Source: an uncultured Gammaproteobacteria bacterium (GTDB lineage Bacteria; Patescibacteriota; Microgenomatia; JAMCZE01). Taken from it: a stretch of 64,000 nucleotides of DNA. The translations under genes were made by a program, and so were the position numbers. Where the stretch lies: the NCBI GenBank assembly GCA_964641255.1, contig CAZXMM010000001.1, positions 473,984 to 537,983 on the forward strand, given 5' to 3'. The number at the start of each line of letters is the position of its first letter. The stretch's first letter is position 1. Of this stretch, positions 1 through 64,000 are shown in pieces. The notes beneath the pieces are model-generated. The model was not told where the DNA came from, did no database searches, and saw only the letters and a list, made by a program, of their open reading frames with translations.

Positions 1-2
1 AT

Positions 3-521
3 TTGCCCAAGCCCTTAATTGTGTGTGTGGCTGCACTGGAGCCCGGCAAAAGAGTGGATCTCACCATTAAAGCGGTCAGTAGACTTAAAAAGGGGAGCCT
101 TCTCATTATGGGAGCTGGCGATGGGAAAAAAGCCTTGGAAGCGCTTGCCAGTGAACTGCTTCCCCATCGCTTTAAGATTATCCAAGTAACCCACGATGCA
201 ATCCCAGGTTATTATAATGCCGCCGATGTAGTGACTATGACCCCCCAGACTAGCGAGTCCTTCGGAATTGTCTATGTAGAAGCTATGGCCTGCAATAAAC
301 CCGTGGTGGCCACTAATGATCCCATTCGGAAGGAAATTATTGGGAAGGCAGGACTGCTGGTAGATCCGGAAAATACCCAGGAATATACAGCGGCTTTGGA
401 AAAAGCTTTGAGTAAAAGCTGGGGAGACATTCCGCGTAAACAAGCAGAAAAGTATTCCTGGGATACTATTGCTAATCAATATGAAGATCTTTTTGAGTCA
501 TTGTTAAAAAAGGAAAAATAA
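3..521 (+). CDS. Glycosyltransferase family 4 (GT-B fold), C-terminal fragment; 5' end lies outside the window
   Basis: C-terminal GT4 signature 'ESFGIVYVEAMACNKPVVATNDPIRKEII' (EX7E-like motif). The ORF is open to the window edge. Confidence 0.8.
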   Translation: MPKPLIVCVAALEPGKRVDLTIKAVSRLKKGSLLIMGAGDGKKALEALASELLPHRFKIIQVTHDAIPGYYNAADVVTMTPQTSESFGIVYVEAMACNKPVVATNDPIRKEIIGKAGLLVDPENTQEYTAALEKALSKSWGDIPRKQAEKYSWDTIANQYEDLFESLLKKEK

Positions 522-1711
522 TGGCAGATATTTTTACATCTATTATAAGATTCTTCCAAAAACAAACCACTCTTTTGTTCGTGGTGGTTATTGTTTTTCT
601 CACGGCACTGGTACTTACTATAGGGATTAATCGACCCTTTGTGGGACATCACGATGCTAATAATCGAATGTACCGCTTGGCGGCCCTCAACTATCTGAAA
701 CACGGTCTTATAGAAACAAAACTGGGGCAAGTGATTGCCCCTCCTACTGAAATAATGGCGATGGGACATTTCTACACTCATCACCCACCTCTACTATCCT
801 TGTTTTTAGCACTCTCCATTGGAATTTTTGGTGATACGTACTGGAGTGTGCGCTTAGTGCCTTTACTTTTTTCATCAATTACTGCTGGTGTGTTTTTTCT
901 GCTCCTTAGAAAATTTTTTTCCCTGGAATCATCATTGCTTGCAGTCGGATTTTGGCTAGCAAGCCCAATGTTTCTTTTCTTTGGAAAAATGGCCAACCAC
1001 GAGCCCTTGACTCTCCTCTTTCTTACTCTAGCGGTGTACGGGTGGGTGACTAAGAGAAAAAGACTACTCTATCTTGCCCTTTTCCTATGTCAGTGGACTG
1101 GGTGGCCAGCCTATTATCTAGCTGCCATCATTTTCATTTTTACACGGGATACTAAAGTAGTGCTTTTATCATTGATTGACGCTATTTTCTTTGTTGCCCA
1201 TACACTTCTTTTAACCGGTTCACCTACGGGTGGGGGACTAATGGAAATATTTCTTTTTAGAACCGGCCTGAGTCCTAAAGTGGGAAATGTGGTGGAAACA
1301 TATACGATGCAGAAATTTTTACACCAAGAAATATCCTGGCTTTACCACCTCTTTAATCCGGTGCTGGTATGGATAGCATCCCTCGGGGTTGTCTTAATCC
1401 TGAAAAGAAAAATTTTAGGAGAAAAGGAAAGAGTGGGGTTAACGTTCCTGCTTATTGCTACAATCCATATTTTCCTCTTCAGAACGGGTGCTAATAGACA
1501 TGATTACTGGCTCTATTATTATTTACCATTTTTGAGTTGGATGGTAGGCTATGTTTTCGCGTACTTTAGCGACCGGCGGCCATTGGTGAGAAGGGTCGTG
1601 GTCTATTTGGTTGGCGTACTACTGTTGGGGCTCGCCATCTTCCAAGGTCAACCATTCTTCTGGGCACTGCAAAATAGAATTGAAACTACTGAGTCTGGTC
1701 AACCACTTTAA
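521..1711 (+). CDS. Polytopic membrane protein, GT-C superfamily (PMT/ArnT-like, PMT_2-type)
   Basis: About 10 predicted TM helices. The N-terminal luminal loop has an acidic motif ('VGHHDANNRMY') and 'HHPPLL', as in the ArnT/PMT family. It sits in a glycosyltransferase cluster. Confidence 0.5.
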   Translation: MADIFTSIIRFFQKQTTLLFVVVIVFLTALVLTIGINRPFVGHHDANNRMYRLAALNYLKHGLIETKLGQVIAPPTEIMAMGHFYTHHPPLLSLFLALSIGIFGDTYWSVRLVPLLFSSITAGVFFLLLRKFFSLESSLLAVGFWLASPMFLFFGKMANHEPLTLLFLTLAVYGWVTKRKRLLYLALFLCQWTGWPAYYLAAIIFIFTRDTKVVLLSLIDAIFFVAHTLLLTGSPTGGGLMEIFLFRTGLSPKVGNVVETYTMQKFLHQEISWLYHLFNPVLVWIASLGVVLILKRKILGEKERVGLTFLLIATIHIFLFRTGANRHDYWLYYYLPFLSWMVGYVFAYFSDRRPLVRRVVVYLVGVLLLGLAIFQGQPFFWALQNRIETTESGQPL

Positions 1712-3140
1712 ATCTTTCGTACCACTCCACACTGGGGTTAGGAATTTTTTTATAGTATAGTTGCTTAGGTGTCACCGAAGTCATTATATAGTTTGGGTCC
1801 TGGTCTAGTCTTTCACTAAGCGTGATTACCGCCGCTTCATTCATAGGCCAAAAAGCATTGGGGTTTTGACCGTCACGCAGATCCAGAACAATAAGATCTG
1901 GCAGATATTTCCAATATTCTCCTCGCAGTAACATTAGTTTTTGTCGGTGAGTGAGATGAGCTCCCAAGCTATTTTGAGTCATGACAAAATTACTAGGCGG
2001 GAGACTGTCAAGAAACTTTCTTTCAAATTGCATAGTCTGGGTATGCTCATAAAAAGCAGAATTATATACCAGTGCTAGTGGCCCGTGGTAAAAAAATCGA
2101 TGTAAGACTATGACAACGGCGATAATGATTAGACCATGAAGCCAGATAACTTTTTGATACCACTTATATTTTGACAACCGTTCTACTCCTAGGATCGCTC
2201 CGAATGCTAGAAGCACACTCAAAATGGCATTATAGTGAAGGCCAAGATCCCATCTTGCAGCTCCAGAGTTAAGGACAAAGCGAGTAAATAAATCCTGAAG
2301 TATAGTGGGCAGAAAGGTTGTTGCAGATAGTGGCAGAAGTCCAAAGGTAAAGAAAGAGACTACTGTCATCTCTATTTTAATTGGGGGAGAGTAAAGCTGA
2401 GTAATCGTTGTTTCTAGTGTGTGGGAAACAGCACTGTATGGATAGGTATAACCCGCTATAGCTGGCATGACGAACTTAATGAGTGTGAAATAGTATAAAA
2501 ATGAAAACAGTAAGAGCAAGACTCCCCAAAGTAGTCTTTTTTCAAAGAACAAGTAAATACCTAGCCCCACTCCAATAGCTGCAAAATTTTCTTTTAAACC
2601 CATGGTTAAAAAAAGGAATGTAAAGAAAAAAGCGATCCTTTTCTTAATTAGGGAGAAAAGAGCTAAAGAGAGAAGCAGCATTGCAAACAAATCATTGTGA
2701 TAATTAGCGATGATGGCGTTTTGCGTACCAATATAGAAACAAAAAGCGAAGAGGAGGGCGAAAATCATCAGTTTATTTTTGATCTTTTCTTTTGCGATAA
2801 GAAAAAGCATAAAAGCACTAGCGGTGACAAATAAGTTTTCTGTTATGAGAAGTATCTCGTACTTGGAAGTAAAAAAATAAATCGGTGATAAAAGATACAT
2901 TACTGGGGAAAAATGGTCACCTAGCTGGTTAACTAGAGAGGGTCTGGTTAAATCTACCAAGGGGGCGTTACCATGGGCGACTTGCCAAAGAGCCGAGTCA
3001 AAGAAACCGTGATCCATGTAAAAAGCTTCAAACTGCCAAAATCTATTGAGTACAACTAGGTTGATAACTACGAAGTAAACCCCTAGAAAAAGGAGTATGT
3101 ACCACCATTGTTTAGTAAAAGTAATAAGTTTTGTTTTCAC
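1686..3140 (-). CDS. Integral membrane protein, DUF2079-like
   Basis: Multi-pass membrane protein. The N-terminal region 'FEAFYMDHGFFDSALWQVAHGNAPL' resembles the YDLGIFDQALW motif of DUF2079. It is convergent with the upstream gene, overlapping by 26 bp. Confidence 0.45.
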   Translation of the reverse strand: MKTKLITFTKQWWYILLFLGVYFVVINLVVLNRFWQFEAFYMDHGFFDSALWQVAHGNAPLVDLTRPSLVNQLGDHFSPVMYLLSPIYFFTSKYEILLITENLFVTASAFMLFLIAKEKIKNKLMIFALLFAFCFYIGTQNAIIANYHNDLFAMLLLSLALFSLIKKRIAFFFTFLFLTMGLKENFAAIGVGLGIYLFFEKRLLWGVLLLLFSFLYYFTLIKFVMPAIAGYTYPYSAVSHTLETTITQLYSPPIKIEMTVVSFFTFGLLPLSATTFLPTILQDLFTRFVLNSGAARWDLGLHYNAILSVLLAFGAILGVERLSKYKWYQKVIWLHGLIIIAVVIVLHRFFYHGPLALVYNSAFYEHTQTMQFERKFLDSLPPSNFVMTQNSLGAHLTHRQKLMLLRGEYWKYLPDLIVLDLRDGQNPNAFWPMNEAAVITLSERLDQDPNYIMTSVTPKQLYYKKIPNPSVEWYERFKVVDQTQ

Positions 3141-4801
3141 CTGAAATGCAGCCAGTTATTTATATCTTGATCAAACGACACCTTGGTTTCTTCCTCACTT
3201 AAATAAAATTGCTCCAGTTTGTAGCCATCTTTAAAGATTAGACTTTGTGATGGCTCTTTTTTTAATTGCAATGAATTTTGCAAAAAACCGCTCGGATCTG
3301 GTTGCCAGGGTAGATCGTACTCAGGTGGTCCTGCTAGCTCCACAAAAGTTTCTGGCAGTTTTTGGTACAAATGAACTTTTTTGTCAGGATGTAATTTTTG
3401 TTGAAAGACCACCGGATATTTGGACCGATACCCTTGAATATCCGGTGAGTAAAGAAAAAAACCAAAATCCTTGTTTCTTGCTTCCTCAAACGTTACTTTT
3501 GCTATCCGGTTGTGAAATTGCCAAGACATTTGCCGCTGGCCAATTTGTGACAGGTCAAAGACCAGTGTCATTGTTTGCCACTGGAGCTGGACGACTGTGA
3601 GAACTAAAACAACCACAATCATTAAGACACGGCTGAAGCTTTGTAAGGCGGCAACGAGAAATAAAAAGGCCACCGGAAAAAGAGGGAAGTAATAATAGAA
3701 GCCCCAACCACCCTGGTGAATAAGAGACAAAACATAGAAGCCAATGTAAAAATAGCCAAAGAAAAGTGACAGGTAGTCTTTTTTCAATGTAGCTCGAATG
3801 GTTAAGAGAGCTGCCCCAAGAAAAAGCCAAAAACTAAAATTATTCCACTCAGTTGGTAAAAAGAAAGTTCCAGAAGTTAGCATTGCCCCCGCACGGTCTG
3901 TGAGTTTGGCTACGAAACTTTGGTAGGCGGGGGCGTGGTGGCCACTTAGGTACAAGACCACAGCCCGGGATAAAGAGAAATTATGGCGGAGATCAAAAGC
4001 AATATAGCTAAGGAGGGGAGGAATAAAACCAACGAACCCTAGTGGGCTATAAGCGGGAAGGCGCTTCCTGAGGGTAAGTGTACCAATGAGCAAGAATGAT
4101 AGAACAAGTAACGGTGCTCCTACTGCAATCTGAAATTGAAAGATTAGCCCACCAATAAAAGCGTGTAGTAGCAAAAACTTTAATTCTTTTGTCTTAAGAA
4201 ATAATAAGAGTGTGCCTAAAAATATTGGCATGCAGATAAGAGCGCCACTCGGGTTAAAAAAAGCTCTAGTGAAGCTGACCATTTGCACACTGATAAGCAG
4301 TGTGACCAGATAGCTAGCGGTGGTTCCTAGAAACTTTTTCCCCAGCCAAAAGGTCGTTCCAATCTGAAAAATACTCAAGAGTACCCAGAACCAGCCAACA
4401 GCAATTGGGTCTCCTTGCCCAAGGAAAAAAGCGGGAAAGTTGAGATAGGACCATAGAGGCCCGTGGAAAAATCCTGGCGCTGCTCCAGATCTGGGACCAA
4501 TGAGAATAAAGCCTTTATCTTGAATTTCTTGAAGAAGAAGAAAGTCGCGAGCAATATCAGCGTCATACATAATATCGCCGGAAGCAACATATAATGCGGA
4601 GGCAATAATTGACCCAATGATGGGTAAACTAAGAAGAAAATTGCGGATGTTAAGACCGTCTGGCCAGTATTTCAAATTGAAATCAAAGGTAATTAAGCTT
4701 ACTATGAAGGAATAATCTCTATGACTAAACTTAGTGTGATTATACCAGTTTATAACGAGGCGGAAGTTATTACCAACTGCCTTGACAGCTTGTATAAGCA
4801 A
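3137..4801 (-). CDS. GT-C membrane glycosyltransferase (ArnT/PMT-like), 554 aa; start codon uncertain
   Basis: Many TM helices plus a C-terminal soluble domain. The annotated N-terminus overlaps the divergent GT2 start by 81 bp. An internal TTG (L43, 4673-4675) is an alternative start. Confidence 0.5.
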   Translation of the reverse strand: MLIQAVKAVGNNFRLVINWYNHTKFSHRDYSFIVSLITFDFNLKYWPDGLNIRNFLLSLPIIGSIIASALYVASGDIMYDADIARDFLLLQEIQDKGFILIGPRSGAAPGFFHGPLWSYLNFPAFFLGQGDPIAVGWFWVLLSIFQIGTTFWLGKKFLGTTASYLVTLLISVQMVSFTRAFFNPSGALICMPIFLGTLLLFLKTKELKFLLLHAFIGGLIFQFQIAVGAPLLVLSFLLIGTLTLRKRLPAYSPLGFVGFIPPLLSYIAFDLRHNFSLSRAVVLYLSGHHAPAYQSFVAKLTDRAGAMLTSGTFFLPTEWNNFSFWLFLGAALLTIRATLKKDYLSLFFGYFYIGFYVLSLIHQGGWGFYYYFPLFPVAFLFLVAALQSFSRVLMIVVVLVLTVVQLQWQTMTLVFDLSQIGQRQMSWQFHNRIAKVTFEEARNKDFGFFLYSPDIQGYRSKYPVVFQQKLHPDKKVHLYQKLPETFVELAGPPEYDLPWQPDPSGFLQNSLQLKKEPSQSLIFKDGYKLEQFYLSEEETKVSFDQDINNWLHFR

Positions 4802-5566
4802 ACCCTAGCTGATCAGATGGAAGTGATCGTTGTTGATGATGGATCAACAGATAGTACAAAGTTAAAAATTAAGAGCCCAAAGTTTAAAGAGCTCGTATTT
4901 CTTGAGCAGCAGCACGAAGGACCTGGGGCAGCCAGAAATCTGGGTGCCAGCAAAGCTAAGGGAGAGATTCTTGTTTTTGTTGATGCGGATATGGAATTCG
5001 CCCCCGATTTTTTAGAAAAACTTATTGCCCCGATTGGCAAAAATGGAGTTATTGGCACTTTTTCTAAAGAGGAATTTCTTTTGAATAAAGATTCTGCGTT
5101 AGCTCGGTGTTGGAACCTCAACCTAGGTCGGCAAGCCAATCGAATGCATCCGGACAATTACCCTAATACCCAAAATGTTTTCCGTGCTATTTTGAAAGCG
5201 AAATTTAATGAAGCTCAAGGTTTTGAAACAACTATTGGTTACACCGATGACTGGTCACTGTCTCGCAAGCTAAAAACCCTTGCTGTTGTTGCTCCTGGTG
5301 CAATCTATTTCCATGCTAACCCCCACAAATGGTTAGAGATTTGGCAGCAGGCCCGCTGGTTTGGGAAAAACGAATTTCTTACCGGTAGTTTTGTTAGAAA
5401 ACTTTACAATTTGTATCGGTATTTACCGTTCCTTTCCATGATTAAAGGCATCTATGGTGCGATAAAATATCAAGAGCCACAGTTCGTTGCTTTTAAGATT
5501 GTTTACGATACTGGAGTATTTATCAGTGTGCTATTTTCCTTTTTAGGTGAACAGAAAGCAAAATAA
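4721..5566 (+). CDS. Glycosyltransferase family 2
   Basis: 'LSVIIPVYNEAEVI...VIVVDDGSTDST...FVDADMEF' is the canonical GT2 N-terminal DXD region. Confidence 0.8.
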   Translation: MTKLSVIIPVYNEAEVITNCLDSLYKQTLADQMEVIVVDDGSTDSTKLKIKSPKFKELVFLEQQHEGPGAARNLGASKAKGEILVFVDADMEFAPDFLEKLIAPIGKNGVIGTFSKEEFLLNKDSALARCWNLNLGRQANRMHPDNYPNTQNVFRAILKAKFNEAQGFETTIGYTDDWSLSRKLKTLAVVAPGAIYFHANPHKWLEIWQQARWFGKNEFLTGSFVRKLYNLYRYLPFLSMIKGIYGAIKYQEPQFVAFKIVYDTGVFISVLFSFLGEQKAK

Positions 5567-6863
5567 TATGATTTTTTTGGTGGGGATTTTGGCACTATTT
5601 TTGCGATTGCTTCAATTGAATCAATCGCTTTGGCTTGATGAGGCCATCACTGCTGTCGCTCTTAGGAATCTAACACTTTGGGAACTTATCACCCGTTTCG
5701 CTCCGGGAGATTTCCATCCGCCACTTTATTATATTGTCCTTAAACTTTGGACCAATGTTTTTGGCTACAGCGAGGTGAGTTTGCGATTTCCGTCAGTGAT
5801 TTTTTCAGTACTGACGGTTTTTGCAGTCTATGTTATGGGCAAAACGCTGTGGAACAAAAGGGCAGGATTAATTGCTGCTTTTCTATGGGCAATCAATCCC
5901 TTAGCCCTCTATTACGGCCAAGAGGCGAGAATGTATTCACTGGAAACCCTTCTTGTTAGTCTTTCAATCCTCGCTTTTATTCAAAAGAAAAACCTTTCTT
6001 TCATTATTTTCTTCACCCTTGCCCTGTATACGGATTATCTTCCGGGCCTTTTGATTCCTGTGTTTCTAATTGCCACAAGAGAGAAGAAAAAGGAAATTCT
6101 TTCTCGCATTGGGGTAATTATGTTGTGTTTTGCGCCTTGGCTGCCTGTTTTGGGTAACCAACTACTCACGGCTCAACAGTCCCTTAGTAATTCACCTCTC
6201 TGGGCCAGTGTTCTTGGTAGTTTTGAACTCAAGGCTTTGCCCCTGACATTTACTAAATTCATTATTGGGCGAATCACCATTGATAATAAATATCTTTATG
6301 GGGGCACCATGGTGGTTCTGGGAGGACTCCACGCCTTTATTTTGTCTCACTCCCGAAGTCGTCTTGTATGGCTATGGCTGGTGGTTCCCGTTATTTTGGG
6401 CCTAATAGTGTCAATTAAGATTCCGATCTATTCGTACTTTCGTTTCCTCTTTGTTTTACCAGCCTTTAGTCTTCTTCTCACTGATGGCGTGCGAAAATCA
6501 AAAATACTTTTTTTGAGCGTTTTTCTTGTTAGCCTTGTTTCTTGTGGAGTTCTTTTGACGAAACCTCGCTTTCAAAGAGAAGATTGGAAAACCGCCGCAG
6601 CTTTCATTAATAGTCAAAGTGGCGAAGTCTTAATGCCAAGCACGGCACAAGCCGCTCCATTATATTATTACAATGTGGGTTGGCCAGTTAGAGACGATAC
6701 TCGGCCACCTAATAACCCAAGGGTCTATTTACTAAGGTATGTCCAAGAAATTTTTGATCCAATGGATAAATTGCGAGGTGCCTTAGAAATGGGTGGCTAT
6801 CAAAAAGTGAGCGAACATAATTTTAATGGAGTAATTATTTGGGTGTACGAAACAATTAATTAG
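5547..6863 (+). CDS. GT-C glycosyltransferase, PMT_2/ArnT family (polyprenyl-phosphate-sugar dependent)
   Basis: 'LWLDEAITAVALRNL...FAPGDFHPPLYYIVLKLW' contains the DEx and hPPL motifs typical of the ArnT/PMT N-terminus. The protein is polytopic. Confidence 0.75.
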   Translation: MNRKQNNMIFLVGILALFLRLLQLNQSLWLDEAITAVALRNLTLWELITRFAPGDFHPPLYYIVLKLWTNVFGYSEVSLRFPSVIFSVLTVFAVYVMGKTLWNKRAGLIAAFLWAINPLALYYGQEARMYSLETLLVSLSILAFIQKKNLSFIIFFTLALYTDYLPGLLIPVFLIATREKKKEILSRIGVIMLCFAPWLPVLGNQLLTAQQSLSNSPLWASVLGSFELKALPLTFTKFIIGRITIDNKYLYGGTMVVLGGLHAFILSHSRSRLVWLWLVVPVILGLIVSIKIPIYSYFRFLFVLPAFSLLLTDGVRKSKILFLSVFLVSLVSCGVLLTKPRFQREDWKTAAAFINSQSGEVLMPSTAQAAPLYYYNVGWPVRDDTRPPNNPRVYLLRYVQEIFDPMDKLRGALEMGGYQKVSEHNFNGVIIWVYETIN

Positions 6864-6929
6864 GGACAATTTACCAAGCCTGCTTTTAATTTTTTTACAA
6901 CTTAACCTTTACGGTATTTTTATATTTGT

Positions 6930-8177
6930 GTGATGTTTTCTCTGAGACGATATTGGTTTTATTTCTTGATCACAGCCGCGATCACGGTAAGTTATTATTT
7001 GCTCGCAACTAGAGGGACAACTCAGATCCCCCACGATCTTGATTACTTTAACCCCCTGGCCAGAAGTTTTTTGCAGGGCAAAACAGATCTCCCCAGCCCA
7101 GTGGTTACTTACGACCTCTCTAGCTTTGGGGGTAAATGGTATCCCTATTGGGGTCCGCTTCCGGCCTTATTACTCATTCCGGCCCAATTATTACTACGGA
7201 GATTTATTCCCACCCTTTACCTCTCGCTTTTTTGTCTTGGCGCTTCGGCCATTGTCGTTTGGGAATTACTTGGTCGGTTGCCAGCCATATTCAACATAGA
7301 ACCGTTAAGTCGTCTCACGAAGGTGATGTTCTTTAGCTTGTTGTATTTTGGCACTAGCCTTGTTTTTGTCGGTACCCACTCCGGCGTCTGGTATGTATCC
7401 CAAGCGGTGTCCTTCTTACCACAAGTTATTGCCTTAAGTATTTTACTCAAGAACCGTTTGACGCCCAGGGATTATTTATTGGCATCACTTTGCATTAGTC
7501 TGGAATTTCTGGGACGACACACAACGATCTTAACGGGTAGTTTGCTTGTTTTGCGATTGGCTGATGATTGGTTTTTCAATCATGAGAGTCTTTTGGTGCT
7601 TAAGAGGAAGATTTTGTTTGCGCTTGTTCCTTTTCTTTGTTTTTTGGGCTTGTTTTGTCTTTACAATCTGGCTCGCTTTGGGTCACCTTTAGAGACCGGC
7701 TTTAGATTTCAAGATCAGTCCAGGTGGGATCTTATTACCAGAGCACCCTTTGGACTATTAAGTTGGCACTATATTCCAAGAAATTTGTGGCTGATTTTTT
7801 TTGAATTGCCCCGAGTTACTTTAGGACCAGCCGGCATAAAATTAATTTTTAATCACGAGGCAATGTCTATCTTTTTTGTTACCCCGTTTCTTTTGACAAT
7901 TTTTCTGACTCTGCGAAAAGAAAAGGAGCGGTGGGCGAAACTTCCTTACCGACTCGTTGTTTACTTATGGGCGAGCTTTGTGCTCCTTCTTATTCCGTCC
8001 TTGTTGCTATTCTCTCCGGGTCTTTATCAGTTTGGTCTTCGCTATAGTGTTGACTTTATTCTCATTCTTTTAATCTTGGGGATAGTTGGGTTAAGGGGAA
8101 AACTAAGTTTCTTAGCTGTTCTAAGTATTATTGCTGCCGTGGCCATTAACCTATATAGTCTATTTATACTTCCTTAA
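6930..8177 (+). CDS. Polytopic membrane protein (possible GT-C glycosyltransferase)
   Basis: About 12 TM helices, 415 aa, located in the glycosylation locus. No decisive motif was found. Confidence 0.4.
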   Translation: MMFSLRRYWFYFLITAAITVSYYLLATRGTTQIPHDLDYFNPLARSFLQGKTDLPSPVVTYDLSSFGGKWYPYWGPLPALLLIPAQLLLRRFIPTLYLSLFCLGASAIVVWELLGRLPAIFNIEPLSRLTKVMFFSLLYFGTSLVFVGTHSGVWYVSQAVSFLPQVIALSILLKNRLTPRDYLLASLCISLEFLGRHTTILTGSLLVLRLADDWFFNHESLLVLKRKILFALVPFLCFLGLFCLYNLARFGSPLETGFRFQDQSRWDLITRAPFGLLSWHYIPRNLWLIFFELPRVTLGPAGIKLIFNHEAMSIFFVTPFLLTIFLTLRKEKERWAKLPYRLVVYLWASFVLLLIPSLLLFSPGLYQFGLRYSVDFILILLILGIVGLRGKLSFLAVLSIIAAVAINLYSLFILP

Positions 8178-8186
8178 TTAAATAAA

Positions 8187-9317
8187 ATGAGAATTGGTAT
8201 TGATATTAGTCAAATTGTGTTTTCGGGTACTGGCGTTGCCATGTATACCCGCATGCTAATTGACGAGCTCCTTAAAATTGACCACCAAAATGACTATATT
8301 TTGTATGGTTCCAGTTTGCGACAAAGCGGGCAATTTAGGTCATTTGCCAAAAACAAAAAAGTGACTTCCAGTTTTTGGTCCATTCCGCCAACCCTTAACA
8401 CCATTCTTCATAACGATCTTCACACTGTGCCCATAGAGACATTTACAGGCCAACTTAATCTCTTCCATGCCAGCGATTGGCTCTCTCCTAAAACCCAGTG
8501 TCCCAAGGTCACCACTATTCATGATTTGGTCGTCTACCGTTCCCCAGAGTCGACTCACCCTGCCATTATCGCCACCCAGAAAAAGACGCTAGCGCTGGCT
8601 AAAAAGGAATGTGCCCATATCATCGTCGACTCACAGGCAACAAAGCAAGATTGTATGGAAATTTTAGGAATTCCAGAAAAAATGATGTCTGTTATTCATT
8701 TAGCTTCTGGCAATAATGCTGTTGCCTTTTCGCAAAGAAGTGAGGTGGAAAAAAAGGAAGCTGCAAGGCGTGCGTTAAAGACCTATCAAATTACAAAGCC
8801 TTACTTTTTCGCTGTAGGTACTAGGCAACCTCGAAAAAATATCGACCGTCTCATTGAAGCTTTCAAACTTTTTCCAAAAGACAGTTGTGAGCTGGTTATC
8901 GCGGGCAACTACGGTTGGGGTAACGAAATGAGCAATGAGCAATTGGCAATGAATAATATAAAAATTCTGGGATTCGTTCCAGAACAGGAGCTTGGAGGTC
9001 TTTATTCTGGTGCACTGGCTTTTGTCTACCCGAGTTTGTATGAAGGATTTGGTATTCCTATCTTGGAAGCCATGACTATTGGCACGCCAGTGATCACCTC
9101 CAATTTATCCAGCATGCCGGAAGCGGGAGGTAAAGCTGCTATCTATATTGATCCTTTTTCAGCGAGTGATCTGGCCGAGAAAATGAAATTCGTTTTGGAT
9201 TTATCATCCAGTAAGCGGGAAAAGTTGATTGATCTGGGCAAAACTCACGCTAAGACATTTACCTGGGAAAAAACAGCTAACGAAACCTTGAAAATTTATC
9301 GAGCATTTTCCTCATGA
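8187..9317 (+). CDS. Glycosyltransferase family 4
   Basis: '[29 protein letters not shown]' is the GT4 EX7E region. Confidence 0.85.
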   Translation: MRIGIDISQIVFSGTGVAMYTRMLIDELLKIDHQNDYILYGSSLRQSGQFRSFAKNKKVTSSFWSIPPTLNTILHNDLHTVPIETFTGQLNLFHASDWLSPKTQCPKVTTIHDLVVYRSPESTHPAIIATQKKTLALAKKECAHIIVDSQATKQDCMEILGIPEKMMSVIHLASGNNAVAFSQRSEVEKKEAARRALKTYQITKPYFFAVGTRQPRKNIDRLIEAFKLFPKDSCELVIAGNYGWGNEMSNEQLAMNNIKILGFVPEQELGGLYSGALAFVYPSLYEGFGIPILEAMTIGTPVITSNLSSMPEAGGKAAIYIDPFSASDLAEKMKFVLDLSSSKREKLIDLGKTHAKTFTWEKTANETLKIYRAFSS

Positions 9318-10006
9318 ATGTAGCTTCGCTATCAGTTTTTTTCCCGGCTTTCAATGAAGAGGATAATATTGCTCGCACCATTACTGAGGCGAAAAAAGTT
9401 TTAGTGCCACTTAAGATCCCCTGGGAGATTATTGTTGTTGATGATGGATCCTTTGATGGTACAGCCAGAGAAGCAGTAAAGACTAGTCAGGGAGACAAAC
9501 GGATTCGCGTTATTAGTCAAAAAAACGGAGGTTATGGAGCGGCACTGCAAACAGGTTTTAAGGAAGCCAAATATGACTGGATAGTTTATACTGATGCCGA
9601 CGGACAATTTGATTTTAACGATCTTCACAGGTTTTTAGAACTTGCTAAGAGCTACGACGCAATCTGGGGCTTTAGAATGAAACGCAATGACCCTTGGTAC
9701 CGAGCTTTGTTTGCCAGGGTTTGGCGCATATCGGTTCTATTCCTTTTTCATCTGCCGCTTAGAGATTTAGATTGTGGATTCAAACTGATTAAAAAATCAG
9801 TAATTGAACAGGTGCTGCCTCTTAGGTCCAGGCGGGGAGCCATGATTAATGTGGAACTAGCGGCAAAAATAATAAAGAAAGGGTTCCGGCTAGGCGAAGT
9901 CGGGGTCCCCCATCGCCCTCGCCAATTTGGAACGCCCACCGGCTTTTCTTTACCCGTCATTATTATGTCCTACCTCGATTTAGTCCGCTTGCGCTTTGTT
10001 TTATGA
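9314..10006 (+). CDS. GT2 polyprenol-phosphate sugar synthase (Dpm1/GtrB/ArnC-like)
   Basis: 'LSVFFPAFNEEDNI...WEIIVVDDGSFDGT...YTDADGQFD', 230 aa. This is the typical donor-synthesising partner of GT-C enzymes. Confidence 0.75.
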   Translation: MNVASLSVFFPAFNEEDNIARTITEAKKVLVPLKIPWEIIVVDDGSFDGTAREAVKTSQGDKRIRVISQKNGGYGAALQTGFKEAKYDWIVYTDADGQFDFNDLHRFLELAKSYDAIWGFRMKRNDPWYRALFARVWRISVLFLFHLPLRDLDCGFKLIKKSVIEQVLPLRSRRGAMINVELAAKIIKKGFRLGEVGVPHRPRQFGTPTGFSLPVIIMSYLDLVRLRFVL

Positions 10007-11400
10007 ACGCGATGAAAATTGTCGGGTGTTTGGTGGGTGGAGGAATTGTCGTGGTTTTAAGTTTTCTTCTCCCCTTTACCTATTGGCCAGAAATGCTGAC
10101 CTGGCCCTATCTCATGGGTTTGGGTTGGTTACCCTACCGGGATATCACAATTATTCATACCCCGCTTTTACTGTGGAAGATTGAGCTCTTTTACCGTCTG
10201 CTAGGGCCAACACTATTCACTCTTCATTTAGTCGGAACGCTGCTTATCATTGGAAACGCCGCTAGTATTGTCCTTTTTACCAATAAACTTACAAACCAGT
10301 TTGTAAGATCGCTCGCCGCCGGAGCCCTCTTTGTTCTCTTAAGCTTTTGTTTTCAGGGAAATACTGTCTGGTTTGATACCGCTTTGCCGCTTCTACTTGT
10401 TCCCCTCTGGTGGTTTCTTACCCGACTGGAGAAGAAACAAACTAGGCCAGTACTTTTAGTGGCCGGGACATTGTTAGGGTTAGCTTTTTGGACCAAACAG
10501 ACCGCACTCTATTTGTTTCCGGTTTTTGTTTTATTTTTTGGCTACCTACATTTTGTCAAAAAACTTCTATTTACGGTGGTTTTGAAAAGCGCTATTTGGA
10601 TTTCTTTACCCTGTCTTATAATTTCCCTACTTGTCCTTTCTCCCCTTCTGATATGGGGAGTGGAGGACGACTTTTTCTATTGGGCCATTCGTTTTGTATT
10701 TTTTAAACCGTTTGAAAGTAGTGGGAGCCATAGTTACGTTCTTTTACCCGCCCTGCACCAGCTAGGAATAGTCTTGGTACTCATGGGTATTGGGGTATAC
10801 CACTCTTTTCGGGCCAAAACATTACCCGTTCTTCTTGCCTGCGCCTTTATGCTGTTTTCCCTACTGTTTGCTTTCCCCCGGTTTGAATACTTTCATTTAA
10901 TTCCCAGTCTGGCTTTTCTGGCTTTAATCTTAGGGCTAGCCACCGGAATTTCCAACCGGTGGCTTAGTGTTGGTTTGGTTGGCCTAGTCCTTATGTTGGC
11001 CCTTTTTGTTGGCTGGCGTAACCACCAGTTTACACACACTTTTGTAGATCCTAGTACTATCAAGCTAGCAGATACTATTACAAAGAACTACCCGACTAAA
11101 AGTATCTATACCCTTAATGGTCCTGATCAGGTTTATTTTCTCGCCAAACGTCAACCCGCTTTTAAACCCTGGTTTGCTCAATTACCCTGGTATTTTAAAT
11201 ACTATGGAGAAGAAAGGTATCTGAGCGATTTTAAAGCAAGTGAACCGGAAATTATTATCTATGTTCCGTACAGGGCTGTAGCCGATCACGGACTCGGGGC
11301 CTTTGTTCCCGAGATACTCTTGAGCTATGTTTCAAAGCGCTACACTAAGGTGGAGGAAATTGACGGTGTTTATATATTAAGACAGGTTCGTCATGACTAA
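10003..11400 (+). CDS. Polytopic membrane protein, GT-C-like
   Basis: 465 aa, many TM helices. 'IIHTPLLLWK' resembles the hPPL motif. Confidence 0.4.
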   Translation: MNAMKIVGCLVGGGIVVVLSFLLPFTYWPEMLTWPYLMGLGWLPYRDITIIHTPLLLWKIELFYRLLGPTLFTLHLVGTLLIIGNAASIVLFTNKLTNQFVRSLAAGALFVLLSFCFQGNTVWFDTALPLLLVPLWWFLTRLEKKQTRPVLLVAGTLLGLAFWTKQTALYLFPVFVLFFGYLHFVKKLLFTVVLKSAIWISLPCLIISLLVLSPLLIWGVEDDFFYWAIRFVFFKPFESSGSHSYVLLPALHQLGIVLVLMGIGVYHSFRAKTLPVLLACAFMLFSLLFAFPRFEYFHLIPSLAFLALILGLATGISNRWLSVGLVGLVLMLALFVGWRNHQFTHTFVDPSTIKLADTITKNYPTKSIYTLNGPDQVYFLAKRQPAFKPWFAQLPWYFKYYGEERYLSDFKASEPEIIIYVPYRAVADHGLGAFVPEILLSYVSKRYTKVEEIDGVYILRQVRHD

Positions 11401-12541
11401 GCTACTGTCGAAAATCGGGTCATACCTGGGGTGTCACTCCTGGCTAATTATTCTTGGAATCTGTGCTTCGGTGGGACTGTTTTACTTGTCTTCCTTTAGC
11501 GCGCCTTTTTATAGGGAGGATTATGAATTTCTTTTGATTCAGCTACCCCGGGATCTGTTTAGTGCTATTCCCCCAGTTCATTATCATCCGATCTCAATTC
11601 ACCTCTTTTACTACTTTTCAAAGCTGGCTTTCGGATCGAGTTACGGCCTCTACCATCTGGTTCTCTATCTCTTTTACATGGGGTCATTTTTCTTTATCTA
11701 TGCCATTGCCAGGGAATTTTTAAAGTCAAAGACAAAAGCCTTTCTTATTCTTATTCTTTACGGCTTTAATATCTCCTTTTTTCCCCATTTCTACTGGATA
11801 GCTGTTTCTTATTTTACAATTGGATCGTTTTTTTTCTTTGGAGCGGTCTATTTTTTTCTAAAACAGAAGCCGTGGGCGGCCTGGGCGACAGGGGGATTTA
11901 TTCTGGCTTCACTCGGCAGCAATGACGGTAGTGTGGTTATCTTTCCGCTTCTTTATCTGTTAAGTTGGTATCAACGCTTTTTCCCGCGGCGCCTCATTCC
12001 TGCTACCGTTCTTGCCGGTGTGTTTGTTGTTTTCCGTTTTTTCATTCTTAAGCTCCCAGCTGAACAAAGTTATAGTATGCATGTTGATTTTCGTATCGTC
12101 AAAACTATTCAGTGGTACATACTGCGGGCCCTCAATTTACCTGAGGGGATTCGCTTTAGTGGCGATTTATCACTTGTTATTTTGTTTGGCTTACTTCTCT
12201 TGGTGCTAGGACTCGGCTTTATAAGAGAGGTGGGAAGGGGAACTCTTAGCAAAAGACTCACAATTTTCGGTGTCCTTTGGTTTTTAATTGCCGGTGGCCC
12301 GTTTTTTCTTCTCCCCGATCACATGTCAGCTTACTACCTGACCTTTGCTTTCCTGGGCTTTGCCCTAATAGTCGTTCAACTTTTAAACACCAAAGCGCTA
12401 ATGGTCGTTTTTCTCATCATTTATTTCCTAATGGCGGTTAAGGGATTGACCTTTCTTGAGCGAACTCACTGGATTATACTAAAGACTATTGGTACGCCAG
12501 CAAAATTTTACCAGTTAGATAAATCCCATCTAGGAAATTAA
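11393..12541 (+). CDS. Polytopic membrane protein (possible GT-C)
   Basis: 382 aa and strongly hydrophobic. 'FYREDYEF' near the first luminal loop. Confidence 0.35.
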   Translation: MTKLLSKIGSYLGCHSWLIILGICASVGLFYLSSFSAPFYREDYEFLLIQLPRDLFSAIPPVHYHPISIHLFYYFSKLAFGSSYGLYHLVLYLFYMGSFFFIYAIAREFLKSKTKAFLILILYGFNISFFPHFYWIAVSYFTIGSFFFFGAVYFFLKQKPWAAWATGGFILASLGSNDGSVVIFPLLYLLSWYQRFFPRRLIPATVLAGVFVVFRFFILKLPAEQSYSMHVDFRIVKTIQWYILRALNLPEGIRFSGDLSLVILFGLLLLVLGLGFIREVGRGTLSKRLTIFGVLWFLIAGGPFFLLPDHMSAYYLTFAFLGFALIVVQLLNTKALMVVFLIIYFLMAVKGLTFLERTHWIILKTIGTPAKFYQLDKSHLGN

Positions 12542-12542
12542 C

Positions 12543-13694
12543 ATGCTAGTTGGAATCAACGGTAACGAAGCGAATGTGACTCACCGGGTGGGGAGTGGTC
12601 AATATGCGTTTGAACTCATTTCTCATTTGGCTACTCTGGCCAGTGGCGAGACCAAGTTTAAAATTTACTTGGAAGCGGAGCCGATGAGTGATTTTCCTAA
12701 ACCTTCAGACTTTTGGGAGTATAAAGTCATTCCCCACCAAAGATTATGGACACTTACGGCTTTACAAAAAGCCCTTCTTAGGGAAAAACTCCAAGGAACT
12801 GCTCCTGATGTTTTTTTTACACCTAGTCACTATGCTCCATTGTATATGCCCATTCCTTCCGTCATTGCTATCATGGATTTATCGTTTGAACGGTTTCCGA
12901 CCTATTTTAAGAAAAAAGATTATTTTCAACTAAAGTATTGGAGTTGGATTTGCGCGAAACAAGCCAAACATATTTTGACAATTTCCCAGTTTAGTAAAAA
13001 AGAAATAACAGCGATTTACAGCTTGCCTGAGAACAAAGTTACGGTGACTCTTTTAGGGTATGACGAGGCAAGGTTTAATGGGACCATTAAAAAACAAACC
13101 GCCAAGATTAAGGAAATTAAACAAAAATATAAAATTTCCGGGGATTATCTTCTTTTTTTGGGAACGCTACAACCGAGAAAAAATCTACTTCGCCTCATTG
13201 AAGCTTTTTCTCAGCTCGAAAATAAAAGCCTACAACTGGTTATTGTTGGCATGATTAATGAAGGCCGCGGGGGTTGGATGAACGCCCCGATCTTTGAACG
13301 AGTGAAGGAGCTAGGCTTGGAAACAAGAGTAGTCTTCACGGGCTTTGCTCCTGATCCTGAGGCACCCTATTTAATGGCGGGAGCAATGGGGTATGTCCTA
13401 CCTAGTCTTTACGAAGGCTTTGGTATCCCGCCGATTGAGGCAATGGCCGTGGGGACACCAGTGATTGTCTCGAAGGTCTCGAGTTTACCGGAGATTTGTG
13501 GTGAGGCTGCCATTTACATTGATGATCCCTACAGTGTGGACTCCATCAAAGTGGCTATGGAGGCGTTTTTAGCCTTGAGCCCAGCTGAGCGTGAGAAAAA
13601 GGCCAAACTTGGTCTGGGGTATGTAACACGATATAATTGGCAGGCTACTGCCCAGGAGACCCTGACAGTGCTTAAAAGGGTAGCTAGTTCTTAG
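12543..13694 (+). CDS. Glycosyltransferase family 4
   Basis: '[39 protein letters not shown]'. Confidence 0.85.
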
Positions 13695-13695
13695 T

Positions 13696-14292
13696 ATGTT
13701 TAAAGATAAACACGGACACCAACTCACACTTGCTCAAGCACTCCCCAAAATAGTGGGCAGATTTGGAAGCTACCTTCTTGATTTTGAACTGATGGTACTT
13801 ACGTTACTTGGCAACATTCCTTTGCATTTTATTCGCAACTTGGGTTATTCCTTTGCGGGATTAAAAATTGGTAAGGGAAGTGCCATTCACATGTGGGCAA
13901 GGTTTTACGAGCCCTCTAACATCACGGTAGGGCAGGGCACTATCATTGGTGACAATGCTTTTATTGATGGTCGAGACAAAGTCACTATTGGCAACCATGT
14001 AGACATTGCCTCGGCAGTTCTTATCTATAACTCCGAGCACGACATCAACTCAGCTGATTTTCACGCAATCCTGGGTCCGGTGACCATCGGCGACTATGTT
14101 TTTATTGGCCCCAGGGTTACTATTCTTCCCGGAGTAAGTATTGGTATCGGGGCCGTTATAGCTGCCGGGGCAGTAGTGACCAAGGATGTGCCTGAGTTTG
14201 CTATTGTGGGCGGGGTACCTGCCAAAGTAATTGGGGAGCGCAAAAATCGGGATTTGCACTATCGTTTGGGTCGGGCTAAGCTGTTTCAGTAG
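13696..14292 (+). CDS. Sugar O-acetyltransferase, hexapeptide-repeat (LbH) family
   Basis: Left-handed beta-helix hexapeptide repeats 'IGDNAFIDGRDKVTIGNHVDIASAV...IGPRVTILPGVSIGIGAVIAAGAVV'. Confidence 0.8.
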   Translation: MFKDKHGHQLTLAQALPKIVGRFGSYLLDFELMVLTLLGNIPLHFIRNLGYSFAGLKIGKGSAIHMWARFYEPSNITVGQGTIIGDNAFIDGRDKVTIGNHVDIASAVLIYNSEHDINSADFHAILGPVTIGDYVFIGPRVTILPGVSIGIGAVIAAGAVVTKDVPEFAIVGGVPAKVIGERKNRDLHYRLGRAKLFQ

Positions 14293-14299
14293 TCTAGAG

Positions 14300-17200
14300 A
14301 TGAAAAAGATTCTCACTTTTATCGACACGAATATCCTGGCTATTCTGGCGGGCTGTCTGCTCGCTTTTATTCCCTTGTATCCCAAAATTCCCCTGTTTGA
14401 CATTCTTCCTGGCTACATTGTTCGGGTAAGGGCAGAGGATTTCTTGGTGGGCTTTTCAATTTTAGTCTTTCTCAGCCAAATTCTTCGCAAGAGGGTAAAG
14501 CTTGAGAAGAACGTACCAACCGTGGGGCTTCTTTCCTATTTGGCTATTGGCCTACTGTCAGTCATAGTAGCAGTACTCGTAGTGCAAACCGTCCCCATGG
14601 AACTTAAGCACGTGGGAAAGACTCTGCTTCACTGGATGCGCCGCATTGAGTATTTTTCCCTATTTTTCATTGTATTTGGATCGATTAAATCGCTTAGGAC
14701 TGCCAAGGTCTTAGTGTGGATCTTTTTTATCGTTCTTCTTCTTATTACTCTCTATGGCTATGGTCAAAAATACTTTGCCTACCCCTATTTCCCTGCTTTC
14801 TCAACGATGAACCGGGAGTTTTCTAAGGGTTGGGTACTGTATTTGACGCAAAACGCCCGGGTCCTGTCTACTTTTGGAGGACACTACGATTTGGCGGGCT
14901 ATTTAGTGATTGCTCTTTCCCTGGGGTGGAGTTTCTTTTTTGGTGCCAAACGGCGCTTAGTGAAGGTGGCTTTTGGACTGATCATTCTCGCCGCTTTCTG
15001 GCTCTTGATTCTTACTGCCTCGCGGGCTTCCTTTTTGGGCTACTTAGCCGCAGTAGTGGCAGTGTGTTTTATTTGGATGTTTAAACGGGATTTTATGTGG
15101 GCGCTCTCCCGGTGTCTAGCAGTGATCTGTCTGAGCATACTTCTCATGTTGTCGTTTGGAGATCTCTCAGATCGGTTTCTGCATTTACTCCACCTGGAGG
15201 AACGAGTTACCGGTCTTAGGGAAATCGTGCTTCGTCCGATGTCTGCTCCCCCTCCCGGACAGACACTTCTTGAGAACAATTCTATTGCCGCCGTAACTTC
15301 CAAAACCGATATGCCTCCTACCCCGGCCGATAAATATTTTGACGAAGTAAAAAAGCAATCGCTACCGGCCGATGTTAACAAAGATGCTCCACCCCTAATG
15401 ATTCCTACTAAAACAGCCAGTGGATCAACAGTGATGGTAGAAAAGACTCGGACCTATTCCCAAAATGCCGTACTTTTTGATCTATCTACTGGTATTCGGT
15501 TTGATTCGACCTGGCCTCGGGCCATTGAAGGATTCAAAGCTAGTCCGCTGTTTGGGAGCGGTTATGCGACTCTAACCAAAAGTACCAAGTATGAGTTTTC
15601 CGAAGCTGAGTCGACCGATAATGGATTTTTACGTTCCTTAGGTGAGACTGGGCTACTTGGCTTTCTTGCCTATTTTGGAACCTTAATAGCCATGGTAGTG
15701 GTAGTCATTAAATCACTTGGCGGTATTAAAGACACTTTTATTTACTCTTTAGCTGCTGCCTTTGTGGCTTTTACAATGGGGCTATTGGTTAATGCGGTCA
15801 TGCTAGATATTTTTGAAGCCAGTAAGGTGGCCTATGTTTACTTTGGTATGGCCGGGTTAACTATGGGTACCATTTATCTTTTCAAGAAAAAAATAACAGA
15901 AGATTACGAGCCACTAAAAATTAATTTTGCCATTTTGCCCTTTTTAAAGTGGCTCTGGCGCTTTGTTCGTTCGGATTTTTTCCTTCTGGGAATAGTCGTG
16001 GTCTGTTCTTTTCAATTACGCACCTATCGGTTGAGCGAGCCATTGGCAGACTGGCATTCTTGGCGCCAAGCAGATACCTCGGCGGTAACAAGAGATTTTG
16101 ATAGGAATGGTCGCATTGATTGGCTCTATCCAACTTTTGAGGATCTCTCTTCTATTCCTTCCGGTCTTCCTAATCCCAGGGGGCTGCGGATGGTGGAGTT
16201 CCCTATTTATAATGCTGCGAGTGTCACTGTCAAAAAGATCTTTAAAGAACTTTCGGTTGAGGAGGCGGGGAGAGTGACTACCAATCTCATGTGGTCGGGA
16301 AGCGTAATCTTTCTTTTCCTCTTAACTAGACGCTATCTATCAAGGAGGATAGCCTACTGTGTTGCCATTAGCATGGCGGTTATTCCCTTTGGTATTTTCT
16401 ATGGTCGAAGCATTCTTCCCGATCCCACAATGGTAACTTTTTCTCTGGGGGCTCAGTGGGCGATGAGTCGCTATCTGGAAAAGAAGAAGATCGCCTCACT
16501 CTTTTTAAGTCTAGTCTTTGCGGCAGTCGCCCTTCTTGTTAAACCATTTGCAATTTTTCTCCTTCTTCCCATAGCTTATCTTTGGTGGGTGGCTAACAGG
16601 TTCAATCTAAAAAAATGGCTAGTGCTGGCAGTATTTTTTGGCATTGCCGCGGCTCCCATGCTCTGGTGGCGCCACTGGATTAGCCAGTTTCCTGAGGGGA
16701 TACCTGCCAGCGACTGGCTGTTTAATGGCGATAGTATTCGTTTCAAAGGGGCTTTTTTCTATTGGCTTTTTGCGGATCGGATTGGACGCCTTATTCTTGG
16801 CCATTGGGGACTGATTCTTCTAGGATTTGGGCTCATTAGAAATTACGAAGGCAAGGCCCGCTTTTATTCCCTAGTCTTATTTTTGTCTTCCCTGCTGTGG
16901 TTGTGCGTCTTTGCCACCGGAAACGTTCGTCACGATTATTATCAAATACTTCTTATGCCCTCTCTAGCGCTTTTAGTCGGGGGAGGAGTGGAACTGCTGC
17001 TCTTCAGTAAAATTGCTGGGCTTAACACTTATCTGAGTAAAGGATTGGGAACTGTGGCGTTTGTCTTTATGTGCGCCTTTGGGTGGTACTTTGTTAAGGA
17101 CTTTTTTAATGTCAATCACCCGGAACTAGCCCTGGCCGGTAAAGCGGTTCGTGAGGTAGCAAATGACCGGTCATTGGTTGTGGCTCCCTACAGCGGCGAT

Positions 17201-17434
17201 ACCGCCTTTTTGTACCAAACCGAGCGGAAGGGCTGGCCGATCATTGAAGGAACGATTCAGGACATGGTGGCAAAAGGGGCCGATTACTATGTTAGTGTTA
17301 ACTATGACGATCCTACCAAGGCCCTTATGCAGGAGGCCCTGGGTAACAATAATGTTCATGAGTATAAAATCTTAGTCACCGAGCCAGAGTATGTGATTAT
17401 CCAGCTAGTTCCCGACCGCTTACTACCAAAATAG
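14300..17434 (+). CDS. Fusion membrane protein: N-terminal O-antigen ligase/polymerase-like (Wzy_C-type) domain plus C-terminal GT-C (PMT_2/ArnT-like) domain
   Basis: The N-terminal half has about 12 TM helices, a large Pro-rich external loop and the O-antigen-ligase signature 'STDNGFLRSLGETGLLGFLAY'. The C-terminal half has 'PFGIFYGRSILPDPTMVTFSLGAQWAMSRYLE..LLVKPFAIFLLLPIAYLWW', typical of PMT_2. The probable start is the ATG at 14300 (MKKILTF), not the upstream GTG at 14231. Ends with a TAG stop. Confidence 0.6.
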   Translation: MKKILTFIDTNILAILAGCLLAFIPLYPKIPLFDILPGYIVRVRAEDFLVGFSILVFLSQILRKRVKLEKNVPTVGLLSYLAIGLLSVIVAVLVVQTVPMELKHVGKTLLHWMRRIEYFSLFFIVFGSIKSLRTAKVLVWIFFIVLLLITLYGYGQKYFAYPYFPAFSTMNREFSKGWVLYLTQNARVLSTFGGHYDLAGYLVIALSLGWSFFFGAKRRLVKVAFGLIILAAFWLLILTASRASFLGYLAAVVAVCFIWMFKRDFMWALSRCLAVICLSILLMLSFGDLSDRFLHLLHLEERVTGLREIVLRPMSAPPPGQTLLENNSIAAVTSKTDMPPTPADKYFDEVKKQSLPADVNKDAPPLMIPTKTASGSTVMVEKTRTYSQNAVLFDLSTGIRFDSTWPRAIEGFKASPLFGSGYATLTKSTKYEFSEAESTDNGFLRSLGETGLLGFLAYFGTLIAMVVVVIKSLGGIKDTFIYSLAAAFVAFTMGLLVNAVMLDIFEASKVAYVYFGMAGLTMGTIYLFKKKITEDYEPLKINFAILPFLKWLWRFVRSDFFLLGIVVVCSFQLRTYRLSEPLADWHSWRQADTSAVTRDFDRNGRIDWLYPTFEDLSSIPSGLPNPRGLRMVEFPIYNAASVTVKKIFKELSVEEAGRVTTNLMWSGSVIFLFLLTRRYLSRRIAYCVAISMAVIPFGIFYGRSILPDPTMVTFSLGAQWAMSRYLEKKKIASLFLSLVFAAVALLVKPFAIFLLLPIAYLWWVANRFNLKKWLVLAVFFGIAAAPMLWWRHWISQFPEGIPASDWLFNGDSIRFKGAFFYWLFADRIGRLILGHWGLILLGFGLIRNYEGKARFYSLVLFLSSLLWLCVFATGNVRHDYYQILLMPSLALLVGGGVELLLFSKIAGLNTYLSKGLGTVAFVFMCAFGWYFVKDFFNVNHPELALAGKAVREVANDRSLVVAPYSGDTAFLYQTERKGWPIIEGTIQDMVAKGADYYVSVNYDDPTKALMQEALGNNNVHEYKILVTEPEYVIIQLVPDRLLPK

Positions 17435-17445
17435 TTCATTCCTCT

Positions 17446-18651
17446 ATGAAGATACTTCTTTTGACTCTGTATTTGCCCTACCCTCCGAATTCAGGGGGCC
17501 AGATTAGGTCCTACAACCTCATTAAGCATCTGTCCAAAAAGCACCAAATTACTTTGGTCTCGCTTATTAAAAAGGGCGAGGAGAAATATGCCGGTGAGAT
17601 GGAAAAGTATTGTGAGAAAGTCGTCTACTTTTACCGCCCCGAGAAGCCCTGGACGCTTCCCAACATTCTTAAAACCGGCCTTAGTCTTTATCCCTTCGTG
17701 GTGATGCGCAACTACACTCCGGAAGTGAAGAAGTTTTTGGAAAACGAGCTGAAGCAAGTCGCTTATGATCTAATCCATGTAGAAACCTTTTACTTAATGC
17801 CCCATATCCCGCCAACAGTGACCCCAATTCTACTTGTTGACCAAACGATCGAGTTTGAAGTCTATCGTCACTACGTTGATACTTATCGTTTTTGGTTGTT
17901 ACGTCCGCTGCTTTATATTGATGTTCTTAAACTGAAGTTTTGGGAAACCAAACTCTGGAAAGAAGCCAAAATGGTGGGAGCGGTTTCTGAAGCCGACAAA
18001 AAGAAGATTTTAGAATTAGCTCCCAATGTTAAAGTAGGCATTATTCCTAACGCTCCCGGAGAGGACCTCTCTAATTTGTATGCTAAGCGCCACCCCGACT
18101 TTAAAAAACCGATTGTTTTTTACCAGAGCAACTTTCATTGGATGCAAAACATTGAAGGGGCCAACATTTTGGCCAACGAAGTTTTTCCAAAAGTAAAAAA
18201 ACAGATTCCGGAAGCGGTGTGTATGATAGCTGGACAAAATACTCAAGGAAAAGTAGACCACTTGGCTAGAGAAGATGTCTATATCGTTCCGATGGCTACC
18301 TCAGATATTGAAGGGGTGGTTAATGCCTACAAGCAAGGCACCATCTTTCTGGCCCCCCTAAGGGGACCAGGGGGGACGAGGCTTAAGATTCTTGGGGCAA
18401 TGACGGCCGGTGTTCCAGTCGTTACTACCTCAGTAGGGGCCCAAGGGTTAGATGTTGAAAGTGGAAAAAATATTATGATTGCTGATGATGCCAGGGGACT
18501 GGCTGATGCGGTAGTAAAACTCTTAAAGGATAAAAAACTGTATGATCAAATAGTAAAAAATGCTAAGGCTCTCGTAGAAAAAAATTATGATTGGGGAGCC
18601 ATATCTAAAAATTTAGAAAAGATTTATGAAGAAACCATTGAAAAAAGATAG
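17446..18651 (+). CDS. Glycosyltransferase family 4
   Basis: 'GGTRLKILGAMTAGVPVVTTSVGAQGLDVESGKN'. Confidence 0.8.
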   Translation: MKILLLTLYLPYPPNSGGQIRSYNLIKHLSKKHQITLVSLIKKGEEKYAGEMEKYCEKVVYFYRPEKPWTLPNILKTGLSLYPFVVMRNYTPEVKKFLENELKQVAYDLIHVETFYLMPHIPPTVTPILLVDQTIEFEVYRHYVDTYRFWLLRPLLYIDVLKLKFWETKLWKEAKMVGAVSEADKKKILELAPNVKVGIIPNAPGEDLSNLYAKRHPDFKKPIVFYQSNFHWMQNIEGANILANEVFPKVKKQIPEAVCMIAGQNTQGKVDHLAREDVYIVPMATSDIEGVVNAYKQGTIFLAPLRGPGGTRLKILGAMTAGVPVVTTSVGAQGLDVESGKNIMIADDARGLADAVVKLLKDKKLYDQIVKNAKALVEKNYDWGAISKNLEKIYEETIEKR

Positions 18652-19543
18652 CACTGGGAGTAAGACTAAACTCTCAATTGTGATCCTAAATCACAATACC
18701 TCAAAGCTTCTTAGCGAGTGTCTTGCTTCAATTCCCACCGCTTTAACACATGAAATTATTGTCGTTGATAATGCGAGTACTGACGATTCGGTCGCTATGC
18801 TTAAAAAGCAGTTTCCGACTGTCAAAGTAATAGAAAACAGTGACAATGTGGGTTATACCCGGGGCAATAATGCGGCGAAGGACTATGCCTTAGGAAAGTA
18901 TGTCCTATTTCTTAATTCAGATACTACAGTTGAGAAAAACACTCTTTCGGTAATGACAGAATTTATGGAGGAGCACCCTGATTGCGGGGCCTCCACTTGT
19001 TTGACCCTCTTGCCTACTGGCAAACTCTATTATGCTTGCCATCGCGGCTTCCCCACTCCCTGGAATTCTCTTTGCTACTTTAGTGGGCTGGCTAAACTAT
19101 TTCCTTGGAGTAAGTTTTTTGCCGGGTATACAGCCACCTATCTTCCGCTTACTACCGTTCATGAAATTGATGCTTGCTCGGGAACCTTTCTTCTCATTAG
19201 AAAAACGCTTCTTGATGAGATAGGTTGGTTTGATGAAGACTATTTCGCTTACGGCGAAGATATTGAAATGTGTTTCCAAGTAAAAGCTCGGGGGTTTAAA
19301 GTCATGTTTAACCCCCACGTAAAAATTACTCATTATTGGGGAGCGACCAGTGGCCTAAAAAGTACCTCAGCGCATCTAGCGGTGGCCAATGCTGAAATAA
19401 AAAAGAAATGGAATAGAGCCCGGTATCAGGCAATGAAGATCTTTTACGACAAGCACTACCGAAAAAATTATCCCGAATTTGTTCGCTGGCTGATCTTTCT
19501 CGGCATTAGGGCGACCATGTATCTGCGCCAAGGTCAGGACTAA
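18626..19543 (+). CDS. Glycosyltransferase family 2
   Basis: 'LSIVILNHNTSKLLSECLASI..IIVVDNASTDDS..FLNSDT'. Confidence 0.8.
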   Translation: MKKPLKKDSTGSKTKLSIVILNHNTSKLLSECLASIPTALTHEIIVVDNASTDDSVAMLKKQFPTVKVIENSDNVGYTRGNNAAKDYALGKYVLFLNSDTTVEKNTLSVMTEFMEEHPDCGASTCLTLLPTGKLYYACHRGFPTPWNSLCYFSGLAKLFPWSKFFAGYTATYLPLTTVHEIDACSGTFLLIRKTLLDEIGWFDEDYFAYGEDIEMCFQVKARGFKVMFNPHVKITHYWGATSGLKSTSAHLAVANAEIKKKWNRARYQAMKIFYDKHYRKNYPEFVRWLIFLGIRATMYLRQGQD

Positions 19544-19547
19544 AACT

Positions 19548-20654
19548 ATGAAGATTATCATTGACGCCAGATTTTGGGGGCCCAGTCACACTGGCCTAGG
19601 AGTCTATACCAGAGAGCTCGTGACGGCCCTTAGCAGGGTTTATGATAAAAACTCGTATATTCTTTTTATTCGGCGCGAGATGGAAAAGGAGATAATTCTC
19701 CCCGCAAACTTTACTTTACAAGTTGTTGAGGCCAAACCTTATACTTTTGCCGAGCAGCTACTACTAGCTTGGTACCTGTTTCGTTTCCGGCCCGATTTGG
19801 TACATTTTCCCAGTATTAATGTTCCCTTGCTGTTTTTTGGCCGCTACGTGGTTACGGTTCATGACATTATTAAGCACAATTTTCGAGGCAGAGACAGTAC
19901 TACCCTTCCCGAGATAACATACTGGCTTAAATATGGTGTTTACCGCTTAGCAGAGTGGTTAGTAGTAGCTAGAGCCAGTCGCGTTATCGTTCCCTCTTTT
20001 GCCGTCGCAGCTGAAGTAGAGCGGGTCTATCCTTTGGCAAAGGACAAAACGAGTGTAACTTTGGAAGCAGCAGTGCTAAGTAGTAAAGGAGACACTAGTG
20101 CTAAAGTAGATTTAAATCTTCCCAGGAAATTCGCGGTTTATACCGGCAATGCTTATCCGCATAAGAATCTTACTAAATTGGTTATTGCTTGGAAGGAAGT
20201 ATATAAAAATACAGGGATGGAGCTTGTTATTTCTTCTGGCAGGTCGGTTTTTAGTAACCGGATTGAACAGCTAATCCAGACAAATGGTGCCAAAGACTAT
20301 ATTCATTTTAAAGGCTACTTATCAGATGAGGAGTTAAAAACCGTTTATAGTCGGGCAAATTTATATGTATTTCCTTCCCTTATGGAGGGGTTTGGTATTC
20401 CAGCGCTTGATGCCATGAATTTTAATCTCCCCGTGGTGTGTTCGGACATTGCTGTGTTCAGAGAAGTGTACGGGGCAGCAGCCAGTTATTTTGATCCCCG
20501 GGATGTACAAGCAATCGCTAAGGCCGTAACTTGGGTCGAAAACCATCCGGGAGTGAAGCAGAAACTTAAGCTGGCGGGTAAAAAACAGGTGGCATTGTAT
20601 TCCTGGAAAAAAACAGCAGAGCAAACACTGGCTGTCTATAATAAGGCCCTATGA
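19548..20654 (+). CDS. Glycosyltransferase family 4
   Basis: 'LMEGFGIPALDAMNFNLPVVCSDIAVFREVYG'. Confidence 0.8.
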   Translation: MKIIIDARFWGPSHTGLGVYTRELVTALSRVYDKNSYILFIRREMEKEIILPANFTLQVVEAKPYTFAEQLLLAWYLFRFRPDLVHFPSINVPLLFFGRYVVTVHDIIKHNFRGRDSTTLPEITYWLKYGVYRLAEWLVVARASRVIVPSFAVAAEVERVYPLAKDKTSVTLEAAVLSSKGDTSAKVDLNLPRKFAVYTGNAYPHKNLTKLVIAWKEVYKNTGMELVISSGRSVFSNRIEQLIQTNGAKDYIHFKGYLSDEELKTVYSRANLYVFPSLMEGFGIPALDAMNFNLPVVCSDIAVFREVYGAAASYFDPRDVQAIAKAVTWVENHPGVKQKLKLAGKKQVALYSWKKTAEQTLAVYNKAL

Positions 20655-21739
20655 AGGTAGCACTTGTTTATGACCGGGTCAATAAATGGGGTGGGGCGGA
20701 ACGGGTACTGTTGGCTCTTCATGAGCTTTTTCCTGACGCCCCCTTGTACACCTCTGTCTACGACTCCCAAAAAGCACCCTGGGCCAGTGTTTTTTCAGTT
20801 AAAACCTCCTTTTTACAGCATCTTCCTCTTCCTAAAGATCATCATGAACTTTATCCATTTCTAATGGGGCCGGCTTTTGAAGCGTTTAATTTTGATGAAT
20901 TTGATTTGGTTATTTCGGTCACTTCCGAGTATGCCAAAGCGGTTATCACTAAGCCCAAAACAAAGCATATTTGCCTTTGTCTCACACCAACGGGCTATTT
21001 GTGGTCCAATTACGATAGTTATTTTTCTTCAAAGAGCCAGTGGTTTAAATGGCTTAGTACGCCGCTTGTTAAATGGTTGCGCTTTTACGACAGGATCATT
21101 GCTCAGCGGCCTGACTCTTATATCGCTATCTCAGAAATCGTAAAAGAGCGCATCGAGACTTATTACAAGCGAAGTAGCACAGTTATCTACCCCTTTCTGG
21201 AGTTTAAAGAATTTGTTAAAAGCCAGCAAAAACCGGAAAATTTTTATTTACTTGTGTCTAGACTGGTGCCTAACAAGAGATTAGATGTGGCAATTACCGC
21301 GTTTAACCAGTTAGGGTGGCCACTAAAAATTGTAGGAGTAGGCGGTGAGATGGGTAGGCTCAAAAAACTAGCCAAAGCTAATATTGAATTTGTGGGTTAT
21401 TTGACAGACACGAAGTTAGCAAGCTACTATAGACGCACCAAAGCTCTTATTGTTCCTGGGGCCGAGGATTTTGGCTTAGTGGCTCTTGAGGCTCAATCGT
21501 TTGGCAAGCCGGTGATAGCTCTTGCCAAGGGTGGGGTTTTAGAGACGGTAATTGCTGATAAAACCGGGGTGCTTTACGAAGACCAAACGGTAGTTGGCTT
21601 ACTAGAGGCGTTAAAAAGATTTGAGTCGCTTACCTTTGATCCCAAGGACTGTCAAAAGCAGGCTAAGAGGTTTTCCAAAGAAAAATTTAACCGGGCAGTG
21701 CTTGCCTATATCGACAAAGTATGGTGTACAGTTTCTTAA
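20651..21739 (+). CDS. Glycosyltransferase family 4
   Basis: N-terminal 'MKVALVYDRVNKWGGAERVL' and C-terminal 'DFGLVALEAQSFGKPVIALAKGGVLETV'. Confidence 0.75.
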   Translation: MKVALVYDRVNKWGGAERVLLALHELFPDAPLYTSVYDSQKAPWASVFSVKTSFLQHLPLPKDHHELYPFLMGPAFEAFNFDEFDLVISVTSEYAKAVITKPKTKHICLCLTPTGYLWSNYDSYFSSKSQWFKWLSTPLVKWLRFYDRIIAQRPDSYIAISEIVKERIETYYKRSSTVIYPFLEFKEFVKSQQKPENFYLLVSRLVPNKRLDVAITAFNQLGWPLKIVGVGGEMGRLKKLAKANIEFVGYLTDTKLASYYRRTKALIVPGAEDFGLVALEAQSFGKPVIALAKGGVLETVIADKTGVLYEDQTVVGLLEALKRFESLTFDPKDCQKQAKRFSKEKFNRAVLAYIDKVWCTVS

Positions 21740-22371
21740 AAAGATCTTTAGATGTATGCAGTGCCGTTGGAATTGCCCTAATATTTTCTCCTCTTTTGTT
21801 TCTCATTTCGATTGCTATTAAATTTGATTCTCCTGGTCCGGTAATTTTTAAACATCGACGTATTGGGCTGAATGGAAAAATTTTTTACTTGTGGAAATTC
21901 CGTTCGATGGTAGAGAACGCAAATACTAAGGATTTTGCCAACAACAAAGCCTTTATCAGCAAGTTTAAGAAAAAAGAGGGTTGGAAACTGCAAGCCAGTG
22001 AAGATCCGAGGATAACCCGGGTGGGTCGGTTCATTAGGAAATACAGCTTTGACGAACTTCCTAATCTGTGGAATATCTTTATTGGGGATATGAGCATTGT
22101 AGGTCCTAGAGCGTACCGTCGAGATAGTTTCGGGGATGAGGTAGAGGAACAGTTAAAGCTTTATCCCGACCGTCCGGATTTGCGAGAGAAACTAAAGATT
22201 GCCTGGTCGGTTAAGCCCGGTCTTACTGGGCCATGGCAAACGTCTGGTCGTAATAAACTGTCTTGGGATAAGCGGGTGGAATTAGACGCGGCTTATGCTC
22301 AGTCAAAGTCAATTCTTGGAGATATTAGCTATATTCTCAAAACGCCATTTGTGATGTTAAATAAATGGTAA
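21721..22371 (+). CDS. Polyprenyl-phosphate sugar-1-phosphate transferase (bacterial sugar transferase family, WbaP/WcaJ-like C-terminal domain)
   Basis: 'DSPGPVIFKHRRIGLNGKIFYLWKFRSM...DELPNLWNIFIGDMSIVGPRA' is the canonical PF02397 motif set. This is the initiating enzyme for Und-PP-linked glycans. Confidence 0.85.
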   Translation: MVYSFLKRSLDVCSAVGIALIFSPLLFLISIAIKFDSPGPVIFKHRRIGLNGKIFYLWKFRSMVENANTKDFANNKAFISKFKKKEGWKLQASEDPRITRVGRFIRKYSFDELPNLWNIFIGDMSIVGPRAYRRDSFGDEVEEQLKLYPDRPDLREKLKIAWSVKPGLTGPWQTSGRNKLSWDKRVELDAAYAQSKSILGDISYILKTPFVMLNKW

Positions 22372-22395
22372 AGATGTTAAGATTGTCTCTGCCCT

Positions 22396-24348
22396 ATGGA
22401 CGAAACAATTGAAAAATTAGATTTATCTTCCCCGACTGCTGTAACTACTGAGGAAGAAACAGTAGTCCCTTCCTACCCTAAGTCTCGGCGTTCATTTAAA
22501 AAGCCGCTACTTATTTTGGGGGTAGTTTTACTGGTACTCCTACTAATTGGTGGGATACTTGGGTTACTGCTTGGTGTTCCTTTATCAAAAACTTATGCTG
22601 ATACCCAAAAAACTATCGCTTCCGCTCGAGAAATAAACACTGCTCTAAAGAGCCAAGATATTAAAAAAACCAGCGAGGCTATTAGTAAAACCCAAAGCTT
22701 AGTGAAAGTGGTCCAAGCTGACCTCAGAGCCATTGGTTGGGCAAAATCTCTCCCGGTGGTTGGCCCCTACATCGCCGATGGTGAACATGGGGCAACAGCC
22801 GCATTACACGGATTGCGGGCTGCTTCGATTATGACCCAAGCGGTCGAGCCCTATGCTGACCTATTGGGACTCGAGGGACAAGGGACTTATGTGGGAGGAA
22901 CGGCTGAAGATCGACTAGCTAAGATGGTAGAAACTTTCGACAAAGTTACTCCCCAGATAGATCAGGTGGCGGTAGAAATTGAGGCAGTTAAAAAGGAGCT
23001 GGCCTTCATTGACCCCAATCGTTATCCAGAGGAGTTCCGGGGTCGCTTAGTTCGTTCTCAGATAGTGGAAGCTAAAAATATTGTTACTGGAGTAGATGAG
23101 ATTTTAACCCAAGCTAGGCCACTAGTTAAGCATATGCCGGCCCTGTTAGGGTCAAAAGGAGAGGCCAAATACATGATTCTTTTCCAAAATGATAAAGAGT
23201 TGCGCCCAACCGGAGGTTTTATTACTGCTTATGCGGTCTTTAGAATTGAAAAAGGCAAGATTGCCCTTGATGCCGCTGACGATATCTACAAACTTGATGA
23301 CACTGTAGGAAAAAAAGTTGCTCCGCCTGACCCGATTGCTAAATATCTTAACGTCTTTTCTTGGAGATTGAGAGATTCAAATTTTTCGCCAGATTTTTAC
23401 AATTCCATGAAAGCATTCGAGGATATTTATGCTTCCTCTAGTCAAAAAAAGAAACTTGATGGGATTTTAGCTGTGGATACTCATTTGTTGGTCCGGATGA
23501 TGGACGTGCTGGGGCCAATTAAAGTTTACGACACCGAGTTTAATACTAAAATCGTCCCTCAGTGTAATTGTCCAATGGTGGTCTACGAACTCTTAAAGCA
23601 AGCTGGTACACCACGCGGTTACTGGGTTGATAATCGTAAAGACATGATTGGTCAACTGTTATCGGCGATGATGAAAAAAGCTCTTGCTACCCCCAAACAA
23701 GTCTATGCACCTCTGTTTCAAGCGGCAATCGAAGAAGCCACCCAAAAGCACCTCCTTATCTATTTGCATAACGAAGATGCTGAAAAGGGTATTGAAGTGC
23801 TAAACTTTGCTGGCAGGATCAAGACTAATCCAGGTGGAGACTATCTTCACATTAACGATGCAAACTTAGGGGGGGCCAAATCAAATCTCTATGTCACTCA
23901 AGCTGTAACTGATAAGGTGATGATTCATGACGGTGGAGCAGACGTTGAGTTAACGATTGATTATAAATTCCCCCACGGTGCGGATAATTGTTCTCTCGAG
24001 CGCAAAGAGGGACTCTGTCTTGCCGGTATTTACCGTGACTACCTGCGTGTTTACCTACCGCTTGGAGCCAGTGTTAAAGAGGTTAAGGGGTTTGAAAATA
24101 AAAGTACCACCTTTGAAGATTTGGGCCACACCGTGGTTGACGGCTTCTTTACAGTTGTTCCCCAAGGGTTAGCGCAAATCAAGATTAAGTATACGGTAAA
24201 GGGAGACTTTAAGAAAAATGGCGAGTATAAACTGATGATTCAAAAACAACCCGGGACTGTAGGTAATCTTTACAAGTTAAGTGTTGACGGCAAAGACCAA
24301 CAACCCTTTAATCTTACGGAAGATAAGGAAATCGTTATCAAGCTGTGA
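22396..24348 (+). CDS. Membrane-anchored exported protein, DUF4012-like
   Basis: An N-terminal TM helix then a roughly 580-aa extracytoplasmic domain. 'MILFQNDKELRPTGGFITAYAVF' resembles the conserved DUF4012 core. This family typically neighbours polysaccharide gene clusters. Confidence 0.45.
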   Translation: MDETIEKLDLSSPTAVTTEEETVVPSYPKSRRSFKKPLLILGVVLLVLLLIGGILGLLLGVPLSKTYADTQKTIASAREINTALKSQDIKKTSEAISKTQSLVKVVQADLRAIGWAKSLPVVGPYIADGEHGATAALHGLRAASIMTQAVEPYADLLGLEGQGTYVGGTAEDRLAKMVETFDKVTPQIDQVAVEIEAVKKELAFIDPNRYPEEFRGRLVRSQIVEAKNIVTGVDEILTQARPLVKHMPALLGSKGEAKYMILFQNDKELRPTGGFITAYAVFRIEKGKIALDAADDIYKLDDTVGKKVAPPDPIAKYLNVFSWRLRDSNFSPDFYNSMKAFEDIYASSSQKKKLDGILAVDTHLLVRMMDVLGPIKVYDTEFNTKIVPQCNCPMVVYELLKQAGTPRGYWVDNRKDMIGQLLSAMMKKALATPKQVYAPLFQAAIEEATQKHLLIYLHNEDAEKGIEVLNFAGRIKTNPGGDYLHINDANLGGAKSNLYVTQAVTDKVMIHDGGADVELTIDYKFPHGADNCSLERKEGLCLAGIYRDYLRVYLPLGASVKEVKGFENKSTTFEDLGHTVVDGFFTVVPQGLAQIKIKYTVKGDFKKNGEYKLMIQKQPGTVGNLYKLSVDGKDQQPFNLTEDKEIVIKL

Positions 24349-24887
24349 AAGTAAGTACGAGCTTTGGTGTGGTTCTTAGACGTGACAACTTCGGTGAAGC
24401 TGACAAACTGATTACGCTTTTCACTCGTGATCAAGGGAAAATTAAGGTGCTCGCCAAAGGCATAAGACGGATCAAAAGTCGCCGCGCCTCTCATCTCGAG
24501 TTGTTTAACTCCGTTACGGTCACTCTCTATCAAGGCATAAAATGGCCGATTGTTTCTGGAGCTAAAGAAAAGAAACTTCTTTCCACCGCTAAAACTGACC
24601 TTAAAAAGGCTGCCTACCTGTTTTACATAGCGGAAGTGGTGGAGAGACTCCTTCCTGAGAACCAGTCGCATCCGGATGTTTACGCACTTCTTACAAGTGC
24701 TTTACTGGATCTGGAAACTTGTAGTAATGAAGAAGTTAGAGAAAAAGTTAAAGAGTTTGTCATTGCTTTACTTTGGCTTCTAGGCTACCTTCCCAGGGGG
24801 CAGTACCCAGAACTGGGAGTAACTGCACTGGTTGAGGAAATCCTTGAGCACAGGATTAAAAGCGTGTCTTTTATTGACAAAATCTAG
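24345..24887 (+). CDS. recO: DNA repair protein RecO (short form)
   Basis: N-terminal OB-fold pattern 'GVVLRRDNFGEADKLITLFTRDQGKIKVLAKGIRRIKSRRAS'. GTG start in a GTGA overlap with the upstream stop. Confidence 0.55.
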   Translation: MKVSTSFGVVLRRDNFGEADKLITLFTRDQGKIKVLAKGIRRIKSRRASHLELFNSVTVTLYQGIKWPIVSGAKEKKLLSTAKTDLKKAAYLFYIAEVVERLLPENQSHPDVYALLTSALLDLETCSNEEVREKVKEFVIALLWLLGYLPRGQYPELGVTALVEEILEHRIKSVSFIDKI

Positions 24888-25258
24888 ACTGCAGTGTGTT
24901 GGTGATGGGGATGAATTGTTTCGAGTTTTTCTACGCGATCGTCAATTTCGTTGATTTGAGAAGTTCGCCTATTTAACATTGTTTGTTCTTCGCGCATGGC
25001 TCTCATTTCCCCTACAAACTCGTCCTTCATTTGAACAACATCATTACGATATTCGGCAACTAATTCCTTGAGAGAACTAATAATCTCCTCTTTGAAGCGA
25101 GCAAACTTAAGATCTAGTTTTTGTTCAAAAGGCGTAAGTTCTTCTTTTACTACTTCTCGAACGATCTTTTTGAGCACGGTATCTGTTTGCATGTAATTCA
25201 TAATAGCAAGGGTAAAGGAATTTACAATATTGTAATTTAATAAAAAGCGGAATAACAT
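24884..25258 (-). CDS. Hypothetical coiled-coil protein; real start possibly the internal Met at 25201
   Basis: ORF only. A charged helical sequence with no recognisable domain. Confidence 0.3.
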   Translation of the reverse strand: MLFRFLLNYNIVNSFTLAIMNYMQTDTVLKKIVREVVKEELTPFEQKLDLKFARFKEEIISSLKELVAEYRNDVVQMKDEFVGEMRAMREEQTMLNRRTSQINEIDDRVEKLETIHPHHQHTAV

Positions 25259-25279
25259 ATAGGTAGGTTTGGTGATGAT

Positions 25280-25390
25280 TGCACTGGCACTGCAGGAGCC
25301 ACTATCAAAAATTAAGAAGTAACAAGGGTGGAACCACGGCTATGACCGTCCCTTATATCAGGTTGTTGATGTAGTGAGGACGGATTTTTT
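25280..25390 (+). promoter_or_regulatory. Compact T-box-like riboswitch leader (Gly specifier GGC) preceding the MazG-like/glyQS genes
   Basis: T-box sequence 'AAGGGTGGAACCACGG' at 25324-25339. A canonical antiterminator can be drawn: A1 aaggg/ccctt, 7-nt bulge UGGAACC, A2 acgg/ccgt. A competing hairpin ccgtcc(25346-25351)/ggacgg(25378-25383) plus T6 runs into the ATG and sequesters a GAGGA SD. The small hairpin TGCA-cuGGCAc-TGCA (25280-25294) displays GGC+A. Confidence 0.5.
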
Positions 25391-25492
25391 ATGGATTTTC
25401 AAACACTTAATAAGCGAGCACAGGAAGTGCGAATAAAATACGATAACTTAAATCGCACTCAACGGGGAAAATCCTGGGGCAATGAGTAGCTC

Positions 25493-25717
25493 ATGGAAGG
25501 TCTAGTAGGAGATATAGGGGACCTGATGAAGCTCGTCATGGCCAAAGAGGGTTGGCGGGCGGGAGATGATATTGATAATAAACTGGCCCATGAGCTGTCC
25601 GATTGTCTGTGGGTACTGTTGGTTCTTGCCGATCGCTATAACATTAAACTTGATGAAACTTTTCTAAAAACAATGGATGAGTTAGATAGTCGGATTGCTA
25701 AAGAATTAGGGAAATAA
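25493..25717 (+). CDS. MazG-like nucleotide pyrophosphohydrolase, C-terminal segment. The upstream 32 codons (25391-25486) continue the same domain but are separated by an in-frame TAG at 25487-25489.
   Basis: 'EGLVGDIGDLMKLV...AHELSDCLWVLLVLADRYNIKLDETF' matches the EVGEL/ELaDvl motifs of the MazG-like family. The N-terminal helix 'MDFQTLNKRAQEVRIKYD' is encoded in-frame upstream of the TAG. Confidence 0.6.
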   Translation: MEGLVGDIGDLMKLVMAKEGWRAGDDIDNKLAHELSDCLWVLLVLADRYNIKLDETFLKTMDELDSRIAKELGK

Positions 25718-25718
25718 C

Positions 25719-27104
25719 ATGGAAAGCACCACGCTTGAAAAAATTATCGCTCTTTGTAAACGTCGGGGCTTTGTTTTTCCTACCTCAGAAATTTACGGGG
25801 GACTGGCTAATTCCTATGACTACGGGCCTGTAGGTGCGCCCCTGCTTCGTAATATTCGCAACCTGTGGTGGAGAGAATTTATTGAGAAAAGGATTGATAT
25901 GGTGGGGATCGACAGCCAAATTCTTCTCCACCCTCGTACTTGGGAGGCCTCAGGGCATGTGGGTAGTTTTAATGACCCCGCTGTTACAGACAGTCTTAAT
26001 CACAAGCGCTACCGTGCCGATCATTTGATTGAAGCCTGGCTGAAAAAAAATCCCAAGGCGGAACAAATTGTCGTGGAAAACTTAAGCATCGAGCAAATGG
26101 GAGAGTTCATAGAGGAGAATAAAATCACGAGTCCGGAAGGGAACTCTTTGTCAAAACCCCAGCAATTTAATCAACTGTTTGAAACCCATATTGGAGCGGT
26201 GGAGGGAGATAAGTCACTGGTTTATCTTCGTGGTGAGACAGCCCAAGGCATCTTTACTGATTTTAAAAGCGTTGTTGATAGCTCTCGAGTAAAACTCCCC
26301 TTTGGTATTGGCCAAATTGGCAAAAGTTTCCGAAATGAAATCACCACTGGGCAATTTGTTTTTCGTACCCTTGAGCTGGAGCAAGCGGAGATCGAGTATT
26401 TCTTTGATCCCGAAGTTACAAACTGGGAAACATTGATGGAGGAGTGGAAAAGTTCTATGTGGTCGTTTGTTACGAAAACATTGGGTGTCAGTGAAAATAA
26501 ATTGCGCTGGCGCAGGCACACCGATAAAGAACGAAGCCACTATAGTAAAGATACTTATGATCTCGATTTTGAGTTCCCCTTTGGTTTTAAGGAACTGTGG
26601 GGAATTGCTTACCGCACTGATTATGACCTTAAGCAACATATGGAATTTTCGGGGCAAAGTCTTATGTACCGAGACCCAAATAGTGGCAAAGAGTTTATCC
26701 CCCATGTTATCGAGCCTGCAGTCGGGGTCAACAGACTTTTCCTGATGGTGCTTTGTAGTGCCTATACCGAAGAAGAAAACCGGGTAGTACTTAAACTTGC
26801 TCCCAAGCTCGCCCCCTACAAAGTGGCTGTTTTCCCACTGGTAGGGAATAAAGAAAATATCACAGCTAAAGCTTTGGAGGTTTTTAGAGAATTGAATGAT
26901 CAAATGCCCACAGTGTGGGACGATCGGGGCAATATTGGAAAGAGATACCTTGCTCAAGATGAAATTGGTACTCCCTGGTGCGTTACTATTGATTACCAAA
27001 CTTTAGAAGATAGCACCGTGACAGTCCGTGACCGTGACACCACTTTACAAGACCGGATTGCAGTTGCTAATCTTAAAGAATACTTTTATGCCAAACTTAA
27101 TTAG
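25719..27104 (+). CDS. glyQS: Glycine--tRNA ligase, dimeric alpha2 type
   Basis: 'KRRGFVFPTSEIYGGLANSYDYGPVGAPLLRNI' and class II motifs; 461 aa. Confidence 0.9.
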   Translation: MESTTLEKIIALCKRRGFVFPTSEIYGGLANSYDYGPVGAPLLRNIRNLWWREFIEKRIDMVGIDSQILLHPRTWEASGHVGSFNDPAVTDSLNHKRYRADHLIEAWLKKNPKAEQIVVENLSIEQMGEFIEENKITSPEGNSLSKPQQFNQLFETHIGAVEGDKSLVYLRGETAQGIFTDFKSVVDSSRVKLPFGIGQIGKSFRNEITTGQFVFRTLELEQAEIEYFFDPEVTNWETLMEEWKSSMWSFVTKTLGVSENKLRWRRHTDKERSHYSKDTYDLDFEFPFGFKELWGIAYRTDYDLKQHMEFSGQSLMYRDPNSGKEFIPHVIEPAVGVNRLFLMVLCSAYTEEENRVVLKLAPKLAPYKVAVFPLVGNKENITAKALEVFRELNDQMPTVWDDRGNIGKRYLAQDEIGTPWCVTIDYQTLEDSTVTVRDRDTTLQDRIAVANLKEYFYAKLN

Positions 27105-27600
27105 TAAAAAGTTCATCCTCGGTGGTTTAGGCGTTGTAGGTGTTCTCCTGCTAGTAATGGTTGTGGTCATTTTTTTGAAATCTCAGACGAGTACTCCTAA
27201 GCCAGTTGCTAGGAACATTCCTACTACTCCTCAAGTCCAAAGAGTAGACCTGGATAGTCAACCCGAATGGGTAAAACAACTAGAGGTTAGTGTTACCCGG
27301 GGTCGTAGTCCTAACGGACTGGCAAATGTGACTGTTAAGGTGGTTGGCATTCCAGAGGGGCTAGTGGATAGTGTAGATTACGTTCTCCAGTATCAGACGA
27401 GTAACAAGGGGTCCCAAGGAGCGTTGTCTACGAAGTCTCTGGAGCTTAAGGGTGCCACTACCTGGTCAAAGACGATTGACCTGGGGACATGTTCTACTAA
27501 CACTTGTATCGACCACCAGGGAGTAACTGCTGTTGACCTGGAAGTCGACTTTAATACTTCAGAGGGTCGCTTCGTCTGGACTAACACTATCGAGCTTTAA
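27088..27600 (+). CDS. Hypothetical membrane-anchored exported protein
   Basis: An N-terminal TM helix then a Ser/Thr-rich beta-type domain. Start taken as the ATG at 27088 (MPNLISKKF). Confidence 0.4.
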   Translation: MPNLISKKFILGGLGVVGVLLLVMVVVIFLKSQTSTPKPVARNIPTTPQVQRVDLDSQPEWVKQLEVSVTRGRSPNGLANVTVKVVGIPEGLVDSVDYVLQYQTSNKGSQGALSTKSLELKGATTWSKTIDLGTCSTNTCIDHQGVTAVDLEVDFNTSEGRFVWTNTIEL

Positions 27601-27621
27601 TCGTCTTTGTTTTTGATTTTT

Positions 27622-27676
27622 TCACCCAGTAATTGTGCCTTTTGGGTGTTGACAGTTCGTGAAAACTAGTTCAAAC
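27622..27676 (+). promoter_or_regulatory. Candidate dcw promoter (TTGACA at 27647-27652, weak -10) with flanking inverted repeat CACCCA/TGGGTG (possible MraZ operator)
   Basis: Exact -35 hexamer. The 6-bp inverted arms at 27622-27627 and 27641-27646 lie in the 104-bp gap upstream of mraZ. The -10 is poor. Confidence 0.3.
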
Positions 27677-27704
27677 TTAGAACAAGTTAGTACGAATTAG
27701 TGCA

Positions 27705-28088
27705 ATGTTTTTAGGCACCTACCATCATCGATTGTTAGGAGGCGGGCAAGTAGCACTACCCTCAAAGATTCGTAGTGTCCTTAAAAACGGCAAGGCCATT
27801 TTAAGTACTGGTTTTGGTGATAAATGCATTTATGGGTACTCAATTGAGGACTGGGAGAAAATTGCTGAGCAAGAGCTTACTTCTAAGCCACTGTCTACTA
27901 CCGAAGGCCAGAGAGTCAGACGACAATTGTTCGGAGCTGCTGAAGAAATTAAAACCGATGGTCAGGGTAGATTTGTCGTCCCGCCCAACTTGCGTACTCA
28001 TGCTGGTATTAAAGATGAAATAGCCGTGATTGGAGCTGGGGACCACTTTGAACTTTGGGACAGAGCTGAGTGGGACAAGCTTAAGTAA
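27705..28088 (+). CDS. mraZ: Transcriptional regulator MraZ
   Basis: 'MFLGTYHHRLLGGGQVALPSKIRSVL' and a duplicated MraZ fold. First gene of the dcw cluster. Confidence 0.85.
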   Translation: MFLGTYHHRLLGGGQVALPSKIRSVLKNGKAILSTGFGDKCIYGYSIEDWEKIAEQELTSKPLSTTEGQRVRRQLFGAAEEIKTDGQGRFVVPPNLRTHAGIKDEIAVIGAGDHFELWDRAEWDKLK

Positions 28089-28960
28089 TGGAACCCTACC
28101 ATGTACCAGTCTTATTAAAAGAAACGCTTGATTATTTAGACGTTAAGCCGGGAAGAACTTATATCGATTGCACATTGGGAGGGGGCGGACATACAGAAGC
28201 AATACTAAGCGCCAAAGGAAGAGTGATTGGGATAGATCAGGATTCTGAAGCGATAACACACGTAAAGAATCGGCTGGGAGACCGCAGCACGAACTTAACG
28301 ATAAAGCACGAAAACTTTGCACATTTACAAGAGATCGCACAAGAAATGGGAATGAGTAAGGTTTCCGGTATCCTGCTTGATCTAGGGGTCTCGAGTTATC
28401 AGTTAGGAACGGCAAAAAGGGGATTTAGCTTTAATCTACCAGGAAAACTCGATATGCGGATGGATACGAAGACCCTGGGAGTAACAGCAGCAGATCTAGT
28501 GGCAGCAGGGTCAGAAGAGGAACTAGCACAGATATTTTGGAACTATGGGGAAGAGAGGATGAGTAGGAAAATCGCCAGAGCCATTGTGGCTACCCGAGGG
28601 GGAGAGCCAATTACTACAACAGAACAGTTAGCAAGACTTGTGGCCAGAGTAAAACCAAGGAAGAGAGAGAGTCATATTCATCCGGCGACCCAAGTGTTTC
28701 AGGCACTAAGAATAGCTGTCAATAGTGAACTTGTAAATTTGGAGACTGTAATTCCAAGTGCGGTTAACCTTTTGGAAAGTGGTGGCAGGCTGGTTATTAT
28801 CAGCTTCCATTCTCTCGAGGACCGGATAGTAAAAACGAGATTGGACGAATCTAGAGATCTTTTTGTACTGACAAAAAAGCCAGTGGTGGCAAGTACAGAG
28901 GAGATTACAAAAAATCCAAAAAGCAGGAGCGCCAAATTAAGAGCCGCGCAAAAAAAATAA
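28088..28960 (+). CDS. rsmH: 16S rRNA (cytosine1402-N4)-methyltransferase RsmH (MraW)
   Basis: 'HVPVLLKETLDYLDVKPGRTYIDCTLGGGGHTEAIL'. Confidence 0.9.
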   Translation: MEPYHVPVLLKETLDYLDVKPGRTYIDCTLGGGGHTEAILSAKGRVIGIDQDSEAITHVKNRLGDRSTNLTIKHENFAHLQEIAQEMGMSKVSGILLDLGVSSYQLGTAKRGFSFNLPGKLDMRMDTKTLGVTAADLVAAGSEEELAQIFWNYGEERMSRKIARAIVATRGGEPITTTEQLARLVARVKPRKRESHIHPATQVFQALRIAVNSELVNLETVIPSAVNLLESGGRLVIISFHSLEDRIVKTRLDESRDLFVLTKKPVVASTEEITKNPKSRSAKLRAAQKK

Positions 28961-28962
28961 CT

Positions 28963-29301
28963 ATGCAAAAGCTTATCGCTGAACAAGAAGAGCGAACAAC
29001 AAAAAAATCAAAGCACGTGATGCTTGGTCTTTTCTTTGTGTTGGCAATTTTGTCAGTAGTTAGAGTAGTGCTTGCCAACCGATTGGTAGAAGATTCCGGT
29101 AGGCTTCACACTGTGGATGCTAAGATTGCTGTTTTGGAAAGGACGAATGCTCTTTTGTCTGAGGAAGTACGAGAAAAAAGCGCCATAGTTTATGTAGAAA
29201 GTAAGGCTATAGCTAAAGGGTTCACCCAGGTTAAAACCTACTCCTATATTCACCCCGAACGACCGGTGGCTAGTAATATGGTGATTAGTACGCTGCGATG
29301 A
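28963..29301 (+). CDS. ftsL: Cell division protein FtsL-like (small bitopic coiled-coil protein)
   Basis: 112 aa with one TM helix then a coiled coil. Position between rsmH and ftsI. Confidence 0.45.
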   Translation: MQKLIAEQEERTTKKSKHVMLGLFFVLAILSVVRVVLANRLVEDSGRLHTVDAKIAVLERTNALLSEEVREKSAIVYVESKAIAKGFTQVKTYSYIHPERPVASNMVISTLR

Positions 29302-31085
29302 GCTTCGAAAAAAAAGTCCGTCTCTTAACAGCTGTCCTCCTGCTTTGTTTCGTTGCTGTTTGGTTGCGATTAGCTGTTTGGCAAGTTTTATCAGCCGAAT
29401 CCTTGTCAGCAGCTGCTGAAGCTCAACATTTCAGTGTTCTTAAGATTCCGGCTAGTCGGGGGGAAATTACTTTTGTAGATGGCGAGACGCTAGTAGCTAA
29501 CAAAAGCGCCTCGCTCCTCTATGCCAACCTGAACGTTCTTTCGGGAGATAAATCAGCGATAGCTGAATCTTTAGCGACGGTGCTAGCTTCTGAAGTGCCG
29601 ATGGTGACTACCGGCAGTGCCGAAATCACTGTGGAAGACCGAGAAAATTTCCTTAAGTCTACTAAAGACGAACTCCAAATTCGTATTGCAAAGCGGCTTA
29701 ATATTGAAGGCTCCACTTGGGTGAATCTAGCCCATTTTATTCCTGCCGAGGTAAAAAAGAAAATCGAAGACTTCAAGTACGAAGGACTGGGATTTTTGGA
29801 AGAAGAAACACGAGATTACCCTGAGGCTTCACTCTCTGCCCATTTGATTGGATTTGTGGGCTCCGACCGCCTGGGCAATCCTAAAGGGTACTTCGGGCTG
29901 GAAGGCTACTACGAACGGGAGCTCGCGGGGAAAAACGGGGAACTACGACAAGAAAAGGATGCTTTCGGAAGGCCCATTGCTATTGGATCGGAGACTAGAC
30001 GTGATAAGAAGGACGGGAGCAAGCTCGTAACCACGGTTAATCGCGCCGTTCAGCTTTTTACCGAGAAAGAATTGCTACAAGCCATTACCGACTGGAAAGC
30101 CAGTGGGGGCAGCGCTATCGTGATGGACCCGACTAATGGAGAGATTCTTGCTCTAGCTAATTTCCCTCAATACGATCCAAAGAATTTTTCTTACTTTCCC
30201 ACCACGCTTTATAAAAATCCAGCAATCACCAGTATCTACGAGCCGGGATCCATTATTAAGCCGCTGGTTATGGCGGCCGCGATAAATGAGGGGAAGCTCA
30301 CTCCAGAGAGCCGTTGTCCTGATAAGCTATGCGATGGACCAGTTGGGGTCGGGGGTTATTTTATCCGGACGTTTAACAATCAGTACCACCCCAATCTAAC
30401 TATGACCGAAGTGCTTATCAACTCAGACAACACTGGGATGGTTTATGTTCAGGACCTCCTAGGCTTTCGCAAGTTATATGACTATTATCAGTCATATGGA
30501 TTTAGCGAAAAAACCGGTATCGATTTACAAGAAGAAGAAAGCGGCGTACTACGACCAATAGATAGTTACTATCCAGTAGAACAGGCTAACCTGTCTTTTG
30601 GCCAGGGGATTGCAGTTAACGCCATGCAGATGATGCGAGCTTGGGCTTCCTTGGCTAATAGTGGTTTTTTGATTACTCCCCACCTGGTGAGAACCGTCAG
30701 TGCTAGTGATGAAGATATTAATCTGTCATGGCCTCGGGGTCGGCAGGTTCTAAAGACCTCTACAGCCAAAATTATGACTGAAATGCTGGTCCGGGTAGCG
30801 AACGAAAGCGCTGTCCATTTTCCTAAGGACCGGGTAAAAAGCCTAGCTAATTTTCGGATTGCCGCTAAAAGCGGGACTGCCCAAATTGCTTCCGGGGGAG
30901 GGTATAAGGAGACAGGTACTACTGCTTCGGTTATTGGCTACTTCCCGGCTGATGACCCTCGATTTTTGGTGATGGTAAAGCTAAACGAGCCTGAGGTCCG
31001 TCCTTGGGGATCAGATACGGCCGGGCCACCCTTTTTTGCGATTGCCGATCATTTGCTACACTATTATAATGTCGTGCCAAACTAG
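29298..31085 (+). CDS. ftsI: Penicillin-binding protein (FtsI-type transpeptidase)
   Basis: SXXK 'SIIKP', SXN 'NSDNTG' and KTG 'KSGTAQ' motifs, plus an N-terminal TM anchor. Confidence 0.85.
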   Translation: MSFEKKVRLLTAVLLLCFVAVWLRLAVWQVLSAESLSAAAEAQHFSVLKIPASRGEITFVDGETLVANKSASLLYANLNVLSGDKSAIAESLATVLASEVPMVTTGSAEITVEDRENFLKSTKDELQIRIAKRLNIEGSTWVNLAHFIPAEVKKKIEDFKYEGLGFLEEETRDYPEASLSAHLIGFVGSDRLGNPKGYFGLEGYYERELAGKNGELRQEKDAFGRPIAIGSETRRDKKDGSKLVTTVNRAVQLFTEKELLQAITDWKASGGSAIVMDPTNGEILALANFPQYDPKNFSYFPTTLYKNPAITSIYEPGSIIKPLVMAAAINEGKLTPESRCPDKLCDGPVGVGGYFIRTFNNQYHPNLTMTEVLINSDNTGMVYVQDLLGFRKLYDYYQSYGFSEKTGIDLQEEESGVLRPIDSYYPVEQANLSFGQGIAVNAMQMMRAWASLANSGFLITPHLVRTVSASDEDINLSWPRGRQVLKTSTAKIMTEMLVRVANESAVHFPKDRVKSLANFRIAAKSGTAQIASGGGYKETGTTASVIGYFPADDPRFLVMVKLNEPEVRPWGSDTAGPPFFAIADHLLHYYNVVPN

Positions 31086-31102
31086 GGTGTAGGCGCTAAA
31101 AA

Positions 31103-31111
31103 TGCTATAAT
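31103..31111 (+). promoter_or_regulatory. Candidate extended -10 promoter (TGcTATAAT) for murE and downstream genes
   Basis: A perfect TATAAT at 31106-31111 preceded by TG, 27 nt upstream of the murE ATG. A GGGAAG SD lies at 31127-31132. Confidence 0.35.
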
Positions 31112-31138
31112 ATAGGCTCAAGAGTTGGGAAGACCAAT

Positions 31139-32293
31139 ATGATACAGCAGCTCAAAAATTTCTTTCATTTGGGCGAAGCCATCGCGGCTACCATTGTCTT
31201 TGGTTTTCCTGGTCGAAAACTAACGGTCGTGGGAGTTACTGGTACCGATGGAAAAACCACCACCTCTACTCTGATCCACCATATTTTAGAAACCGCTGGG
31301 TATAAAACAGGAATTTCTTCCACCCTATCATCAGCTCATACTAGCACCCCAGGTAGATGGAGAGTGCAAAAGTTTTTAGCGCAATGCGTTAAAAACGGCT
31401 GTACCCATGCAGTACTCGAGGTTACCTCGATTGGTATTGACCAGCACCGGGTCTCTGGCACACCGTTTGCAGTGGGAGTGCTTACGAACATTGCTGACAA
31501 CGAGCACTTGGACTATCACAAAAGCTTTGCAAAATATAAAGCGGCTAAAATGAAGTTTCTTTTGTCCTGCAAAGTAGTCGTAGCCAACGCTGATGACCCC
31601 GTCTTTGCCGAACTTAAGCTACAGGCAAAAAACTCCAAAGTAATTAGTTTTGGACTGAAGAATCCTGCCGATGTTGATCGAAAAACACTGGCTTACACCA
31701 CTAAGTTGATTGGGGAATTTAATACCTACAACATCTTGGGAGCAATTGCTGCCACCATGGCGCTAGGGGTTGATAGTGGTATTATTACTCGAGCTATAAG
31801 TTCGTTTACTCCGCCACTAGGACGGCTCGAGATAGTCAAGAAAAAGCCTTACACAGTGGTGGTTGATTTTGCTCATACGCCCCAGGCATTTGAAAAAGTA
31901 TTGCCAGTAGCCAAAAGTCTTAAATTAAAAGTTTCTAATCGTTTAATTCATGTGTTTGGCGCTACGGGGGACCGAGACAAATCCAAGCGCCCCATCATGG
32001 CAACCATCGCAGCTAAATATGACGACAACATCATTCTTACCCACGAGGACACATATACGGAAAAAAGGGAGCGGATAATTTCGGAGATTGAAAAGGGGTT
32101 AATTGATAAGAAGTACGAAAACTACGAGAAGATTTTTGACCGGAAAAGCGCGATTGAGAAAGCACTTCTAATGGCAAGCCCTGGTGACGTAGTGCTAATT
32201 ACGGGTGTCGGACACCAAAAATCCATGAACGTGGATGGCAAAGAAATTCCCTGGAGTGACCAAAAAGTAGTCAAGGAGTTCCAAGGCAAGTAG
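31139..32293 (+). CDS. murE: Mur ligase family protein, MurE-like (UDP-MurNAc-L-Ala-D-Glu:diamino acid ligase) lacking the usual N-terminal domain
   Basis: P-loop 'VGVTGTDGKTTTSTL' lies only about 33 aa from the start. 'DNEHLDYH' and 'GATGDRDKSKRP' are present. dcw position between ftsI and murD. The DNPR meso-DAP motif is replaced by 'HEDTYTEKR'. Confidence 0.6.
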   Translation: MIQQLKNFFHLGEAIAATIVFGFPGRKLTVVGVTGTDGKTTTSTLIHHILETAGYKTGISSTLSSAHTSTPGRWRVQKFLAQCVKNGCTHAVLEVTSIGIDQHRVSGTPFAVGVLTNIADNEHLDYHKSFAKYKAAKMKFLLSCKVVVANADDPVFAELKLQAKNSKVISFGLKNPADVDRKTLAYTTKLIGEFNTYNILGAIAATMALGVDSGIITRAISSFTPPLGRLEIVKKKPYTVVVDFAHTPQAFEKVLPVAKSLKLKVSNRLIHVFGATGDRDKSKRPIMATIAAKYDDNIILTHEDTYTEKRERIISEIEKGLIDKKYENYEKIFDRKSAIEKALLMASPGDVVLITGVGHQKSMNVDGKEIPWSDQKVVKEFQGK

Positions 32294-32297
32294 GCCT

Positions 32298-33065
32298 ATG
32301 TTTAAAAAACACCCCTTAGGCTTTTATCAGTTGGAGAAGTTTTTGCTTCCGGCTCTTAAACATGGTTTTTCCACTAAATCGTTTGGCAATATGGCCTATA
32401 AATTTGGTGACAAAGCGACAGTGGACCAAAGCAGGATAAATTTTGCCAAAGCCGTTCCTATTAATCATCAACAAACCGTTCAGCTCAGTCTTAATCATGG
32501 GACTACGGTGGCGATTGCAGCGGGTGGAGATATTGGTCCACTCACTGATCTAGGCAGAGCCATCAGTGAGACTGACGCGGTCTTAACAAACCGGAGGGGG
32601 GTGGCCTTATGGATGATGACGGGAGACTGCGCCCCCTTCATATTTTTTGATCCGACCCAATCTGTTATTGGGATTGCTCACGCGGGCTGGAGGGGAACAA
32701 TCGGAAAGATTGCGGTGATGACCGTTGGTAAAATGGTGGCCGAATTTGGATCAAGACCCAAAGATATTCTAATCGGTATTGGTCCCACCGTGGAAAAGTG
32801 TTGCTACAGTGACAACGTAGATCCAATTCAAGCCCAGCTCCCCGAGTGGCAAAACTATGCGGTTAAAAACCCCGACGGAAAACATAGTGTGGATTTGAAT
32901 GGTTTTTCTATTCACGCACTGTTAGAAATAGGCATTCAAGAAGACAACGTTGATTTCGCTAACTATTGCACCCAAGATCATAGTGACGAGTTTTTTTGTT
33001 CGCAAGAAGAAACCGCACAAATAGCTAAGCCCGGAAGATTTGCTACGACTATTCAAATACAATGA
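32298..33065 (+). CDS. pgeF: Peptidoglycan editing factor PgeF (YfiH/DUF152 family, purine nucleoside phosphorylase/laccase-like)
   Basis: 'TNRRGVALWMMTGDCAPFIFFDPTQSVIGIAHAGWRGT' is the conserved Cys/His catalytic region of YfiH. Confidence 0.8.
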   Translation: MFKKHPLGFYQLEKFLLPALKHGFSTKSFGNMAYKFGDKATVDQSRINFAKAVPINHQQTVQLSLNHGTTVAIAAGGDIGPLTDLGRAISETDAVLTNRRGVALWMMTGDCAPFIFFDPTQSVIGIAHAGWRGTIGKIAVMTVGKMVAEFGSRPKDILIGIGPTVEKCCYSDNVDPIQAQLPEWQNYAVKNPDGKHSVDLNGFSIHALLEIGIQEDNVDFANYCTQDHSDEFFCSQEETAQIAKPGRFATTIQIQ

Positions 33066-33832
33066 ATAATGCACCGATTGCTATTTTTGACTCAGGACTG
33101 GGTGGACTCACTGTGGCCAAAGAAATCGTTGCGCAATTTCCCGATGAAAGCACGATCTATTTGGGTGATACCAAAAGGGTGCCTTACGGCACAAGAAGTG
33201 TGGAGGCAATTCGGCAGTTTGCCAAGGAACTAGTTACTTTTCTTCTTAAAAAACAGGCGAAAGTACTCATTGTTGCTTGCAACACAATGTCAGCCGTGGC
33301 GCTTTCGGAAATTAAAGCGATCTCTTCTGTTCCAGTAATTGATGTCATCACACCAACAGCGAAAGCAGCCACGGGAAGGGTGGTGGCAGTGATTGGTACT
33401 AACGCCACCATCAACAGTGGGGCTTATCAAAAAAAGATTGATCCCATAATAACAGTCATTGCCAAAGCTTGTCCGATTTTCGTTCCATTGGTGGAAGAAG
33501 GACTGGCACACAGACCTGAAGTGGAACCCATTGTTGAATATTACTTAAAAGATATTGTTGCTCAAAATCCTGATCAACTCATTCTTGGCTGCACCCATTA
33601 CCCTATCCTGAGGGAGGCGATTTGTAAGGCGGTAGGGACTATCTCTATTATTGACTCAGCTCAGCCAACCGCAAAAGCTCTTGGCGAGCTATTTTTAGAC
33701 GAAACTTTAGCCAGAGGAGAAGACCCTAGTCATGAATTTCTGGTTACAGACAGCGTGGAAAGGGCCCACAGCACAGTTGCCAACTTTTGGCCTGAAGCGC
33801 TACAGTATAATTGGAAGCAAGTCACCACATGA
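33062..33832 (+). CDS. murI: Glutamate racemase
   Basis: 'IAIFDSGLGGLTVAKEI...LIVACNTMSAVAL...GCTHYP'. Confidence 0.9.
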   Translation: MNNAPIAIFDSGLGGLTVAKEIVAQFPDESTIYLGDTKRVPYGTRSVEAIRQFAKELVTFLLKKQAKVLIVACNTMSAVALSEIKAISSVPVIDVITPTAKAATGRVVAVIGTNATINSGAYQKKIDPIITVIAKACPIFVPLVEEGLAHRPEVEPIVEYYLKDIVAQNPDQLILGCTHYPILREAICKAVGTISIIDSAQPTAKALGELFLDETLARGEDPSHEFLVTDSVERAHSTVANFWPEALQYNWKQVTT

Positions 33833-35190
33833 TTGATTTAAGAAATAAAAGAATAGCGGTTTTAGGATTTGGAATTGATACCTCTGATTTAATTGCCTGG
33901 TTTTTGGAACAGGGAATTAGCTTCACTGTTTGTGACGAAAATGAAAGCGTTGTTATTCCAGACAATTTAAAAAGTAAGTCAGAGCTACGCTTAGGAAAGG
34001 ACGCCTTTGCAAAGTTAACAGATTTTGATGTGATTGTGCGGAATCCTGCAATCTATCGATACCGCAAAGAAATCATTGAAGCTGAAAATAAAGGAGTAGA
34101 GATTACATCAAAAATAAAGATTTTTTTTGATCTGTGCCCGGCAAAGATTATTGGAGTCACAGGGACCAAGGGCAAAGGGACAACCTCAACTCTTGTGTAC
34201 CAAATTCTAAGAGATGCCGGAAAAGAAGTTTTCATCGGTGGAAATATTGGTTTGGGGATTTTTGATTTTCTTCCCACCCTCACAAAGAATTCCTGGGTGG
34301 TTTTAGAAATGTCGAGCTTTCAACTTATTGATCTTCATAAGTCGCCTCATATTGGTGTGCATTTGATGACAACTACTGATCATCTGGATTGGCATGTTAG
34401 TTCAGAGGAGTATGTGCGTGCTAAAGGCAATATCTTTAAATGGCAGAAGCTGGAAGACTTTGCAGTAGTGAATGCTGATTATCCCAATTCTCGTAAAAAT
34501 GGTGAACTTGGAGCCGGGAAAAAGTACTTTTTTAGTCGGAAAGAAAGACAGCAACCCGGAGCCTATCTTAAAGATCAGGCAATTTATCTTGATGATGAAA
34601 AGCTAATTGACATTTCTGAAATTCGCTTGCGGGGAGAGCATAATCAAGAAAACATCATGGCGGCAGCTTTAGCTGCAAGATTAGCGGGGGTGAATTTGCC
34701 GACAATAGTGCAAACAATTAAGAATTTTCGGGGACTTGAACACCGACTGGAAGAAGTGGCAACTGTTGGGGGTGTGACGTATTTCAATGATTCATTCTCA
34801 ACTGTTCCCGAAACAGCCATCGCGGCGGTTAAAGCCTTTAAAGAGCCGATTATTCTTATTGCTGGGGGTAGTGATAAAGGATCAGACTTTACGGAACTGG
34901 GAAAAGTGATTGCTGAAAGCAAAAATGTTAAAGCGGTGATTCTGATTGGCCTAATGACAGAAAAAATCCGCGAGGCAATTCACAAACACACAAACAAACC
35001 AGAATTCCAAATAGTTACAGGACTAAAAACGATGAAAGAAATTGTGAAGACGGCAAAGGCTTTAGCTAAGGCTGGGGATGTGGTTTTATTGTCTCCAGCC
35101 GCGGCCAGTTTTGATATGTTTAAATCATACAAGCACCGAGGGCAAGAATTTAAAGAACAAGTATTAAAATTGGCAGATTATGAAAGATAA
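33811..35190 (+). CDS. murD: UDP-N-acetylmuramoylalanine--D-glutamate ligase
   Basis: 'IIGVTGTKGKGTTSTLVYQIL...FIGGNIG' and the Mur ligase C-terminal domain. Confidence 0.85.
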   Translation: MEASHHMIDLRNKRIAVLGFGIDTSDLIAWFLEQGISFTVCDENESVVIPDNLKSKSELRLGKDAFAKLTDFDVIVRNPAIYRYRKEIIEAENKGVEITSKIKIFFDLCPAKIIGVTGTKGKGTTSTLVYQILRDAGKEVFIGGNIGLGIFDFLPTLTKNSWVVLEMSSFQLIDLHKSPHIGVHLMTTTDHLDWHVSSEEYVRAKGNIFKWQKLEDFAVVNADYPNSRKNGELGAGKKYFFSRKERQQPGAYLKDQAIYLDDEKLIDISEIRLRGEHNQENIMAAALAARLAGVNLPTIVQTIKNFRGLEHRLEEVATVGGVTYFNDSFSTVPETAIAAVKAFKEPIILIAGGSDKGSDFTELGKVIAESKNVKAVILIGLMTEKIREAIHKHTNKPEFQIVTGLKTMKEIVKTAKALAKAGDVVLLSPAAASFDMFKSYKHRGQEFKEQVLKLADYER

Positions 35191-36913
35191 AAAACGCCGC
35201 GTTCATATCATGGGCATTGGCGGTTCGGGGGCCAGTAGTATTGCCCGTTTGGCTCATGGCATGGGTTACGAAGTCTCTGGCTGCGATTTAGAAGAAGGGG
35301 TAAATACTAAAGCATTAAAGGTCGAGGGAATCCCTGTTTCCATAGGGCCCCACGATGTGGCTCATCTCGAAGGAATTGATATTCTTGCCCACACGGTAGC
35401 GGTTGATGATCAAAGTCCGAATGAGCGGGAATATCTGGAAGCGAAAACACGCGGCATTGCGATGACCTGGGAGCAGTTCCTTGCCAACTATCTGCATAAA
35501 GATAAATTTCTGATTGCTGTTGCCGGCACCCATGGTAAAGGAACCACTGCCTCGCTTTTGTCCCGAACACTAGAAAGCGCTGGATTGGATCCGACCTGTG
35601 AAATTGGTGCCAATCTTATTGACTGGGACAAGAAGAATTTCCGGATTGGGAAGAGTAAGTATTTTGTATCAGAAGCTGACGAGTATCGTGCCAAATTCTT
35701 ACACTATTCACCAAGTTTGATTCTTATCACATCAATTGAAATGGATCATCCTGATTTTTTTCCCACACTTGATAGTCTGTATGAAACCTTTTTGAAATTT
35801 GTCGGCAAACTGATTGGTCCCAAAGTTCTTGTTCTAAACAAAAATGATCACGGCTGTCAGGAACTGGTTAAAAGAATGTTAGGTGAATTGAAAAATGAAA
35901 TTAAGATTGTTTGGTACTCTAATTTGCCCGAGAAAGTGAATTTGCAACTTCCTGGTGAACATGTCCGCCAAGATGCCGCTGGGGCCTGGGCTGTTGCCAA
36001 AGAACTCGGTGTACCAGACAAAGAAATTAAGAAAGGATTGGAATCTTTCTCGGGACTGGAAAGAAGGTTTGAAATTCGGGGAGAAAAGGATGGCGTCGTC
36101 ATCATTGATGACTATGCCCATCATCCGACAGCGGTCAAAGTGAATATTGATGCGGTGCGAGAAAAATATCCCAATTCCAGGGTAGTGGCCCTGTTCCAAC
36201 CGCATATGTACTCCCGGTTGCAACTTTTGTTCCAAGAATTTGCCGATGCCCTTAGGGGTGCCGATAGGGTTTTTGTTACCGATGTTTACACCCGCCGCGA
36301 ACAAGGATTGACTCGTCCCACTGGTGAAGAATTGGCAGCAGCCGTTGGAGACAAAGCGAGTTTTGTTAAAGGCTCAACTGAAGAAATAGCGACAGCAATT
36401 AAACCAGAGCTTAACCATGGCGATGTACTTCTCGTTATGGGAGCGGGTGACATTTATAAAGTCTCAACATCATTGATAGCAGCAGACGTTGAAGAAACAA
36501 ACATCGGGGCCAACGCCCTTCTAGTAAATTCTAAAGGTGAGGTAATTTTGCAACAAAGGGACAATAATCCAAATATCTATTTCCCCGGGGGCATAACAAT
36601 GTTTGGAGGAACGATAAAAAAGGGAGACAGCCCCGAAGACGGTTTAAAGCGAGAACTTCTCGAGGAATTAAATTTGCAGGTGGAGCCAGGAAATGTAAAA
36701 AAATTTAATACTTACAAAAAAACCAAAGCAGTAGATGGAATCGATTACAGTGTGAACGTTTTTATCATTGAATCAGTTGAGATTAGCGATCTCACTTTAA
36801 ATGAAGGCGCTGGGTTCGTTGTTGCCCCCCCAATAGATTTATTAAAGAAAGATAAGTTAACAAGGATAACGAGGATAGCTCTTGAAGATTATTTAAAGGC
36901 TAGAGGACAATAA
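35180..36913 (+). CDS. murC: UDP-N-acetylmuramate--L-alanine ligase MurC fused to a C-terminal NUDIX-like hydrolase domain
   Basis: MurC N-terminus 'VHIMGIGGSGASSIARLAHGMGYEVSGCD'. The C-terminal ~130 aa carry a Nudix-box-like 'GGTIKKGDSPEDGLKRELLEELNL' (Gx5Dx7RELxEE). 577 aa versus about 450 for a typical MurC. Confidence 0.8.
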   Translation: MKDKKRRVHIMGIGGSGASSIARLAHGMGYEVSGCDLEEGVNTKALKVEGIPVSIGPHDVAHLEGIDILAHTVAVDDQSPNEREYLEAKTRGIAMTWEQFLANYLHKDKFLIAVAGTHGKGTTASLLSRTLESAGLDPTCEIGANLIDWDKKNFRIGKSKYFVSEADEYRAKFLHYSPSLILITSIEMDHPDFFPTLDSLYETFLKFVGKLIGPKVLVLNKNDHGCQELVKRMLGELKNEIKIVWYSNLPEKVNLQLPGEHVRQDAAGAWAVAKELGVPDKEIKKGLESFSGLERRFEIRGEKDGVVIIDDYAHHPTAVKVNIDAVREKYPNSRVVALFQPHMYSRLQLLFQEFADALRGADRVFVTDVYTRREQGLTRPTGEELAAAVGDKASFVKGSTEEIATAIKPELNHGDVLLVMGAGDIYKVSTSLIAADVEETNIGANALLVNSKGEVILQQRDNNPNIYFPGGITMFGGTIKKGDSPEDGLKRELLEELNLQVEPGNVKKFNTYKKTKAVDGIDYSVNVFIIESVEISDLTLNEGAGFVVAPPIDLLKKDKLTRITRIALEDYLKARGQ

Positions 36914-37979
36914 CTTCTCGTTCTAGCTCAATGTCATAGTTTTTTAAGATATCCTCCCGCATTTGTTCACTAAAGTCAAAAACTTCTTTTCCTGTTGCGC
37001 CCCCCAAATTTACTATAGATAAAGCTTGGTAGGAATGAGTGCTAACTTTACCAATGACTTTTCCTTTCCAACCAAGCTCGTCCAGAAGTCTTCCCGCGGG
37101 AACTTTGACATGATTTGCATGATCGAAGGTGGGGTCGTCGTGCATGGGGTAGGTAAGTTTATCAATCGGATATGATTGTAAATCAGTTACTTTAGTGGAT
37201 AATTCCATGAATTTTTCTTTTGTTACCACCGGATTTTTGAAAAAACTGCCAGCAGTGCCAACCTTATGCCAATCAGGTTGGGTGAATTTACGAATAGAAA
37301 TAATTGTTTCAGCAATATCAAGGGAAGAGTAAGGAGGCTTCTTTCCTGCTTTGTCTAGTTCGCTCTGGAGTGAGAATCGTAATCTGTGTAGCTCGTGATA
37401 ACTAGTGTCACTAAGGGGAACTTTTGAAAGTTTAACTCTCACTGAGCTGACTAAAAACTTTCCTCGGAGTTCTTTTTTAAAAACACTTTCCCTATAGGCA
37501 AACTTGCACTGTTCTTTTGTAAAAGTGGTCTTTTCGAAGGAATCCAAGTAGATTCCTTCGAGAGAATGAAAGATGTCTTCAAAGTTTTGACCGTAAGCAG
37601 CAATATTTTGGACTGGAGCTGCCCCCACGGTTCCCGGGATGTAAGCCATGTTTTCCATGCCGGACCAACCCTCATTGGCAGCCCACATCACAAACTCGTG
37701 CCAGTTTTCTCCCGAGGCCAGTTCGACCACTACCGACTCCTCGTCTTCGCTGATGATTTTCCTTCCTTTTAGTTCATTTTTAAGGATCAAGCCGTCAAAG
37801 TCTTTGGTAAAGAGAATATTGGCTCCTTCTCCCAGTACCAAGATCGGTAAGTTTTTAGGAAGCAGAGCTTTGAGACCTAACAGGTCCTCTTGGTCTTTTG
37901 GGACAACAAACTGACTGGCTAAAGCCGCCACATGGAACGTGTTTAAAGAGAGGAGGTCAACATTTTTTTGCAGCTTCAT
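36900..37979 (-). CDS. murB: UDP-N-acetylenolpyruvoylglucosamine reductase
   Basis: 'LSLNTFHVAALASQFVVPKDQEDL...ILVLGEGANILF' is the FAD-binding MurB N-terminus. It is convergent with murC, overlapping by 14 bp. Confidence 0.85.
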   Translation of the reverse strand: MKLQKNVDLLSLNTFHVAALASQFVVPKDQEDLLGLKALLPKNLPILVLGEGANILFTKDFDGLILKNELKGRKIISEDEESVVVELASGENWHEFVMWAANEGWSGMENMAYIPGTVGAAPVQNIAAYGQNFEDIFHSLEGIYLDSFEKTTFTKEQCKFAYRESVFKKELRGKFLVSSVRVKLSKVPLSDTSYHELHRLRFSLQSELDKAGKKPPYSSLDIAETIISIRKFTQPDWHKVGTAGSFFKNPVVTKEKFMELSTKVTDLQSYPIDKLTYPMHDDPTFDHANHVKVPAGRLLDELGWKGKVIGKVSTHSYQALSIVNLGGATGKEVFDFSEQMREDILKNYDIELEREVIVL

Positions 37980-38028
37980 TGCTCAATTGTATCAAAATGT
38001 GTACAATTCAAGCGGGCGGATCAAGCAT

Positions 38029-39360
38029 ATGGCAAAATTCACTATCACCGGTGGCGCGCCACTAAAAGGCCGAGTGGAGCTCATGGGGGCCAAGAACGCA
38101 GGTTTTAAGGCCATGATTGCCACCCTTCTTGCTGATTCCCCATCAGAAATTCACGGGCTGGGGCTCATTTCAGAAATTGACTTTGCTCGGAGTGTTATTG
38201 CTAGCCTGGGAGGCCAAACCAGCACGCTTGTCGATCCCCACAATCTTCTTATTGACCCAAGGGGTCTAAACACCTTCGAAATTCCTTTGGCAATTGCCGG
38301 CAAATCCCGCTCGACTACCATGTATGTGGGACCTCTGTTACACCGGTTTGGCAAAGCCGTGTTGCCGTCTCCTGGTGGGGACCCCATCGGCAACCGCCCA
38401 GTGGATCGTCATTGGGAAGGGCTAAGGGCCTTGGGAGCAACCGTGTCCTCTCAAAATGGAGCCTATCTGGTGACGGCCCCAAACGGTCTCAAGGGGACTA
38501 CTTTTCGATTCGAAAAAAACACCCATACTGGCACCGAGACATTGATTTTGGCCGCGGCTACCGCCTCAGGCGACACTATCCTTGAAAATGCTGCCGCCGA
38601 GCCGGAAGTGGACGGTTTAATTACGCTTCTAAACGCCATGGGGGCCAGAATTCTCAGGCGCAGTCCCCGCACGATCAAAATCACCGGGGTTAAAAAACTG
38701 TCTGGAGTGCGTCATACCGTTATGAAAGATCGGATTGAAGCGGCAACCTTTGGTTGCATTGCTCTTGCTACCAAGGGTGACGTTACTGTTCTTGATGCCG
38801 ACCCACTAGTTTTAAATGATTTTTTGGTGAAGCTAAATGAAGTGGGGGGTAGATGGGAAAAACTGGATGATGGGATTCGTTTTTGGTGGGACAGGCCCCT
38901 AGTGGCCACCAATCTTGAGACGGCTCCATACCCAGGGTTTATGACTGATTGGCAGCCGCTCTGGACCACTCTCATGACTCAGGCTAGTGGCACCTCAGTT
39001 GTCCACGAAACCATTTTTGAAAGTCGGTTTGCCTACGTAGATGATTTAATGGCAATGGGCGGACAGTTTGATTTTTTTAATCCTCCCGTAACTAACCCCG
39101 ACGAGGTTTATAATTTTGATCTTAAAGACCAAAAAGCCGAGACCAGGCACGCCGTCAGGATCTTTGGTCCAGTAAATTTTAGTCCCAAATCAATTGAAGT
39201 AGCAGATATCAGGCGGGGAGCCACAGTCCTATTGGCCGGTCTGATGGCACAAGGGGAGACAATTCTTAGTGATCCTTTGGATCAAATGAAACGAGGCTAC
39301 GAGGATCTTCCCGGTCGCCTGATTAAACTTGGGGCTCACATTAAAGTTGAAGACTCTTAA
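38029..39360 (+). CDS. murA: UDP-N-acetylglucosamine 1-carboxyvinyltransferase
   Basis: 'FTITGGAPLKGRVELMGAKNAGFKAMIATLLA'. ATG at 38029 is preferred over the upstream GTG at 37939, which would overlap murB. Confidence 0.9.
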   Translation: MAKFTITGGAPLKGRVELMGAKNAGFKAMIATLLADSPSEIHGLGLISEIDFARSVIASLGGQTSTLVDPHNLLIDPRGLNTFEIPLAIAGKSRSTTMYVGPLLHRFGKAVLPSPGGDPIGNRPVDRHWEGLRALGATVSSQNGAYLVTAPNGLKGTTFRFEKNTHTGTETLILAAATASGDTILENAAAEPEVDGLITLLNAMGARILRRSPRTIKITGVKKLSGVRHTVMKDRIEAATFGCIALATKGDVTVLDADPLVLNDFLVKLNEVGGRWEKLDDGIRFWWDRPLVATNLETAPYPGFMTDWQPLWTTLMTQASGTSVVHETIFESRFAYVDDLMAMGGQFDFFNPPVTNPDEVYNFDLKDQKAETRHAVRIFGPVNFSPKSIEVADIRRGATVLLAGLMAQGETILSDPLDQMKRGYEDLPGRLIKLGAHIKVEDS

Positions 39361-39381
39361 CTAAGAGGTATAATACTTGTC

Positions 39382-40395
39382 ATGGCTCAACTTTTGGGGT
39401 TAATGCTACTTTCGTTCTTCATTTCGGCAGTGCTTTTTGTCCCCTTCATTGATTATCTCTACAAAATGCATCTGCACCGGAGTAATGAAGATAAACGGGT
39501 GGATGCCCAAAACAAGGCCACCCCGATTATTGCTAAGTTGTTTGCTAATAAAGGCAAAAAACCGATTGGCGGGGGAATCTTAATTATTGTCGTGACCACG
39601 ATTTTATCGTTATGGTCCTTTGGGCTTCTTGATATTGCCGCTCCTCCCCAGGAACTTTTCATTTTAATTTTTGCGATGCTGTCTTTTGCCGCCTTGGGTT
39701 TTTATGACGACTTTCGGAAGAACTTTCATATGGAGCGAACTGGTTTTTTTGGTTTGCGTTGGCGGCACAAGCTTTTTATCCAAATTGGGTTAGCTTTTTT
39801 AATCGGCCTCTATTTTTATTTCGTCCTGGGCTATGATTTTATCAATATTCATTGGTTTGGAGCCTGGCCAGTGGGGATTCTTTTCGTGCCGATTACTACC
39901 TTCGTTGTTGTCTCTTTTGCTAACGCATTCAACATTACCGATGGAATGGATGGTCTTTCTTCTGGAGTCTTACTTATTTGTCTTACCGCCTTTTTGATCC
40001 TGGCCTCCCAACTACTGCACCCCGCTCTTGCTCTCTTTATTGCTGTCTGGATCGGGGCTATTGTTGCCTTTCTTTATTTTAATGTTTTTCCGGCCCGGAT
40101 CGAACTAGGTGATACCGGAGCCTTGGCTTTTGGAGCTACCCTGGCAGTGGTTGGGCTGCTGACGGGAAAGATCTTTGCTCTAGGAGTTATTGGGGGGATT
40201 TTTATTGTTGAGGTGCTAAGCTCACTACTCCAGATGCTGTCTAAGAAATATCGAGGCAAAAAACTTTTTGCGGTCGCTCCAATTCATCTTTGGTTTATGT
40301 ATAGAGGGTGGGAAGAGCCAAAAGTTGTAACGCGTTTTTGGATTGCTGCCATACTCTTTGCTATTTTTGGACTATGGCTCGGGGTCATAGGCTAG
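39382..40395 (+). CDS. mraY: Phospho-N-acetylmuramoyl-pentapeptide transferase
   Basis: 'NAFNITDGMDGLSSG' and 10 TM helices. Confidence 0.9.
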   Translation: MAQLLGLMLLSFFISAVLFVPFIDYLYKMHLHRSNEDKRVDAQNKATPIIAKLFANKGKKPIGGGILIIVVTTILSLWSFGLLDIAAPPQELFILIFAMLSFAALGFYDDFRKNFHMERTGFFGLRWRHKLFIQIGLAFLIGLYFYFVLGYDFINIHWFGAWPVGILFVPITTFVVVSFANAFNITDGMDGLSSGVLLICLTAFLILASQLLHPALALFIAVWIGAIVAFLYFNVFPARIELGDTGALAFGATLAVVGLLTGKIFALGVIGGIFIVEVLSSLLQMLSKKYRGKKLFAVAPIHLWFMYRGWEEPKVVTRFWIAAILFAIFGLWLGVIG

Positions 40396-41459
40396 TCTTC
40401 GACATTACCCCTATTGTTATGGTCTGTTTCCTGCTGGGATTTGGGCTCCTCATGGTTTATGACGCCTCTTCGGCCCAGGCACTCCAGTCCTTTAACGATA
40501 AGTACTATTTCCTTAAGGAACAGGCTCAATGGGTGATAGTCGGTTTAATCGCCGCGGTAGCAGCCAGCTTTTTTGACTATCGTCGGCTAAAATTATTGGC
40601 CGTTCCAGCTTTAATTGGATCAATCTTACTGTTAATAGCTGTTTTTATTCCTGGCATTGGTGTCTCAGCCAACGGAGCCCACCGGTGGATTAATTTGGGT
40701 TTCACAGTTTTTCAACCATCAGAGATCGCCAAGCTATCTTTGATTATCTACCTATCTGCTTGGTTTACGACTAAAGAGAAGGGCAGGTTATTGTCATTTC
40801 TTCTTTTAATTGGGCTGATGGTGGGACTTATCATGGCCCAGCCAGATATGGGAACGGCTATTGTTCTTTTGGGGACGTCATTTTCACTCTACTTTTTATC
40901 AAATAGCGAAATGAGGGGGTTCCTATTCTTTATTCCATTTGTAGTCGCTGGGGGAACTTTGCTCGCTATCCAGTCACCCTATCGGCTAAGGCGAGTGCTC
41001 ACTTTTTTAAATCCCGATTCTGATCCCCTGGGAGCATCTTACCATGTCCGTCAGGTTCTGATAGCGTTGGGAAGTGGGGGATTGTTTGGTTTAGGGCTGG
41101 GTAACTCGCGGCAAAAATATTCTTATCTTCCAGAGGCTACCACGGATTCAATTTTTGCAATCATCGGCGAGGAGTTAGGTTTTATTGGAGCCACCATGAT
41201 TATTGTTGTCTTCGTAGTTTTCTTTTACCGAGCAATAAAACTTACTGTCACCACAGAAGATTTGTTTGGACGAATGCTTGGCTTGGGTATCTTATTCTGG
41301 ATAATTATCCAGACACTTGTTAATCTTGGGTCAATGGTTAGTTTAATTCCGCTAACCGGAGTCCCGTTGCCTTTTATCTCCTACGGCGGGTCGGCTTTGG
41401 TTGCCGAGTTAATAGGCATGGGTATACTGTGTAATATTTGGAAATCCCACCACTCGTGA
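40374..41459 (+). CDS. ftsW: SEDS-family peptidoglycan glycosyltransferase FtsW
   Basis: SEDS topology and motifs; dcw position. Start chosen at ATG 40374 (MARGHRLVF). Confidence 0.8.
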   Translation: MARGHRLVFDITPIVMVCFLLGFGLLMVYDASSAQALQSFNDKYYFLKEQAQWVIVGLIAAVAASFFDYRRLKLLAVPALIGSILLLIAVFIPGIGVSANGAHRWINLGFTVFQPSEIAKLSLIIYLSAWFTTKEKGRLLSFLLLIGLMVGLIMAQPDMGTAIVLLGTSFSLYFLSNSEMRGFLFFIPFVVAGGTLLAIQSPYRLRRVLTFLNPDSDPLGASYHVRQVLIALGSGGLFGLGLGNSRQKYSYLPEATTDSIFAIIGEELGFIGATMIIVVFVVFFYRAIKLTVTTEDLFGRMLGLGILFWIIIQTLVNLGSMVSLIPLTGVPLPFISYGGSALVAELIGMGILCNIWKSHHS

Positions 41460-42595
41460 AACAAAAGATTTTTATCACCGGTGGCCACTTTACACCAGCC
41501 AAGGCAGTGGTTAGTGTGCTTTTAAAATCCCAAACCTGGGAGATTTTCTATGTGGGACGAAAACACGCGCTTGAAGGTGACCGGGCTCTATCACTCGAGT
41601 ATTTAGAAATGCACCAGCAAAAAGGAGTAACCTTTTTAGAGTTGACGGCTGGTAAAATTCCTCGAACGCTCACTGCCCAGGCGATCTGGTCGATTATAAA
41701 AATCCCCGTCGGTTTAGTGCAGAGCCTAGCCTATCTGCTTTACTATCGCCCCAGTATCATCATGAGTTTTGGGGGTTATATAGCAGTTCCAATGGTACTT
41801 ATTGGTAGATTACTGGGAATTAAGATTGCCCATCACGAGCAAGTGGCTGTTTTTGATATCCCTAGCCGATTGCTGGCTAAACTATCCAACCGAGTAATGG
41901 TTAGTTTTCCCTCTCTCATTCCTCCAATTGATTCGGCCAAATGGTGTTATACGGGCAACCCTGTCAGAGACGAGGTTTTCCAGGTTAACCCAGCGCCAGA
42001 GCTTGAGATGCTCACAAGAGTTAAAAAGCACCAGAACTTAAAAGCAATCTATATTACTGGCGGCAATCAGGGGTCGCACGTGATTAACACAGTGGTTCTC
42101 AGTTTACTCCCGAGATTGCTAAGTCGGTTTGTGGTTATTTGGCAAACAGGCGATAGCCAACAATTTCGTGATTATGATGTTGCCCTGGGCCAGATTAGGA
42201 ACCTTCCCCAAGAGCAACAAGAGCGAATTGTGCTACAAAAATTTATTCTCGGCCACTCCATTGGGGCAGTTTTTGCCCTGGCTGATTTAGTGGTGGGACG
42301 CAGTGGGGCCAATACCGTCTTTGAGTTGGCAGCTTTAGCTAAACCAGCGATTTTAATTCCGATTCCCTGGGTACATGACCAGGAACAGTTGGCAAACGCC
42401 CAATTGTTAACTAGCAGGGGAGGGGCAGTAGTTTTACCACAAACCCATCTTAGTGATGGGGAGTTGTGGAGCAGTATTGAAACTGTTTTTAATCGTTATG
42501 ATGATTATCACAGTGGAGCGCTCCTTGCTTGCCAGTCATTACCCAAAAACCCGGCTTTGCAAATAGTTACTATTCTAAGAGAACTAGTTTCATGA
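41438..42595 (+). CDS. murG: Undecaprenyl-PP-MurNAc-pentapeptide N-acetylglucosaminyltransferase
   Basis: 'KIFITGGHFTPAKAV...GGNQGSHVIN' is the GT28 pattern. dcw position. Confidence 0.8.
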   Translation: MEIPPLVKQKIFITGGHFTPAKAVVSVLLKSQTWEIFYVGRKHALEGDRALSLEYLEMHQQKGVTFLELTAGKIPRTLTAQAIWSIIKIPVGLVQSLAYLLYYRPSIIMSFGGYIAVPMVLIGRLLGIKIAHHEQVAVFDIPSRLLAKLSNRVMVSFPSLIPPIDSAKWCYTGNPVRDEVFQVNPAPELEMLTRVKKHQNLKAIYITGGNQGSHVINTVVLSLLPRLLSRFVVIWQTGDSQQFRDYDVALGQIRNLPQEQQERIVLQKFILGHSIGAVFALADLVVGRSGANTVFELAALAKPAILIPIPWVHDQEQLANAQLLTSRGGAVVLPQTHLSDGELWSSIETVFNRYDDYHSGALLACQSLPKNPALQIVTILRELVS

Positions 42596-42954
42596 TTAAA
42601 AAGATTGGATTAACTGTACTAATTGTGGCTTTACTACTCACTGGGGTCCTAGTAACAAGCAAACTGTTTTTCCCGCCTAGCCTGGTTGTACCAATTTCTG
42701 GTCCAAGTGTGGTGGCTACCCTAGGAGCCACCCTAGAAAAAGAGCATTTGTTCCCAAGTGGGCCGTTTATATTACAAGGAGACACGATCGAGGCGACAAT
42801 TTCCGGGGTCCGGGTTCTTCTCAGTAAGGAAAAAGACTTTTTTTCGCAAGCCCGGGCTTTACAACTAGTTCTTTCACAGCTTACAATGAATGCGAATTCA
42901 AATATAACCATAAAAGAAATCGACTTGCGGTTTAACAAAGTAATTATTCGCTAA
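42592..42954 (+). CDS. Small bitopic protein at the ftsQ/divIB position (FtsQ-like, no recognisable POTRA)
   Basis: 120 aa, N-terminal TM, between murG and ftsA. The call rests on synteny only. Confidence 0.3.
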   Translation: MIKKIGLTVLIVALLLTGVLVTSKLFFPPSLVVPISGPSVVATLGATLEKEHLFPSGPFILQGDTIEATISGVRVLLSKEKDFFSQARALQLVLSQLTMNANSNITIKEIDLRFNKVIIR

Positions 42955-44312
42955 TGGCAAAAGACAAAATCATTACTGCTATTGATGTAGGTTCTTCAAA
43001 GGTGACCACGGTTATTGCTACTTACCTAAAAGACGAAAAGCTTTCAGTTATTGGAGTCTCTAATGTTTTGTCTCGAGGTATTCGTAAGGGGCAGGTGGTA
43101 GACATCGAGGAGGCAGTAGCTAGTATTTCTGAAAGCGTTGATGCCGCCGAGAGAATGGCGGGGGTGTCAATTGGTACCGCTTTTGTTTCTATTGGCGGGT
43201 CGCATATTACCAGCCAAAACAGCAAGGGAATTGTGGCGGTGTCACAGCCAGAGGGTGAGATTACTGCACCTGATGTTGAACGGGTGATTGAGGCGGCGGA
43301 GGCAATTTCGCTGCCCTCTTCTAGGGAGATTCTTCATGTTCTGCCCCGTGATTTTACTGTAGATGGCCAAGCAGGTATTAAGGATCCGTTAGGGATGACG
43401 GGGGTAAGGCTGGAAGTAGATACTCAGATCGTGACTGGAGCTACAACCTCAGTTCGTAATTTGGCCAAATGTGTCGCGGAAGTAGGCATTGACGTCGAAC
43501 GGGTAGTATTTTCCGGGTTGGCGTCATCAGAAGCGGTGTTATCCTCGACAGAAAAGGAATTAGGTGTTGTGCTAGTAGATATTGGGGCGGGAACTACCGA
43601 TGTGGCCATTTGGGTTGATGGGGCACTGTCGTATTCGTCGGTTTTGCCCATGGGTGCCAGAAATGTCACTAACGATATTGCTGTCGGTTTAAGGGTGAGC
43701 CTGGAAAGCGCAGAAAAAATTAAACTGCTTTTGGGACAAATTCCCAAGGCCTTGCCAGTCGTTGCTAGTGAAGGTGAGGTTAAAAGTCACAAACTACCGG
43801 ACGAACTAGATCTCTCTGCGTTAAATCTGCCAGAAGATTTGAAAAAAATTTCCCGGAAGACCCTAATGGACGGCATAATAAAGGACCGTTTGTTAGAAAT
43901 GTTTGTATATGTGGGTCAAGAGATTCAAAAAAGTGGTTTCGGGGGTATGACCCCATCTGGCGTAGTGATTACGGGTGGGGGGGCTTTGACCGCTGGGATA
44001 ATCGAAGCCTGTCGCCAGCGGTTGGCCATGCCCTGTCGTGTGGGATCGGCGATTGGTCAGACAGAATTGTATGGGCAGACCTCGCCGCTGTCTGGTCTCA
44101 CCGATGAAATAACTGGCCCCCAGTTTTCTACAGTTATTGGTCTTATCCAGTTTGGTTTGCAGCGGCCAATTAATTTACGGACCAAGAGGGGGAGCGGTCA
44201 GTCACAATTTAGCTTGCCAAACTTAGGGGGCTTTGGTAAGATGGCCGAAAAGCTGCCCCTGGGGAATGCTACCGCTAAAATAGCAAAACTCCTCAAGTCA
44301 TTTTTGCCATAA
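42954..44312 (+). CDS. ftsA: Cell division protein FtsA
   Basis: Actin-like ATPase motifs '[16 protein letters not shown]' and '[13 protein letters not shown]'. Confidence 0.9.
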
Positions 44313-45484
44313 TGCTTATTAAACCTGATCTTACTCGTTTCGCAAAAATCAAAGTAGTGGGAGTTGGTGGTGCCGGGGGTAACGCAGTATCTTCAATGAT
44401 TGCCTCGGGTTCGATTCATGGAGTGGATTTTGTCGCTATCAATACCGACGCCCAAGTATTACTCGGTAATCCGGCTCCCACTAAAATTCAAATTGGGGAA
44501 AGTCTCACCCGAGGCCTTGGCTCAGGAGGAAATCCTGAAACTGGAATGAAGGCGGCGGAAGAATCAACCAAGAAGATCGAAGAGAAAATTGCTGATGCTG
44601 ATATGGTCTTTGTGACGGCCGGTATGGGTGGAGGAACTGGGACGGGGGCCTCACCGGTAGTAGCTGATATTGCTCGGAAAGCGGGTGCCTTGACGGTGGC
44701 CGTTGTTACCAAACCGTTTGCATTTGAGGGGGCTGCTCGGGCGGTAGCGGCTGAGGAAGGTATTGAAAACCTTAAAGACAAAGTTGATGCCCTAATTGTC
44801 ATCCCTGATCAAAGAATTCTTGAAGTTGTTGATAAAAAAGTAACCCTCATTGAGGCTTTTAAGATGGCCGATTCGGTACTAACTGCCGGTGTCCAGGGTA
44901 TTTCTGATCTGATTGTTATGCCAGGACTGGTGAACGTTGATTTTGCTGACGTTAGATCCATTATGACTAACGCCGGATCAGCTCTCATGGGTATTGGAAC
45001 GGGTAGTGGAGATAATCGGGCGGGAATAGCTGCGAGACAAGCTATTTCTTCACCACTACTGGAAATTTCTATCGATGGAGCCAAGGGTGTTCTCTTTAAC
45101 ATTATTGGTGGCCCGGATATGACAATGGCCGAGGTGGGAGAAGCGGCAGAAATTATTCGGGCGGCGGCTGATGCCGATGCCAAGATAATTTTTGGGGCCA
45201 CGATTGACGAAACCATGATTGACCAGCTCAAAATTACGGTAATTGCGACCGGATTTGACGAGAACAGGCAAAAGTTACGTGACCTTCGCTACGAGCGCTC
45301 CGTTAGTACTGCCCAGCCTTACTCTGGTCCCACTGGGGTAGTGAGTGATACCACAACTGTTAAGACGTCCCAACCAAACCAGATCCAGGATGATGATTTG
45401 GATTTACCAAAACAAGCGACTCCTCTTCCCGAAGGCTTTGATGAAGAAATCGATATCCCCGCTTTTCTTAGAAAAGGTAAATAG
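44312..45484 (+). CDS. ftsZ: Cell division GTPase FtsZ
   Basis: '[18 protein letters not shown]' and tubulin signature '[17 protein letters not shown]'. Confidence 0.95.
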
Positions 45485-45493
45485 AAGTTACCT

Positions 45494-45838
45494 ATGTCTG
45501 AAAAGATAATCGGCTATAGTCTCCTTGCTGTTGGGATTTTCCTTATGATTGGCCCAACCGCGAGTGTCCTGTTGGTTTTTACTCACGTTACCACTCCTAT
45601 CCAGCTCTTCGCTTTCTCTGGTATTTCTCTTGATTTGGGTCAGCTCGTGGCTGCCAACCTACCCACCGGTCTAACTGTGCCAACGGTTGAAACGGAAATC
45701 ATCCCGGCGGCTATGCTTAACGAAAGTGCCAACCTCTTTGCCCACGTCTTTTTAATGGGTTTCATTCTTAATCTGGGATATAAACTAGCTTCACTGGGAA
45801 TTGCCCTACTACGTCCGATCCAGGTGACTTCTAAATGA
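45494..45838 (+). CDS. Small membrane protein of unknown function
   Basis: 114 aa, 3 predicted TM helices, immediately downstream of ftsZ. Confidence 0.35.
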   Translation: MSEKIIGYSLLAVGIFLMIGPTASVLLVFTHVTTPIQLFAFSGISLDLGQLVAANLPTGLTVPTVETEIIPAAMLNESANLFAHVFLMGFILNLGYKLASLGIALLRPIQVTSK

Positions 45839-47244
45839 GTAAAACCTTCCGAAACAAACTAATTTTGGCAGGCGTCTCGGTTTTTCTTCAAGCGCTTCTC
45901 AATAGCGTTACTACTATTGTTATCTTCATGGAACTTTATTTTTTCCCCTGGCTTGTAAAGGTGGGACAGATACCTTACAAAGACTTTTTTGATCACCACG
46001 GATTTCTTATTTACCTTCTTCTCGCACCTTTGGCACTGGCGGGCGATGTCAGCTTACTTAAATGGCTGACCATCGTCATCAGTGCAGTAAATCTTTTGCT
46101 GTTTTTGTTCCTACTTCGCAAATATAGCGTCAGAATCATGGCTGTGGGGGCCACTCTCTTTATACTCTTTTCGTATGTTATGGTCCAAAATACCCTGTCA
46201 TACGACCTATTTTTGATGCCGGTCTTTCTTGGCGTTGCCGCTCTATTACAGGTACCAGCACCAAAGCATAGTAGCTTGGTAGGAGTTGCTTTGGGAACAT
46301 TAATCGCTAGTGTTAGCCTCATAAAGTTTCTTCCTGGACTATTAGTACTAGCGCTAGTACTCTATTTTAGAAAAGCTGTTTACTACGTTCTTGGGGTCTT
46401 TTTTCTGTCTTGGATGGCTGCTCTTAGCTACCTAGTCTATTTTGGTGCCCTTAGCGACTTTATTGACGGGTATTTTCGCTTTAACACCTTTCTTCTTTGG
46501 CGAATGCCACTTATCAAATTTGATGGCCTGCTAGATCCGCAGCTACCAATTCTGGCGGTGCTCGGGACTGTGCTCGCCGCCGCGTTTCGCCTAGCAGCGC
46601 ACAACTCTCGGGTAATTGGTAAAGACGGCCAACTCTACTGGGCACTCATACTCAGCGCACTTCCATTTCTGGCGTCGGGAATTCATGTTGGCCACCTCTT
46701 AGCCCTTTTCCCCTTTGTTCTTCTGCTGTTCCTCGGTCACTACTCAGAGCTAACACGAGTAAAGAAAAAATCTTGGAGTGTTTTACTAATAGTTCTAGTG
46801 GTGGCCCTTGTGCTAATTGCAGGGCGAACCTTTCGTCATCTAAACTTTAGAGTCACTGAATATGTTAACGACCCGATCTCGGCGTCAATTATCTCCCTGT
46901 TGCAACAAAGAAAACTGGAGCGAAAACGTCTTTTTATAAACGCTGGCTATATCAACGTTTACTACCTACTCGATAATCCTTCCCTTCACCGTTATCCGAT
47001 GAAGTTTCCCCTCATGCCTTACCCAAAACTTGAGGAATTCAACCCAGATTATGAAGCGAGCTTGATAAGGAGCCTAGTGGACAGGGACGTGGAAGTAGTG
47101 GTGTGGGTGACCCGCCCCTATCAACAGTGGGGAGAGTTAAGGGGTCTTCATTTGTTTGTCCAACATAACTATCAGTTGGTGGAGAAAGTTGATACTCCTG
47201 TTGTCAAATTTGTGCTCTACCAAAAGTCATTTCGGGGTGTATAA
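45835..47244 (+). CDS. Polytopic membrane protein (possible GT-C-like) with a C-terminal soluble domain
   Basis: 469 aa, about 11 TM helices. The stop/start junction with the preceding ORF is shared. Confidence 0.4.
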   Translation: MSKTFRNKLILAGVSVFLQALLNSVTTIVIFMELYFFPWLVKVGQIPYKDFFDHHGFLIYLLLAPLALAGDVSLLKWLTIVISAVNLLLFLFLLRKYSVRIMAVGATLFILFSYVMVQNTLSYDLFLMPVFLGVAALLQVPAPKHSSLVGVALGTLIASVSLIKFLPGLLVLALVLYFRKAVYYVLGVFFLSWMAALSYLVYFGALSDFIDGYFRFNTFLLWRMPLIKFDGLLDPQLPILAVLGTVLAAAFRLAAHNSRVIGKDGQLYWALILSALPFLASGIHVGHLLALFPFVLLLFLGHYSELTRVKKKSWSVLLIVLVVALVLIAGRTFRHLNFRVTEYVNDPISASIISLLQQRKLERKRLFINAGYINVYYLLDNPSLHRYPMKFPLMPYPKLEEFNPDYEASLIRSLVDRDVEVVVWVTRPYQQWGELRGLHLFVQHNYQLVEKVDTPVVKFVLYQKSFRGV

Positions 47245-47245
47245 T

Positions 47246-47400
47246 ATTAGTCAAAGGCGGTGAAGGAGCTATCACTCCCGAGCTTAGGAAGAACGGCGCA
47301 AGCTTAGTAGACCCTGCTAAATGAGAAGTAAACAAGGTGGTACCACGTTTCGATTAACCTCGATCCGTCCTTGCACAGTAGTGGATTGGCGGATTTTTTT
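47246..47400 (+). promoter_or_regulatory. Compact T-box riboswitch leader (Ile specifier AUC) controlling ileS
   Basis: T-box 'CAAGGTGGTACCACG' at 47333-47347 with an antiterminator: A1 caagg/ccttg(47369-47373), bulge UGGUACC, A2 acg/cgt. Competing helix atccg(t)cc(47363-47370)/ggcggat(47388-47394) followed by T6 runs into the ATG and occludes a GGA SD. Hairpin GGAG-cuAUCA-CUCC (47265-47278) presents AUC+A. A TATAAT -10 candidate lies at 47240-47245. Confidence 0.6.
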
Positions 47401-50313
47401 ATGGCAAAAAAACCCACATTTTCGGCTGTACCCAGCCAAGTAGATTTTCCCGCTAAGGAGCGGGAACTGCTTGAGTTCTGGTACAAAACCGGAATTGTTG
47501 ATAAGCATCTTCACAAAAACGACAAGGCCAAAAAAACCTTCTCTTTTATTGATGGTCCTATTACTGCCAATAATCCGATGGGGGTTCACCATGCCTGGGG
47601 CCGAAGTTATAAAGACCTCTGGCAGCGTTATCACACCATGAAAGGGGAGGCACAGCGCCATCAAAATGGTTTTGATTGTCAAGGACTGTGGGTTGAAGTC
47701 GAAGTCGAAAAGGAGCTTGGCTTTAAAAGCAAAAAAGATATCGAAGTTTACGGAGTAGGGAACTTTGTTAATCGCTGTAAAGAGCGCGTCCTTAAATTCT
47801 CTGCGATCCAAACCGAACAAACTAAACGCCTCGGTAACTTCATGGATTGGGACAATTCCTACTTTACGATGAGTGACGAGAATAACTTCATGATTTGGCA
47901 CGCTCTAAAAACCTGTTGGCAGCGGGGCTGGATCTATAAAGGGCATGAGTCTGTACCCTGGTGCCCCAGGTGTGAAACTGCTATTTCTCAGCACGAAATG
48001 CTCACTGAAGACTATAAAGAAGTGACTCACCAGTCTGTCTATTTTGCCCTCCCGCTACTGGGGACCGGTAATGAACACCTGCTTGTCTGGACGACTACTC
48101 CCTGGACGCTTCCGGCCAACATTGCCGTGGCAGTTGATACTACTTTTGACTATGTGTTAGTTGCCGGTGGTAATGGGAGGAACTATTGGGTAGTAAAAGG
48201 GAAAGAAAATTTAGTTTCGCTTACTCCAAGCGTTCTTAAAGAAGTAAAAGGCAAAGAGTTGGTGGGACTAAAATACGAGGGATTGTTTGACACTTTGGCA
48301 AAAGTTAAAAAAGTAGCACGGGAACACCCCAAGTTTCATACGGTCGTTGCCACTGATCCCCGCATCATGCCGATTACTAAGACTGAAGGAACGGGCCTTG
48401 TTCATACTGCCGTAAGTGCCGGAACTGAGGATTTTCAGTTGGGCAAGAAATTAGGACTTCCCATGATCCCCGTTATTGAGGACAACGCAGATTATCTTTC
48501 TGATATGGATTTCCTTTCCGGATTAAATGCTAAGAAGCACCCTGAAGTTGTACTTGACTACTTACTAGCGGAAACGGAAAAGGGAAAACCGTGGATTTTT
48601 AAGATTGAAAACTACACTCATAGGTACCCTGCTTGCTGGCGATGTAAAACGGAACTAGTTTGGAAAGTTGCTGATGAATGGTACATCAGCATGGATACTC
48701 CTGACCCCACCGACAGTAAGAAGCGTACTTTACGACAGCAGCTAAAAGAGGTCGCGAAGAAGATTACCTGGCTACCAAGTTTTGGGCTGGATCGGGAACT
48801 GGACTGGTTAACCAACATGCACGATTGGCTCATCTCCAAGAAAAATCGCTACTGGGGACTCGCTCTTCCTATCTATGAATGTGGTAAATGTGGCCACTTT
48901 GAGGTAATCGGCGGAAAAGAGGAATTAAAAAAAAGAGCGGTTACTGGTTGGGATCAGTTCCTTGGTAACTCTCCTCACAAACCTTGGATTGATGAAGTAA
49001 AAATTAATTGTAGTCAGTGTGGGGAGGCTGTTCCACGTATTCCTGATGTGGGTAATGTCTGGCTCGATGCTGGTATTGTTCCCTTCTCGACGCTTCATTT
49101 CCTTGATGATCCAAAATACTGGGAAAAGTGGTTCCCAGCGGACTTTATCACCGAGTCATTTCCCGGTCAATTTAAAAACTGGTTTTATTCTCTTTTAGTC
49201 ATGGGAACTATTCTTACGAAATCTCCCCCATTTAAGACGGTCCTTGGATATGCCTCACTGCTTGCGGAAGACGGTCGTCCCATGCACAAGTCCTGGGGTA
49301 ACGCGATTGAATTTAATGAAGGGGCGGATAAAATTGGCGCCGATGTGATGCGGTGGATGTTTGCGTCAGCTAATCCCACAGACAACATGCTGTTTGGCTA
49401 TAAAAAGGCCGATGAAGTAAGACGCCGGTTTTTCTTAATTCTGTGGAATTGTTATAGCTTTTTCGTTAACTATTACAATGTTGATAGAGTTGACTTGGAA
49501 AAGAAAACCGAGTTTTCAGTCTTAGACTTCTGGATTATTAGCCGACTGGATGACACCGTAACTATCGTCACGCAAAAGCTTGATCGGTTTAGTGCCTATG
49601 AGGCCACCCAGGCCCTAGAGGGATTTGTTTCTGACTTTTCAACCTGGTACATTCGCCGAAGTCGGGGGCGGGTTGGTCCTGCGAATGTGGATGAAAACGA
49701 TAAGGTTGCTTTTTATCGCACCAGCTATACCGTACTCATAACTCTTTCGCAGTTATTGGCCCCAATAATGCCATTTGTCAGCGATGAGATCTATCGCAAT
49801 TTAACTTTCCAAGAGAGTGTCCATTTATCTGACTGGCCCAAAGTTTCTAAAAGCCACAGTCATCTGGCTAACCAAAAACCTCAGACGATTATGAAATTTG
49901 TTCGTCAAGTTACTGAACTGGGTCATGCTGAGCGAAAAGCTGCAAACATCAAGGTGCGTCAGCCCCTCTCTCTCATGACAATTACCGGTCCCTATAAGAC
50001 CATTGATTCAGATTTTGTCCAGATTATAAAAGAGGAATTAAATGTTAAAGGTGTTGTGCTCAAATATAAAAAGGGAGCGGAAGTGCAAGTGGTCTTTGAC
50101 CTAAAGCTTACCCCCGAACTAAGTGCTGAGGGCAAAGCCCGAGACATTATTCGGGAAATTCAAGATGCCAGAAAAGCTGCTGGTACGGCACTTGACGAAA
50201 AAGTCGTAGTTCATCTTCCCGATTGGCCCGAGGAATTCACGGAGTATATTGCCAAAGAGACACTTGCCAAACAATTAGTCAAAGGAACTGATCTCAGAGT
50301 GGAAAGACTGTAG
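47401..50313 (+). CDS. ileS: Isoleucine--tRNA ligase
   Basis: HIGH-like 'NPMGVHHAWG', editing domain, KMSKS-like 'MHKSWGN', and Zn-ribbon cysteines 'CPRCE...CGKCGHF...CSQCGE'. Confidence 0.9.
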   Translation: MAKKPTFSAVPSQVDFPAKERELLEFWYKTGIVDKHLHKNDKAKKTFSFIDGPITANNPMGVHHAWGRSYKDLWQRYHTMKGEAQRHQNGFDCQGLWVEVEVEKELGFKSKKDIEVYGVGNFVNRCKERVLKFSAIQTEQTKRLGNFMDWDNSYFTMSDENNFMIWHALKTCWQRGWIYKGHESVPWCPRCETAISQHEMLTEDYKEVTHQSVYFALPLLGTGNEHLLVWTTTPWTLPANIAVAVDTTFDYVLVAGGNGRNYWVVKGKENLVSLTPSVLKEVKGKELVGLKYEGLFDTLAKVKKVAREHPKFHTVVATDPRIMPITKTEGTGLVHTAVSAGTEDFQLGKKLGLPMIPVIEDNADYLSDMDFLSGLNAKKHPEVVLDYLLAETEKGKPWIFKIENYTHRYPACWRCKTELVWKVADEWYISMDTPDPTDSKKRTLRQQLKEVAKKITWLPSFGLDRELDWLTNMHDWLISKKNRYWGLALPIYECGKCGHFEVIGGKEELKKRAVTGWDQFLGNSPHKPWIDEVKINCSQCGEAVPRIPDVGNVWLDAGIVPFSTLHFLDDPKYWEKWFPADFITESFPGQFKNWFYSLLVMGTILTKSPPFKTVLGYASLLAEDGRPMHKSWGNAIEFNEGADKIGADVMRWMFASANPTDNMLFGYKKADEVRRRFFLILWNCYSFFVNYYNVDRVDLEKKTEFSVLDFWIISRLDDTVTIVTQKLDRFSAYEATQALEGFVSDFSTWYIRRSRGRVGPANVDENDKVAFYRTSYTVLITLSQLLAPIMPFVSDEIYRNLTFQESVHLSDWPKVSKSHSHLANQKPQTIMKFVRQVTELGHAERKAANIKVRQPLSLMTITGPYKTIDSDFVQIIKEELNVKGVVLKYKKGAEVQVVFDLKLTPELSAEGKARDIIREIQDARKAAGTALDEKVVVHLPDWPEEFTEYIAKETLAKQLVKGTDLRVERL

Positions 50314-50314
50314 T

Positions 50315-51388
50315 ATGAAATCACTGCCGCATTTTGACTTCGTTATTCTTGTTTGCATTCTTCTTTTAATGGGTTTTGGGGGAGCTATTATTGCGAGTGT
50401 GGTCCCGGAGCTATTTCTGGCACAACTGACCTTCTATATTATCGGATTGGGGTTATTTCTCTTTTTTTCTGTTCTGGACTATCGTATTTTTCAAAATCTT
50501 CACAAACTTACTTATATTGTGATAATTGCCGGGCTCATTATCACTATGATCATCGGTTTTGAGTCTAAGGGGGCAGTACGCTGGATTCCCTTAGGACTTT
50601 TCCACTTACAGTTTTCCGAGTTAGGAAAACCGTTCCTAGTCACTGTTTTAGCGACCTTGCTCACTAGCTCACCAAAGAAGTTTTTCCATTTCTTAGTCAT
50701 GGTGACGGTTTTCCTGGGTCCAGCTTTTTTGGTTTTTCGCCAGCCAGATTTAGGCAGCTCAGTGGTTTATATCGCAACTGGCTTTTCTCTACTATTTGTT
50801 TCCGGAACACGTATCCGTTACTTTTTGTTCCCGTTCGCCTTAGTTTTTGCTTTTCTCCCGGTCGCTTGGCATTTTCTAGCTAACTATCAAAAGAATCGTA
50901 TTCTGACCTTTCTTAATCCGAGTCTGGATCCTTTGGGAGTAAGCTATAACGCTATCCAGGCGGTAATGACTGTTGGTTCCGGAATGTTTTTGGGGCGTGG
51001 ACTTGGGAGAGGCACTCAATCTCATTTACTTTTTCTTCCGGAAAAGCACACTGATTTTGTCTTTGCTTCAGTGGCTGAAGAACTTGGATTTGTCGGGTGT
51101 ATTTTTCTTTTGACAATTTATTTCGTGCTCATCTGGCGTATTTTGACTGTTGCCAGAAACTGTAGTGACCGCTTTGGTTTACTAATTGCCGTGGGAATGG
51201 GACTTATCATTACCACCCAAGTAGTTATCAATGTGGGAATGAACGTGGGGTTGTTGCCGGTTACCGGCATTACCTTACCCCTTGTTTCATACGGCGGCAG
51301 CTCAATCCTTTCCGTCCTTATTTGTTTGGGAATTGTCGAAAACATCGCTAGGAGCAAGAAGCTCGAAAACACCATCCATCTTGCTTGA
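50315..51388 (+). CDS. rodA: SEDS-family protein (RodA/FtsW paralogue)
   Basis: SEDS topology; 'LDPLGVSYNAIQAVMTVGSGMFLGRGLG' is the conserved SEDS loop. Confidence 0.8.
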   Translation: MKSLPHFDFVILVCILLLMGFGGAIIASVVPELFLAQLTFYIIGLGLFLFFSVLDYRIFQNLHKLTYIVIIAGLIITMIIGFESKGAVRWIPLGLFHLQFSELGKPFLVTVLATLLTSSPKKFFHFLVMVTVFLGPAFLVFRQPDLGSSVVYIATGFSLLFVSGTRIRYFLFPFALVFAFLPVAWHFLANYQKNRILTFLNPSLDPLGVSYNAIQAVMTVGSGMFLGRGLGRGTQSHLLFLPEKHTDFVFASVAEELGFVGCIFLLTIYFVLIWRILTVARNCSDRFGLLIAVGMGLIITTQVVINVGMNVGLLPVTGITLPLVSYGGSSILSVLICLGIVENIARSKKLENTIHLA

Positions 51389-51419
51389 TGTGTGCTTCGT
51401 CTGTTAGAATCAGTCTATT

Positions 51420-51806
51420 ATGCAATTTGCCGTAGTTCGTTTTGCCGGAAAACAGTTTCTTGTTTCTCCTGACTCCAAGTTTCTGGTCAATGGCACTTGG
51501 GGAGTGGAAAATGAAGAAATCACTCTGTCTGAGGTGTTACTCCTTTCGAATGACGCTAATGTCCAAGTGGGTACACCTCTGCTTCCTGGTGAAAGCGTTG
51601 TAGCTAAGGTACTCTCCACAGGCAAGGGTGACAAAATCATGGTTAGTAAGTTTAAAGCTAAAAGTCGCTACCGCAGAACAGTCGGATTTCGCCCCCAACT
51701 TACTACTCTTCAGGTGGTTTCCTTAGGAGGAGCTACCAAATCTGCTATTAAAAGTGTGCCTAAAAAGGCTCCGGCTCCCCGTGCCAAAAAGACAACCAAA
51801 CAGTAG
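51420..51806 (+). CDS. rplU: 50S ribosomal protein bL21 with a Lys-rich C-terminal tail
   Basis: 'MQFAVVRFAGKQFLVSPDSKF...' is the L21 fold. The tail is 'KKAPAPRAKKTTKQ'. Confidence 0.85.
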   Translation: MQFAVVRFAGKQFLVSPDSKFLVNGTWGVENEEITLSEVLLLSNDANVQVGTPLLPGESVVAKVLSTGKGDKIMVSKFKAKSRYRRTVGFRPQLTTLQVVSLGGATKSAIKSVPKKAPAPRAKKTTKQ

Positions 51807-51821
51807 AATAACAAGGTTACT

Positions 51822-52973
51822 ATGACGTATCTCTTTCTTCTAGGAAATGCTCCTGAGCTTGCGACTGCCGAGCTGGCAGCGGTCCTAAGTAGGTATAAAG
51901 TTACTCCCGTCTTCGCGTCAGTTGACCCCAGACTCCTAAGGGTGAGTGTCGATAAACCCCTAACTCCTGAAATATTAAATGTCTTGGGGGGGACAATAAA
52001 GGTAGTCGAAGTCGGAGCTGATTTTTCTGATCTTAAGGGTGCTCTTAAAGCTATTGAGGCTTTTTTAAGAACCTTTGATAAGCGAATCGTTTTTACTGTG
52101 TCGATTCATCCCTCAATTCTTAAAGCGGTCCCTCCTAACATGGAGAAGACCCTTAAAAAGAAACTAGAAGCTGATGGTTACAAGGCACGCTTTGTAGCAC
52201 CACAACGGCCTGAGTGGAATCTCTCCAGCGTGGTAGTTACCAAGCAAAAAGTTATTGAATTTGTTTTAATCCCGGGAGAACTTAGTGAATTTACCCTGGG
52301 ACAAACCTATTGGGTCCAAGAATTTGAGGAGTGGGGGAAAAGGGACTATGGTCGTCCTGCCGCAGAAGCTCACTTAGGTATGCTGCCCCCTAAAGTTGCT
52401 CGGATGATGGTAAATCTTGGATTCTCGAGTAAGATTGTCGATCCCTTCTGTGGAGCCGGAACAATTGTCGCTGAAGCGTTGGTTCTTGGAGCTCAAGCAA
52501 AGGGGATTGACCAAGATCCCAATCAGGTGAAGCGAACCAAAGATAACCTAGAGTGGCTGTGCACCGAATTCAATCTTCCTAAGAACTATCAAGTCATCCA
52601 AGGGGATGCCCGCAGAGCTACCCAACTATTAAAAACTACTGTCGGCTCAATTGTTACCGAGCCATTCTTAGGTCCCAATGACAGTCAAAATAAGGTCGTA
52701 GCATCACAAAAACTCCACAATTTAATGCAGGAACTCATTGGTCTCTATATTCGCTGTCTGGAAAACTGGAAAGAAATGTTATCTCCAGGGGGCAAAGTAG
52801 TGATTGCTCTGCCGAGCTTTACTCAGTCAAACTATATAGAAGAACATCTCGTGAAAACAATCGTTGACAAAGCAAATCTTATGGGCTATAGTTTGCTCCA
52901 AGGTCCGTTTCCTTACTTTCGTGCCCAGGCCGTAGTAAGAAGAAACATCTGTGTATTTGTTAAAAATAAGTAA
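51822..52973 (+). CDS. Class I SAM-dependent RNA methyltransferase with an N-terminal THUMP-like domain (Trm14/RlmL/Trm11-like)
   Basis: 'DPFCGAGTIVAEALVLGAQAKGIDQD' is motif I. 'TEPFLG' occupies the (D/N)PPY position. It sits between rplU and rpmA. Confidence 0.55.
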   Translation: MTYLFLLGNAPELATAELAAVLSRYKVTPVFASVDPRLLRVSVDKPLTPEILNVLGGTIKVVEVGADFSDLKGALKAIEAFLRTFDKRIVFTVSIHPSILKAVPPNMEKTLKKKLEADGYKARFVAPQRPEWNLSSVVVTKQKVIEFVLIPGELSEFTLGQTYWVQEFEEWGKRDYGRPAAEAHLGMLPPKVARMMVNLGFSSKIVDPFCGAGTIVAEALVLGAQAKGIDQDPNQVKRTKDNLEWLCTEFNLPKNYQVIQGDARRATQLLKTTVGSIVTEPFLGPNDSQNKVVASQKLHNLMQELIGLYIRCLENWKEMLSPGGKVVIALPSFTQSNYIEEHLVKTIVDKANLMGYSLLQGPFPYFRAQAVVRRNICVFVKNK

Positions 52974-52979
52974 ACATCT

Positions 52980-53231
52980 ATGGCACACGTCAAGGCTGGT
53001 GGTACAGTTAAGGGAAATAGAGATTCGATTGCCAAACGATTAGGCATTAAGGTTTATGCCGGTCAACCGGTTAAAAATGGCAATATTATTGTGCGCCAAA
53101 AAGGCTCCAGATATTATGCAGGACTAGGGACCAGACTCGGTAAAGATTTTACTCTTTACGCAGTTCAAGATGGTGTAGTTCGTTTCATGCAAAAACTGGG
53201 TAAAAAAATGATCACTGTCCAAACTCAATAG
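52980..53231 (+). CDS. rpmA: 50S ribosomal protein bL27
   Basis: 'MAHVKAGGTVKGNRDSIAKRLGIKVYAGQPVKNGNIIVRQKGSRYYAG'. Confidence 0.9.
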   Translation: MAHVKAGGTVKGNRDSIAKRLGIKVYAGQPVKNGNIIVRQKGSRYYAGLGTRLGKDFTLYAVQDGVVRFMQKLGKKMITVQTQ

Positions 53232-53234
53232 CTC

Positions 53235-54116
53235 ATGGCTGACGACCAAATTACTTATCTTGATATTAATCTTCTTCAGCCTAATCCGCTGCAGCCCCGT
53301 GGTCTCATCACACCCGAGTCTTTAGCTGATCTCGTAGAGTCAATTCGTGAGCACGGCATTATGCTCCCTCTGGTGGTGGCAGAAACTCCCGCCGGCTATC
53401 AAATTATTGCGGGAGAGCGGCGGTGGAGAGCCAGTAAAATTGTTGGTTTAGAAAAGGTTCCTACTATTGTGCGCAAAACCTCTCATCGTGGAATGCTTGA
53501 GATGGCAATTGTCGAAAACGTTCAGCGTGTAGATCTTAATCCCCTTGAGCGTGCCCAAGGATTTAAGAGAATGATGGATGAATTCGGACTAGGAACGGCT
53601 GAGATTGCCCAAAGAATTGGAAAGTCTCAGTCATTTGTTAGTAACTCCCTTCGGCTTTTGACTTTGCCTGATGCTCTCAAAGATGCTCTGCTGGCTGGAA
53701 TTGTAACCGAGGGTCATATTCGCGCCCTAGCTGCCATCGATGACCCCAATCAAATGGTCGAGGCTCTAAGACAAATTTTACGTGAGGAGGGTAGTGTTAG
53801 GCGGGCCGAAGAGTTAGCGAGAGAGTATAAAGCTAAGGAAGACATTGCTCCTAAGCGTTCCGAAGAGAGGATTCACAGTGAAGAATTTATAGCCATGGAA
53901 AAGGACCTCACTGCTAAGCTGGGAGCCAAAGTGAAAATTACCCAATCAATGAGAGAAGCAAGACTGGTCCTTATTCTTAAAGGCAATATGGACAAGACAA
54001 GTACTGTGCTGAGAAAGATTAAAGAGGCACTTGGCGGTCTTGACGTTGCCGAACTCCAGCTCGAAGCATCAGAAGCTGTAGTCATTGAACCAGAAACACC
54101 TCATTCTACTAACTAA
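53235..54116 (+). CDS. parB: Chromosome partitioning protein ParB/Spo0J
   Basis: ParB box 'VVAETPAGYQIIAGERRWRASKIVGLEKVPTIVR' and an HTH 'GTAEIAQRIGKSQSFVSNSLRLL'. Confidence 0.85.
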   Translation: MADDQITYLDINLLQPNPLQPRGLITPESLADLVESIREHGIMLPLVVAETPAGYQIIAGERRWRASKIVGLEKVPTIVRKTSHRGMLEMAIVENVQRVDLNPLERAQGFKRMMDEFGLGTAEIAQRIGKSQSFVSNSLRLLTLPDALKDALLAGIVTEGHIRALAAIDDPNQMVEALRQILREEGSVRRAEELAREYKAKEDIAPKRSEERIHSEEFIAMEKDLTAKLGAKVKITQSMREARLVLILKGNMDKTSTVLRKIKEALGGLDVAELQLEASEAVVIEPETPHSTN

Positions 54117-54132
54117 TTTCTCCCAGACTCAT

Positions 54133-54705
54133 TTACTCGGTCGCGTAAGTTGCTGAGTCAATTTTGCCAAAACGGTCGACTGGCCAGTAGCGGAAAAACA
54201 CCTTCCCAACAAATTCGGCTGTAGTTACAGGACCAAAATCCCGAGAATCACTCGAGTGGGGACGATTGTCACCCACGACAAAATACTGCCCTTCAGGAAC
54301 AACAATTTCCTGATCCTCGGCCAAATAGCCCTCGGGTCCAGTATAGACTGAGGGGTCAAGATATTCGCTTTCGTCCAGTGGCGCCCCATTTAGGTAAAGC
54401 TTACCCTGAGAGATTTTTACCTGATCCCCGGGCAACCCAATGATACGTTTAATAAAATCAATATCGTTATTCTTGGGAGAGCGAAACACTACCACATCGC
54501 CACGTTTGGGCAGACCCATTCGGTAGCTAATCTTATCAGTAAAAATGTATTCCCCATCTTTAAAAGTGGGATACATTGAGCTACCTTTGACTTGGTTGGG
54601 TTGGAAAAGAACTAAGTAAGCCACTACAAAGATGGCAGCCGCAAAAACAAAGGCCTCAACAAATTCCCACATGACTCCGAAAACACTTTTAAAGGCTCCA
54701 AACAT
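54133..54705 (-). CDS. lepB: Signal peptidase I
   Basis: S26 boxes 'GSSMYPTF', 'RGDVVVF', 'IKRIIGLPGD', 'YFVVGDNRPHSSDSR'. Confidence 0.85.
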   Translation of the reverse strand: MFGAFKSVFGVMWEFVEAFVFAAAIFVVAYLVLFQPNQVKGSSMYPTFKDGEYIFTDKISYRMGLPKRGDVVVFRSPKNNDIDFIKRIIGLPGDQVKISQGKLYLNGAPLDESEYLDPSVYTGPEGYLAEDQEIVVPEGQYFVVGDNRPHSSDSRDFGPVTTAEFVGKVFFRYWPVDRFGKIDSATYATE

Positions 54706-54794
54706 AATGACATTAGTGTAGAGTTTTTTTACTAAGCATGCAAGCGTAATAGCTACTAATCCTTTTTGAGCTACGTTATAATTGAATCCTCGTT

Positions 54795-54866
54795 GGACTT
54801 GTGGCTCAGTGGTAGAGCGTCCCGTTCACATCGGGAAGGTCGAAGGTTCGATTCCTTCCAGGTCCA
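54795..54866 (+). tRNA. tRNA-Val (anticodon CAC)
   Basis: A manual cloverleaf gives a 7-bp acceptor stem ggacttg/caggtcc (one G-U), D-stem gctc/gagc, and anticodon stem tcccg/cggga with loop uuCACau. The T-arm is gaagg-TTCGATT-ccttc. Discriminator A; no encoded CCA. A TATAAT lies 11 nt upstream. Confidence 0.85.
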
Positions 54867-54883
54867 CTAGCCTATTGGCGGTT

Positions 54884-57652
54884 TTAATTTATTGGGGGCA
54901 ATAAATGCTGAATCCCCCTACTAATCCACTCAGCTTTAAAAAGCTCTCCAGCTTCATAAAGCGTTCTTGATTCTTGCTGCCAGAGCTGGGCGTCATAAAG
55001 ATTAGCGGCTACGGGATTCCAAATTGGAGTAATTTTTTTAGCTGAGTCAATATATCTATCCGCCTTCTCCACCTGATACAGTACGTAAGAAGGGGCCCTT
55101 TGGCCACTATATTTATGGTAAAGATTGTTTAGAATGTCCCAAAAAAAGTAATTTGCAGCTATCAAGTTTTGTCTAACCTGGGAATTCGATTGTTGTCTTA
55201 GCAGCCAAGACAACTCGTTTTGTTGGTAGGTAAGGTCGTAACTTATACTCAGCCATTTTGATCTATTAGTAATGGCATTAACATAAGTGTTGACTTTGTT
55301 AGAAATTATTTTGGCTCTGGCACCAGGTACCCGCGCTATAGCTTCGTTAAATCGGTCAAGCAGAGAGGTGATGGTTTCCTCTGTAAACAGTTGTGAGGGA
55401 TTAGCAACAAAGGCAAACTTTTTGTTTTGCACAGTTCCCGAAGAAATTGTGCCGCCGGTTTCGCGAATAAGCGTTTGCTGGTTGTAAGCAGCAAAGTAAC
55501 TTTCTAATTTATAGCTGCCCGTTCCCGTGCCCTCCAGCTGGATTGTGTAAGTCTGAGGGCTGGGGTTTTTAACAAAAACCGCTTGTTGATTAATATTAAT
55601 TCCAACTTCAACACCACTTCCGTCATAGACTTTAATCTTGGCTGGAGAGTGAATTAAGAACAGTAAGATGGAGTCAGTAGCTGGCCCGCTAATCTCAATC
55701 GGCCCAGAAAGCGAGAATGTAGCTAAAACAGTCGCTAGCCCGTGGTTACTGCTGAAATAATTAGTGTGGGTAACTGGAATTTTTTCATCAGACACGTCAC
55801 TAAGTGATGAACTGGTTGCTAATACTGTGCCATCACCAGTGTTGGTTGTAGCTGACACGAATTTACCGTCAGTCCAAAGCCCCAGCCTTTGCTCAAAGGC
55901 TAGTGGACTGCTTACTTGATAGGTACTGTCGGTGGGTGTATTTAGCCCAGACAGGGTTTTAAGATTTTGTTTCAAATCATCTGAAGGGGCTTGCAAGGCC
56001 ATAAGGGTTGGGTTTTGAGCTTGTGAGCTCATTTGTGAATAGGGCTTACCATCAATGTAGTTAAATATTGGCAAAATATCTTTAACCGAGGGAATATTTG
56101 CCTGAACGATATCTTTGCGAGTGAGATTGGTCCCTCCGGTCGCCCTGATGGCAACCTCCTCAATCACTCTGAGAATTGGATTCGGCTCATCAATGACTCC
56201 CCCCTCCCAAAACTTATAGGCCCCTAAAGCGCCCTTGACTGGTGACCCGCCGGTAATTAGCTTATCAATATGGTCAGCACAACCGGAAATTTTTTCGTAG
56301 CAGTAGATGGCAACAATGCCGCCCAGACTGTGGCCTACAATATTCGCTTTTTTACCAGGACTTTGGCTTTCAACTGTAGATTGAAGATAAGTTTTAAGTT
56401 GCTGAGCAGAGCTGGCTACAGGCTGGCGCCAATCGTAAGCAAAAACAAAAAGATTTTGATTTTCCACCAAACCGGAATTCTTAAGGGTCTTAAGCAGCGG
56501 CTGGTAGTAATCATCGGTGAAGAGGGGCGTAAGTATCCATTCGTCTGGAGTGGTAGCACCCTTTTCTACTAAGCCTTTGTAAGACCAGCTACCACCCAAC
56601 CCTGGTAAAAAAACCACCGGGTTCGCGGTGGGGGGCGGTGGTGGGGTTACATTCACGTCTGCGTAGTATATTCCTAGACCTTCGACACCAACAAAGACCC
56701 TTCCATCTTTGACATCCAGCCCCAAGGTATTTCTTGTTCCCCAAGCTGGATCCTGAATATTTTCCCAAGTCTCCGCCCCATCCCTGCTCATCCAAAGCCC
56801 ACCGCCATAATTTAGCCTACTAGCAAATAGGTTTCCATTTTGGTCCTGAGCTAATCGAAACGCCGGGCTATTGATACCATTACTTTTGATAGTCCAGTTA
56901 CTACCCTCATTGACCGATTTATAAATACCAGCGCTGGGCGGATACTGAGATGCATAAAGGACACTTTCATTATTTTTGTCAATTAGTACATTAGAGTAAA
57001 CTCTGTTTAAAGGTAGTAAGTTCCAGCTTGTGCCGTTGTCGGCACTTTTAAACAAATTAGGATCCGCACCAGCGTATACTCTCAGGGAGTTCTGGTCAAT
57101 TGAAATTTGGCCACTATTTTGGTTTCCGAAGGCTTGAATTTTTGACCAATTAGCACCTCCGTTTGTAGTTTTATAAAGCCCTGACTCAGGACTCCCGTTT
57201 GTATTGCCTATCCCGACGTAGAGTACGCTTTGGGTTTGCGGATGGATTTCAACGGATCTTGGGTAGTCAGAAGTAAAAATTTTGTTCCAGTTTGCTCCCA
57301 TGTTGGGTGACGTATAAATACCACCGCCCCATAAGCTGATTGCAATAGTATTCTCTGGTCCAAGTGAAATCCAGTTAATATCATGGCCGCCTACAAGGTC
57401 ACCCTTAACACTGGTCCAGGATTCACCAAAATCGTCTGTTTTAAGCAGGTCATATGTATCGCTATTGTCTGACTGTATTGCTGCATATAGTGTTAAGCTG
57501 TCATAAACCGATCCTCTTATGAAAGAAGTTGCTCCGTTGAATTCATAAGATGGGATCCATGTAACTGCTAGTATCTGTTTAGGAAAGAAAAAAATAATGA
57601 TAAGGAGAATTGTTAAAAGGTAGCAAATGGTGATTGAAGTAAATTTGATCAA
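54884..57652 (-). CDS. Secreted multidomain protein: N-terminal BNR/Asp-box beta-propeller, Pro linker, LCAT-like alpha/beta-hydrolase (lipase/acyltransferase) domain, and C-terminal domain of unknown function
   Basis: N-terminal signal/TM. At least six S-x-D-x-G-x-(T/N)-W repeats ('TDDFGESWTSV','SPNMGANWNKI','TTNGGANWSKI','SADNGTSWNLL','SVNEGSNWTIK','SRDGAETWENI'). Then 'TPPPPPTANPVVFLPGLGGSW', 'AYDWRQ' and nucleophile elbow 'GHSLGG', the hallmark of LCAT/PGAP1-type lipases. Confidence 0.6.
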   Translation of the reverse strand: MIKFTSITICYLLTILLIIIFFFPKQILAVTWIPSYEFNGATSFIRGSVYDSLTLYAAIQSDNSDTYDLLKTDDFGESWTSVKGDLVGGHDINWISLGPENTIAISLWGGGIYTSPNMGANWNKIFTSDYPRSVEIHPQTQSVLYVGIGNTNGSPESGLYKTTNGGANWSKIQAFGNQNSGQISIDQNSLRVYAGADPNLFKSADNGTSWNLLPLNRVYSNVLIDKNNESVLYASQYPPSAGIYKSVNEGSNWTIKSNGINSPAFRLAQDQNGNLFASRLNYGGGLWMSRDGAETWENIQDPAWGTRNTLGLDVKDGRVFVGVEGLGIYYADVNVTPPPPPTANPVVFLPGLGGSWSYKGLVEKGATTPDEWILTPLFTDDYYQPLLKTLKNSGLVENQNLFVFAYDWRQPVASSAQQLKTYLQSTVESQSPGKKANIVGHSLGGIVAIYCYEKISGCADHIDKLITGGSPVKGALGAYKFWEGGVIDEPNPILRVIEEVAIRATGGTNLTRKDIVQANIPSVKDILPIFNYIDGKPYSQMSSQAQNPTLMALQAPSDDLKQNLKTLSGLNTPTDSTYQVSSPLAFEQRLGLWTDGKFVSATTNTGDGTVLATSSSLSDVSDEKIPVTHTNYFSSNHGLATVLATFSLSGPIEISGPATDSILLFLIHSPAKIKVYDGSGVEVGININQQAVFVKNPSPQTYTIQLEGTGTGSYKLESYFAAYNQQTLIRETGGTISSGTVQNKKFAFVANPSQLFTEETITSLLDRFNEAIARVPGARAKIISNKVNTYVNAITNRSKWLSISYDLTYQQNELSWLLRQQSNSQVRQNLIAANYFFWDILNNLYHKYSGQRAPSYVLYQVEKADRYIDSAKKITPIWNPVAANLYDAQLWQQESRTLYEAGELFKAEWISRGIQHLLPPIN

Positions 57653-57712
57653 CGTATAAATTACTATAAGAGTACTATATTATTAGTAGAATCTAATTTA
57701 ACTAATGTCAAG

Positions 57713-58477
57713 ATGTCAAAAATTTCTGTAGTTATACCCACATATAATAGTGAAGATCTACTGGGTCGATGTTTGTCGAGTATTAAGTGGGCAAACGAAA
57801 TTATTGTTATCGACATGGGTTCCACGGACAAAACTGTAGAAATTGCTAAAAAGTTCGGCGCTAAAATATACAAGCGTATCCCGCTTAATGGTAATTTTGA
57901 TCTTAACCGAAAGTATGGAATGCAACTTTGTAAGGGCGACTGGATTTTAAAGTTGGATAGTGACGAGGTTTTGAGCAGCGAGCTTCAAGATGAGATTAAG
58001 ACCTTCTTGAAAAATGACACAAAAGAAAAAGCTAATGGATTTTATTTCTATAATAGACTTTTTTGGTTTGGGCTGCAGATAAAGCATGGTTGTGTTAAGC
58101 CAAAATCTCATGAGTTGCGCTTAGTTAGAAACGGGCACTGGCAATATGAACCGTTTTGTTTTCACCAGCTAATAACCGTGAATGGGAAAGTTGGTTTCTT
58201 TAAGAATTACTACGACCACTATAACTATAGAACGGTTTCCGAATTTATCCAAAAAACAAACAATTACACTTCGCTTGATTCAAAAATAATCGCTAGCGCA
58301 AAGAGATATGGGTTTACACAGAGTATATTCTTTCCGTTTGCCACTTTTTTTCGATTATATTTTTTCCAAAAAGGATTTATTGACGGTAATATAGGATTTA
58401 TTTCCAGTTTTCTATTTTCTTTCTATAATTTTGTGCTTAAGACCAAGGTTTGGGAGCAACACAACTGCAAGCAATAA
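57713..58477 (+). CDS. Glycosyltransferase family 2
   Basis: 'ISVVIPTYNSEDLLGRCLSSI...IIVIDMGSTDKT..LDSDE'. Confidence 0.8.
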   Translation: MSKISVVIPTYNSEDLLGRCLSSIKWANEIIVIDMGSTDKTVEIAKKFGAKIYKRIPLNGNFDLNRKYGMQLCKGDWILKLDSDEVLSSELQDEIKTFLKNDTKEKANGFYFYNRLFWFGLQIKHGCVKPKSHELRLVRNGHWQYEPFCFHQLITVNGKVGFFKNYYDHYNYRTVSEFIQKTNNYTSLDSKIIASAKRYGFTQSIFFPFATFFRLYFFQKGFIDGNIGFISSFLFSFYNFVLKTKVWEQHNCKQ

Positions 58478-58478
58478 T

Positions 58479-59351
58479 TTATTTGTAAGCAAATATAATT
58501 ATATCCTGGAATATACCTTGCTCAAACGGTGCTTTTAGTGGGGTCGTTAGAAGGTATGAAAATTTATTGTTCTCGAGAATTCTTAGAAATTTAGACAAAT
58601 CATCAGGTTTTTCTGAATGGTGATGATGATATTCTGTCACTATTTTTTTAATAAGTGGGAGCCGCTTACTTTTCTGTAGTTCTGCAAGAACTACGTCTTC
58701 AGCCCCCTCAATATCTAACTTTAGAAGATCAACCCTTCCTTTTATGAAGGGGGATAGGGTTTTGGCCTCAACAGTTTTAGGCCTGTTGATTGCTTTTCGC
58801 ATGGAATAAACACTTTTATAGAGACTATTTAATCCGGATCCAGGTTCAGTTGGGTTTGAGTAAAATTTTATTCGAGTGTTCTTATCATAAACTGCATAGT
58901 TATAAATCTTGACATCGCGTAAGTTGTTTTCTTCAACGTTTCGCTTAAGTAGTCTAAAGGTAATAGGATCAGCCTCAAAAGTAATTATTTTAGCTGTGGG
59001 GTAAAGCCACTTAAAGTAAAGTGCAGTATCGATGTTTCCGCCGCAATCGAATATAGTTGGACTTTTAGAATCTGGTTCAAAATAGTATTCATTTCGAATA
59101 TATGATTCCTCAAACAAATGAATATAGTGAATCAGACTATAAAAGTTGATGGTATAGTCAAATATTTGAACGCTTTTAAGTTTAAAACCAAGTATAATCT
59201 CGAATAGGATATGCTTTGCACATAGCTCAAAGTAGGTTTTAAGGATTAGCCATTTTTTGGGTTTGATTGGGGCGGGTAGTTGTATCCAGATTGATATGCA
59301 ATTTCTGAAAAAGCTTTTGGTTGATTGGAGTAATATGAATAGACTATTCAT
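58479..59351 (-). CDS. FkbM-family methyltransferase
   Basis: 'FDCGGNIDTALYFKWLYPTAKIITFEADPITFRLLKRNV' fits the FkbM domain. The long N-terminal extension may not be real. Confidence 0.65.
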   Translation of the reverse strand: MNSLFILLQSTKSFFRNCISIWIQLPAPIKPKKWLILKTYFELCAKHILFEIILGFKLKSVQIFDYTINFYSLIHYIHLFEESYIRNEYYFEPDSKSPTIFDCGGNIDTALYFKWLYPTAKIITFEADPITFRLLKRNVEENNLRDVKIYNYAVYDKNTRIKFYSNPTEPGSGLNSLYKSVYSMRKAINRPKTVEAKTLSPFIKGRVDLLKLDIEGAEDVVLAELQKSKRLPLIKKIVTEYHHHHSEKPDDLSKFLRILENNKFSYLLTTPLKAPFEQGIFQDIIIFAYK

Positions 59352-59368
59352 GGTTGTTTGATTTTACT

Positions 59369-60502
59369 ATGAAAATAGCGATAGTACGAGGGGACTATTT
59401 ATCCTCATGGGAAATATCAAATTATTTGAGTCTTCTTAAGAATAATGAGGTTACTATCTTCATTGGGAGAGCACCAGTGTATAAAGTGGCAATACCGTCA
59501 AGTTTTAAGGTGGTTTCTTTAATTTCCCCAGCTGATTTAAACTTCGGAAAGGTTTCGAGAATAAAAATGTCAATACTTAATAGATTATTTATTGACGCAC
59601 ATTTGTTATTTGGTCTTGAGCAGAGGCTAAAAGACTTCGATGTAGCTTATGTGTCCGAAACGTTTTACGGTTTTACCCAACAATGTATATGGGCGAAAAA
59701 CAAAGGATACTTGAAAAGTGTAGTTAGTCACGCTAGTGAGAACACGCCTTTTAATAATGAAGGAATCTGGGGAAGAAAAGCTTTCAAACAAAGAGCTTTA
59801 AAAGAGGTTGATAAATTTGTAGCAATTACGGAGGGCGCTAAAAAGGTGTTGTTACAAGAGGGCTGTGATCCTAAGAAAATCGTTCGGCTGCAGCCAGGTG
59901 TTGATCTGGAAGTTTTTAAGCCAGTTAAGGTCGTTAAATATCGTAATCTTGATAAGAATAAAAATGTGAAATTACTTTTTGTGGGTAGGTTAGTTCCAGA
60001 AAAGGGAATTCTTCAAATTATGGAAAAGTTTTCCAATCTTTATAAAAAACATCCTAATATCGAATTAATTATTGCAGATCGGGGCCCCTTAGCGCCTCTA
60101 GTTGAGGAGTTTGCAAAAAGCCATAAAAATGTTTTCTATTTAGGAAGAATTGACGATTATTCAAAAATGAACCAGCTGTATTCCTTGTGTGACATATATT
60201 TACATTATTCTATAGGTTCCAGTACCTGGGTAGAACAATACGGTTTCACTCCGATTGAGGCAATGGCTTGTGGGCTTCCGGTTCTTGGTCTTGATAAGGG
60301 ATCGGTCAAAGAAGTAGTAAGAGAAGGCGGATTTGTTGTAGATGCAAAAAAGTATGATAGTATACTGGAAAAGCTAATACTGGATTCAGGACTTAGAAGT
60401 AGGACAGGTAAAAAAGCGCTAAAATTAGTTAATAAAAGATATAACGCACTTCAACATGGCAAGGATCTCGAAAAAATCTTCAGAGCTACACTGTCAGCAT
60501 AA
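59369..60502 (+). CDS. Glycosyltransferase family 4
   Basis: 'MKIAIVRG' N-terminus and 'FTPIEAMACGLPVLGLDKGSVKEVV'. ATG at 59369 is preferred to the upstream TTG at 59354. Confidence 0.8.
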   Translation: MKIAIVRGDYLSSWEISNYLSLLKNNEVTIFIGRAPVYKVAIPSSFKVVSLISPADLNFGKVSRIKMSILNRLFIDAHLLFGLEQRLKDFDVAYVSETFYGFTQQCIWAKNKGYLKSVVSHASENTPFNNEGIWGRKAFKQRALKEVDKFVAITEGAKKVLLQEGCDPKKIVRLQPGVDLEVFKPVKVVKYRNLDKNKNVKLLFVGRLVPEKGILQIMEKFSNLYKKHPNIELIIADRGPLAPLVEEFAKSHKNVFYLGRIDDYSKMNQLYSLCDIYLHYSIGSSTWVEQYGFTPIEAMACGLPVLGLDKGSVKEVVREGGFVVDAKKYDSILEKLILDSGLRSRTGKKALKLVNKRYNALQHGKDLEKIFRATLSA

Positions 60503-61259
60503 CTGGCAGAAATTCTTTTCTATCCCCAAGTGTACGCTCGAGAAATGTACCAACTGTGGACTCATAAGAACAGTCAGTAAAAAAAAGACGCTTAATGAGT
60601 ATAGTGAGACTGATATCGAAGAAGCCGTCAAACTTTATTGGCTCCGTGGCGAGGAATGGAGAGCTTTTTCTAGAAAATTTATTGATAACCTTCCTACCAA
60701 AAAGGGGAGACTTTTAGATATAGGCTGTGGCTCAGGATATGTAGTTGCTGAAGCTAACAGGAGAGGCTTAATAGCCACTGGAATCGATCCGTCGAAAGGT
60801 ATGATCTATTTTGGTAAGAAGAGAATTGATCCTAATCTCATTGCTATTCCCCTTGAAAAATACCACCCCAAGGATAAGTTTGATTATGTAACGATGAATC
60901 ACGTTTTGGAGCACATTACGGAATTGTCTACGTGTTTAAAACAAATTAAGAGCTTACTGAAGTATAATGGAAAACTTATGGTGGCTTGTCCTAATATTAA
61001 CTCCCTAACTTTTAGAATTTTTCAAGAAAGATGGTACCCACTTTCTCCATGGGAGCATATATGGCAATTTACGCCGGAAACCTTGGAAATGGTGATAAAG
61101 AATGAAGGATATACAATAAAGAAGCGTGTAGTTAACAGCATGAGCTATAATCCCAAAAATCCCATAAAGAAGCTAGCCTTTATTATCCTTACTACTCTAG
61201 CAAACATTTCAGGCTATGGCGATCAAATAATAATTGTCGCTCAAAAAGATGAAAAGTAA
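60456..61259 (+). CDS. Class I SAM-dependent methyltransferase with an N-terminal Cys-rich (zinc-ribbon-like) segment
   Basis: 'LLDIGCGSGYVVAEANRRGLIATGIDPS' is motif I. 'CTLEKCTNCG' is upstream. Start uncertain (47-bp overlap with the preceding gene). Confidence 0.65.
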   Translation: MARISKKSSELHCQHNWQKFFSIPKCTLEKCTNCGLIRTVSKKKTLNEYSETDIEEAVKLYWLRGEEWRAFSRKFIDNLPTKKGRLLDIGCGSGYVVAEANRRGLIATGIDPSKGMIYFGKKRIDPNLIAIPLEKYHPKDKFDYVTMNHVLEHITELSTCLKQIKSLLKYNGKLMVACPNINSLTFRIFQERWYPLSPWEHIWQFTPETLEMVIKNEGYTIKKRVVNSMSYNPKNPIKKLAFIILTTLANISGYGDQIIIVAQKDEK

Positions 61260-61971
61260 TCTCCAAGTAATCATTGTTGATTTTCGTAGCACGAATATCA
61301 TTTCTCCGTTAGTAAAAAAATTAACTCCATATCTTAAAAGCGTGATTGTCATAGACAACAACAAGATAAATCGTGGATTTGCTGGAGGAGCTAATCAGGG
61401 GTTTAAAAAAGCCGCTAAAAGTAAACCTTCTTACTACCTTCTTCTTAATCCCGATCTTAAATTTTCTCCCACAATTATCTCGACGCTTATCAAAAACGGC
61501 AGTGACATAGTCGGTCCAGTTCTTAAATTCAAACGGCATGGAAATTGGGTTTATGACTTTGGTGGTAAGGTTAACTGGTTCTTAGGAAGAACCACTCACA
61601 TTGAGACCCCTACCCTTGATTTAGGCATGGCCAAAAAAAATATCGATTATGTCAGTGGGGCCTGCATGCTGATTAAAAAAGAAGTCATTGATAAGATCGG
61701 ATATTTCGATGAGCGCTTCTTCATGTACTTTGAAGATGTAGATTTTTGTTTGAGAGCCAAAAAAGCCGGTTTTTCGATTGCGGTAGAGTCAAAAGCCGTC
61801 GTTGAACATGAAATCAAGGAACACCGAGATAGTAACGATGCCACAAAAAAACAATATGCTTTTGCCAGCAATCTCATTTTCGCTCGTAAGTGGGTTCCCG
61901 TTTTTTTTCAGCCCCTTGCCACTATTTATCTTCTTTGGCTCGCGATTAGGATATCTGCCCAATCTCGATGA
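61234..61971 (+). CDS. Glycosyltransferase family 2
   Basis: 'GFAGGANQGFKKA...LLNPDLKF...MYFEDVDFCLRAKKAGF' is a GT2 rhamnosyltransferase-like pattern. Confidence 0.7.
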   Translation: MSLKKMKSNLQVIIVDFRSTNIISPLVKKLTPYLKSVIVIDNNKINRGFAGGANQGFKKAAKSKPSYYLLLNPDLKFSPTIISTLIKNGSDIVGPVLKFKRHGNWVYDFGGKVNWFLGRTTHIETPTLDLGMAKKNIDYVSGACMLIKKEVIDKIGYFDERFFMYFEDVDFCLRAKKAGFSIAVESKAVVEHEIKEHRDSNDATKKQYAFASNLIFARKWVPVFFQPLATIYLLWLAIRISAQSR

Positions 61972-62710
61972 AAAAGTGGCAGCCCTATCTTTCGGTAGTA
62001 ATCCCTGCCTTTAACGAAGCGGCAAATTTCAAAGCCGGGGTCCTAGCCCCAGTCTTTACATTTCTTAAAAAGCAAAAATTTACCTGGGAAGTGATTATTG
62101 TTGATGATGGTTCCAGTGATAACACTTTTAAAACACTTCAAGAATTTAGTAAAAGACAGCAAGGTTGCAGAGTTATTCATATTAAACACGGTGGTAAAGC
62201 TTTTGCAGTTCAAGCAGGAATGCTAGCGGCAAAAGGTAATATCCGTCTCTTTACTGACTTTGATCAATCTACCCCCCTAAAACATTGTCTAGACTTTATC
62301 GAGGCTCACAAGCAGGGAAGCGATGTAGTAATTGGGATTCGCCATGCGTCTACTAAAACCCCTACTAAGGAAGACACTCTGTTTCGCAGATTTCGTAGTT
62401 GGGTATTTGTCGTGATTGTCAGAGTGGTACTTGGGGTTAAGGCCAGGGATACCCAGTGTGGTTTCAAGTCCTTCACTGCCGCTTCCGCAAAAAAGCTTTT
62501 CAGTTCGCTTCCTATTACCACTAGAAATAGGGAGGGGGGGCGTATATGGGGGCATTTGATGTGGAGCTACTATACCAAGCAAAAAAGCATGGCTATAAGA
62601 CAACAGAAGTACCCGTAAGCTGGATAAAGATAGAGTCGACTCGTTTAAATGCCTGGAGAGAGCCTATCAAAATGCTTGTAGATGTTTTTCGTATGAAGTT
62701 ATCAAATTAG
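61968..62710 (+). pseudogene. GT2 polyprenol-phosphate sugar synthase (Dpm1/GtrB-like) interrupted by a frameshift at a G7 homopolymer (62534-62540)
   Basis: The N-terminal 'LSVVIPAFNEAANF...WEVIIVDDGSSDNT...FTDFDQSTP' is in one frame. The conserved C-terminus 'AFDVELLYQAKKHGYKTTEVPVSWIKIESTRLNAW' is in another frame after the poly-G. One extra G would restore a continuous roughly 247-aa protein. Confidence 0.6.
62534..62540 (+). repeat. Homopolymeric G7 tract inside the GT2 coding sequence
   Basis: Counted directly: aaatagGGAGGGGGGGcgt, with G at 62534-62540. It lies in an AT-rich (about 33% GC) region. Confidence 0.9.
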
Positions 62711-62714
62711 CTTC

Positions 62715-63314
62715 ATGAAACAGCTAGCCTTCATTCGCCACTATAAACTAGCTTATCCCTTCGATCACTGGTCAAATCTAACGGTCAAGCAGTTTGTTAA
62801 CTTTACTGAGGGAAGAATTGATCCCGAGATTGACCAGTCTCTAGGCAAGTTTCTTGTTAATAATCCGTTGAGCAAGACGGCAGATCTAATTATATGTGGA
62901 AGCCTACGTAGATCAATTCAAACAGCAGAAATAATCAGTAAAAGTTTTGCAAACAACCCTCCACTAATATCCAATCAATTATTTGATGAAATTCCACAAA
63001 TAATAATGGAAAAGTTATCTGAGCCACAGTTTGAAGCAATGAAGCTTAATAAAAAGCTGCAAGTCAAAAAGAAGCGAGTATTAAATACTAGAGAAAAGCT
63101 CAGTCGGATAATGAAGATAGATAACTATTTAGCAACTTTGCCAGAATCCAAAATATTAATTGTTACCCACAGTTACCTTATTGGACTTCTGAATTATTGG
63201 TATGCGGTAATAGATAGGAACCGAACAACTTTTAATGTCAATGATGCCGAACATAACGAGCTGGGTGGTGTATTGAAGGGATTTACCGTAAGAATACCTG
63301 ATGAGAACAGATAA
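62715..63314 (+). CDS. Histidine phosphatase superfamily protein (phosphoglycerate-mutase-like branch)
   Basis: N-terminal 'AFIRHYKLAYP' (RHG-like motif) and C-terminal 'ILIVTHSYLIGLL' (catalytic His). Confidence 0.5.
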   Translation: MKQLAFIRHYKLAYPFDHWSNLTVKQFVNFTEGRIDPEIDQSLGKFLVNNPLSKTADLIICGSLRRSIQTAEIISKSFANNPPLISNQLFDEIPQIIMEKLSEPQFEAMKLNKKLQVKKKRVLNTREKLSRIMKIDNYLATLPESKILIVTHSYLIGLLNYWYAVIDRNRTTFNVNDAEHNELGGVLKGFTVRIPDENR

Positions 63315-63317
63315 GTG

Positions 63318-64000
63318 TTATTGGTTATTGCTCTTAATGATTGTTGTTTCTCCGAGGTATACACTATTACTGCCTTCGGGTTTTAGCCCTTCTATTACAG
63401 AAGTTAAGCCCTTGAGCCGAGTTGCATCCTTTAAGCCGGTCTTCTCATCATCCCATACAATGTAATAAGTTTTTTCAATTGGCTCCAGAGGTAATGAACG
63501 TAGCATGATTGGCTGCAATGCTAGGCCCCTGGGTGTAAAGCAGTGGTTATCTTTAATATCTTGAGTGGTAAGGGGCCAACGCTCCTCAATATAGATATTG
63601 CGATTGTGCCAAAACTCAAGCCAAAACGCGTTGGGGTAATGGCTATAGCTCCCCTCTATTATCAGGCAGATAGTTTTATCCTGACTTTCGTTGTGGAGGT
63701 ACTTAAATATAGGTTCAAAACCGTAGCCCGAGGGAAAGCCAGTAACATATTGCCATCTGTCTTCCTCAGGAAATGCCGCAGTTGGAGGATTAAAAAGTAG
63801 GCCATAAGTAAACTGCAGGGGCAGCAGAAGGAGAAGTAGTCCTATCGACAGTGCCATTACCTTTGACTTTCTGACAACTCCACATATTAGGTAGGCTGCG
63901 GAGATTACAAAATAGGGAGCTACAAAAACAATATAGCGGGGGAAATAGATTCTGGCGGCCAAAGAAAAGGCGAGAATGGGAAGAATACCAAGGAGGAACA
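63318..64000 (-). CDS. C-terminal part of a larger membrane protein (likely a GT-C glycosyltransferase); the ORF continues upstream beyond the window edge
   Basis: The frame stays open to position 64000 ('...FLLGILPILAFS' precedes the listed TTG). A hydrophobic segment is followed by a roughly 150-aa soluble C-terminal domain. Confidence 0.4.
   Translation of the reverse strand, partial: FLLGILPILAFSLAARIYFPRYIVFVAPYFVISAAYLICGVVRKSKVMALSIGLLLLLLPLQFTYGLLFNPPTAAFPEEDRWQYVTGFPSGYGFEPIFKYLHNESQDKTICLIIEGSYSHYPNAFWLEFWHNRNIYIEERWPLTTQDIKDNHCFTPRGLALQPIMLRSLPLEPIEKTYYIVWDDEKTGLKDATRLKGLTSVIEGLKPEGSNSVYLGETTIIKSNNQ

Follow-up and report, generated by a model that had tools for sequence, protein, structure and literature searches.

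The question raised by this locus is what a bacterium may build with so many polytopic GT-C-type glycosyltransferases gathered in one place, and on which acceptor the sugars are put. The window, a stretch of 64,000 nucleotides, was analyzed for ORFs, protein families, fold matches and the context of related genes in other loci.

Locus and gene content

Positions 1-24348 hold 20 tightly packed genes (Table 1). The ORFs of the earlier note are present there, intergenic gaps are at most 70 nt throughout, stops and starts of neighbouring genes overlap, and GC content runs from 0.40 to 0.46 without a break; two genes, 1686-3140 and 3137-4801, lie on the opposite strand. Eight of the 20 encode polytopic GT-C-type proteins, with nine modules in total (Pfam, Foldseek, profiles). 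The earlier description of a surface-glycan locus dominated by GT-C-fold glycosyltransferases, at least six in number, was thus borne out by family assignments and fold matches. The remaining 40 kb of the window contains recO, aminoacyl-tRNA synthetases, the dcw cluster and other genes, with no gene of PMT_2 or DUF2079 type, and the clustering of GT-Cs is therefore not due to chance.

The locus had been taken as 24 kb long. Inspection of the upstream sequence, which is identical to the window in the shared region, extends it by at least 9.5 kb, where a Wzx flippase, DUF2142, a pyruvyl transferase, methyltransferases, GT11 and GT2 are encoded. The island measures at least 34 kb, and positions 1-24348 are its downstream 24 kb. 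The locus revealed no gene for a chain-length regulator, an LCP ligase or the synthesis of nucleotide sugars. A small flippase dedicated to the lipid-P-sugar, of GtrA, SMR or MATE type, is absent from the window and was found nowhere else; a single MOP-family flippase was seen, so that it would need to serve one or both lipid intermediates. Those homologues and related loci that carry a name come without exception from Microgenomates-type groups (Roizman-, Levy-, Davies-, Beckwith-, Gottesman-, Curtiss- and Woesebacteria). The host is a CPR bacterium of Microgenomates type with a small genome, and its locus genes are also found on an NCBI contig of 950 kb.

Table 1. Genes at positions 1-24348 of the window with their assignment and the match on which it is based.
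Position	Strand	Assignment	Evidence
3..521	+	GT4, C-terminal 172 aa of a 359-aa protein, cut by window start	Glycos_transf_1 E 2.9e-28
521..1711	+	GT-C (PMT_2) polytopic glycosyltransferase, 396 aa	PMT_2 E 2e-10, 41.6 bits
1686..3140	-	DUF2079 polytopic membrane protein, 484 aa	DUF2079 E 1.8e-35
3137..4675	-	GT-C-fold glycosyltransferase (modelled)	AF2 + Foldseek; ORF reaches 4801
4721..5566	+	GT2, 281 aa, one C-terminal hydrophobic segment	Glycos_transf_2 E 8.6e-32
5547..6863	+	GT-C (PMT_2) polytopic glycosyltransferase	PMT_2 E 1.3e-14, 55.1 bits
6930..8177	+	GT-C-fold glycosyltransferase (modelled), 414 aa	AF2 + Foldseek
8187..9317	+	GT4, conserved core in relatives	Glycos_transf_1 E 1.4e-30
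9314..10006	+	Soluble 230-aa GT2, candidate polyprenyl-phosphate sugar synthase (ArnC/DPM1/PpgS-like)	NCBIfam
10003..11400	+	GT-C (PMT_2) polytopic glycosyltransferase, 465 aa	PMT_2 E 7.6e-9, 36.4 bits
11393..12541	+	GT-C-like polytopic protein, 382 aa	Profile searches
12543..13694	+	GT4, conserved core	Glycos_transf_1 E 9.1e-32; collinear in relatives
13696..14292	+	Hexapeptide-repeat (WcaF-like) O-acetyltransferase, conserved core	Hexapep E 5.4e-14; WcaF family 6.6e-27
14300..17434	+	1044-aa Wzy_C + PMT_2 fusion	Wzy_C 2.4e-12, PMT_2 9.9e-16
17446..18651	+	GT4, conserved core	Glyco_trans_1_4 E 1.5e-19
18626..19543	+	GT2, conserved core	Glycos_transf_2 E 4.9e-22
19548..20654	+	GT4, conserved core	Glycos_transf_1 E 1.2e-27
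20651..21739	+	GT4, conserved core	Glycos_transf_1 E 2.3e-26
21721..22371	+	Small monotopic phosphoglycosyltransferase (WbaP C-domain/PglC-like)	Bac_transf PF02397 E 1.5e-57, full domain
22396..24348	+	DUF4012 protein, 650 aa	PF13196 E 5.7e-25

GT-C proteins

Four proteins pass the PMT_2 gathering score of 26.1 bits. The first loop of 521-1711 (at least six hydrophobic segments) reads HHD...HHPPL, and that of 5547-6863, whose start the gene caller puts at 5568, reads WLDE...FHPPLYY; the latter protein also has weak NCBIfam matches to a mannosyltransferase, Agl23 and archaeal STT3. About nine hydrophobic segments were counted in 10003-11400, the counts coming from a crude hydropathy scan and not from a topology predictor.

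Three polytopic proteins (3137-4801, 6930-8177 and 11393-12541) gave no Pfam or NCBIfam match at any threshold. The probable start of the first is TTG at 4675; the gene caller chose ATG 4570, which loses TM1. Its 76 homologues are all from CPR/Microgenomates, 14 of them with a precomputed PMT_2 match, and R36 and D37 of its first-loop motif DIARDF are invariant. The AF2 model (pLDDT 93.8) was compared with PDB by Foldseek, and the top 28 matches are all GT-C, the best being ArnT (5f15, E 2.4e-5, TM 0.60). For 6930-8177 (39 homologues, from CPR and Anaerolineae; first-loop D61 conserved at 90% or above; pLDDT 92.5) the top matches are AglB (7.7e-4), ArnT, PglB, ALG3, Pmt1, EmbC, PimE and AftD. 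Significant PDB matches of both models are exclusively ArnT, STT3/PglB/AglB, ALG9/ALG3, Emb/Aft, Pmt1 and PimE, all matches above 0.9 probability being GT-C enzymes, and as modelled both proteins have the GT-C fold. Close homologues of 11393-12541, in which D43 is invariant, number only four; its profile reaches 7114 proteins, and among 52 sampled from these, eight match PMT_2 and two match DUF2079. It aligns with the 3137 family through the Asp motif of the first loop (hhalign 96.2%, E 2.4e-9), and these profile searches make it GT-C-like, tied to PMT_2 relatives and to that family. The earlier suggestion that 6930-8177 and 11393-12541 are probably GT-Cs was confirmed in this way.

The DUF2079 protein 1686-3140 is probably a member of the GT-C clan, mainly on the Pfam clan membership of DUF2079, which we take to assign this family to GT-C. 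Its 4-sequence profile aligns with the 11393 family (hhalign 77%, E 2e-5); the GT-C status of DUF2079, and of DUF2142 upstream, is weakly supported.

The membrane proteins had been called paralogues, a word which overstates their relatedness. The all-against-all comparison detected one pair only, 521-1711 and 5547-6863 (27% identity over 143 aa, E 4e-11). The GT-Cs of the locus are old, separate families which diverged anciently, with no recent expansion.

The fusion protein 14300-17434 starts at ATG 14300, and the same protein recurs in independent assemblies. Its N module (aa 1 to ~540; Wzy_C 47.3 bits) is of polymerase/ligase type, GT-C(B), and its C module (aa ~555-1010; PMT_2 58.8 bits) is GT-C(A). 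Among 73 informative related metagenomic loci, 10 have the two modules fused and 61 have them as neighbours, 71 in all; they form an obligate pair, which probably acts as one machine; no description of this fused or paired architecture was found in the literature examined. R242, R292, R400 and D440-N441 are invariant in the N module, which has a long external loop. A conserved Arg in its (L)T(A/S)SR motif aligns with WaaL R215, and in an alignment by eye the position of the catalytic His338 of WaaL is taken by an invariant Asp, a feature described for polymerase families (PMC10920833).

Candidate donor synthase, initiator and other enzymes

The GT2 protein 9314-10006, earlier proposed as a Dpm1/GtrB-like donor synthase, is the only GT2 of the locus which aligns over the full catalytic domain with polyprenyl-phosphate sugar synthases, and this supports the proposal. 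Its NCBIfam matches are ArnC (7.3e-20, positions 5-223 of 316), PpgS (1.1e-11, positions 4-193 of 226), Dol-P-hexose transferase and AglJ, every one under its equivalog cutoff. The gene overlaps the following PMT_2 gene by 4 bp, and through overlaps of 4-8 bp at 9314, 10003 and 11393 the GT4, ArnC-like GT2, PMT_2 and GT-C genes are translationally coupled. Of 80 related GT-C loci, 17 have a similar gene no more than 10 kb away.

The protein 21721-22371 had been considered a PNPT-type initiator. This was rejected on its full-domain Bac_transf match; it also matches TIGR03025 (2.1e-69) and has one N-terminal hydrophobic helix, and the sole PNPT in the window is MraY (39382-40395). Six GT4 genes were found where five had been counted, the complete form of 3-521 being L003 8922-10001. 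Two further GT2 enzymes (4721-5566, with an EpsD-like top NCBIfam match, and 18626-19543), the LbH acetyltransferase and the DUF2079-like and DUF4012-like proteins agree with the earlier listing. The DUF4012 protein has a single N-terminal TM (aa 38-56) and its bulk is predicted outside; CPR and Gram-positive bacteria are rich in this family, which was also seen in a Bifidobacterium CPS/EPS cluster (PMC6744442).

Conservation in related loci

By sequence comparison the locus is bipartite, with a conserved core and a variable GT-C-rich arm. The collinear core 12543-21739, plus the GT4 gene 8187-9317, recurs in dozens of metagenomic loci. The arm varies: the closest homologue of 3137 (47% identity) has an unrelated context, and other homologues of 3137 stand in a variety of unrelated surroundings as well as in tandem arrays. 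Several Daviesbacteria-type loci have a 5547-like and a 3137-like gene immediately before this same core. The density of GT-C-like ORFs was counted in 34 Microgenomates loci related to this one and 20 kb or more in length; at least three per 21.5 kb were present in 16 and at least five in eight, and dense GT-C arrays are common in Microgenomates and not peculiar to this genome. The core operon probably makes a lineage-wide backbone, which the arm probably diversifies.

Proposed function and alternatives

We favour, on balance, a wall or surface glycan of Wzx/Wzy type which is elaborated by the GT-Cs outside the membrane via a lipid-phosphate sugar. The phosphoglycosyltransferase 21721-22371 would prime polyprenyl phosphate as the pathway initiator, and the cytoplasmic GT4 and GT2 enzymes would assemble a lipid-PP-linked oligosaccharide, modified by the WcaF-like acetyltransferase and the upstream pyruvyl-, methyl- and GT11-type enzymes. 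The MOP/Wzx flippase, whose gene lies shortly before the window start, may carry it to the outer face, where the Wzy_C module would polymerise or transfer it. In parallel, the ArnC/DPM1-like GT2 would load polyprenyl phosphate with a single sugar. Once flipped, this lipid-P-sugar may supply as many as eight enzymes of GT-C(A) type (four PMT_2 modules, the 3137, 6930 and 11393 families and DUF2079) and also the upstream DUF2142, and each GT-C would add its own residue or linkage on the outer side of the membrane. Such extracytoplasmic glycosylation by lipid-P-sugar and GT-C has precedents (PMC11127046, PMC9746298). The acceptor may be polymer or protein, and a protein (pilin or S-layer) fits almost as well. 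The earlier note had suggested an elaborate protein- or wall-glycosylation machinery without characterised counterpart in small-genome uncultivated bacteria; the glycan and GT-C part of this stands, and the lack of a counterpart fits the searchable literature on CPR bacteria. The Wzy_C-PMT_2 fusion with the full Wzx/Wzy parts list makes a lipid-linked poly- or oligosaccharide at least as likely as PMT-style protein mannosylation.

A less probable but serious explanation is protein O-glycosylation, in which the Wzy_C module would be an O-OTase of PglL/PilO/WsaB type transferring the lipid-PP-linked glycan to pilins, S-layer or other surface proteins, and the PMT_2 enzymes would mannosylate or extend secreted-protein glycans, as actinobacterial Pmt. 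The family PF04932 spans O-OTases, ligases and polymerases; the match of the N module to it speaks for this explanation, yet the invariant Asp, in the by-eye alignment, is that of polymerase families. The PMT_2 matches, the weak likeness of 5547-6863 to archaeal STT3, Agl23 and a mannosyltransferase, and the archaeal oligosaccharyltransferase AglB as best fold match of 6930-8177 also agree with it, against which stand the best fold match of 3137-4801, the lipid-acceptor enzyme ArnT, and the Pfam searches, which found no PMT (PF02366), MIR, PMT_4TMC or STT3 domain in the locus. Type IV pili and sortase-dependent surface proteins are abundant in CPR bacteria (PMC6744442), but no pilin or S-layer gene is adjacent to the locus, and some ten cytoplasmic GTs with pyruvyl, acetyl and methyl modification better suit a repeat-unit polysaccharide.

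It is rather improbable that the locus is a mosaic of independent glycan systems lying side by side, with the core making one product and the arm GT-Cs serving unrelated targets (lipoglycans, glycolipids, peptidoglycan-linked polymers) from donors made elsewhere. The different conservation of core and arm, the two opposite-strand genes, the scattered contexts and arrays of 3137 homologues and the mutual divergence of the GT-C families would suit it; tight packing, overlapping stops and starts and unbroken GC content argue against it, as do the Daviesbacteria-type loci and the only candidate lipid-P-sugar synthase, an arm gene with translational coupling to two GT-C genes. That the polytopic proteins are transporters or non-enzymatic membrane proteins of spurious GT-C likeness, as the three without family match might allow, is effectively refuted by Foldseek (probability 0.97-1.0 for GT-C enzymes only; transporters, GPCRs and aquaporins only at E >0.1, probability at most 0.2 and TM <0.2), by the four PMT_2 proteins, by the conserved Asp/Glu motifs in first loops and by the profile links of 11393-12541; none of the membrane proteins resembles a transporter.

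Comparison with known systems

Three-component systems of extracytoplasmic glycosylation (GtrA/GtrB/Gtr* in Shigella and Salmonella, CsdAB/CflA in Lactococcus and the GT136 pentofuranose system in Citrobacter; PMC11127046, PMC9746298) are similar to this locus, in which a synthase-like GT2 gene stands beside genes of GT-C-fold enzymes and a lipid-PP-linked glycan would also be made by a Wzx/Wzy-type route. The locus differs in that its single candidate synthase faces eight to nine GT-C-type proteins where those systems have one, in that a flippase gene of GtrA, SMR or MATE type is missing, and in that all its proteins fall below characterised-equivalog cutoffs. One synthase with many GT-Cs can also be likened to the glycosylation of side chains, in the periplasm, of O antigens and Gram-positive wall polysaccharides.

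In mycobacterial arabinan and mannan assembly many GT-Cs share one or two lipid-phosphate sugar donors. The locus is similar to mycobacterial and corynebacterial arabinogalactan/lipoarabinomannan assembly (EmbA/B/C, AftA-D, PimE, Mpt) in its many GT-Cs, which would assemble or branch a wall glycan on the outer side of the membrane, and Emb, Aft and PimE structures are among its fold matches. Its proteins, however, do not belong to GT53, GT85, GT87 or GT89 at sequence level, carbohydrate-binding C-terminal domains of Emb/AftD size and DPPR synthase or DprE genes are absent, and its genes are gathered in one island of a ~1 Mb genome.

Likeness to ArnT (GT83)/PMT_2 lies in the best structural match of 3137-4801, in the four proteins that pass PMT_2 and in an acidic motif of the first loop, common to all of them, which precedes an (H/F)xPPL-like element. 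Identity to ArnT is only 12-13%, the ArnT equivalog model is not matched, and the arn operon partners are absent except for the ArnC-like GT2; to our knowledge lipid A, the acceptor of ArnT, is not expected in a CPR bacterium. The N module of the fusion resembles WaaL, Wzy polymerases and PglL (Wzy_C; GT121, clan GT-C1; PMC10920833) in its Wzy_C match, external loop and Arg motif, and departs from WaaL at the His338 position (by-eye alignment). The bimodular WadA is GT121+GT25, whereas Wzy_C is joined to PMT_2 here.

Lactococcus and Streptococcus cwps/rgp loci share with this locus the division into a conserved region for the backbone and a variable one for side chains, and both encode a Wzx-like flippase, a Wzy-type polymerase, polytopic GT-Cs and a DUF2142 protein; they have the WpsI polymerase and the WpsJ GT-C, and their GT-C proteins are proposed to attach or decorate the polymer (PMC9746298, PMC12599335). 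Their rhamnose-synthesis and ABC-transporter genes were not seen here, while the polymerase/ligase-type module of this locus is fused to a PMT_2 GT-C and its GT-C count is far higher.

Gene content of the locus

The 20 genes in window 1-24348 are densely packed, with 18 of them on the plus strand and many stop/start overlaps of 4-8 bp. Families were assigned by Pfam and NCBIfam scans (see table), the gathering threshold of PMT_2 (PF13231) being 26.1 bits. The earlier note had counted five GT4 enzymes and fell one short, as the scans found six, including the copy cut by the window edge. It had also named 21721-22371 a PNPT-type initiating enzyme, which has to be corrected: PF02397 is its sole match and it has one hydrophobic helix, so it is a monotopic-type phosphoglycosyltransferase (PGT) and not a member of PF00953 (Glycos_transf_4), which in the window matches only MraY (39382-40395). 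The locus thus holds an initiating PGT, as a Wzx/Wzy-dependent pathway would require.

Some gene starts needed attention. For the large fusion gene (1044 aa), the start TTG 14231 was tried, but the exact-sequence look-up matched nothing and the real start is ATG 14300. The public gene-caller start of 3137-4801 (ATG 4570) looks wrong as it drops TM1, and TTG 4675 fits better together with the homologues. The PGT is called publicly as 154 aa, while its Bac_transf domain requires the 216-aa ORF from ATG 21721.

Table. Glycan-related genes of the window, and alternative Wzy_C fusions in related loci retrieved by homology (L041, L066, L082)
Feature	Position	Strand	Evidence or remark
GT4	3-521	+	Pfam/NCBIfam; cut by window edge
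PMT_2	521-1711	+	41.6 bits
DUF2079 membrane protein	1686-3140	-	E 1.8e-35
Polytopic, without Pfam/NCBIfam match	3137-4801	-	GT-C by fold
GT2	4721-5566	+	Pfam/NCBIfam
PMT_2	5547-6863	+	55.1 bits
Polytopic, without Pfam/NCBIfam match	6930-8177	+	GT-C by fold
GT4	8187-9317	+	Pfam/NCBIfam
GT2, ArnC/DPM1-like	9314-10006	+	Pfam/NCBIfam
PMT_2	10003-11400	+	36.4 bits
Polytopic, without Pfam/NCBIfam match	11393-12541	+	GT-C by transitive homology
GT4	12543-13694	+	Pfam/NCBIfam
Hexapeptide acetyltransferase, WcaF-like	13696-14292	+	Pfam/NCBIfam
Wzy_C (N half) + PMT_2 (C half, residues about 555-1010)	14300-17434	+	Wzy_C passed; PMT_2 58.8 bits
GT4	17446-18651	+	Pfam/NCBIfam
GT2	18626-19543	+	Pfam/NCBIfam
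GT4	19548-20654	+	Pfam/NCBIfam
GT4	20651-21739	+	Pfam/NCBIfam
Bac_transf PGT	21721-22371	+	PF02397 E 1.5e-57; TIGR03025 2.1e-69
DUF4012, single N-terminal TM helix	22396-24348	+	Pfam
GT2	57713-58477		
FkbM methyltransferase	58479-59351	-	
GT4	59354-60502		
Methyltransferase	60456-61259		
GT2	61234-61971		
GT2	61968-62618		
Alternative Wzy_C fusion	L066 15857-18913		~1015-aa ORF, C half about 480 aa; separate PMT_2 gene next
Alternative Wzy_C fusion	L082 13885-16920		~1015-aa ORF, C half about 480 aa; weak PTPS_related match; separate PMT_2 gene next
Alternative Wzy_C fusion	L041 11114-13420		shorter C half; ORF reaches locus end

Identity of the membrane proteins

Three polytopic proteins, 3137-4801, 6930-8177 and 11393-12541, gave no Pfam match even at E<=10 and none in NCBIfam. 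The earlier note had claimed the first as a GT-C glycosyltransferase and thought the other two probable; all three are now supported, the evidence being fold similarity for two and transitive homology for the third, and they represent three divergent GT-C families that Pfam and NCBIfam miss. AlphaFold2 models of 3137-4801 and 6930-8177 were compared with the PDB by Foldseek. For 3137-4801 (mean pLDDT 93.8) the top 28 matches were all GT-C, with ArnT best (E 2.4e-5, TM 0.60) and with STT3/PglB/AglB, ALG9, Emb and AftA among the others; transporters came no higher than E values above 0.7, at negligible probability. The model of 6930-8177 (pLDDT 92.5) matched AglB, ArnT, PglB, ALG3, Pmt1, EmbC, PimE and AftD. 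Placement of the membrane proteins in transporter families by HMM searches had been named beforehand as the result that would speak against a GT-C assignment; the searches gave no such placement, and a transporter identity is ruled out by the Foldseek results for these two proteins. A hydropathy scan, a crude method, gave 6-9 strong hydrophobic segments per membrane protein, the fusion having 17, and the models show at least 11 long helices, in keeping with the polytopic GT-C(A) fold (about 8-13 TM helices).

The 76 homologues of 3137-4801, all named ones being Microgenomates-type bacteria of the candidate phyla radiation (CPR), include 14 with a precomputed PMT_2 match, and the 39 homologues of 6930-8177 come from CPR and Anaerolineae. 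Only four close homologues were found for 11393-12541, but their profile reaches 7114 proteins in a library of 1.84 billion, and in a sample of 52 of these relatives eight match PMT_2 and two match DUF2079. The 11393 and 3137 family profiles align with each other across the first-loop Asp and TM2-6 (hhalign 96.2%, E 2.4e-9), while hhalign of the 3137 and 6930 profiles is not significant and their shared fold is seen by structure only. Against GT-C profiles, single DUF2079 and DUF2142 sequences reached 50% and 19% in hhalign, and a four-sequence DUF2079 profile 77%. PDB sequence searches returned noise only, whether the query was the fusion protein or a profile of the Wzy_C module or of the 11393 family.

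An acidic residue conserved in the first extracytoplasmic loop, which is a trait of GT-C(A) enzymes, is present and marks a candidate catalytic site. The 3137 family has an invariant Arg-Asp in this loop (DIARDF...IGPRSG...FHGPLW; D37 invariant, D33 in at least 90%), D61 is conserved in at least 90% of the 6930 family, D43 is invariant in the 11393 family, and first-loop acidic motifs are also visible in single sequences of the PMT_2 proteins. As to narrower classes, the domains of protein O-mannosyltransferases proper (GT39; PF02366, MIR, PMT_4TMC) match no protein of the locus, and the NCBIfam ArnT equivalog (GT83) matches none of its membrane proteins, whose likeness to ArnT is at fold level.

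These proteins had been described as a dense set of paralogues, of which the density stands while the kinship is overstated. All-against-all BLASTP and phmmer detected a single pair, 521-1711 and 5547-6863 (27% identity over 143 aa, E 4e-11), and recent gene duplication as the source of the set was rejected because of this one detectable pair. By sequence comparison the GT-C proteins are anciently separated families brought together in one locus.

Extent of the island and its surroundings

The earlier note had placed the start of the locus at the start of the window, whereas the island runs further upstream. Exact protein matches place the window on Logan contigs of run SRR14932608 and on a 950,062-bp NCBI contig. 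One of the loci retrieved by homology, L003, is identical to the window across their overlap and adds 9.5 kb upstream of position 1, with the gene order GT11-type transferase, FkbM-like methyltransferase, GT2, 391-aa PP-loop protein, polysaccharide pyruvyl transferase, polytopic DUF2142 protein (E 1.3e-16), MOP/Wzx flippase, GT2, methyltransferase and finally the GT4 that runs with its C-terminus into the window start. The Wzx component is therefore present outside the window, as a PF01943 protein (L003 6169-7386, about 2.1-3.3 kb upstream of position 1; MOP flippase match 1.6e-8). The PP-loop protein (L003 2338-3513, about 6-7 kb upstream) is soluble, carries the SGGxDS ATP-pyrophosphatase motif as GFSGGVDS, has no Pfam or NCBIfam match and may be a sugar amidotransferase-type modifier. 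The island covers at least 34 kb, about 3.5% of the 950,062-bp contig, and its upstream end lies beyond L003; downstream the boundary is clean at recO (24345-24887), followed by the gene of a class II aminoacyl-tRNA synthetase and then by a dcw cluster that is complete.

The dcw cluster (27705-45484) has mraZ, mraW, a 112-aa ORF, ftsI, Mur ligases, murB (minus strand), murA, mraY, ftsW, murG, ftsA and ftsZ. One MurC-like Mur ligase has a C-terminal NUDIX domain (35180-36913), and two further genes are embedded in the cluster, one Cu-oxidase_4/YfiH-type (32298-33065) and one glutamate-racemase-like (33062-33832). No significant Pfam match was obtained for 27028-27600 (190 aa, before mraZ) or for 45835-47244 (469 aa, just after ftsZ and a 114-aa ORF). 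Two SEDS proteins are encoded, FtsW in the cluster (40308-41459) and a RodA-like protein after IleRS (50315-51388); SEDS proteins are reportedly GT-C(B) enzymes in the Alexander-Locher scheme, and counting both brings the GT-C-class modules of the whole window to 11. On the minus strand, 54884-57652 encodes a 922-aa protein with BNR/Sortilin-Vps10-type repeats and an LCAT/PGAP1-like alpha/beta-hydrolase (lipase/acyltransferase) domain, which may act on lipids as a secreted enzyme. Another, smaller set of glycan-type genes lies at 57713-62618 and may have been acquired horizontally, since its GC is the lowest of the window (0.35-0.38 against about 0.44).

The host is inferred to be a Microgenomates-type patescibacterium from the names of its homologues and related loci (Roizman-, Levy-, Davies-, Beckwith-, Gottesman-, Curtiss- and Woesebacteria), not from marker-gene phylogeny. 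Many of the TPA MAGs behind loci L004-L083 are titled 'uncultured Gammaproteobacteria/Pseudomonadales bacterium', carry a Microgenomates-type gene and are CPR-like single contigs of 0.8-1.3 Mb, and these titles appear to name the wrong taxon.

Conserved core and variable arm

Searching the ORFs of 80 genome and 80 metagenome loci with the window proteins brought out a recurring collinear operon. It consists of a GT4 (8187-like), a GT4 (12543-like), the acetyltransferase, an extra GT2 in most relatives, the Wzy_C module, the PMT_2 module, a GT4 (17446-like), a GT2 (18626-like) and two GT4 (19548-like and 20651-like), and it equates to window 12543-21739 together with 8187-9317. Conservation does not extend to the arm with the majority of the GT-C genes (window 1-12541 and upstream): the nearest homologue of 3137 (in L004, 47% identity) has unrelated genes around it, and in Daviesbacteria-type loci the same core is preceded upstream by a 5547-like gene and a tandem of two or three 3137-like genes. 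In a set of 34 related loci, each at least 20 kb long and selected because it contains a GT-C-like gene, at least three GT-C-like ORFs per 21.5 kb occur in 16 and at least five in 8, these densities being lower bounds. Dense GT-C arrays are therefore common in the Microgenomates lineage, and the window, with eight GT-C proteins and nine modules in 24 kb, stands at the top of the range of related loci and within it. This bipartite, GT-C-rich organisation is new here as a recurrent Microgenomates feature.

The Wzy_C and PMT_2 pair

Relatives of the Wzy_C module of the fusion were found in 80 metagenomic loci at 38-59% identity. The PMT_2 module lies in the same ORF (1002-1058 aa) in ten, which are the closest relatives, and is the adjoining next gene in 61; it is absent in two, and in seven the contig ends too soon. 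A second fusion architecture occurs in some Levybacteria-type genomes, where the Wzy_C module is joined to another polytopic C-terminal half that does not match the PMT_2 module of the window, with a weak PTPS_related match in one locus only. An obligate pairing with independent fusions is the classic mark of modules that function jointly, and the fusion argues for a physical complex. In the literature examined, this conserved and sometimes fused pair is not described.

The Wzy_C model spans polymerases, ligases and O-oligosaccharyltransferases (O-OTases) alike, so its presence here leaves the Wzy-type polymerase as one of several classes. Invariant residues of the module are R242 (motif T-A/S-S-R), R292, R400 and D440-N441 in 'TDNxFLRSLGETGLLG'. 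R242 aligns to R215 of E. coli WaaL (hhalign, weak, 20% probability, R215 region only), and in a manual alignment by eye D440-N441 falls on 'H338-N-EIIEAGSLKGLMG', with the invariant Asp at the position of His338; R215 and H338 are taken as the critical residues of WaaL. Where the ligase has its His, an acidic residue was described by Meitil et al. (PMC10920833) in polymerase families and in the SEDS proteins of clan GT-C1, and the manual alignment in this way hints at a polymerase-like rather than ligase-like chemistry.

Proposed pathway and alternatives

The donor synthase candidate is 9314-10006. It alone among the GT2 enzymes of the locus gives alignments that span the entire catalytic domain, with ArnC (7.3e-20) and also with PpgS, Dol-P-hexose transferase and AglJ. 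The C-terminal TM helices found in GtrB/ArnC are missing from it, and it scores well under the NCBIfam equivalog cutoffs (e.g. 71 against 529 bits), which leaves it a candidate polyprenyl-phosphate sugar synthase below curated cutoffs. Its gene shows translational coupling to the PMT_2 gene 10003 and to the GT-C gene 11393.

Families, folds, gene order, couplings and conservation are most likely explained by a pathway in which the small PGT would prime polyprenyl phosphate, GT4 and GT2 enzymes would lengthen a lipid-PP-oligosaccharide with acetylation, pyruvylation and methylation added, the upstream MOP flippase would export it, and the Wzy_C module would polymerise or transfer the exported oligosaccharide. 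In a parallel branch, 9314-10006 would form a lipid-P-monosaccharide as donor for the outer-face GT-C(A) enzymes. A dedicated lipid-P-sugar flippase (GtrA, SMR, MATE) was found neither in 1-24348, where gaps are at most 70 nt, nor elsewhere in the window, locus scans gave no match to a chain-length regulator (Wzz/PCP), and the window contains no LCP ligase or nucleotide-sugar pathway.

It is plausible, although we think it unlikely, that the system serves protein O-glycosylation, with the Wzy_C module as a PglL/WsaB-type O-OTase and the PMT_2 enzymes acting on proteins; the Wzy_C family does include O-OTases and pili are numerous on CPR cells, but PMT, MIR and STT3 domains are missing from the locus, and the many cytoplasmic glycosyltransferases and modifying enzymes resemble repeat-unit polysaccharide synthesis. 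A mosaic of independent glycan systems side by side would suit the unequal conservation seen between core and arm; it is improbable, as neither the tight gene packing nor the position of the donor synthase fits it.

Within the proposed pathway a larger role may be sketched, which we put forward as speculation with rather low expectation. The Wzy_C and PMT_2 pair, fused in this clade, could be an undescribed two-module machine that couples a lipid-PP-glycan polymerase/ligase with a lipid-P-sugar glycosyltransferase and assembles a Microgenomates-wide wall glycopolymer outside the membrane, and the arm of six or more divergent GT-Cs could give strain-specific surface glycan diversity governing host attachment and phage recognition in epibiotic small-genome bacteria.

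Significance and comparison with known systems

Next to nothing is known about the envelope chemistry of CPR/Patescibacteria, and the surface glycans of Microgenomates are uncharacterised. Literature searches on CPR with GT-C, and on DUF2079 with glycosyltransferase, found nothing; DUF4012 was noted by Meheust et al. just as an envelope-related CPR/Gram-positive family (PMC6744442), and glycans are absent from the text of a 2024 Patescibacteria perspective. The cell surface matters in CPR because the cells live host-attached, and the use of at least 3.5% of a genome of about 1 Mb for a single glycan island with many outer-face glycosyltransferases implies that the organism has an important role for an elaborate surface glycan. 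The locus is a well-defined target for CPR envelope biology, though unsurprising to a glycobiologist; the core operon is a handle to look for across Microgenomates, and the three GT-C families that Pfam does not cover could be starting points for new families in CAZy.

The components all fall into known classes, namely GT-C(A), GT-C(B)/Wzy_C, PGT, GT2, GT4 and Wzx, and they point to no new mechanism. Three-component glycosylation systems (PMC11127046) have the same logic of donor synthase and GT-C as the proposed pathway, and lactococcal/streptococcal wall-polysaccharide loci (PMC9746298) are likewise bipartite, with DUF2142 and GT-C proteins. For the ratio of many GT-Cs per one donor synthase, the closest system is mycobacterial arabinan/mannan assembly.

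Follow-up and report, generated by a model that had tools for sequence, protein, structure and literature searches.

At positions 14300..17434 (plus strand) of the window, i.e., the whole 64-kb stretch of DNA analyzed here, an uncultivated Microgenomates (CPR) bacterium encodes a single polypeptide in which a Wzy_C-type module is followed by a PMT_2-type GT-C module and then by a C-terminal soluble domain, which is the arrangement that the initial annotation had described. According to the ORF list, the frame might open either with a TTG (14231) or with an ATG (14300), the latter agreeing with the N termini of the homologues and lying 7 nt beyond the point where the acetyltransferase gene upstream stops, and from this ATG the product comprises 1044 aa plus a stop codon, so that the length of 1045 aa given previously had included the stop. 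Apart from the ORF list, the gene is supported by its two Pfam domains and by the presence of a 100%-identical protein in the NCBI and Logan data (a 950-kb contig and the independently assembled 70-kb contig from SRR14932608).

The surroundings of the gene, as annotated using Pfam and NCBIfam, are those of a glycan cluster encoding a phosphoglycosyl transferase, five GT4 enzymes, a GT2 and a WcaF-like acetyltransferase, the synteny of which is kept in 40-76 of the 80 loci compared. Upstream (12543..14292, plus strand) lie a GT4 (12543-13694) and the WcaF-like hexapeptide acetyltransferase (13696-14292), found beside the gene pair in 69/80 and 62/80 loci, respectively, whereas the downstream partners (17446..24348, plus strand) are a GT4, a conserved rhamnosyltransferase-like GT2 (18626-19543), two further GT4s, the phosphoglycosyl transferase Bac_transf (21721-22371, plus strand) and a single-TM DUF4012 protein (22396-24348, plus strand) for which no sequence relative was found in the PDB; the synteny of these downstream genes is kept in 40-75 of the 80 loci. 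A Wzx flippase (PF01943) is encoded in the cluster of 12 of the 80 related loci but was not found within the 64-kb window, no Wzz-type co-polymerase was found in the window or the related loci, an LCP ligase was not found in the window, and an LCP-type or other ligase is not conserved in the cluster. Strict co-conservation with the gene pair across the 80 loci was not seen for any polyprenyl-P-sugar synthase: an ArnC/PpgS-like GT2 (9314-10006) adjoins a different PMT_2 gene and is kept in 4/80 loci, and another GT2 (4721-5566) is conserved in 29/80. The window is devoid of lpx genes, and it carries FtsW, RodA and the peptidoglycan/dcw cluster, and as these FtsW and RodA are the bacterium's own, the N half of the fused protein is not its peptidoglycan polymerase.

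Two membrane modules in one chain

The N half (aa 1-535; 14300..15904, plus strand) is a 12-TM GT-C_B module of the WaaL/SEDS-like kind that stands alone in relatives and, when modelled by itself, yields a pLDDT of 80.6 and a pTM of 0.84. The best PDB match of this model, from a library that may hold no Wzy, is WaaL (7tpg_B, E 1.1e-6, TMt 0.64), followed by FtsW (8p1u_A and 8bh1_A, TMt 0.52-0.55) and by no other credible fold; WaaL is matched by the full-length model as well. This top match being a ligase counts against reading the N half as a polymerase. The sequence itself matches Pfam Wzy_C (PF04932) at aa 228-459 (14981..15676, plus strand; hmmscan E 2.4e-12, 47.3 bits against a cut-off of 31.7), covering profile positions 2-149 of 149, while searching the PDB by sequence, with profiles built from the entire protein and from each half, returned no meaningful match, leaving fold comparison as the sole link of both halves to solved structures.

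O-antigen ligases (O-Ligs) are characterized by an Arg/Arg/His set, the acceptor-activating His being H313 in 7TPG and H338 in the E. coli enzyme, whereas SEDS proteins and inverting polymerases have Asp or Glu in place of this His (PMC10920833). Both of the diphosphate-binding arginines of the Wzy_C/GT-C1 class appear to have counterparts here. The first putative Und-PP phosphate ligand, R242 of an LTASR motif (15023..15025, plus strand), is invariant in alignments A1 and A4 and at least 90% conserved in A2, and is the equivalent of E. coli WaaL R215, with which it is paired by hhalign and shares Wzy_C profile position ~16. The second, R400 of an SxGIRxDxxWP motif (15497..15499, plus strand), is invariant in all alignments and would correspond to WaaL R288, judging from a motif comparison with SLGAR288LAMYE of the E. 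coli protein. The position of the catalytic His (E. coli WaaL H338) is seemingly taken by D440 of an ESTDNGFLRxLGETG motif (15617..15619, plus strand), invariant among 42 fused sequences and among 25+38 that are split or mixed. Both D440 and H338 fall at Wzy_C profile position ~130, and a weak alternative hhalign alignment pairs N-half residues 440-472 with WaaL 338-370; since the N-half profile gave no global hhalign alignment with E. coli WaaL, and the local ones, albeit collinear, had probabilities of <10%, this His-to-Asp mapping leans on the shared Pfam profile coordinates.

Taken at the level of these putative residues, the N half bears the polymerase/SEDS signature rather than the ligase one, D440, R242 and R400 together being the set of the inverting BP-Pols (GT125-129), and a strict “O-antigen ligase” role seems unlikely. 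With the Wzy-type inverting polymerases and SEDS proteins (clan GT-C1, GT-C_B), the N half shares the multi-TM WaaL/FtsW-related fold, an extended external loop close to the C-terminal end of the module, and a pair of conserved Arg together with an Asp at the site of acceptor activation, and its cluster is likewise phosphoglycosyl-transferase-initiated, with Wzx in some relatives. It differs from them in being very divergent (no sequence match to any solved structure), in an external-loop insertion of ~85 aa, in the extra invariant motifs GYIVRVRxEDF, STMNREFSKGW and GGHYD, in having no Wzz partner found, and in its link, by fusion or translational coupling, to a GT-C_A enzyme. The large external loop (aa 285-442; 15152..15625, plus strand), outlined from the secondary structure and pLDDT of the model, the proline count and the alignment consensus, contains a Pro-rich stretch modelled at low confidence (aa 312-360), followed by a beta-hairpin (aa 366-382), and its consensus keeps TSKSDQPPTP and LPPDVY.DIP motifs; with 11 Pro in 84 residues (aa 312-395), it was rightly described as Pro-rich.

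A cytoplasmic linker (aa 528-558; 15881..15973, plus strand), placed there by positive-inside topology (sequence and model) and coinciding with the gene boundary of the split forms, leads to the C half (aa 559-1044; 15974..17431, plus strand), an ArnT/PMT_2-like GT-C_A module that also stands alone elsewhere. The full-length model matches ALG12 (9s6t_A, E 7e-7, TMt 0.62) and ArnT (5f15, E 1.5e-6, TMt 0.59), with ArnT 5ezm, STT3, DPY19, PglB and AftA as further matches of this half, so the two separate TM bundles that had been proposed are borne out by fold searches returning WaaL/FtsW for the N half and ArnT/ALG12/STT3 for the full-length model. Pfam PMT_2 (PF13231) is matched at aa 647-790 (16238..16669, plus strand; hmmscan E 9.6e-16, 58.8 bits against a cut-off of 26.1), and some orthologues additionally match PMT (PF02366). 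Wzy_C and PMT_2 thereby each exceed their curated Pfam cut-offs, far past what chance would give, and the signature motifs quoted in the initial annotation are found at aa 438-458 (STDNGFLRSLGETGLLGFLAY), aa 697-709 (FGIFYGRSILPDP) and aa 745-763 (LLVKPFAIFLLLPIAYLWW).

The first external loop of the C half holds the motif PLADWHSWRQADTSAV (aa 581-596; 16040..16087, plus strand), in which alignments and hhalign place a putative catalytic acid: D584, R589 and D592 are invariant in alignments A1 and A3, the two aspartates are so in fused and split proteins alike, and hhalign, at low probability, aligns WRQADT with WQPDET of ArnT and, again at low probability, sets D592 opposite E32 of the PDET motif of E. 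coli ArnT. The chain ends in an extracytoplasmic alpha/beta domain (aa 940-1044; 17117..17431, plus strand; secondary structure, pLDDT 81-92), i.e., the soluble domain foreseen by the initial annotation (~aa 940-1044), which is also conserved among the split C-half proteins. In common with ArnT, GtrC-type and other PMT_2-type GT-C_A enzymes, the C half has the PMT_2 domain, the GT-C_A fold and an acidic first external loop; its VEFP and LLVKP motifs align with FEKP and TKG in ArnT, and a small C-terminal external domain is likewise seen in ArnT/GtrC-type proteins. Unlike those systems, it has no strictly linked polyprenyl-P-sugar synthase or GtrA flippase, carries a Phe as the equivalent of ArnT K85, and has a Wzy_C enzyme as its partner in every case, either paired or fused. 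As no MIR domain was found in the fused protein by Pfam up to E 1, and PMT structures rank low for the full-length model (6p25, E 0.036, ~280 aligned columns), the NCBI name “glycosyltransferase family 39 protein” is a superfamily-level name only; the C half does not qualify as a protein O-mannosyltransferase proper (GT39 PMT), an enzyme with a luminal MIR domain and a protein Ser/Thr acceptor. The addition of an extra sugar from a polyprenyl-P-sugar, as had been suggested for it, is a plausible proposal.

Proposed reaction and competing readings

The loop charges obey the positive-inside rule (sequence and model), which places all of the invariant motifs outside, and it is most likely that both active sites face outward and work in sequence on one Und-PP-built glycan. 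With roughly even chances of being right, we place the pair at the end of an undecaprenyl-linked glycan pathway, on its extracytoplasmic side, where the N half would polymerise and the C half would decorate. Cytoplasmic enzymes would assemble an Und-PP-oligosaccharide, which would be flipped to the outer face (cf. Wzx in the cluster of 12 related loci), where R242 and R400 of the N half may hold the Und-PP donor, and D440 may act as the base activating the acceptor, the repeat unit being polymerised or a unit being passed to another sugar acceptor. Given the inverting Wzy/SEDS signature, polymerisation or sugar transfer is the most likely activity of the N half, rather than that of a WaaL-type ligase. 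The C half, with D584/D592 in its acidic first external loop, would next work on this glycan from the same side of the membrane, most likely adding a sugar from a polyprenyl-phosphate-sugar, like ArnT and GtrC-type enzymes. With its two transferases in one chain, the protein most likely makes a cell-surface glycan and completes it as a single enzyme.

It is possible, although we would not favor it, that, along the lines of the initial annotation, the N half is instead a ligase or O-oligosaccharyltransferase (WaaL/PglL-like) transferring the finished Und-PP-linked glycan en bloc to its final acceptor (such as an S-layer protein, a pilin or a glycolipid), with the C half adding one extra sugar from a polyprenyl-P-sugar that either primes the acceptor or caps the glycan, in the manner of AglB and AglS of Haloferax or of the WadA GT25 domain. 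The Wzy_C family does take in ligases and O-OTases, the top structural match of the N half is WaaL, Wzz was not found and Wzx is absent from the window, a single oligosaccharide could be the product of a pathway with one priming transferase and some six GTs, and WadA is an existing ligase-plus-GT fusion; the presence of Wzx in the clusters of 12 relatives is compatible with both ligase and polymerase models. The catalytic His of O-Ligs, which also defines PglL, is, however, an invariant Asp in the N half. WaaL itself (GT121; PDB 7TPG) shares the Wzy_C family, the fold and both putative Und-PP-binding arginines with the N half, which differs not only in this Asp but also in being ~130 residues longer, with extra loops, and in belonging to a lineage not known for lipid A-core. 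LPS is not known from CPR bacteria, and a lipid A-core acceptor is not to be expected in them.

Rather doubtful is a division of labor in which the N half polymerises on Und-PP and the C half, instead of decorating, moves the finished chain onto a wall acceptor, resembling WpsI/WpsJ of Lactococcus lactis or the GT-C_A oligosaccharyltransferases (GT66). It would account for a cluster without a conserved LCP-type or other ligase and without a strictly co-conserved polyprenyl-P-sugar synthase, and the GT-C_A class does include users of lipid-PP-oligosaccharides, STT3 and PglB being among the fold matches (PMC10920833, Table 1). Yet, the C half belongs to PMT_2, and some orthologues to PMT, which are families of lipid-P-monosaccharide users, and PglB ranked below ALG12 and ArnT in the fold search. 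The precedent comes from L. lactis, in which WpsI is the proposed polymerase and WpsJ is proposed to attach the pellicle polysaccharide to rhamnan (PMC9574508); these, too, are two polytopic GT-C enzymes of a monoderm acting sequentially, outside the membrane, on one lipid-linked glycan, but they are separate, non-fused proteins that use C55-P-linked (monophosphate) oligosaccharides begun by a GT2 complex.

Fused and split forms across Microgenomates

In other Microgenomates, the halves occur as stand-alone proteins of ~530 aa (N half) and ~480 aa (C half), and among 68 complete loci, 26 are fused and 42 are split, the N-half gene of the latter being followed, without exception, by the C-half gene on the same strand, with a median intergenic gap of ~0 nt and 13 overlaps of 4 nt. 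The fused forms are monophyletic (the 26 complete loci and the window constitute one clade of 27, which is Gottesmanbacteria-type), and the Wzy_C-then-PMT_2 order is shared by at least 120 orthologues of full length that are 47-68% identical to the protein. The fused gene is, therefore, a clade-specific fusion of neighboring genes that are conserved across Microgenomates (CPR), and its product joins two different lipid-linked-sugar transferases that normally come from two abutting genes. That an error of assembly or a false frameshift has run two genes together, or that one half is a catalytically dead remnant, is highly improbable: even if halves that are separate in most Microgenomates make a spurious merger easy to produce, the merger is refuted by the identical protein on independent assemblies, the fused clade and the full-length orthologues, and decay is countered by the similar conservation of both halves (N 46-62%, C 45-58% identity), each of which retains many invariant polar residues. 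Neither of the two refuting conditions set by the initial annotation, a failure of hmmscan to find either domain or a merger of two genes, holds.

The initial annotation held this architecture to be absent from characterized systems, and literature searches (on the Wzy_C/PMT_2 architecture and on CPR O-antigen-ligase-like proteins) indeed returned nothing relevant; the protein is uncharacterized but assembled from known parts, being a clade-specific fusion of a widespread pair, and a ligase-plus-GT precedent exists in WadA of Brucella, a bifunctional O-antigen ligase combining GT25 and GT121 (PMC9938171, PMC10920833). WadA likewise unites, in one chain, a Wzy_C/ligase-type membrane module and another glycosyltransferase that has the same glycoconjugate as its target. 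Its second module is, however, a soluble cytoplasmic N-terminal GT-A (GT25), so that its two sites are on opposite membrane faces, whereas that of the fused protein is a C-terminal membrane GT-C, with both sites most likely directed outward. Neither hmmscan nor the fold search gave a GT25 or any other soluble GT domain in the fused protein.

Fusion, or translational coupling where the genes are split, would hold both active sites in 1:1 proximity, and it is on fusion and coupling that we infer a physical interaction of the halves, the natural covalent fusion being Rosetta-stone evidence that Wzy_C and GT-C_A enzymes act as a complex. A more far-reaching proposal, which we put forward tentatively and at somewhat less than even chances, is that of an obligate GT-C_B/GT-C_A complex, i.e., a class-wide and so far unrecognised Microgenomates machine for envelope-glycan assembly, physically channelling polymerisation or en-bloc transfer of an Und-PP-built glycan into a second extracytoplasmic glycosyl transfer, be it attachment or decoration, of which the Gottesmanbacteria-type protein is the single-chain version; if true, this would be the first described enzyme uniting both GT-C structural subclasses with both sites outside. 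As at least 567 species-level genomes have kept the pair together with its cluster, these genes probably make a major surface glycan of Microgenomates, which bears on a CPR cell envelope whose composition is largely unknown. The hand-over of the product of a Wzy-type polymerase to the next enzyme is poorly understood, and the fusion offers cryo-EM and reconstitution work an object of defined 1:1 composition. Its names in the databases, “O-antigen ligase family protein” and “glycosyltransferase family 39 protein”, each cover just one half of it and probably suggest the wrong specific activity.

Two further observations on the gene pair were considered and set aside. The C half directly follows the N-half stop codon in frame in 15/42 split loci, close to the third of loci in which chance alone would put it there, and a stop-codon read-through reading was dropped on these grounds. 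A possible second “Rosetta stone”, P0128, in which a GT2 fused to the C half stands in place of the N half, was met just once, on a 4.6-kb Logan contig, and is taken as an anecdote lending no support to a donor-synthase link.

A single gene joining two GT-C modules

The ORF call for the fused gene (14231(TTG)/14300(ATG)..17434, +) leaves a choice of starts, of which the ATG at 14300, lying 7 nt past the stop codon that ends the preceding acetyltransferase gene, agrees with the N termini of all homologues and gives a product of 1044 aa. In a domain-resolved hmmscan this protein matched, each above its family's curated cut-off, the two domains that the initial annotation had read in this order within one ORF, Wzy_C (PF04932; aa 228-459, E 2.4e-12) and PMT_2 (PF13231; aa 647-790, E 9.6e-16), and all the sequence motifs cited there were found in it as well; NCBIfam added no more than a weak, Agl23-like match. 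A merger of two genes by assembly error, which the same annotation had raised as a possible origin of the ORF, is excluded, because a 100%-identical protein is recorded in NCBI and Logan, both on a contig of 950 kb and on one of 70 kb that was assembled independently, and because a database search returned at least 120 orthologues of full length (about 990-1160 aa) with this domain order, at 47-68% identity. Public records label the orthologues either “glycosyltransferase family 39 protein” or, alternatively, “O-antigen ligase family protein”.

The two independent membrane bundles that had been anticipated are seen in a whole-protein AlphaFold2 model (built from 42 sequences; mean pLDDT 79.3, pTM 0.65), in which aa 1-527 hold 12 transmembrane helices and aa 528-558 are a cytoplasmic linker, before a second helical bundle that starts at aa 559 and ends in an alpha/beta domain (about aa 940-1044). 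When compared with the PDB using Foldseek, the full model matched ALG12 (E 7e-7), ArnT (1.5e-6, TMt 0.59) and other GT-C_A enzymes (STT3, DPY19, PglB, AftA), as well as WaaL (7tpg_B, 8.6e-4, TMt 0.60) and FtsW; a separate N-half model (pLDDT 80.6, pTM 0.84) had WaaL as the top match (E 1.1e-6, TMt 0.64) and FtsW next, with no GT-C_A enzymes among its fold matches. Since the N-half model matches WaaL/FtsW and the full model also GT-C_A enzymes, one chain joins both structural subclasses of GT-C transferases, GT-C_B N-terminally and GT-C_A C-terminally. Judging by the positive-inside rule on charged loops, the invariant polar motifs would all be situated on the outer face, among them those in the large loop at aa 285-442 and in the C half's first loop (aa 574-652). 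Two segments among the most strictly conserved N-half motifs, aa 159-194 (window 14774-14881; STMNREFSKGW; AFSTMNREFSKGW) and aa 435-442 (window 15602-15625; EAESTDN), have a pLDDT <50 in the model and are probably mobile loops with a catalytic or substrate role.

Fused and split forms across Microgenomates

Relatives are encoded in at least 567 genomes (as scanned with one genome per species). ORFs were re-called in 80 fetched loci, 68 of which hold both halves complete: 26 of these 68 have a single fused ORF, each sharing 46% identity or more with the window protein and, where named, belonging to Gottesmanbacteria or Microgenomates, and 42 have two separate genes, always the N half (about 525-640 aa) and then the C half (about 475-530 aa) on the same strand, where named in Woese-, Curtiss-, Beckwith-, Pace-, Roizman- or Chisholmbacteria. 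An independent search of a representative library likewise found numerous proteins consisting of an N half or a C half alone, at 35-49% identity. Neighbour-joining trees show the fused forms to be monophyletic, with 27/27 grouping together for the N half and, for the C half, the 27 plus one split locus (L078). The gap from N-half stop to C-half start in split loci has a median near 0 nt, and in 13 loci the halves share a 4-nt ATGA/GTGA overlap, which is the signature of translational coupling. Because the fused clade is monophyletic and the split halves abut or overlap in relatives, the window gene is a Rosetta-stone fusion of a gene pair that is ancient and tightly coupled, which speaks for the two proteins working together; they probably form a complex. 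Neither half looks degenerate, the two being about equally conserved (identity within the fused clade 46-62% for the N half and 45-58% for the C half).

A sister family (P0143, P0148, P0176; L078 317-3406) carries the Wzy_C N-half module fused to another kind of extension, about 500-700 aa long, comprising additional TM helices and a region sometimes matching calcineurin-like metallophosphoesterase, and in L078 a separate C-half gene is still found downstream of this fusion. Another arrangement, a GT2 domain fused to the C half (P0128; L083 819-3218), is present on a single 4.6-kb Logan contig; its GT2, closest to the window GT2 at 18626-19543 (31.5% identity), sits in the N half's usual slot right after the acetyltransferase, and no further fusions of this kind were found among the top 120 homologues. 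Many TPA_asm metagenome bins named “uncultured Gammaproteobacteria” or “Pseudomonadales bacterium”, as well as single bins named Limisphaerales, Omnitrophota and Bathyarchaeia (loci L002-L005, L014, L025-L027 and others), hold the Microgenomates-type locus with its synteny kept, and the organism names of such bins look like placeholders or mis-binning.

Catalytic signatures, glycan cluster and a proposed mechanism

In the Wzy_C profile alignment, E. coli WaaL aa 205-354 cover positions 6-146 and fusion aa 228-459 cover positions 2-149, so that R242 of the fusion shares position about 16 with WaaL R215, and D440 shares position about 130 with H338. Local hhalign matches of low probability agree, pairing 194-298 with 167-271 and 440-472 with 338-370 of WaaL, and the context of R400 (SxGIRxDxxWP) resembles, as a motif, that of WaaL R288 (SLGARLAMYE); fused and split proteins alike keep R242, R400 and D440 with little or no variation. 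In O-antigen ligases (GT121), two Arg bind undecaprenyl diphosphate (Und-PP) and a His activates the acceptor, whereas in the same clan's SEDS proteins and inverting Wzy polymerases Asp or Glu replaces this His (PMC10920833). As D440 occupies the ligase His position, the N-half signature is of the polymerase/SEDS type and not that of a ligase. As for the C half, D584, R589, D592, E633, R658, R827, N875, H878 and Y880 are invariant in fused and split forms, and low-probability hhalign matches to E. coli ArnT pair WRQADT with WQPDET, VEFP with FEKP and LLVKPF with VMTKGF, which fits an active GT-C_A enzyme with an acidic first external loop.

The fusion (14300-17434) sits in a co-oriented, tightly spaced cluster, preceded by a GT4 (12543-13694) and a WcaF-like acetyltransferase (13696-14292) and followed by a GT4 (17446-18651), a GT2 (18626-19543), two further GT4s (19548-20654, 20651-21739), a small Bac_transf phosphoglycosyl transferase (21721-22371), a single-TM DUF4012 protein (22396-24348) and RecO (from 24345), an order shared by 40-76 of the 80 loci from relatives. 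A Wzx-type flippase (PF01943) is encoded a few kb upstream in 12 related loci, fused and split; no homologue of it was found within the 64-kb window, and neither Wzz nor an LCP ligase nor an ABC exporter was found. The DUF4012 protein, 650 aa long with a single N-terminal TM, a large external domain and an RPTGGFITAY motif, has no PDB sequence relative. About 47 of the 80 loci keep it downstream of the phosphoglycosyl transferase gene, and it is a candidate for the missing co-polymerase or attachment factor.

Two different GT-C modules are conserved here, with outward-facing conserved residues and halves that are obligately adjacent or fused, within a glycan cluster initiated by a phosphoglycosyl transferase. 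We propose that the cluster enzymes build an Und-PP-oligosaccharide which, once flipped, would be the donor for the N half, most probably a polymerase, in which R242 and R400 would bind the diphosphate and D440 would serve as base; the C half would then modify the same glycan, most probably by adding a sugar from a polyprenyl-P-sugar, like ArnT and GtrC-type enzymes. The initial model of a ligase or O-OTase N half with a capping or priming C half, reminiscent of AglB/AglS and WadA, is less likely. An N-half polymerase whose product is attached by a C-half ligase, resembling WpsI/WpsJ (PMC9574508), is slightly less likely again. The data do not firmly separate the proposed mechanism from these two; the Asp signature and the Wzx of relatives tilt the N half towards a polymerase role.

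The nearest known kinds are inverting Wzy polymerases/WaaL for the N half and ArnT/PMT_2-type GT-C_A enzymes for the C half. A literature search found neither a Wzy_C::GT-C_A fusion nor the gene pair described, which bears out the earlier view of an architecture outside characterised systems, with the qualification that a bifunctional ligase, WadA (GT25 + GT121), has been characterised (PMC9938171, PMC10920833), its second module, however, being cytoplasmic and soluble. What is new is the conserved coupling of two familiar enzyme classes.

Other features of the window

The dcw cluster at 28088-45484 is complete (MraW, FtsI-type PBP, Mur ligases, Glu racemase, MurB, MurA, MraY, FtsW, MurG, FtsA, FtsZ) and, taken with the RodA-like SEDS gene, indicates that the organism makes peptidoglycan. 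The N half as a peptidoglycan polymerase was ruled out, since the window holds its own FtsW (40308-41459, within the dcw region) and RodA-like second SEDS gene (50315-51388, near the dcw cluster). A MurC-like ligase (35180-36913; Mur_ligase, Mur_ligase_M, Mur_ligase_C) is fused, unusually, to a NUDIX hydrolase domain at its C terminus (aa 442-524).

GT-C-like polytopic membrane proteins are unusually dense at 521-12541 and 45835-47244, with PMT_2 genes at 521, 5547 and 10003, a DUF2079 gene (1686-3140, -) and Pfam-less 8-12-TM proteins (3137-4801, -; 6930-8177, 11393-12541 and 45835-47244), most of which are not kept beside the pair in relatives. Among them lies a two-gene extracytoplasmic glycosylation pair of classic layout (9314-11400), an ArnC/PpgS/dolichyl-P-hexose-synthase-like GT2 (230 aa, 9314-10006) followed directly by a PMT_2 GT-C, kept with the fusion in only 2-4 of the 80 loci. 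A second glycosylation cluster (57713-62618: GT2, FkbM methyltransferase (-), GT4, SAM methyltransferase, GT2, GT2) has a GC of 0.35-0.38 versus about 0.43-0.46 elsewhere, and may be horizontally acquired or strain-variable. Finally, a 922-aa protein with BNR/sortilin-type repeats and an LCAT/PGAP1-like alpha/beta lipase domain is encoded at 54884-57652 (-), adjoining a tRNA-Val (54795-54867).

Follow-up and report, generated by a model that had tools for sequence, protein, structure and literature searches.

The mazG-like/glyS operon in the 64-kb stretch of DNA analyzed here (the window) is very probably controlled by a minimal glycine T-box riboswitch that acts mainly by transcription attenuation, a reading for which there are no experimental data. 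We are close to certain that the element is a homolog of glycine T-boxes, and we think it likely that it is a working tRNA-responsive switch in the window genome, tRNA binding and charge sensing being inferred. By sequence comparison, the leader is not confined to this genome: it belongs to a family represented in many Patescibacteria and Chloroflexota.

Anatomy of the leader and its operon

The leader lies in a 132-bp gap that separates a MazG-like ORF on the plus strand from a divergent ORF on the minus strand; in this gap we read a complete glycine T-box of about 120 nt on the plus strand (25270–25390). It opens with an ultrashort Stem I of 32 nt (25270–25301), UGGU-GAU-GA-UUGCA-(CUGGCAC)-UGCAG-GA-GCCA. 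A 4-bp closing helix, the C-stem (UGGU 25270–73 with GCCA 25298–301), is followed by a K-turn (bulge GAU 25274–76, and GA 25277–78 opposite GA 25296–97) and a 5-bp upper helix (UUGCA 25279–83 with UGCAG 25291–95), which is capped by a 7-nt apical specifier loop, CUGGCAC (25284–90). The T-box criterion of a K-turn (GA motif) at the base of Stem I is fulfilled by the 3-nt bulge and tandem GA/GA between two covarying helices, and the layout is identical to that at the base of canonical T-box Stem I. Across the family, the position adjoining the GA pairs is U.G, A.G or G.G, a non-Watson-Crick pair as expected for position 3b.3n of a K-turn. The apical loop presents the glycine codon GGC followed by the purine A (25286–25289) and preceded by an invariant U (25285); this N-U-GGC-A-N arrangement has the format of an anticodon loop, with a U33-like U, three presented bases and a 3′ purine. 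The specifier test, that a codon in Stem I match the gene downstream, is likewise met by GGC-A and glycine–tRNA ligase. A preliminary description of this DNA had reported a 4-bp hairpin, UGCA-CUGGCAC-UGCA, displaying GGC-A. The hairpin is present (25280–94), not as a bare hairpin but as the top of the K-turn stem, so the element starts 10 nt before position 25280, where it had been taken to begin.

Stem I is followed by a single-stranded, purine-rich linker of 22 nt, CUAUCAAAAAUUAAGAAGUAAC (25302–25323), with the purine string AAGAAG at 25314–19. No Stem II, IIA/B pseudoknot or Stem III was found in this linker, which folds at 0 kcal/mol (ViennaRNA); with its leader of about 120 nt and Stem I of 32 nt, the element is indeed far shorter than canonical T-boxes, as had been proposed. 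The T-box sequence AAGGGUGGAACCACGG (25324–25339) begins a canonical antiterminator (25324–25354; −8.4 kcal/mol, ViennaRNA), made up of helix A1 (AAGGG 25324–28 with CCCUU 25350–54), the 7-nt T-box bulge UGGAACC (25329–35) and helix A2 (ACGG 25336–39 with CCGU 25346–49, loop CUAUGA). It passes the antiterminator test, which asks for A1 and A2 flanking a 7-nt UGGNACC bulge, and is aligned to the Rfam model with high posterior probability.

An intrinsic terminator (25346–25390) competes with this fold. Its hairpin (25346–25383) is built on the helix CCGUCC 25346–51/GGACGG 25378–83 and is followed by U6 (25385–90), which abuts the AUG at 25391. Because the 5′ arm of the terminator consists of the 3′ strands of A2 and A1, terminator and antiterminator exclude each other, and this reuse of the A1/A2 strands meets the membership test for an alternative terminator. 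The terminator has a predicted energy of −18.5 kcal/mol (z = −4.2; 0/200 shuffles as good, ViennaRNA), and both energies fall within the range reported by TBDB for typical T-boxes (antiterminator −7.4 ± 4.2, terminator −19.5 ± 7.9). The Shine-Dalgarno sequence GAGGA (25376–80) is located inside the terminator 3′ arm, 10 nt before the AUG. The anatomy and the mutually exclusive folds, which we thus demonstrate at the level of sequence, agree with the preliminary description: all elements of its A1/A2 antiterminator with the UGGAACC bulge were at the positions it gave, the exclusive helix with U6 running into the ATG and the buried GAGGA are present, and the alternative-fold calculation that it proposed yielded the two energies above.

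Upstream of Stem I, we read from the sequence a putative plus-strand promoter (25230–25258) with a −35 box TTGTAA (25230–35), a 17-nt spacer and a −10 box TAACAT (25253–58). It matches at 8 of 12 positions and falls under the threshold of the promoter scan; TTGTAA-17-TAACAT can be aligned to the TTGACA-17-GACAAT promoter of a close relative, L132. From this reading we infer, without having shown it, a transcription start at about 25265, 4–5 nt 5′ of Stem I, in which case the entire 5′ UTR (about 125 nt) would be riboswitch. Strong sigma-70-type promoters lie 8–22 nt 5′ of Stem I in L057, L009 and L132; since promoters directly precede Stem I in these loci and, putatively, in the window, there is no space for a longer Stem I. 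The minus-strand neighbor was called mechanically as an ORF of 124 aa (24884–25258) and with a start at about 25201 in an independent assembly, and its true start is probably an internal ATG near 25201. Divergent promoters for the minus-strand ORF and the T-box operon appear to draw their −35 boxes, placed back to back, from a palindrome, TTACAA-TA-TTGTAA (25222–25235); the promoter scan called the minus-strand promoter at this palindrome.

The first gene of the regulated operon is an ORF for a MazG-like NTP pyrophosphohydrolase (25391–25717, plus strand). It carries an in-frame TAG at 25487–89 (between ...SWGNE and LMEGLVGD...), which is seen in two assemblies, and an ATG 3 nt beyond, at 25493. 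Homologs are full length (103–110 aa); in P0121, a close relative with 92% identity, the TAG position is occupied by CAG (Gln). Reassignment of TAG was considered and rejected, as TAG closes 13/50 long ORFs in the window and the close relative has CAG (Gln). Because TAG is thus a normal stop in this genome and CAG stands in the relative, the codon is a nonsense mutation or an assembly error. The following ATG could permit re-initiation, giving a 74-aa product, and a nonsense codon in the first downstream gene means that some relaxed selection at the locus is possible. A MazG-like gene between leader and glyS was found in none of the 130 loci compared and only in L131, which is from the same organism as the window, and L132. 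One nucleotide past the MazG-like stop codon begins a 461-aa ORF (25719–27104, plus strand) with an equivalog-level match to dimeric (alpha2) glycine–tRNA ligase (NF003211, 589 bits against a cutoff of 312; TIGR00389 glyS_dimeric). This enzyme is the physiological target of the leader.

Conservation and covariation in related leaders

Standard annotation does not detect the element. An Rfam search at the gathering threshold returned no match, and a local search of 401 nt with RF00230, a check that the preliminary description had called for, gave only a sub-threshold match (22 bits, gathering threshold 93; E 0.006) in which only the 3′ half, the antiterminator, was credibly aligned. T-box was the only Rfam model with a significant (E < 0.01) match in the leader region. 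The Stem I placement in this alignment (25112–25230, within the minus-strand ORF) was rejected: its posterior probabilities are low, the real Stem I is at 25270–25301 and the promoter lies in between. Leaders of relatives score 27–40 bits with RF00230, and a second leader in the window, before ileS, scores 25 bits, all below 93; the family goes unannotated because the Rfam T-box model gives only such sub-threshold scores. We built two covariance models, R1 of the whole leader and R2 from seven leaders without Stem III that did not include the window. R2, which is not circular, aligns with the window leader over its full length and scores 71.9 bits (E 9.3e-15). When the 125 nt upstream were dinucleotide-shuffled 5000 times, no hairpin combining the K-turn with a GGCR loop and at least nine pairs arose, and the two strands of the 64 kb contain just one.

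To compare homologous loci, we fetched those of GlyRS relatives from 80 species-level genomes (L001–L080), whose records are labelled as Woese-, Gottesman-, Ames- and Roizmanbacteria, other Patescibacteria, and Chloroflexota (e.g. Ardenticatenaceae, Promineifilaceae, Anaerolineae). A strict T-box core motif is present 70–275 nt 5′ of glyS in 27 of the 80 loci; in these 27 leaders the bulge is UGGA throughout, except for one UGGG, and 25 have a K-turn Stem I with apical loop 5′ of the core. With R1, the same ultrashort Stem I leader was found immediately 5′ of glyS in about 48 of the 80 loci, including those of the closest GlyRS relatives (L001–L004). Across the family UGGCA is invariant or nearly so, and one member, L122, has GGA, also a glycine codon. 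Many records of MAGs with a CPR-type GlyRS and this leader among L001–L080 are titled "uncultured Gammaproteobacteria/Pseudomonadales", which looks like mislabelled taxonomy.

Pairs were counted in a gap-free core alignment (A3) of 40 distinct leaders; MAFFT and cmalign alignments were set aside for this purpose, as A1/A2 were 1 nt out of register in some rows, the window included. Paired cells make up 96.1% of A3, compared with 34–48% when the structure is slid by 1–3 columns, and 14/16 pairs show changes on both sides. The covariation score of 0.674 (0.209 in shuffles) was reached in 0/500 shuffles. Compensatory changes occur in the seven scored Stem I pairs, and A1 and A2 also covary. The pairing finder demands some complementarity, which inflates the figure of 96.1%; the finder does not account for the range of different pair types seen at set distances from the invariant GA...UGGCA...GA. 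Conservation and covariation are thus demonstrated for the family, and the covarying A1/A2 helices and conserved GGC loop are what the homologous-locus comparison suggested in the preliminary description had looked for. The claim made there of a glycine-specific element with GGC in an apical loop, 5′ of the MazG-like and glyS genes, is supported by this comparative evidence (UGGCA conservation, covariation and R2).

Comparison with the close relative L132 (MazG-like protein 92% identical, GlyRS 83.5%) showed the same Stem I and terminator as in the window. Two features that L132 retains are absent from the window, an 8-bp Stem III and a G.U pair at the A2 base; the other differences lie in loops or preserve pairing, a pattern that we take, on the strength of the sequences, as purifying selection.

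Stem III and other compact T-boxes

Most family members have a hairpin directly before AA and A1, with a purine string 5′ of it (e.g. AAAGUG-stem-AA), which is the discriminator motif published as RRRxG-Stem III-AA (PMC7583486). The window does not meet the Stem III discriminator test (RRRxG ... AA) and keeps the purine string as AGAAG...AA. Only an unstructured linker of 17–22 nt stands in place of Stem III in the window, L005 and L009, and the family members without Stem III comprise the window and about 10 others. Scanning metagenomes with the linker/T-box junction motif, we obtained 50 loci (L081–L130), among them eight CPR-type ultrashort glycine leaders (L089, L092, L098, L105, L111, L115, L122 and L129). 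Most of the eight lack Stem III; L115 has an AU hairpin and L092 a hairpin further upstream, and GlyRS is directly downstream wherever the contig is long enough. The linker motif AAUUAAGAAGYAAnnAGGG is common to the window, L009, L089, L105, L129 and others. For eight leaders without Stem III, RNAalifold predicted Stem I and the antiterminator and no helix in the linker.

A hidden Stem III in the window was considered and rejected, there being only 2–3 A-U pairs (UUA/UAA), a fold of 0 kcal/mol and no covariation. A vestigial micro-stem is not fully excluded, because AAGAAGU forms the loop of a 5–6-bp AU hairpin in many unrelated gut thrS leaders and in L115; the window linker may be a collapsed version of this AU micro-stem, of which at most 2–3 A-U pairs remain. 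The thrS T-boxes concerned, from gut metagenomes (about 35 loci in L081–L130, e.g. L086 12254), carry AAGAAGUAAUUAGGGUGGAACC; a 6-bp AU hairpin (CUAAUU/AAUUAG) directly adjoining A1 holds the purine string in its loop and stands where the canonical RRRxG-Stem III-AA would be.

Further compact T-boxes came to light during the analysis. The window itself contains a second one at 47252–47400 (plus strand), before ileS (47401–50310; TIGR00392 equivalog) and after a TATAAT box at 47240–45. Its Stem I, AGGC-GGU-GA-AGGA-[GCUAUCAC]-UCCC-GA-GCUU, has an apical loop with the Ile specifier AUC and A; downstream come first a 7-bp hairpin (UUAGUAG/CUGCUAA), conceivably a reduced Stem II, and then a junction without Stem III, GAGAAGUAAACAAGG, as in the glycine leader. 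Its bulge is UGGU (A73), its terminator with U7 runs into the AUG, and it scores 39 bits with R1 (E 3.5e-8), 23.7 bits with R2 and, as noted above, 25 bits with Rfam. Tandem glycine T-boxes occur on two CPR-type metagenome contigs (L098 895–1170 and L105 773–1025): the first of each pair has no Stem III, a GGC specifier and its own terminator, and the second, about 60 nt on, has an ultrashort Stem I, a Stem III and the apical loop U-GGA-A, and would sense a second tRNA-Gly isoacceptor. A tyrS leader (L087 9873–9977, minus strand) on a contig of low GC content from a gut metagenome has an ultrashort K-turn Stem I with the loop CUUACAA (UAC and A) and a UGGU bulge; the same contig has a canonical long-Stem I thrS T-box. 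From the L087 leader, apical-specifier T-boxes may be more widespread than Actinobacteria, CPR and Chloroflexota.

Proposed tRNA recognition, rival readings and known T-box classes

We propose that transcription would begin about 5 nt 5′ of Stem I, and that the K-turn stem would then present U-GGC-A in its 7-nt apical loop to the GCC anticodon of tRNA-Gly. In complexes of two tRNAs joined by their anticodon loops, a 7-nt loop N-U-NNN-R-N pairs three bases with a complementary anticodon loop. The contact predicted here would be a loop-loop kissing of the same kind, with GGC/GCC forming three G-C pairs; it is an analogy only, the partner in the window being an mRNA hairpin on a K-turn stem. The purine-rich single strand of about 22 nt would link Stem I to the antiterminator, whose UGGA bulge may pair with the free 3′-UCCA of uncharged tRNA-Gly, stabilizing the antiterminator, which is weak (−8.4 kcal/mol), in its competition with the stronger terminator (−18.5 kcal/mol and U6). 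With uncharged tRNA bound, RNA polymerase would read through and the Shine-Dalgarno sequence would be exposed. With charged tRNA, the terminator would form and transcription would stop at the U-tract abutting the AUG, and in transcripts that escape termination the same hairpin is predicted to sequester the Shine-Dalgarno sequence.

Binding of tRNA and discrimination of its charging state are inferred, and the evidence on the tRNA partner is indirect. Bacterial tRNA-Gly has U73, and tRNA-Ile and tRNA-Tyr have A73. In essentially every glyS leader found, the bulge reads UGGA, with UGGG in a single case, and the Ile and Tyr leaders show UGGU, a distribution consistent with U73 versus A73. Specifier and bulge base are both observed to match the amino acid. 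No tRNA-Gly gene was found in the window, and none from a CPR genome in any fetched locus; the only tRNA-Gly(GCC) genes found, in unrelated loci, have U73.

Three other readings of the leader have to be weighed. We give scarcely any credence to a chance resemblance, or to a mere terminator of an upstream transcript: the Rfam match is sub-threshold, and AT-rich intergenic DNA often contains short hairpins and U-runs, but the upstream neighbor is divergent, with back-to-back −35 boxes, and, as it lies on the minus strand, there is no plus-strand transcript to terminate. Covariation and conservation across dozens of genomes, the failure of 5000 shuffles to reproduce Stem I and the R2 match (E 9e-15) already effectively refute this reading. 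It is also very improbable that the leader acts mainly on translation, as T-boxes of the actinobacterial ileS class do by means of a sequestrator and an anti-sequestrator, and that the U-run is incidental. GAGGA does lie in the hairpin 3′ arm, 10 nt before the AUG, this type of Stem I has so far been known only from translational T-boxes, and a few relatives (L115, L041, L066) have no U-run. However, U6 is directly 3′ of the window hairpin, and 35/42 relatives have an equivalent hairpin, overlapping the A1/A2 3′ strands, with a run of U5–8. Where the distance was read (e.g. L033, L009, L057), this hairpin is tens to about 200 nt 5′ of the start codon and cannot sequester a Shine-Dalgarno sequence, and in L132 the same terminator as in the window stands about 30 nt from the ATG. 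Because the terminator is well upstream of the start codon where this was read, the family is predominantly transcriptional; in the window, transcriptional and translational modes can coexist.

More serious is the possibility that the window leader is a decaying relic, no longer tRNA-responsive, in which nothing but a constitutive (leaky) terminator, or a hairpin that sequesters the Shine-Dalgarno sequence, remained once Stem III had gone. We consider this unlikely, even though L132 retains the 8-bp Stem III and the A2-base G.U, the adjoining MazG-like ORF has suffered a CAG-to-TAG nonsense change and Stem III has been called indispensable (PMC7583486). The window retains all invariant T-box positions, and the motif without Stem III, AAUUAAGAAGYAAnnAGGGUGGAACCACG, is kept in at least 10 other leaders from divergent genomes; glyS is intact in these genomes, with GlyRS only 43–70% identical, and the leaders themselves have terminators that are intact and a Stem I that covaries. 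The ileS leader of the window repeats the AGAAGUAA-AC-AAGG junction. Furthermore, glyS is essential and lies behind a terminator of −18.5 kcal/mol, so an anti-termination mechanism is needed.

A functional glycine T-box of this architecture would have to work with neither elbow platform nor Stem II nor Stem III, and that it does so is inferred. A truncated Stem I is reported to bind tRNA barely in the absence of Stem II, and an antiterminator lacking Stem III is argued not to bind tRNA at all, Stem III being termed "indispensable" (PMC7583486); the window leader, which has neither Stem II nor Stem III, runs counter to these requirements. For glycyl T-boxes, the unusual stability of the GGC:GCC duplex has been proposed to make Stem II dispensable (PMC11404447).

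Four T-box classes have been distinguished (PMC10482949): Class I with a long Stem I and Stem II; Class II, the glyQS type, which has a long Stem I but lacks Stem II; Class III with a short Stem I, an apical specifier and a required Stem II, mostly translational ileS leaders of Actinobacteria; and Class IV with an intermediate Stem I. The window leader resembles Class II glyQS leaders (Bacillus subtilis, Geobacillus kaustophilus, Oceanobacillus iheyensis) in its glycine specificity, its GGC specifier followed by A, the K-turn at the base of Stem I, a single-stranded linker without Stem II or IIA/B, the UGGA bulge, the competition of terminator and antiterminator, and the regulation of a glycyl-tRNA synthetase gene. 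It differs in its Stem I of 32 nt with an apical-loop specifier and no platform, in lacking the Stem III of Class II and in regulating an alpha2 rather than an alpha2beta2 enzyme. With this length and specifier position and a promoter directly upstream, it fails the test for a Class I/II transcriptional Stem I. Class III (ileS of Mycobacterium tuberculosis and Nocardia farcinica), as far as Sherwood et al. 2015 is represented in PMC7583486 and PMC10482949, shares with the window a short K-turn Stem I, the absence of an elbow platform and a specifier in a small apical loop, and the corresponding Stem I test is met. In the same accounts, Class III is Ile-specific and actinobacterial, acts on translation initiation, keeps Stem III and needs a Stem II S-turn domain and a IIA/B pseudoknot for tRNA binding. 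The window, with 22 unstructured nt between Stem I and A1, does not meet the test for Stem II S-turn and IIA/B elements, and in the present glycine family Stem II is absent and an intrinsic terminator closes the leader. The resemblance to the actinobacterial ultrashort Stem I noted in the preliminary description therefore holds for Stem I alone and does not extend to the rest of the leader, which lacks Stem II and III and carries a terminator, as do 35/42 relatives. Combining a Class III-type Stem I with the glycine specificity of Class II, no Stem II and a terminator, the glycine family fits none of the four classes.

In the literature open to our searches, we found no account of T-boxes in CPR/Patescibacteria or of a glycyl apical-specifier T-box; an earlier mention of a Chloroflexota variant is not excluded. 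The element is real and conserved, it is almost certainly a T-box, and the architectural variant is apparently undescribed. The novelty claimed in the preliminary description for a small-genome, CPR-like bacterium stands insofar as we found no published account; it needs widening, since about 48/80 glyS loci, in both Patescibacteria and Chloroflexota, carry the leader. On balance, we lean toward regarding these leaders as a fifth T-box class, transcriptional and with two tRNA contacts only, the specifier hairpin and the NCCA-binding bulge, in which there is no elbow platform and no Stem II and, in the subclass of the window, no Stem III either. If so, this would be the smallest natural tRNA-sensing riboswitch, with a sensing domain of about 85 nt, and the class would be widespread in Patescibacteria/CPR and Chloroflexota and invisible to Rfam-based annotation.

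A covarying, terminator-bearing family of this kind contradicts the claims of reviews that transcriptional T-boxes need a long elbow-platform Stem I and that a truncated Stem I needs Stem II, and the window subclass contradicts the claim that the tRNA 3′ end cannot be sensed without Stem III. If this reading is true, T-box elements held to be indispensable are accessory, or their role is taken in these lineages by an unknown trans factor. The family is a natural minimal system for what tRNA recognition and charge sensing truly require, and its small size makes it attractive for structural work and for synthetic tRNA-responsive switches. To our knowledge, very few regulators are known in reduced-genome CPR bacteria; these organisms use T-boxes for at least glyS and ileS, all of which standard Rfam thresholds miss.
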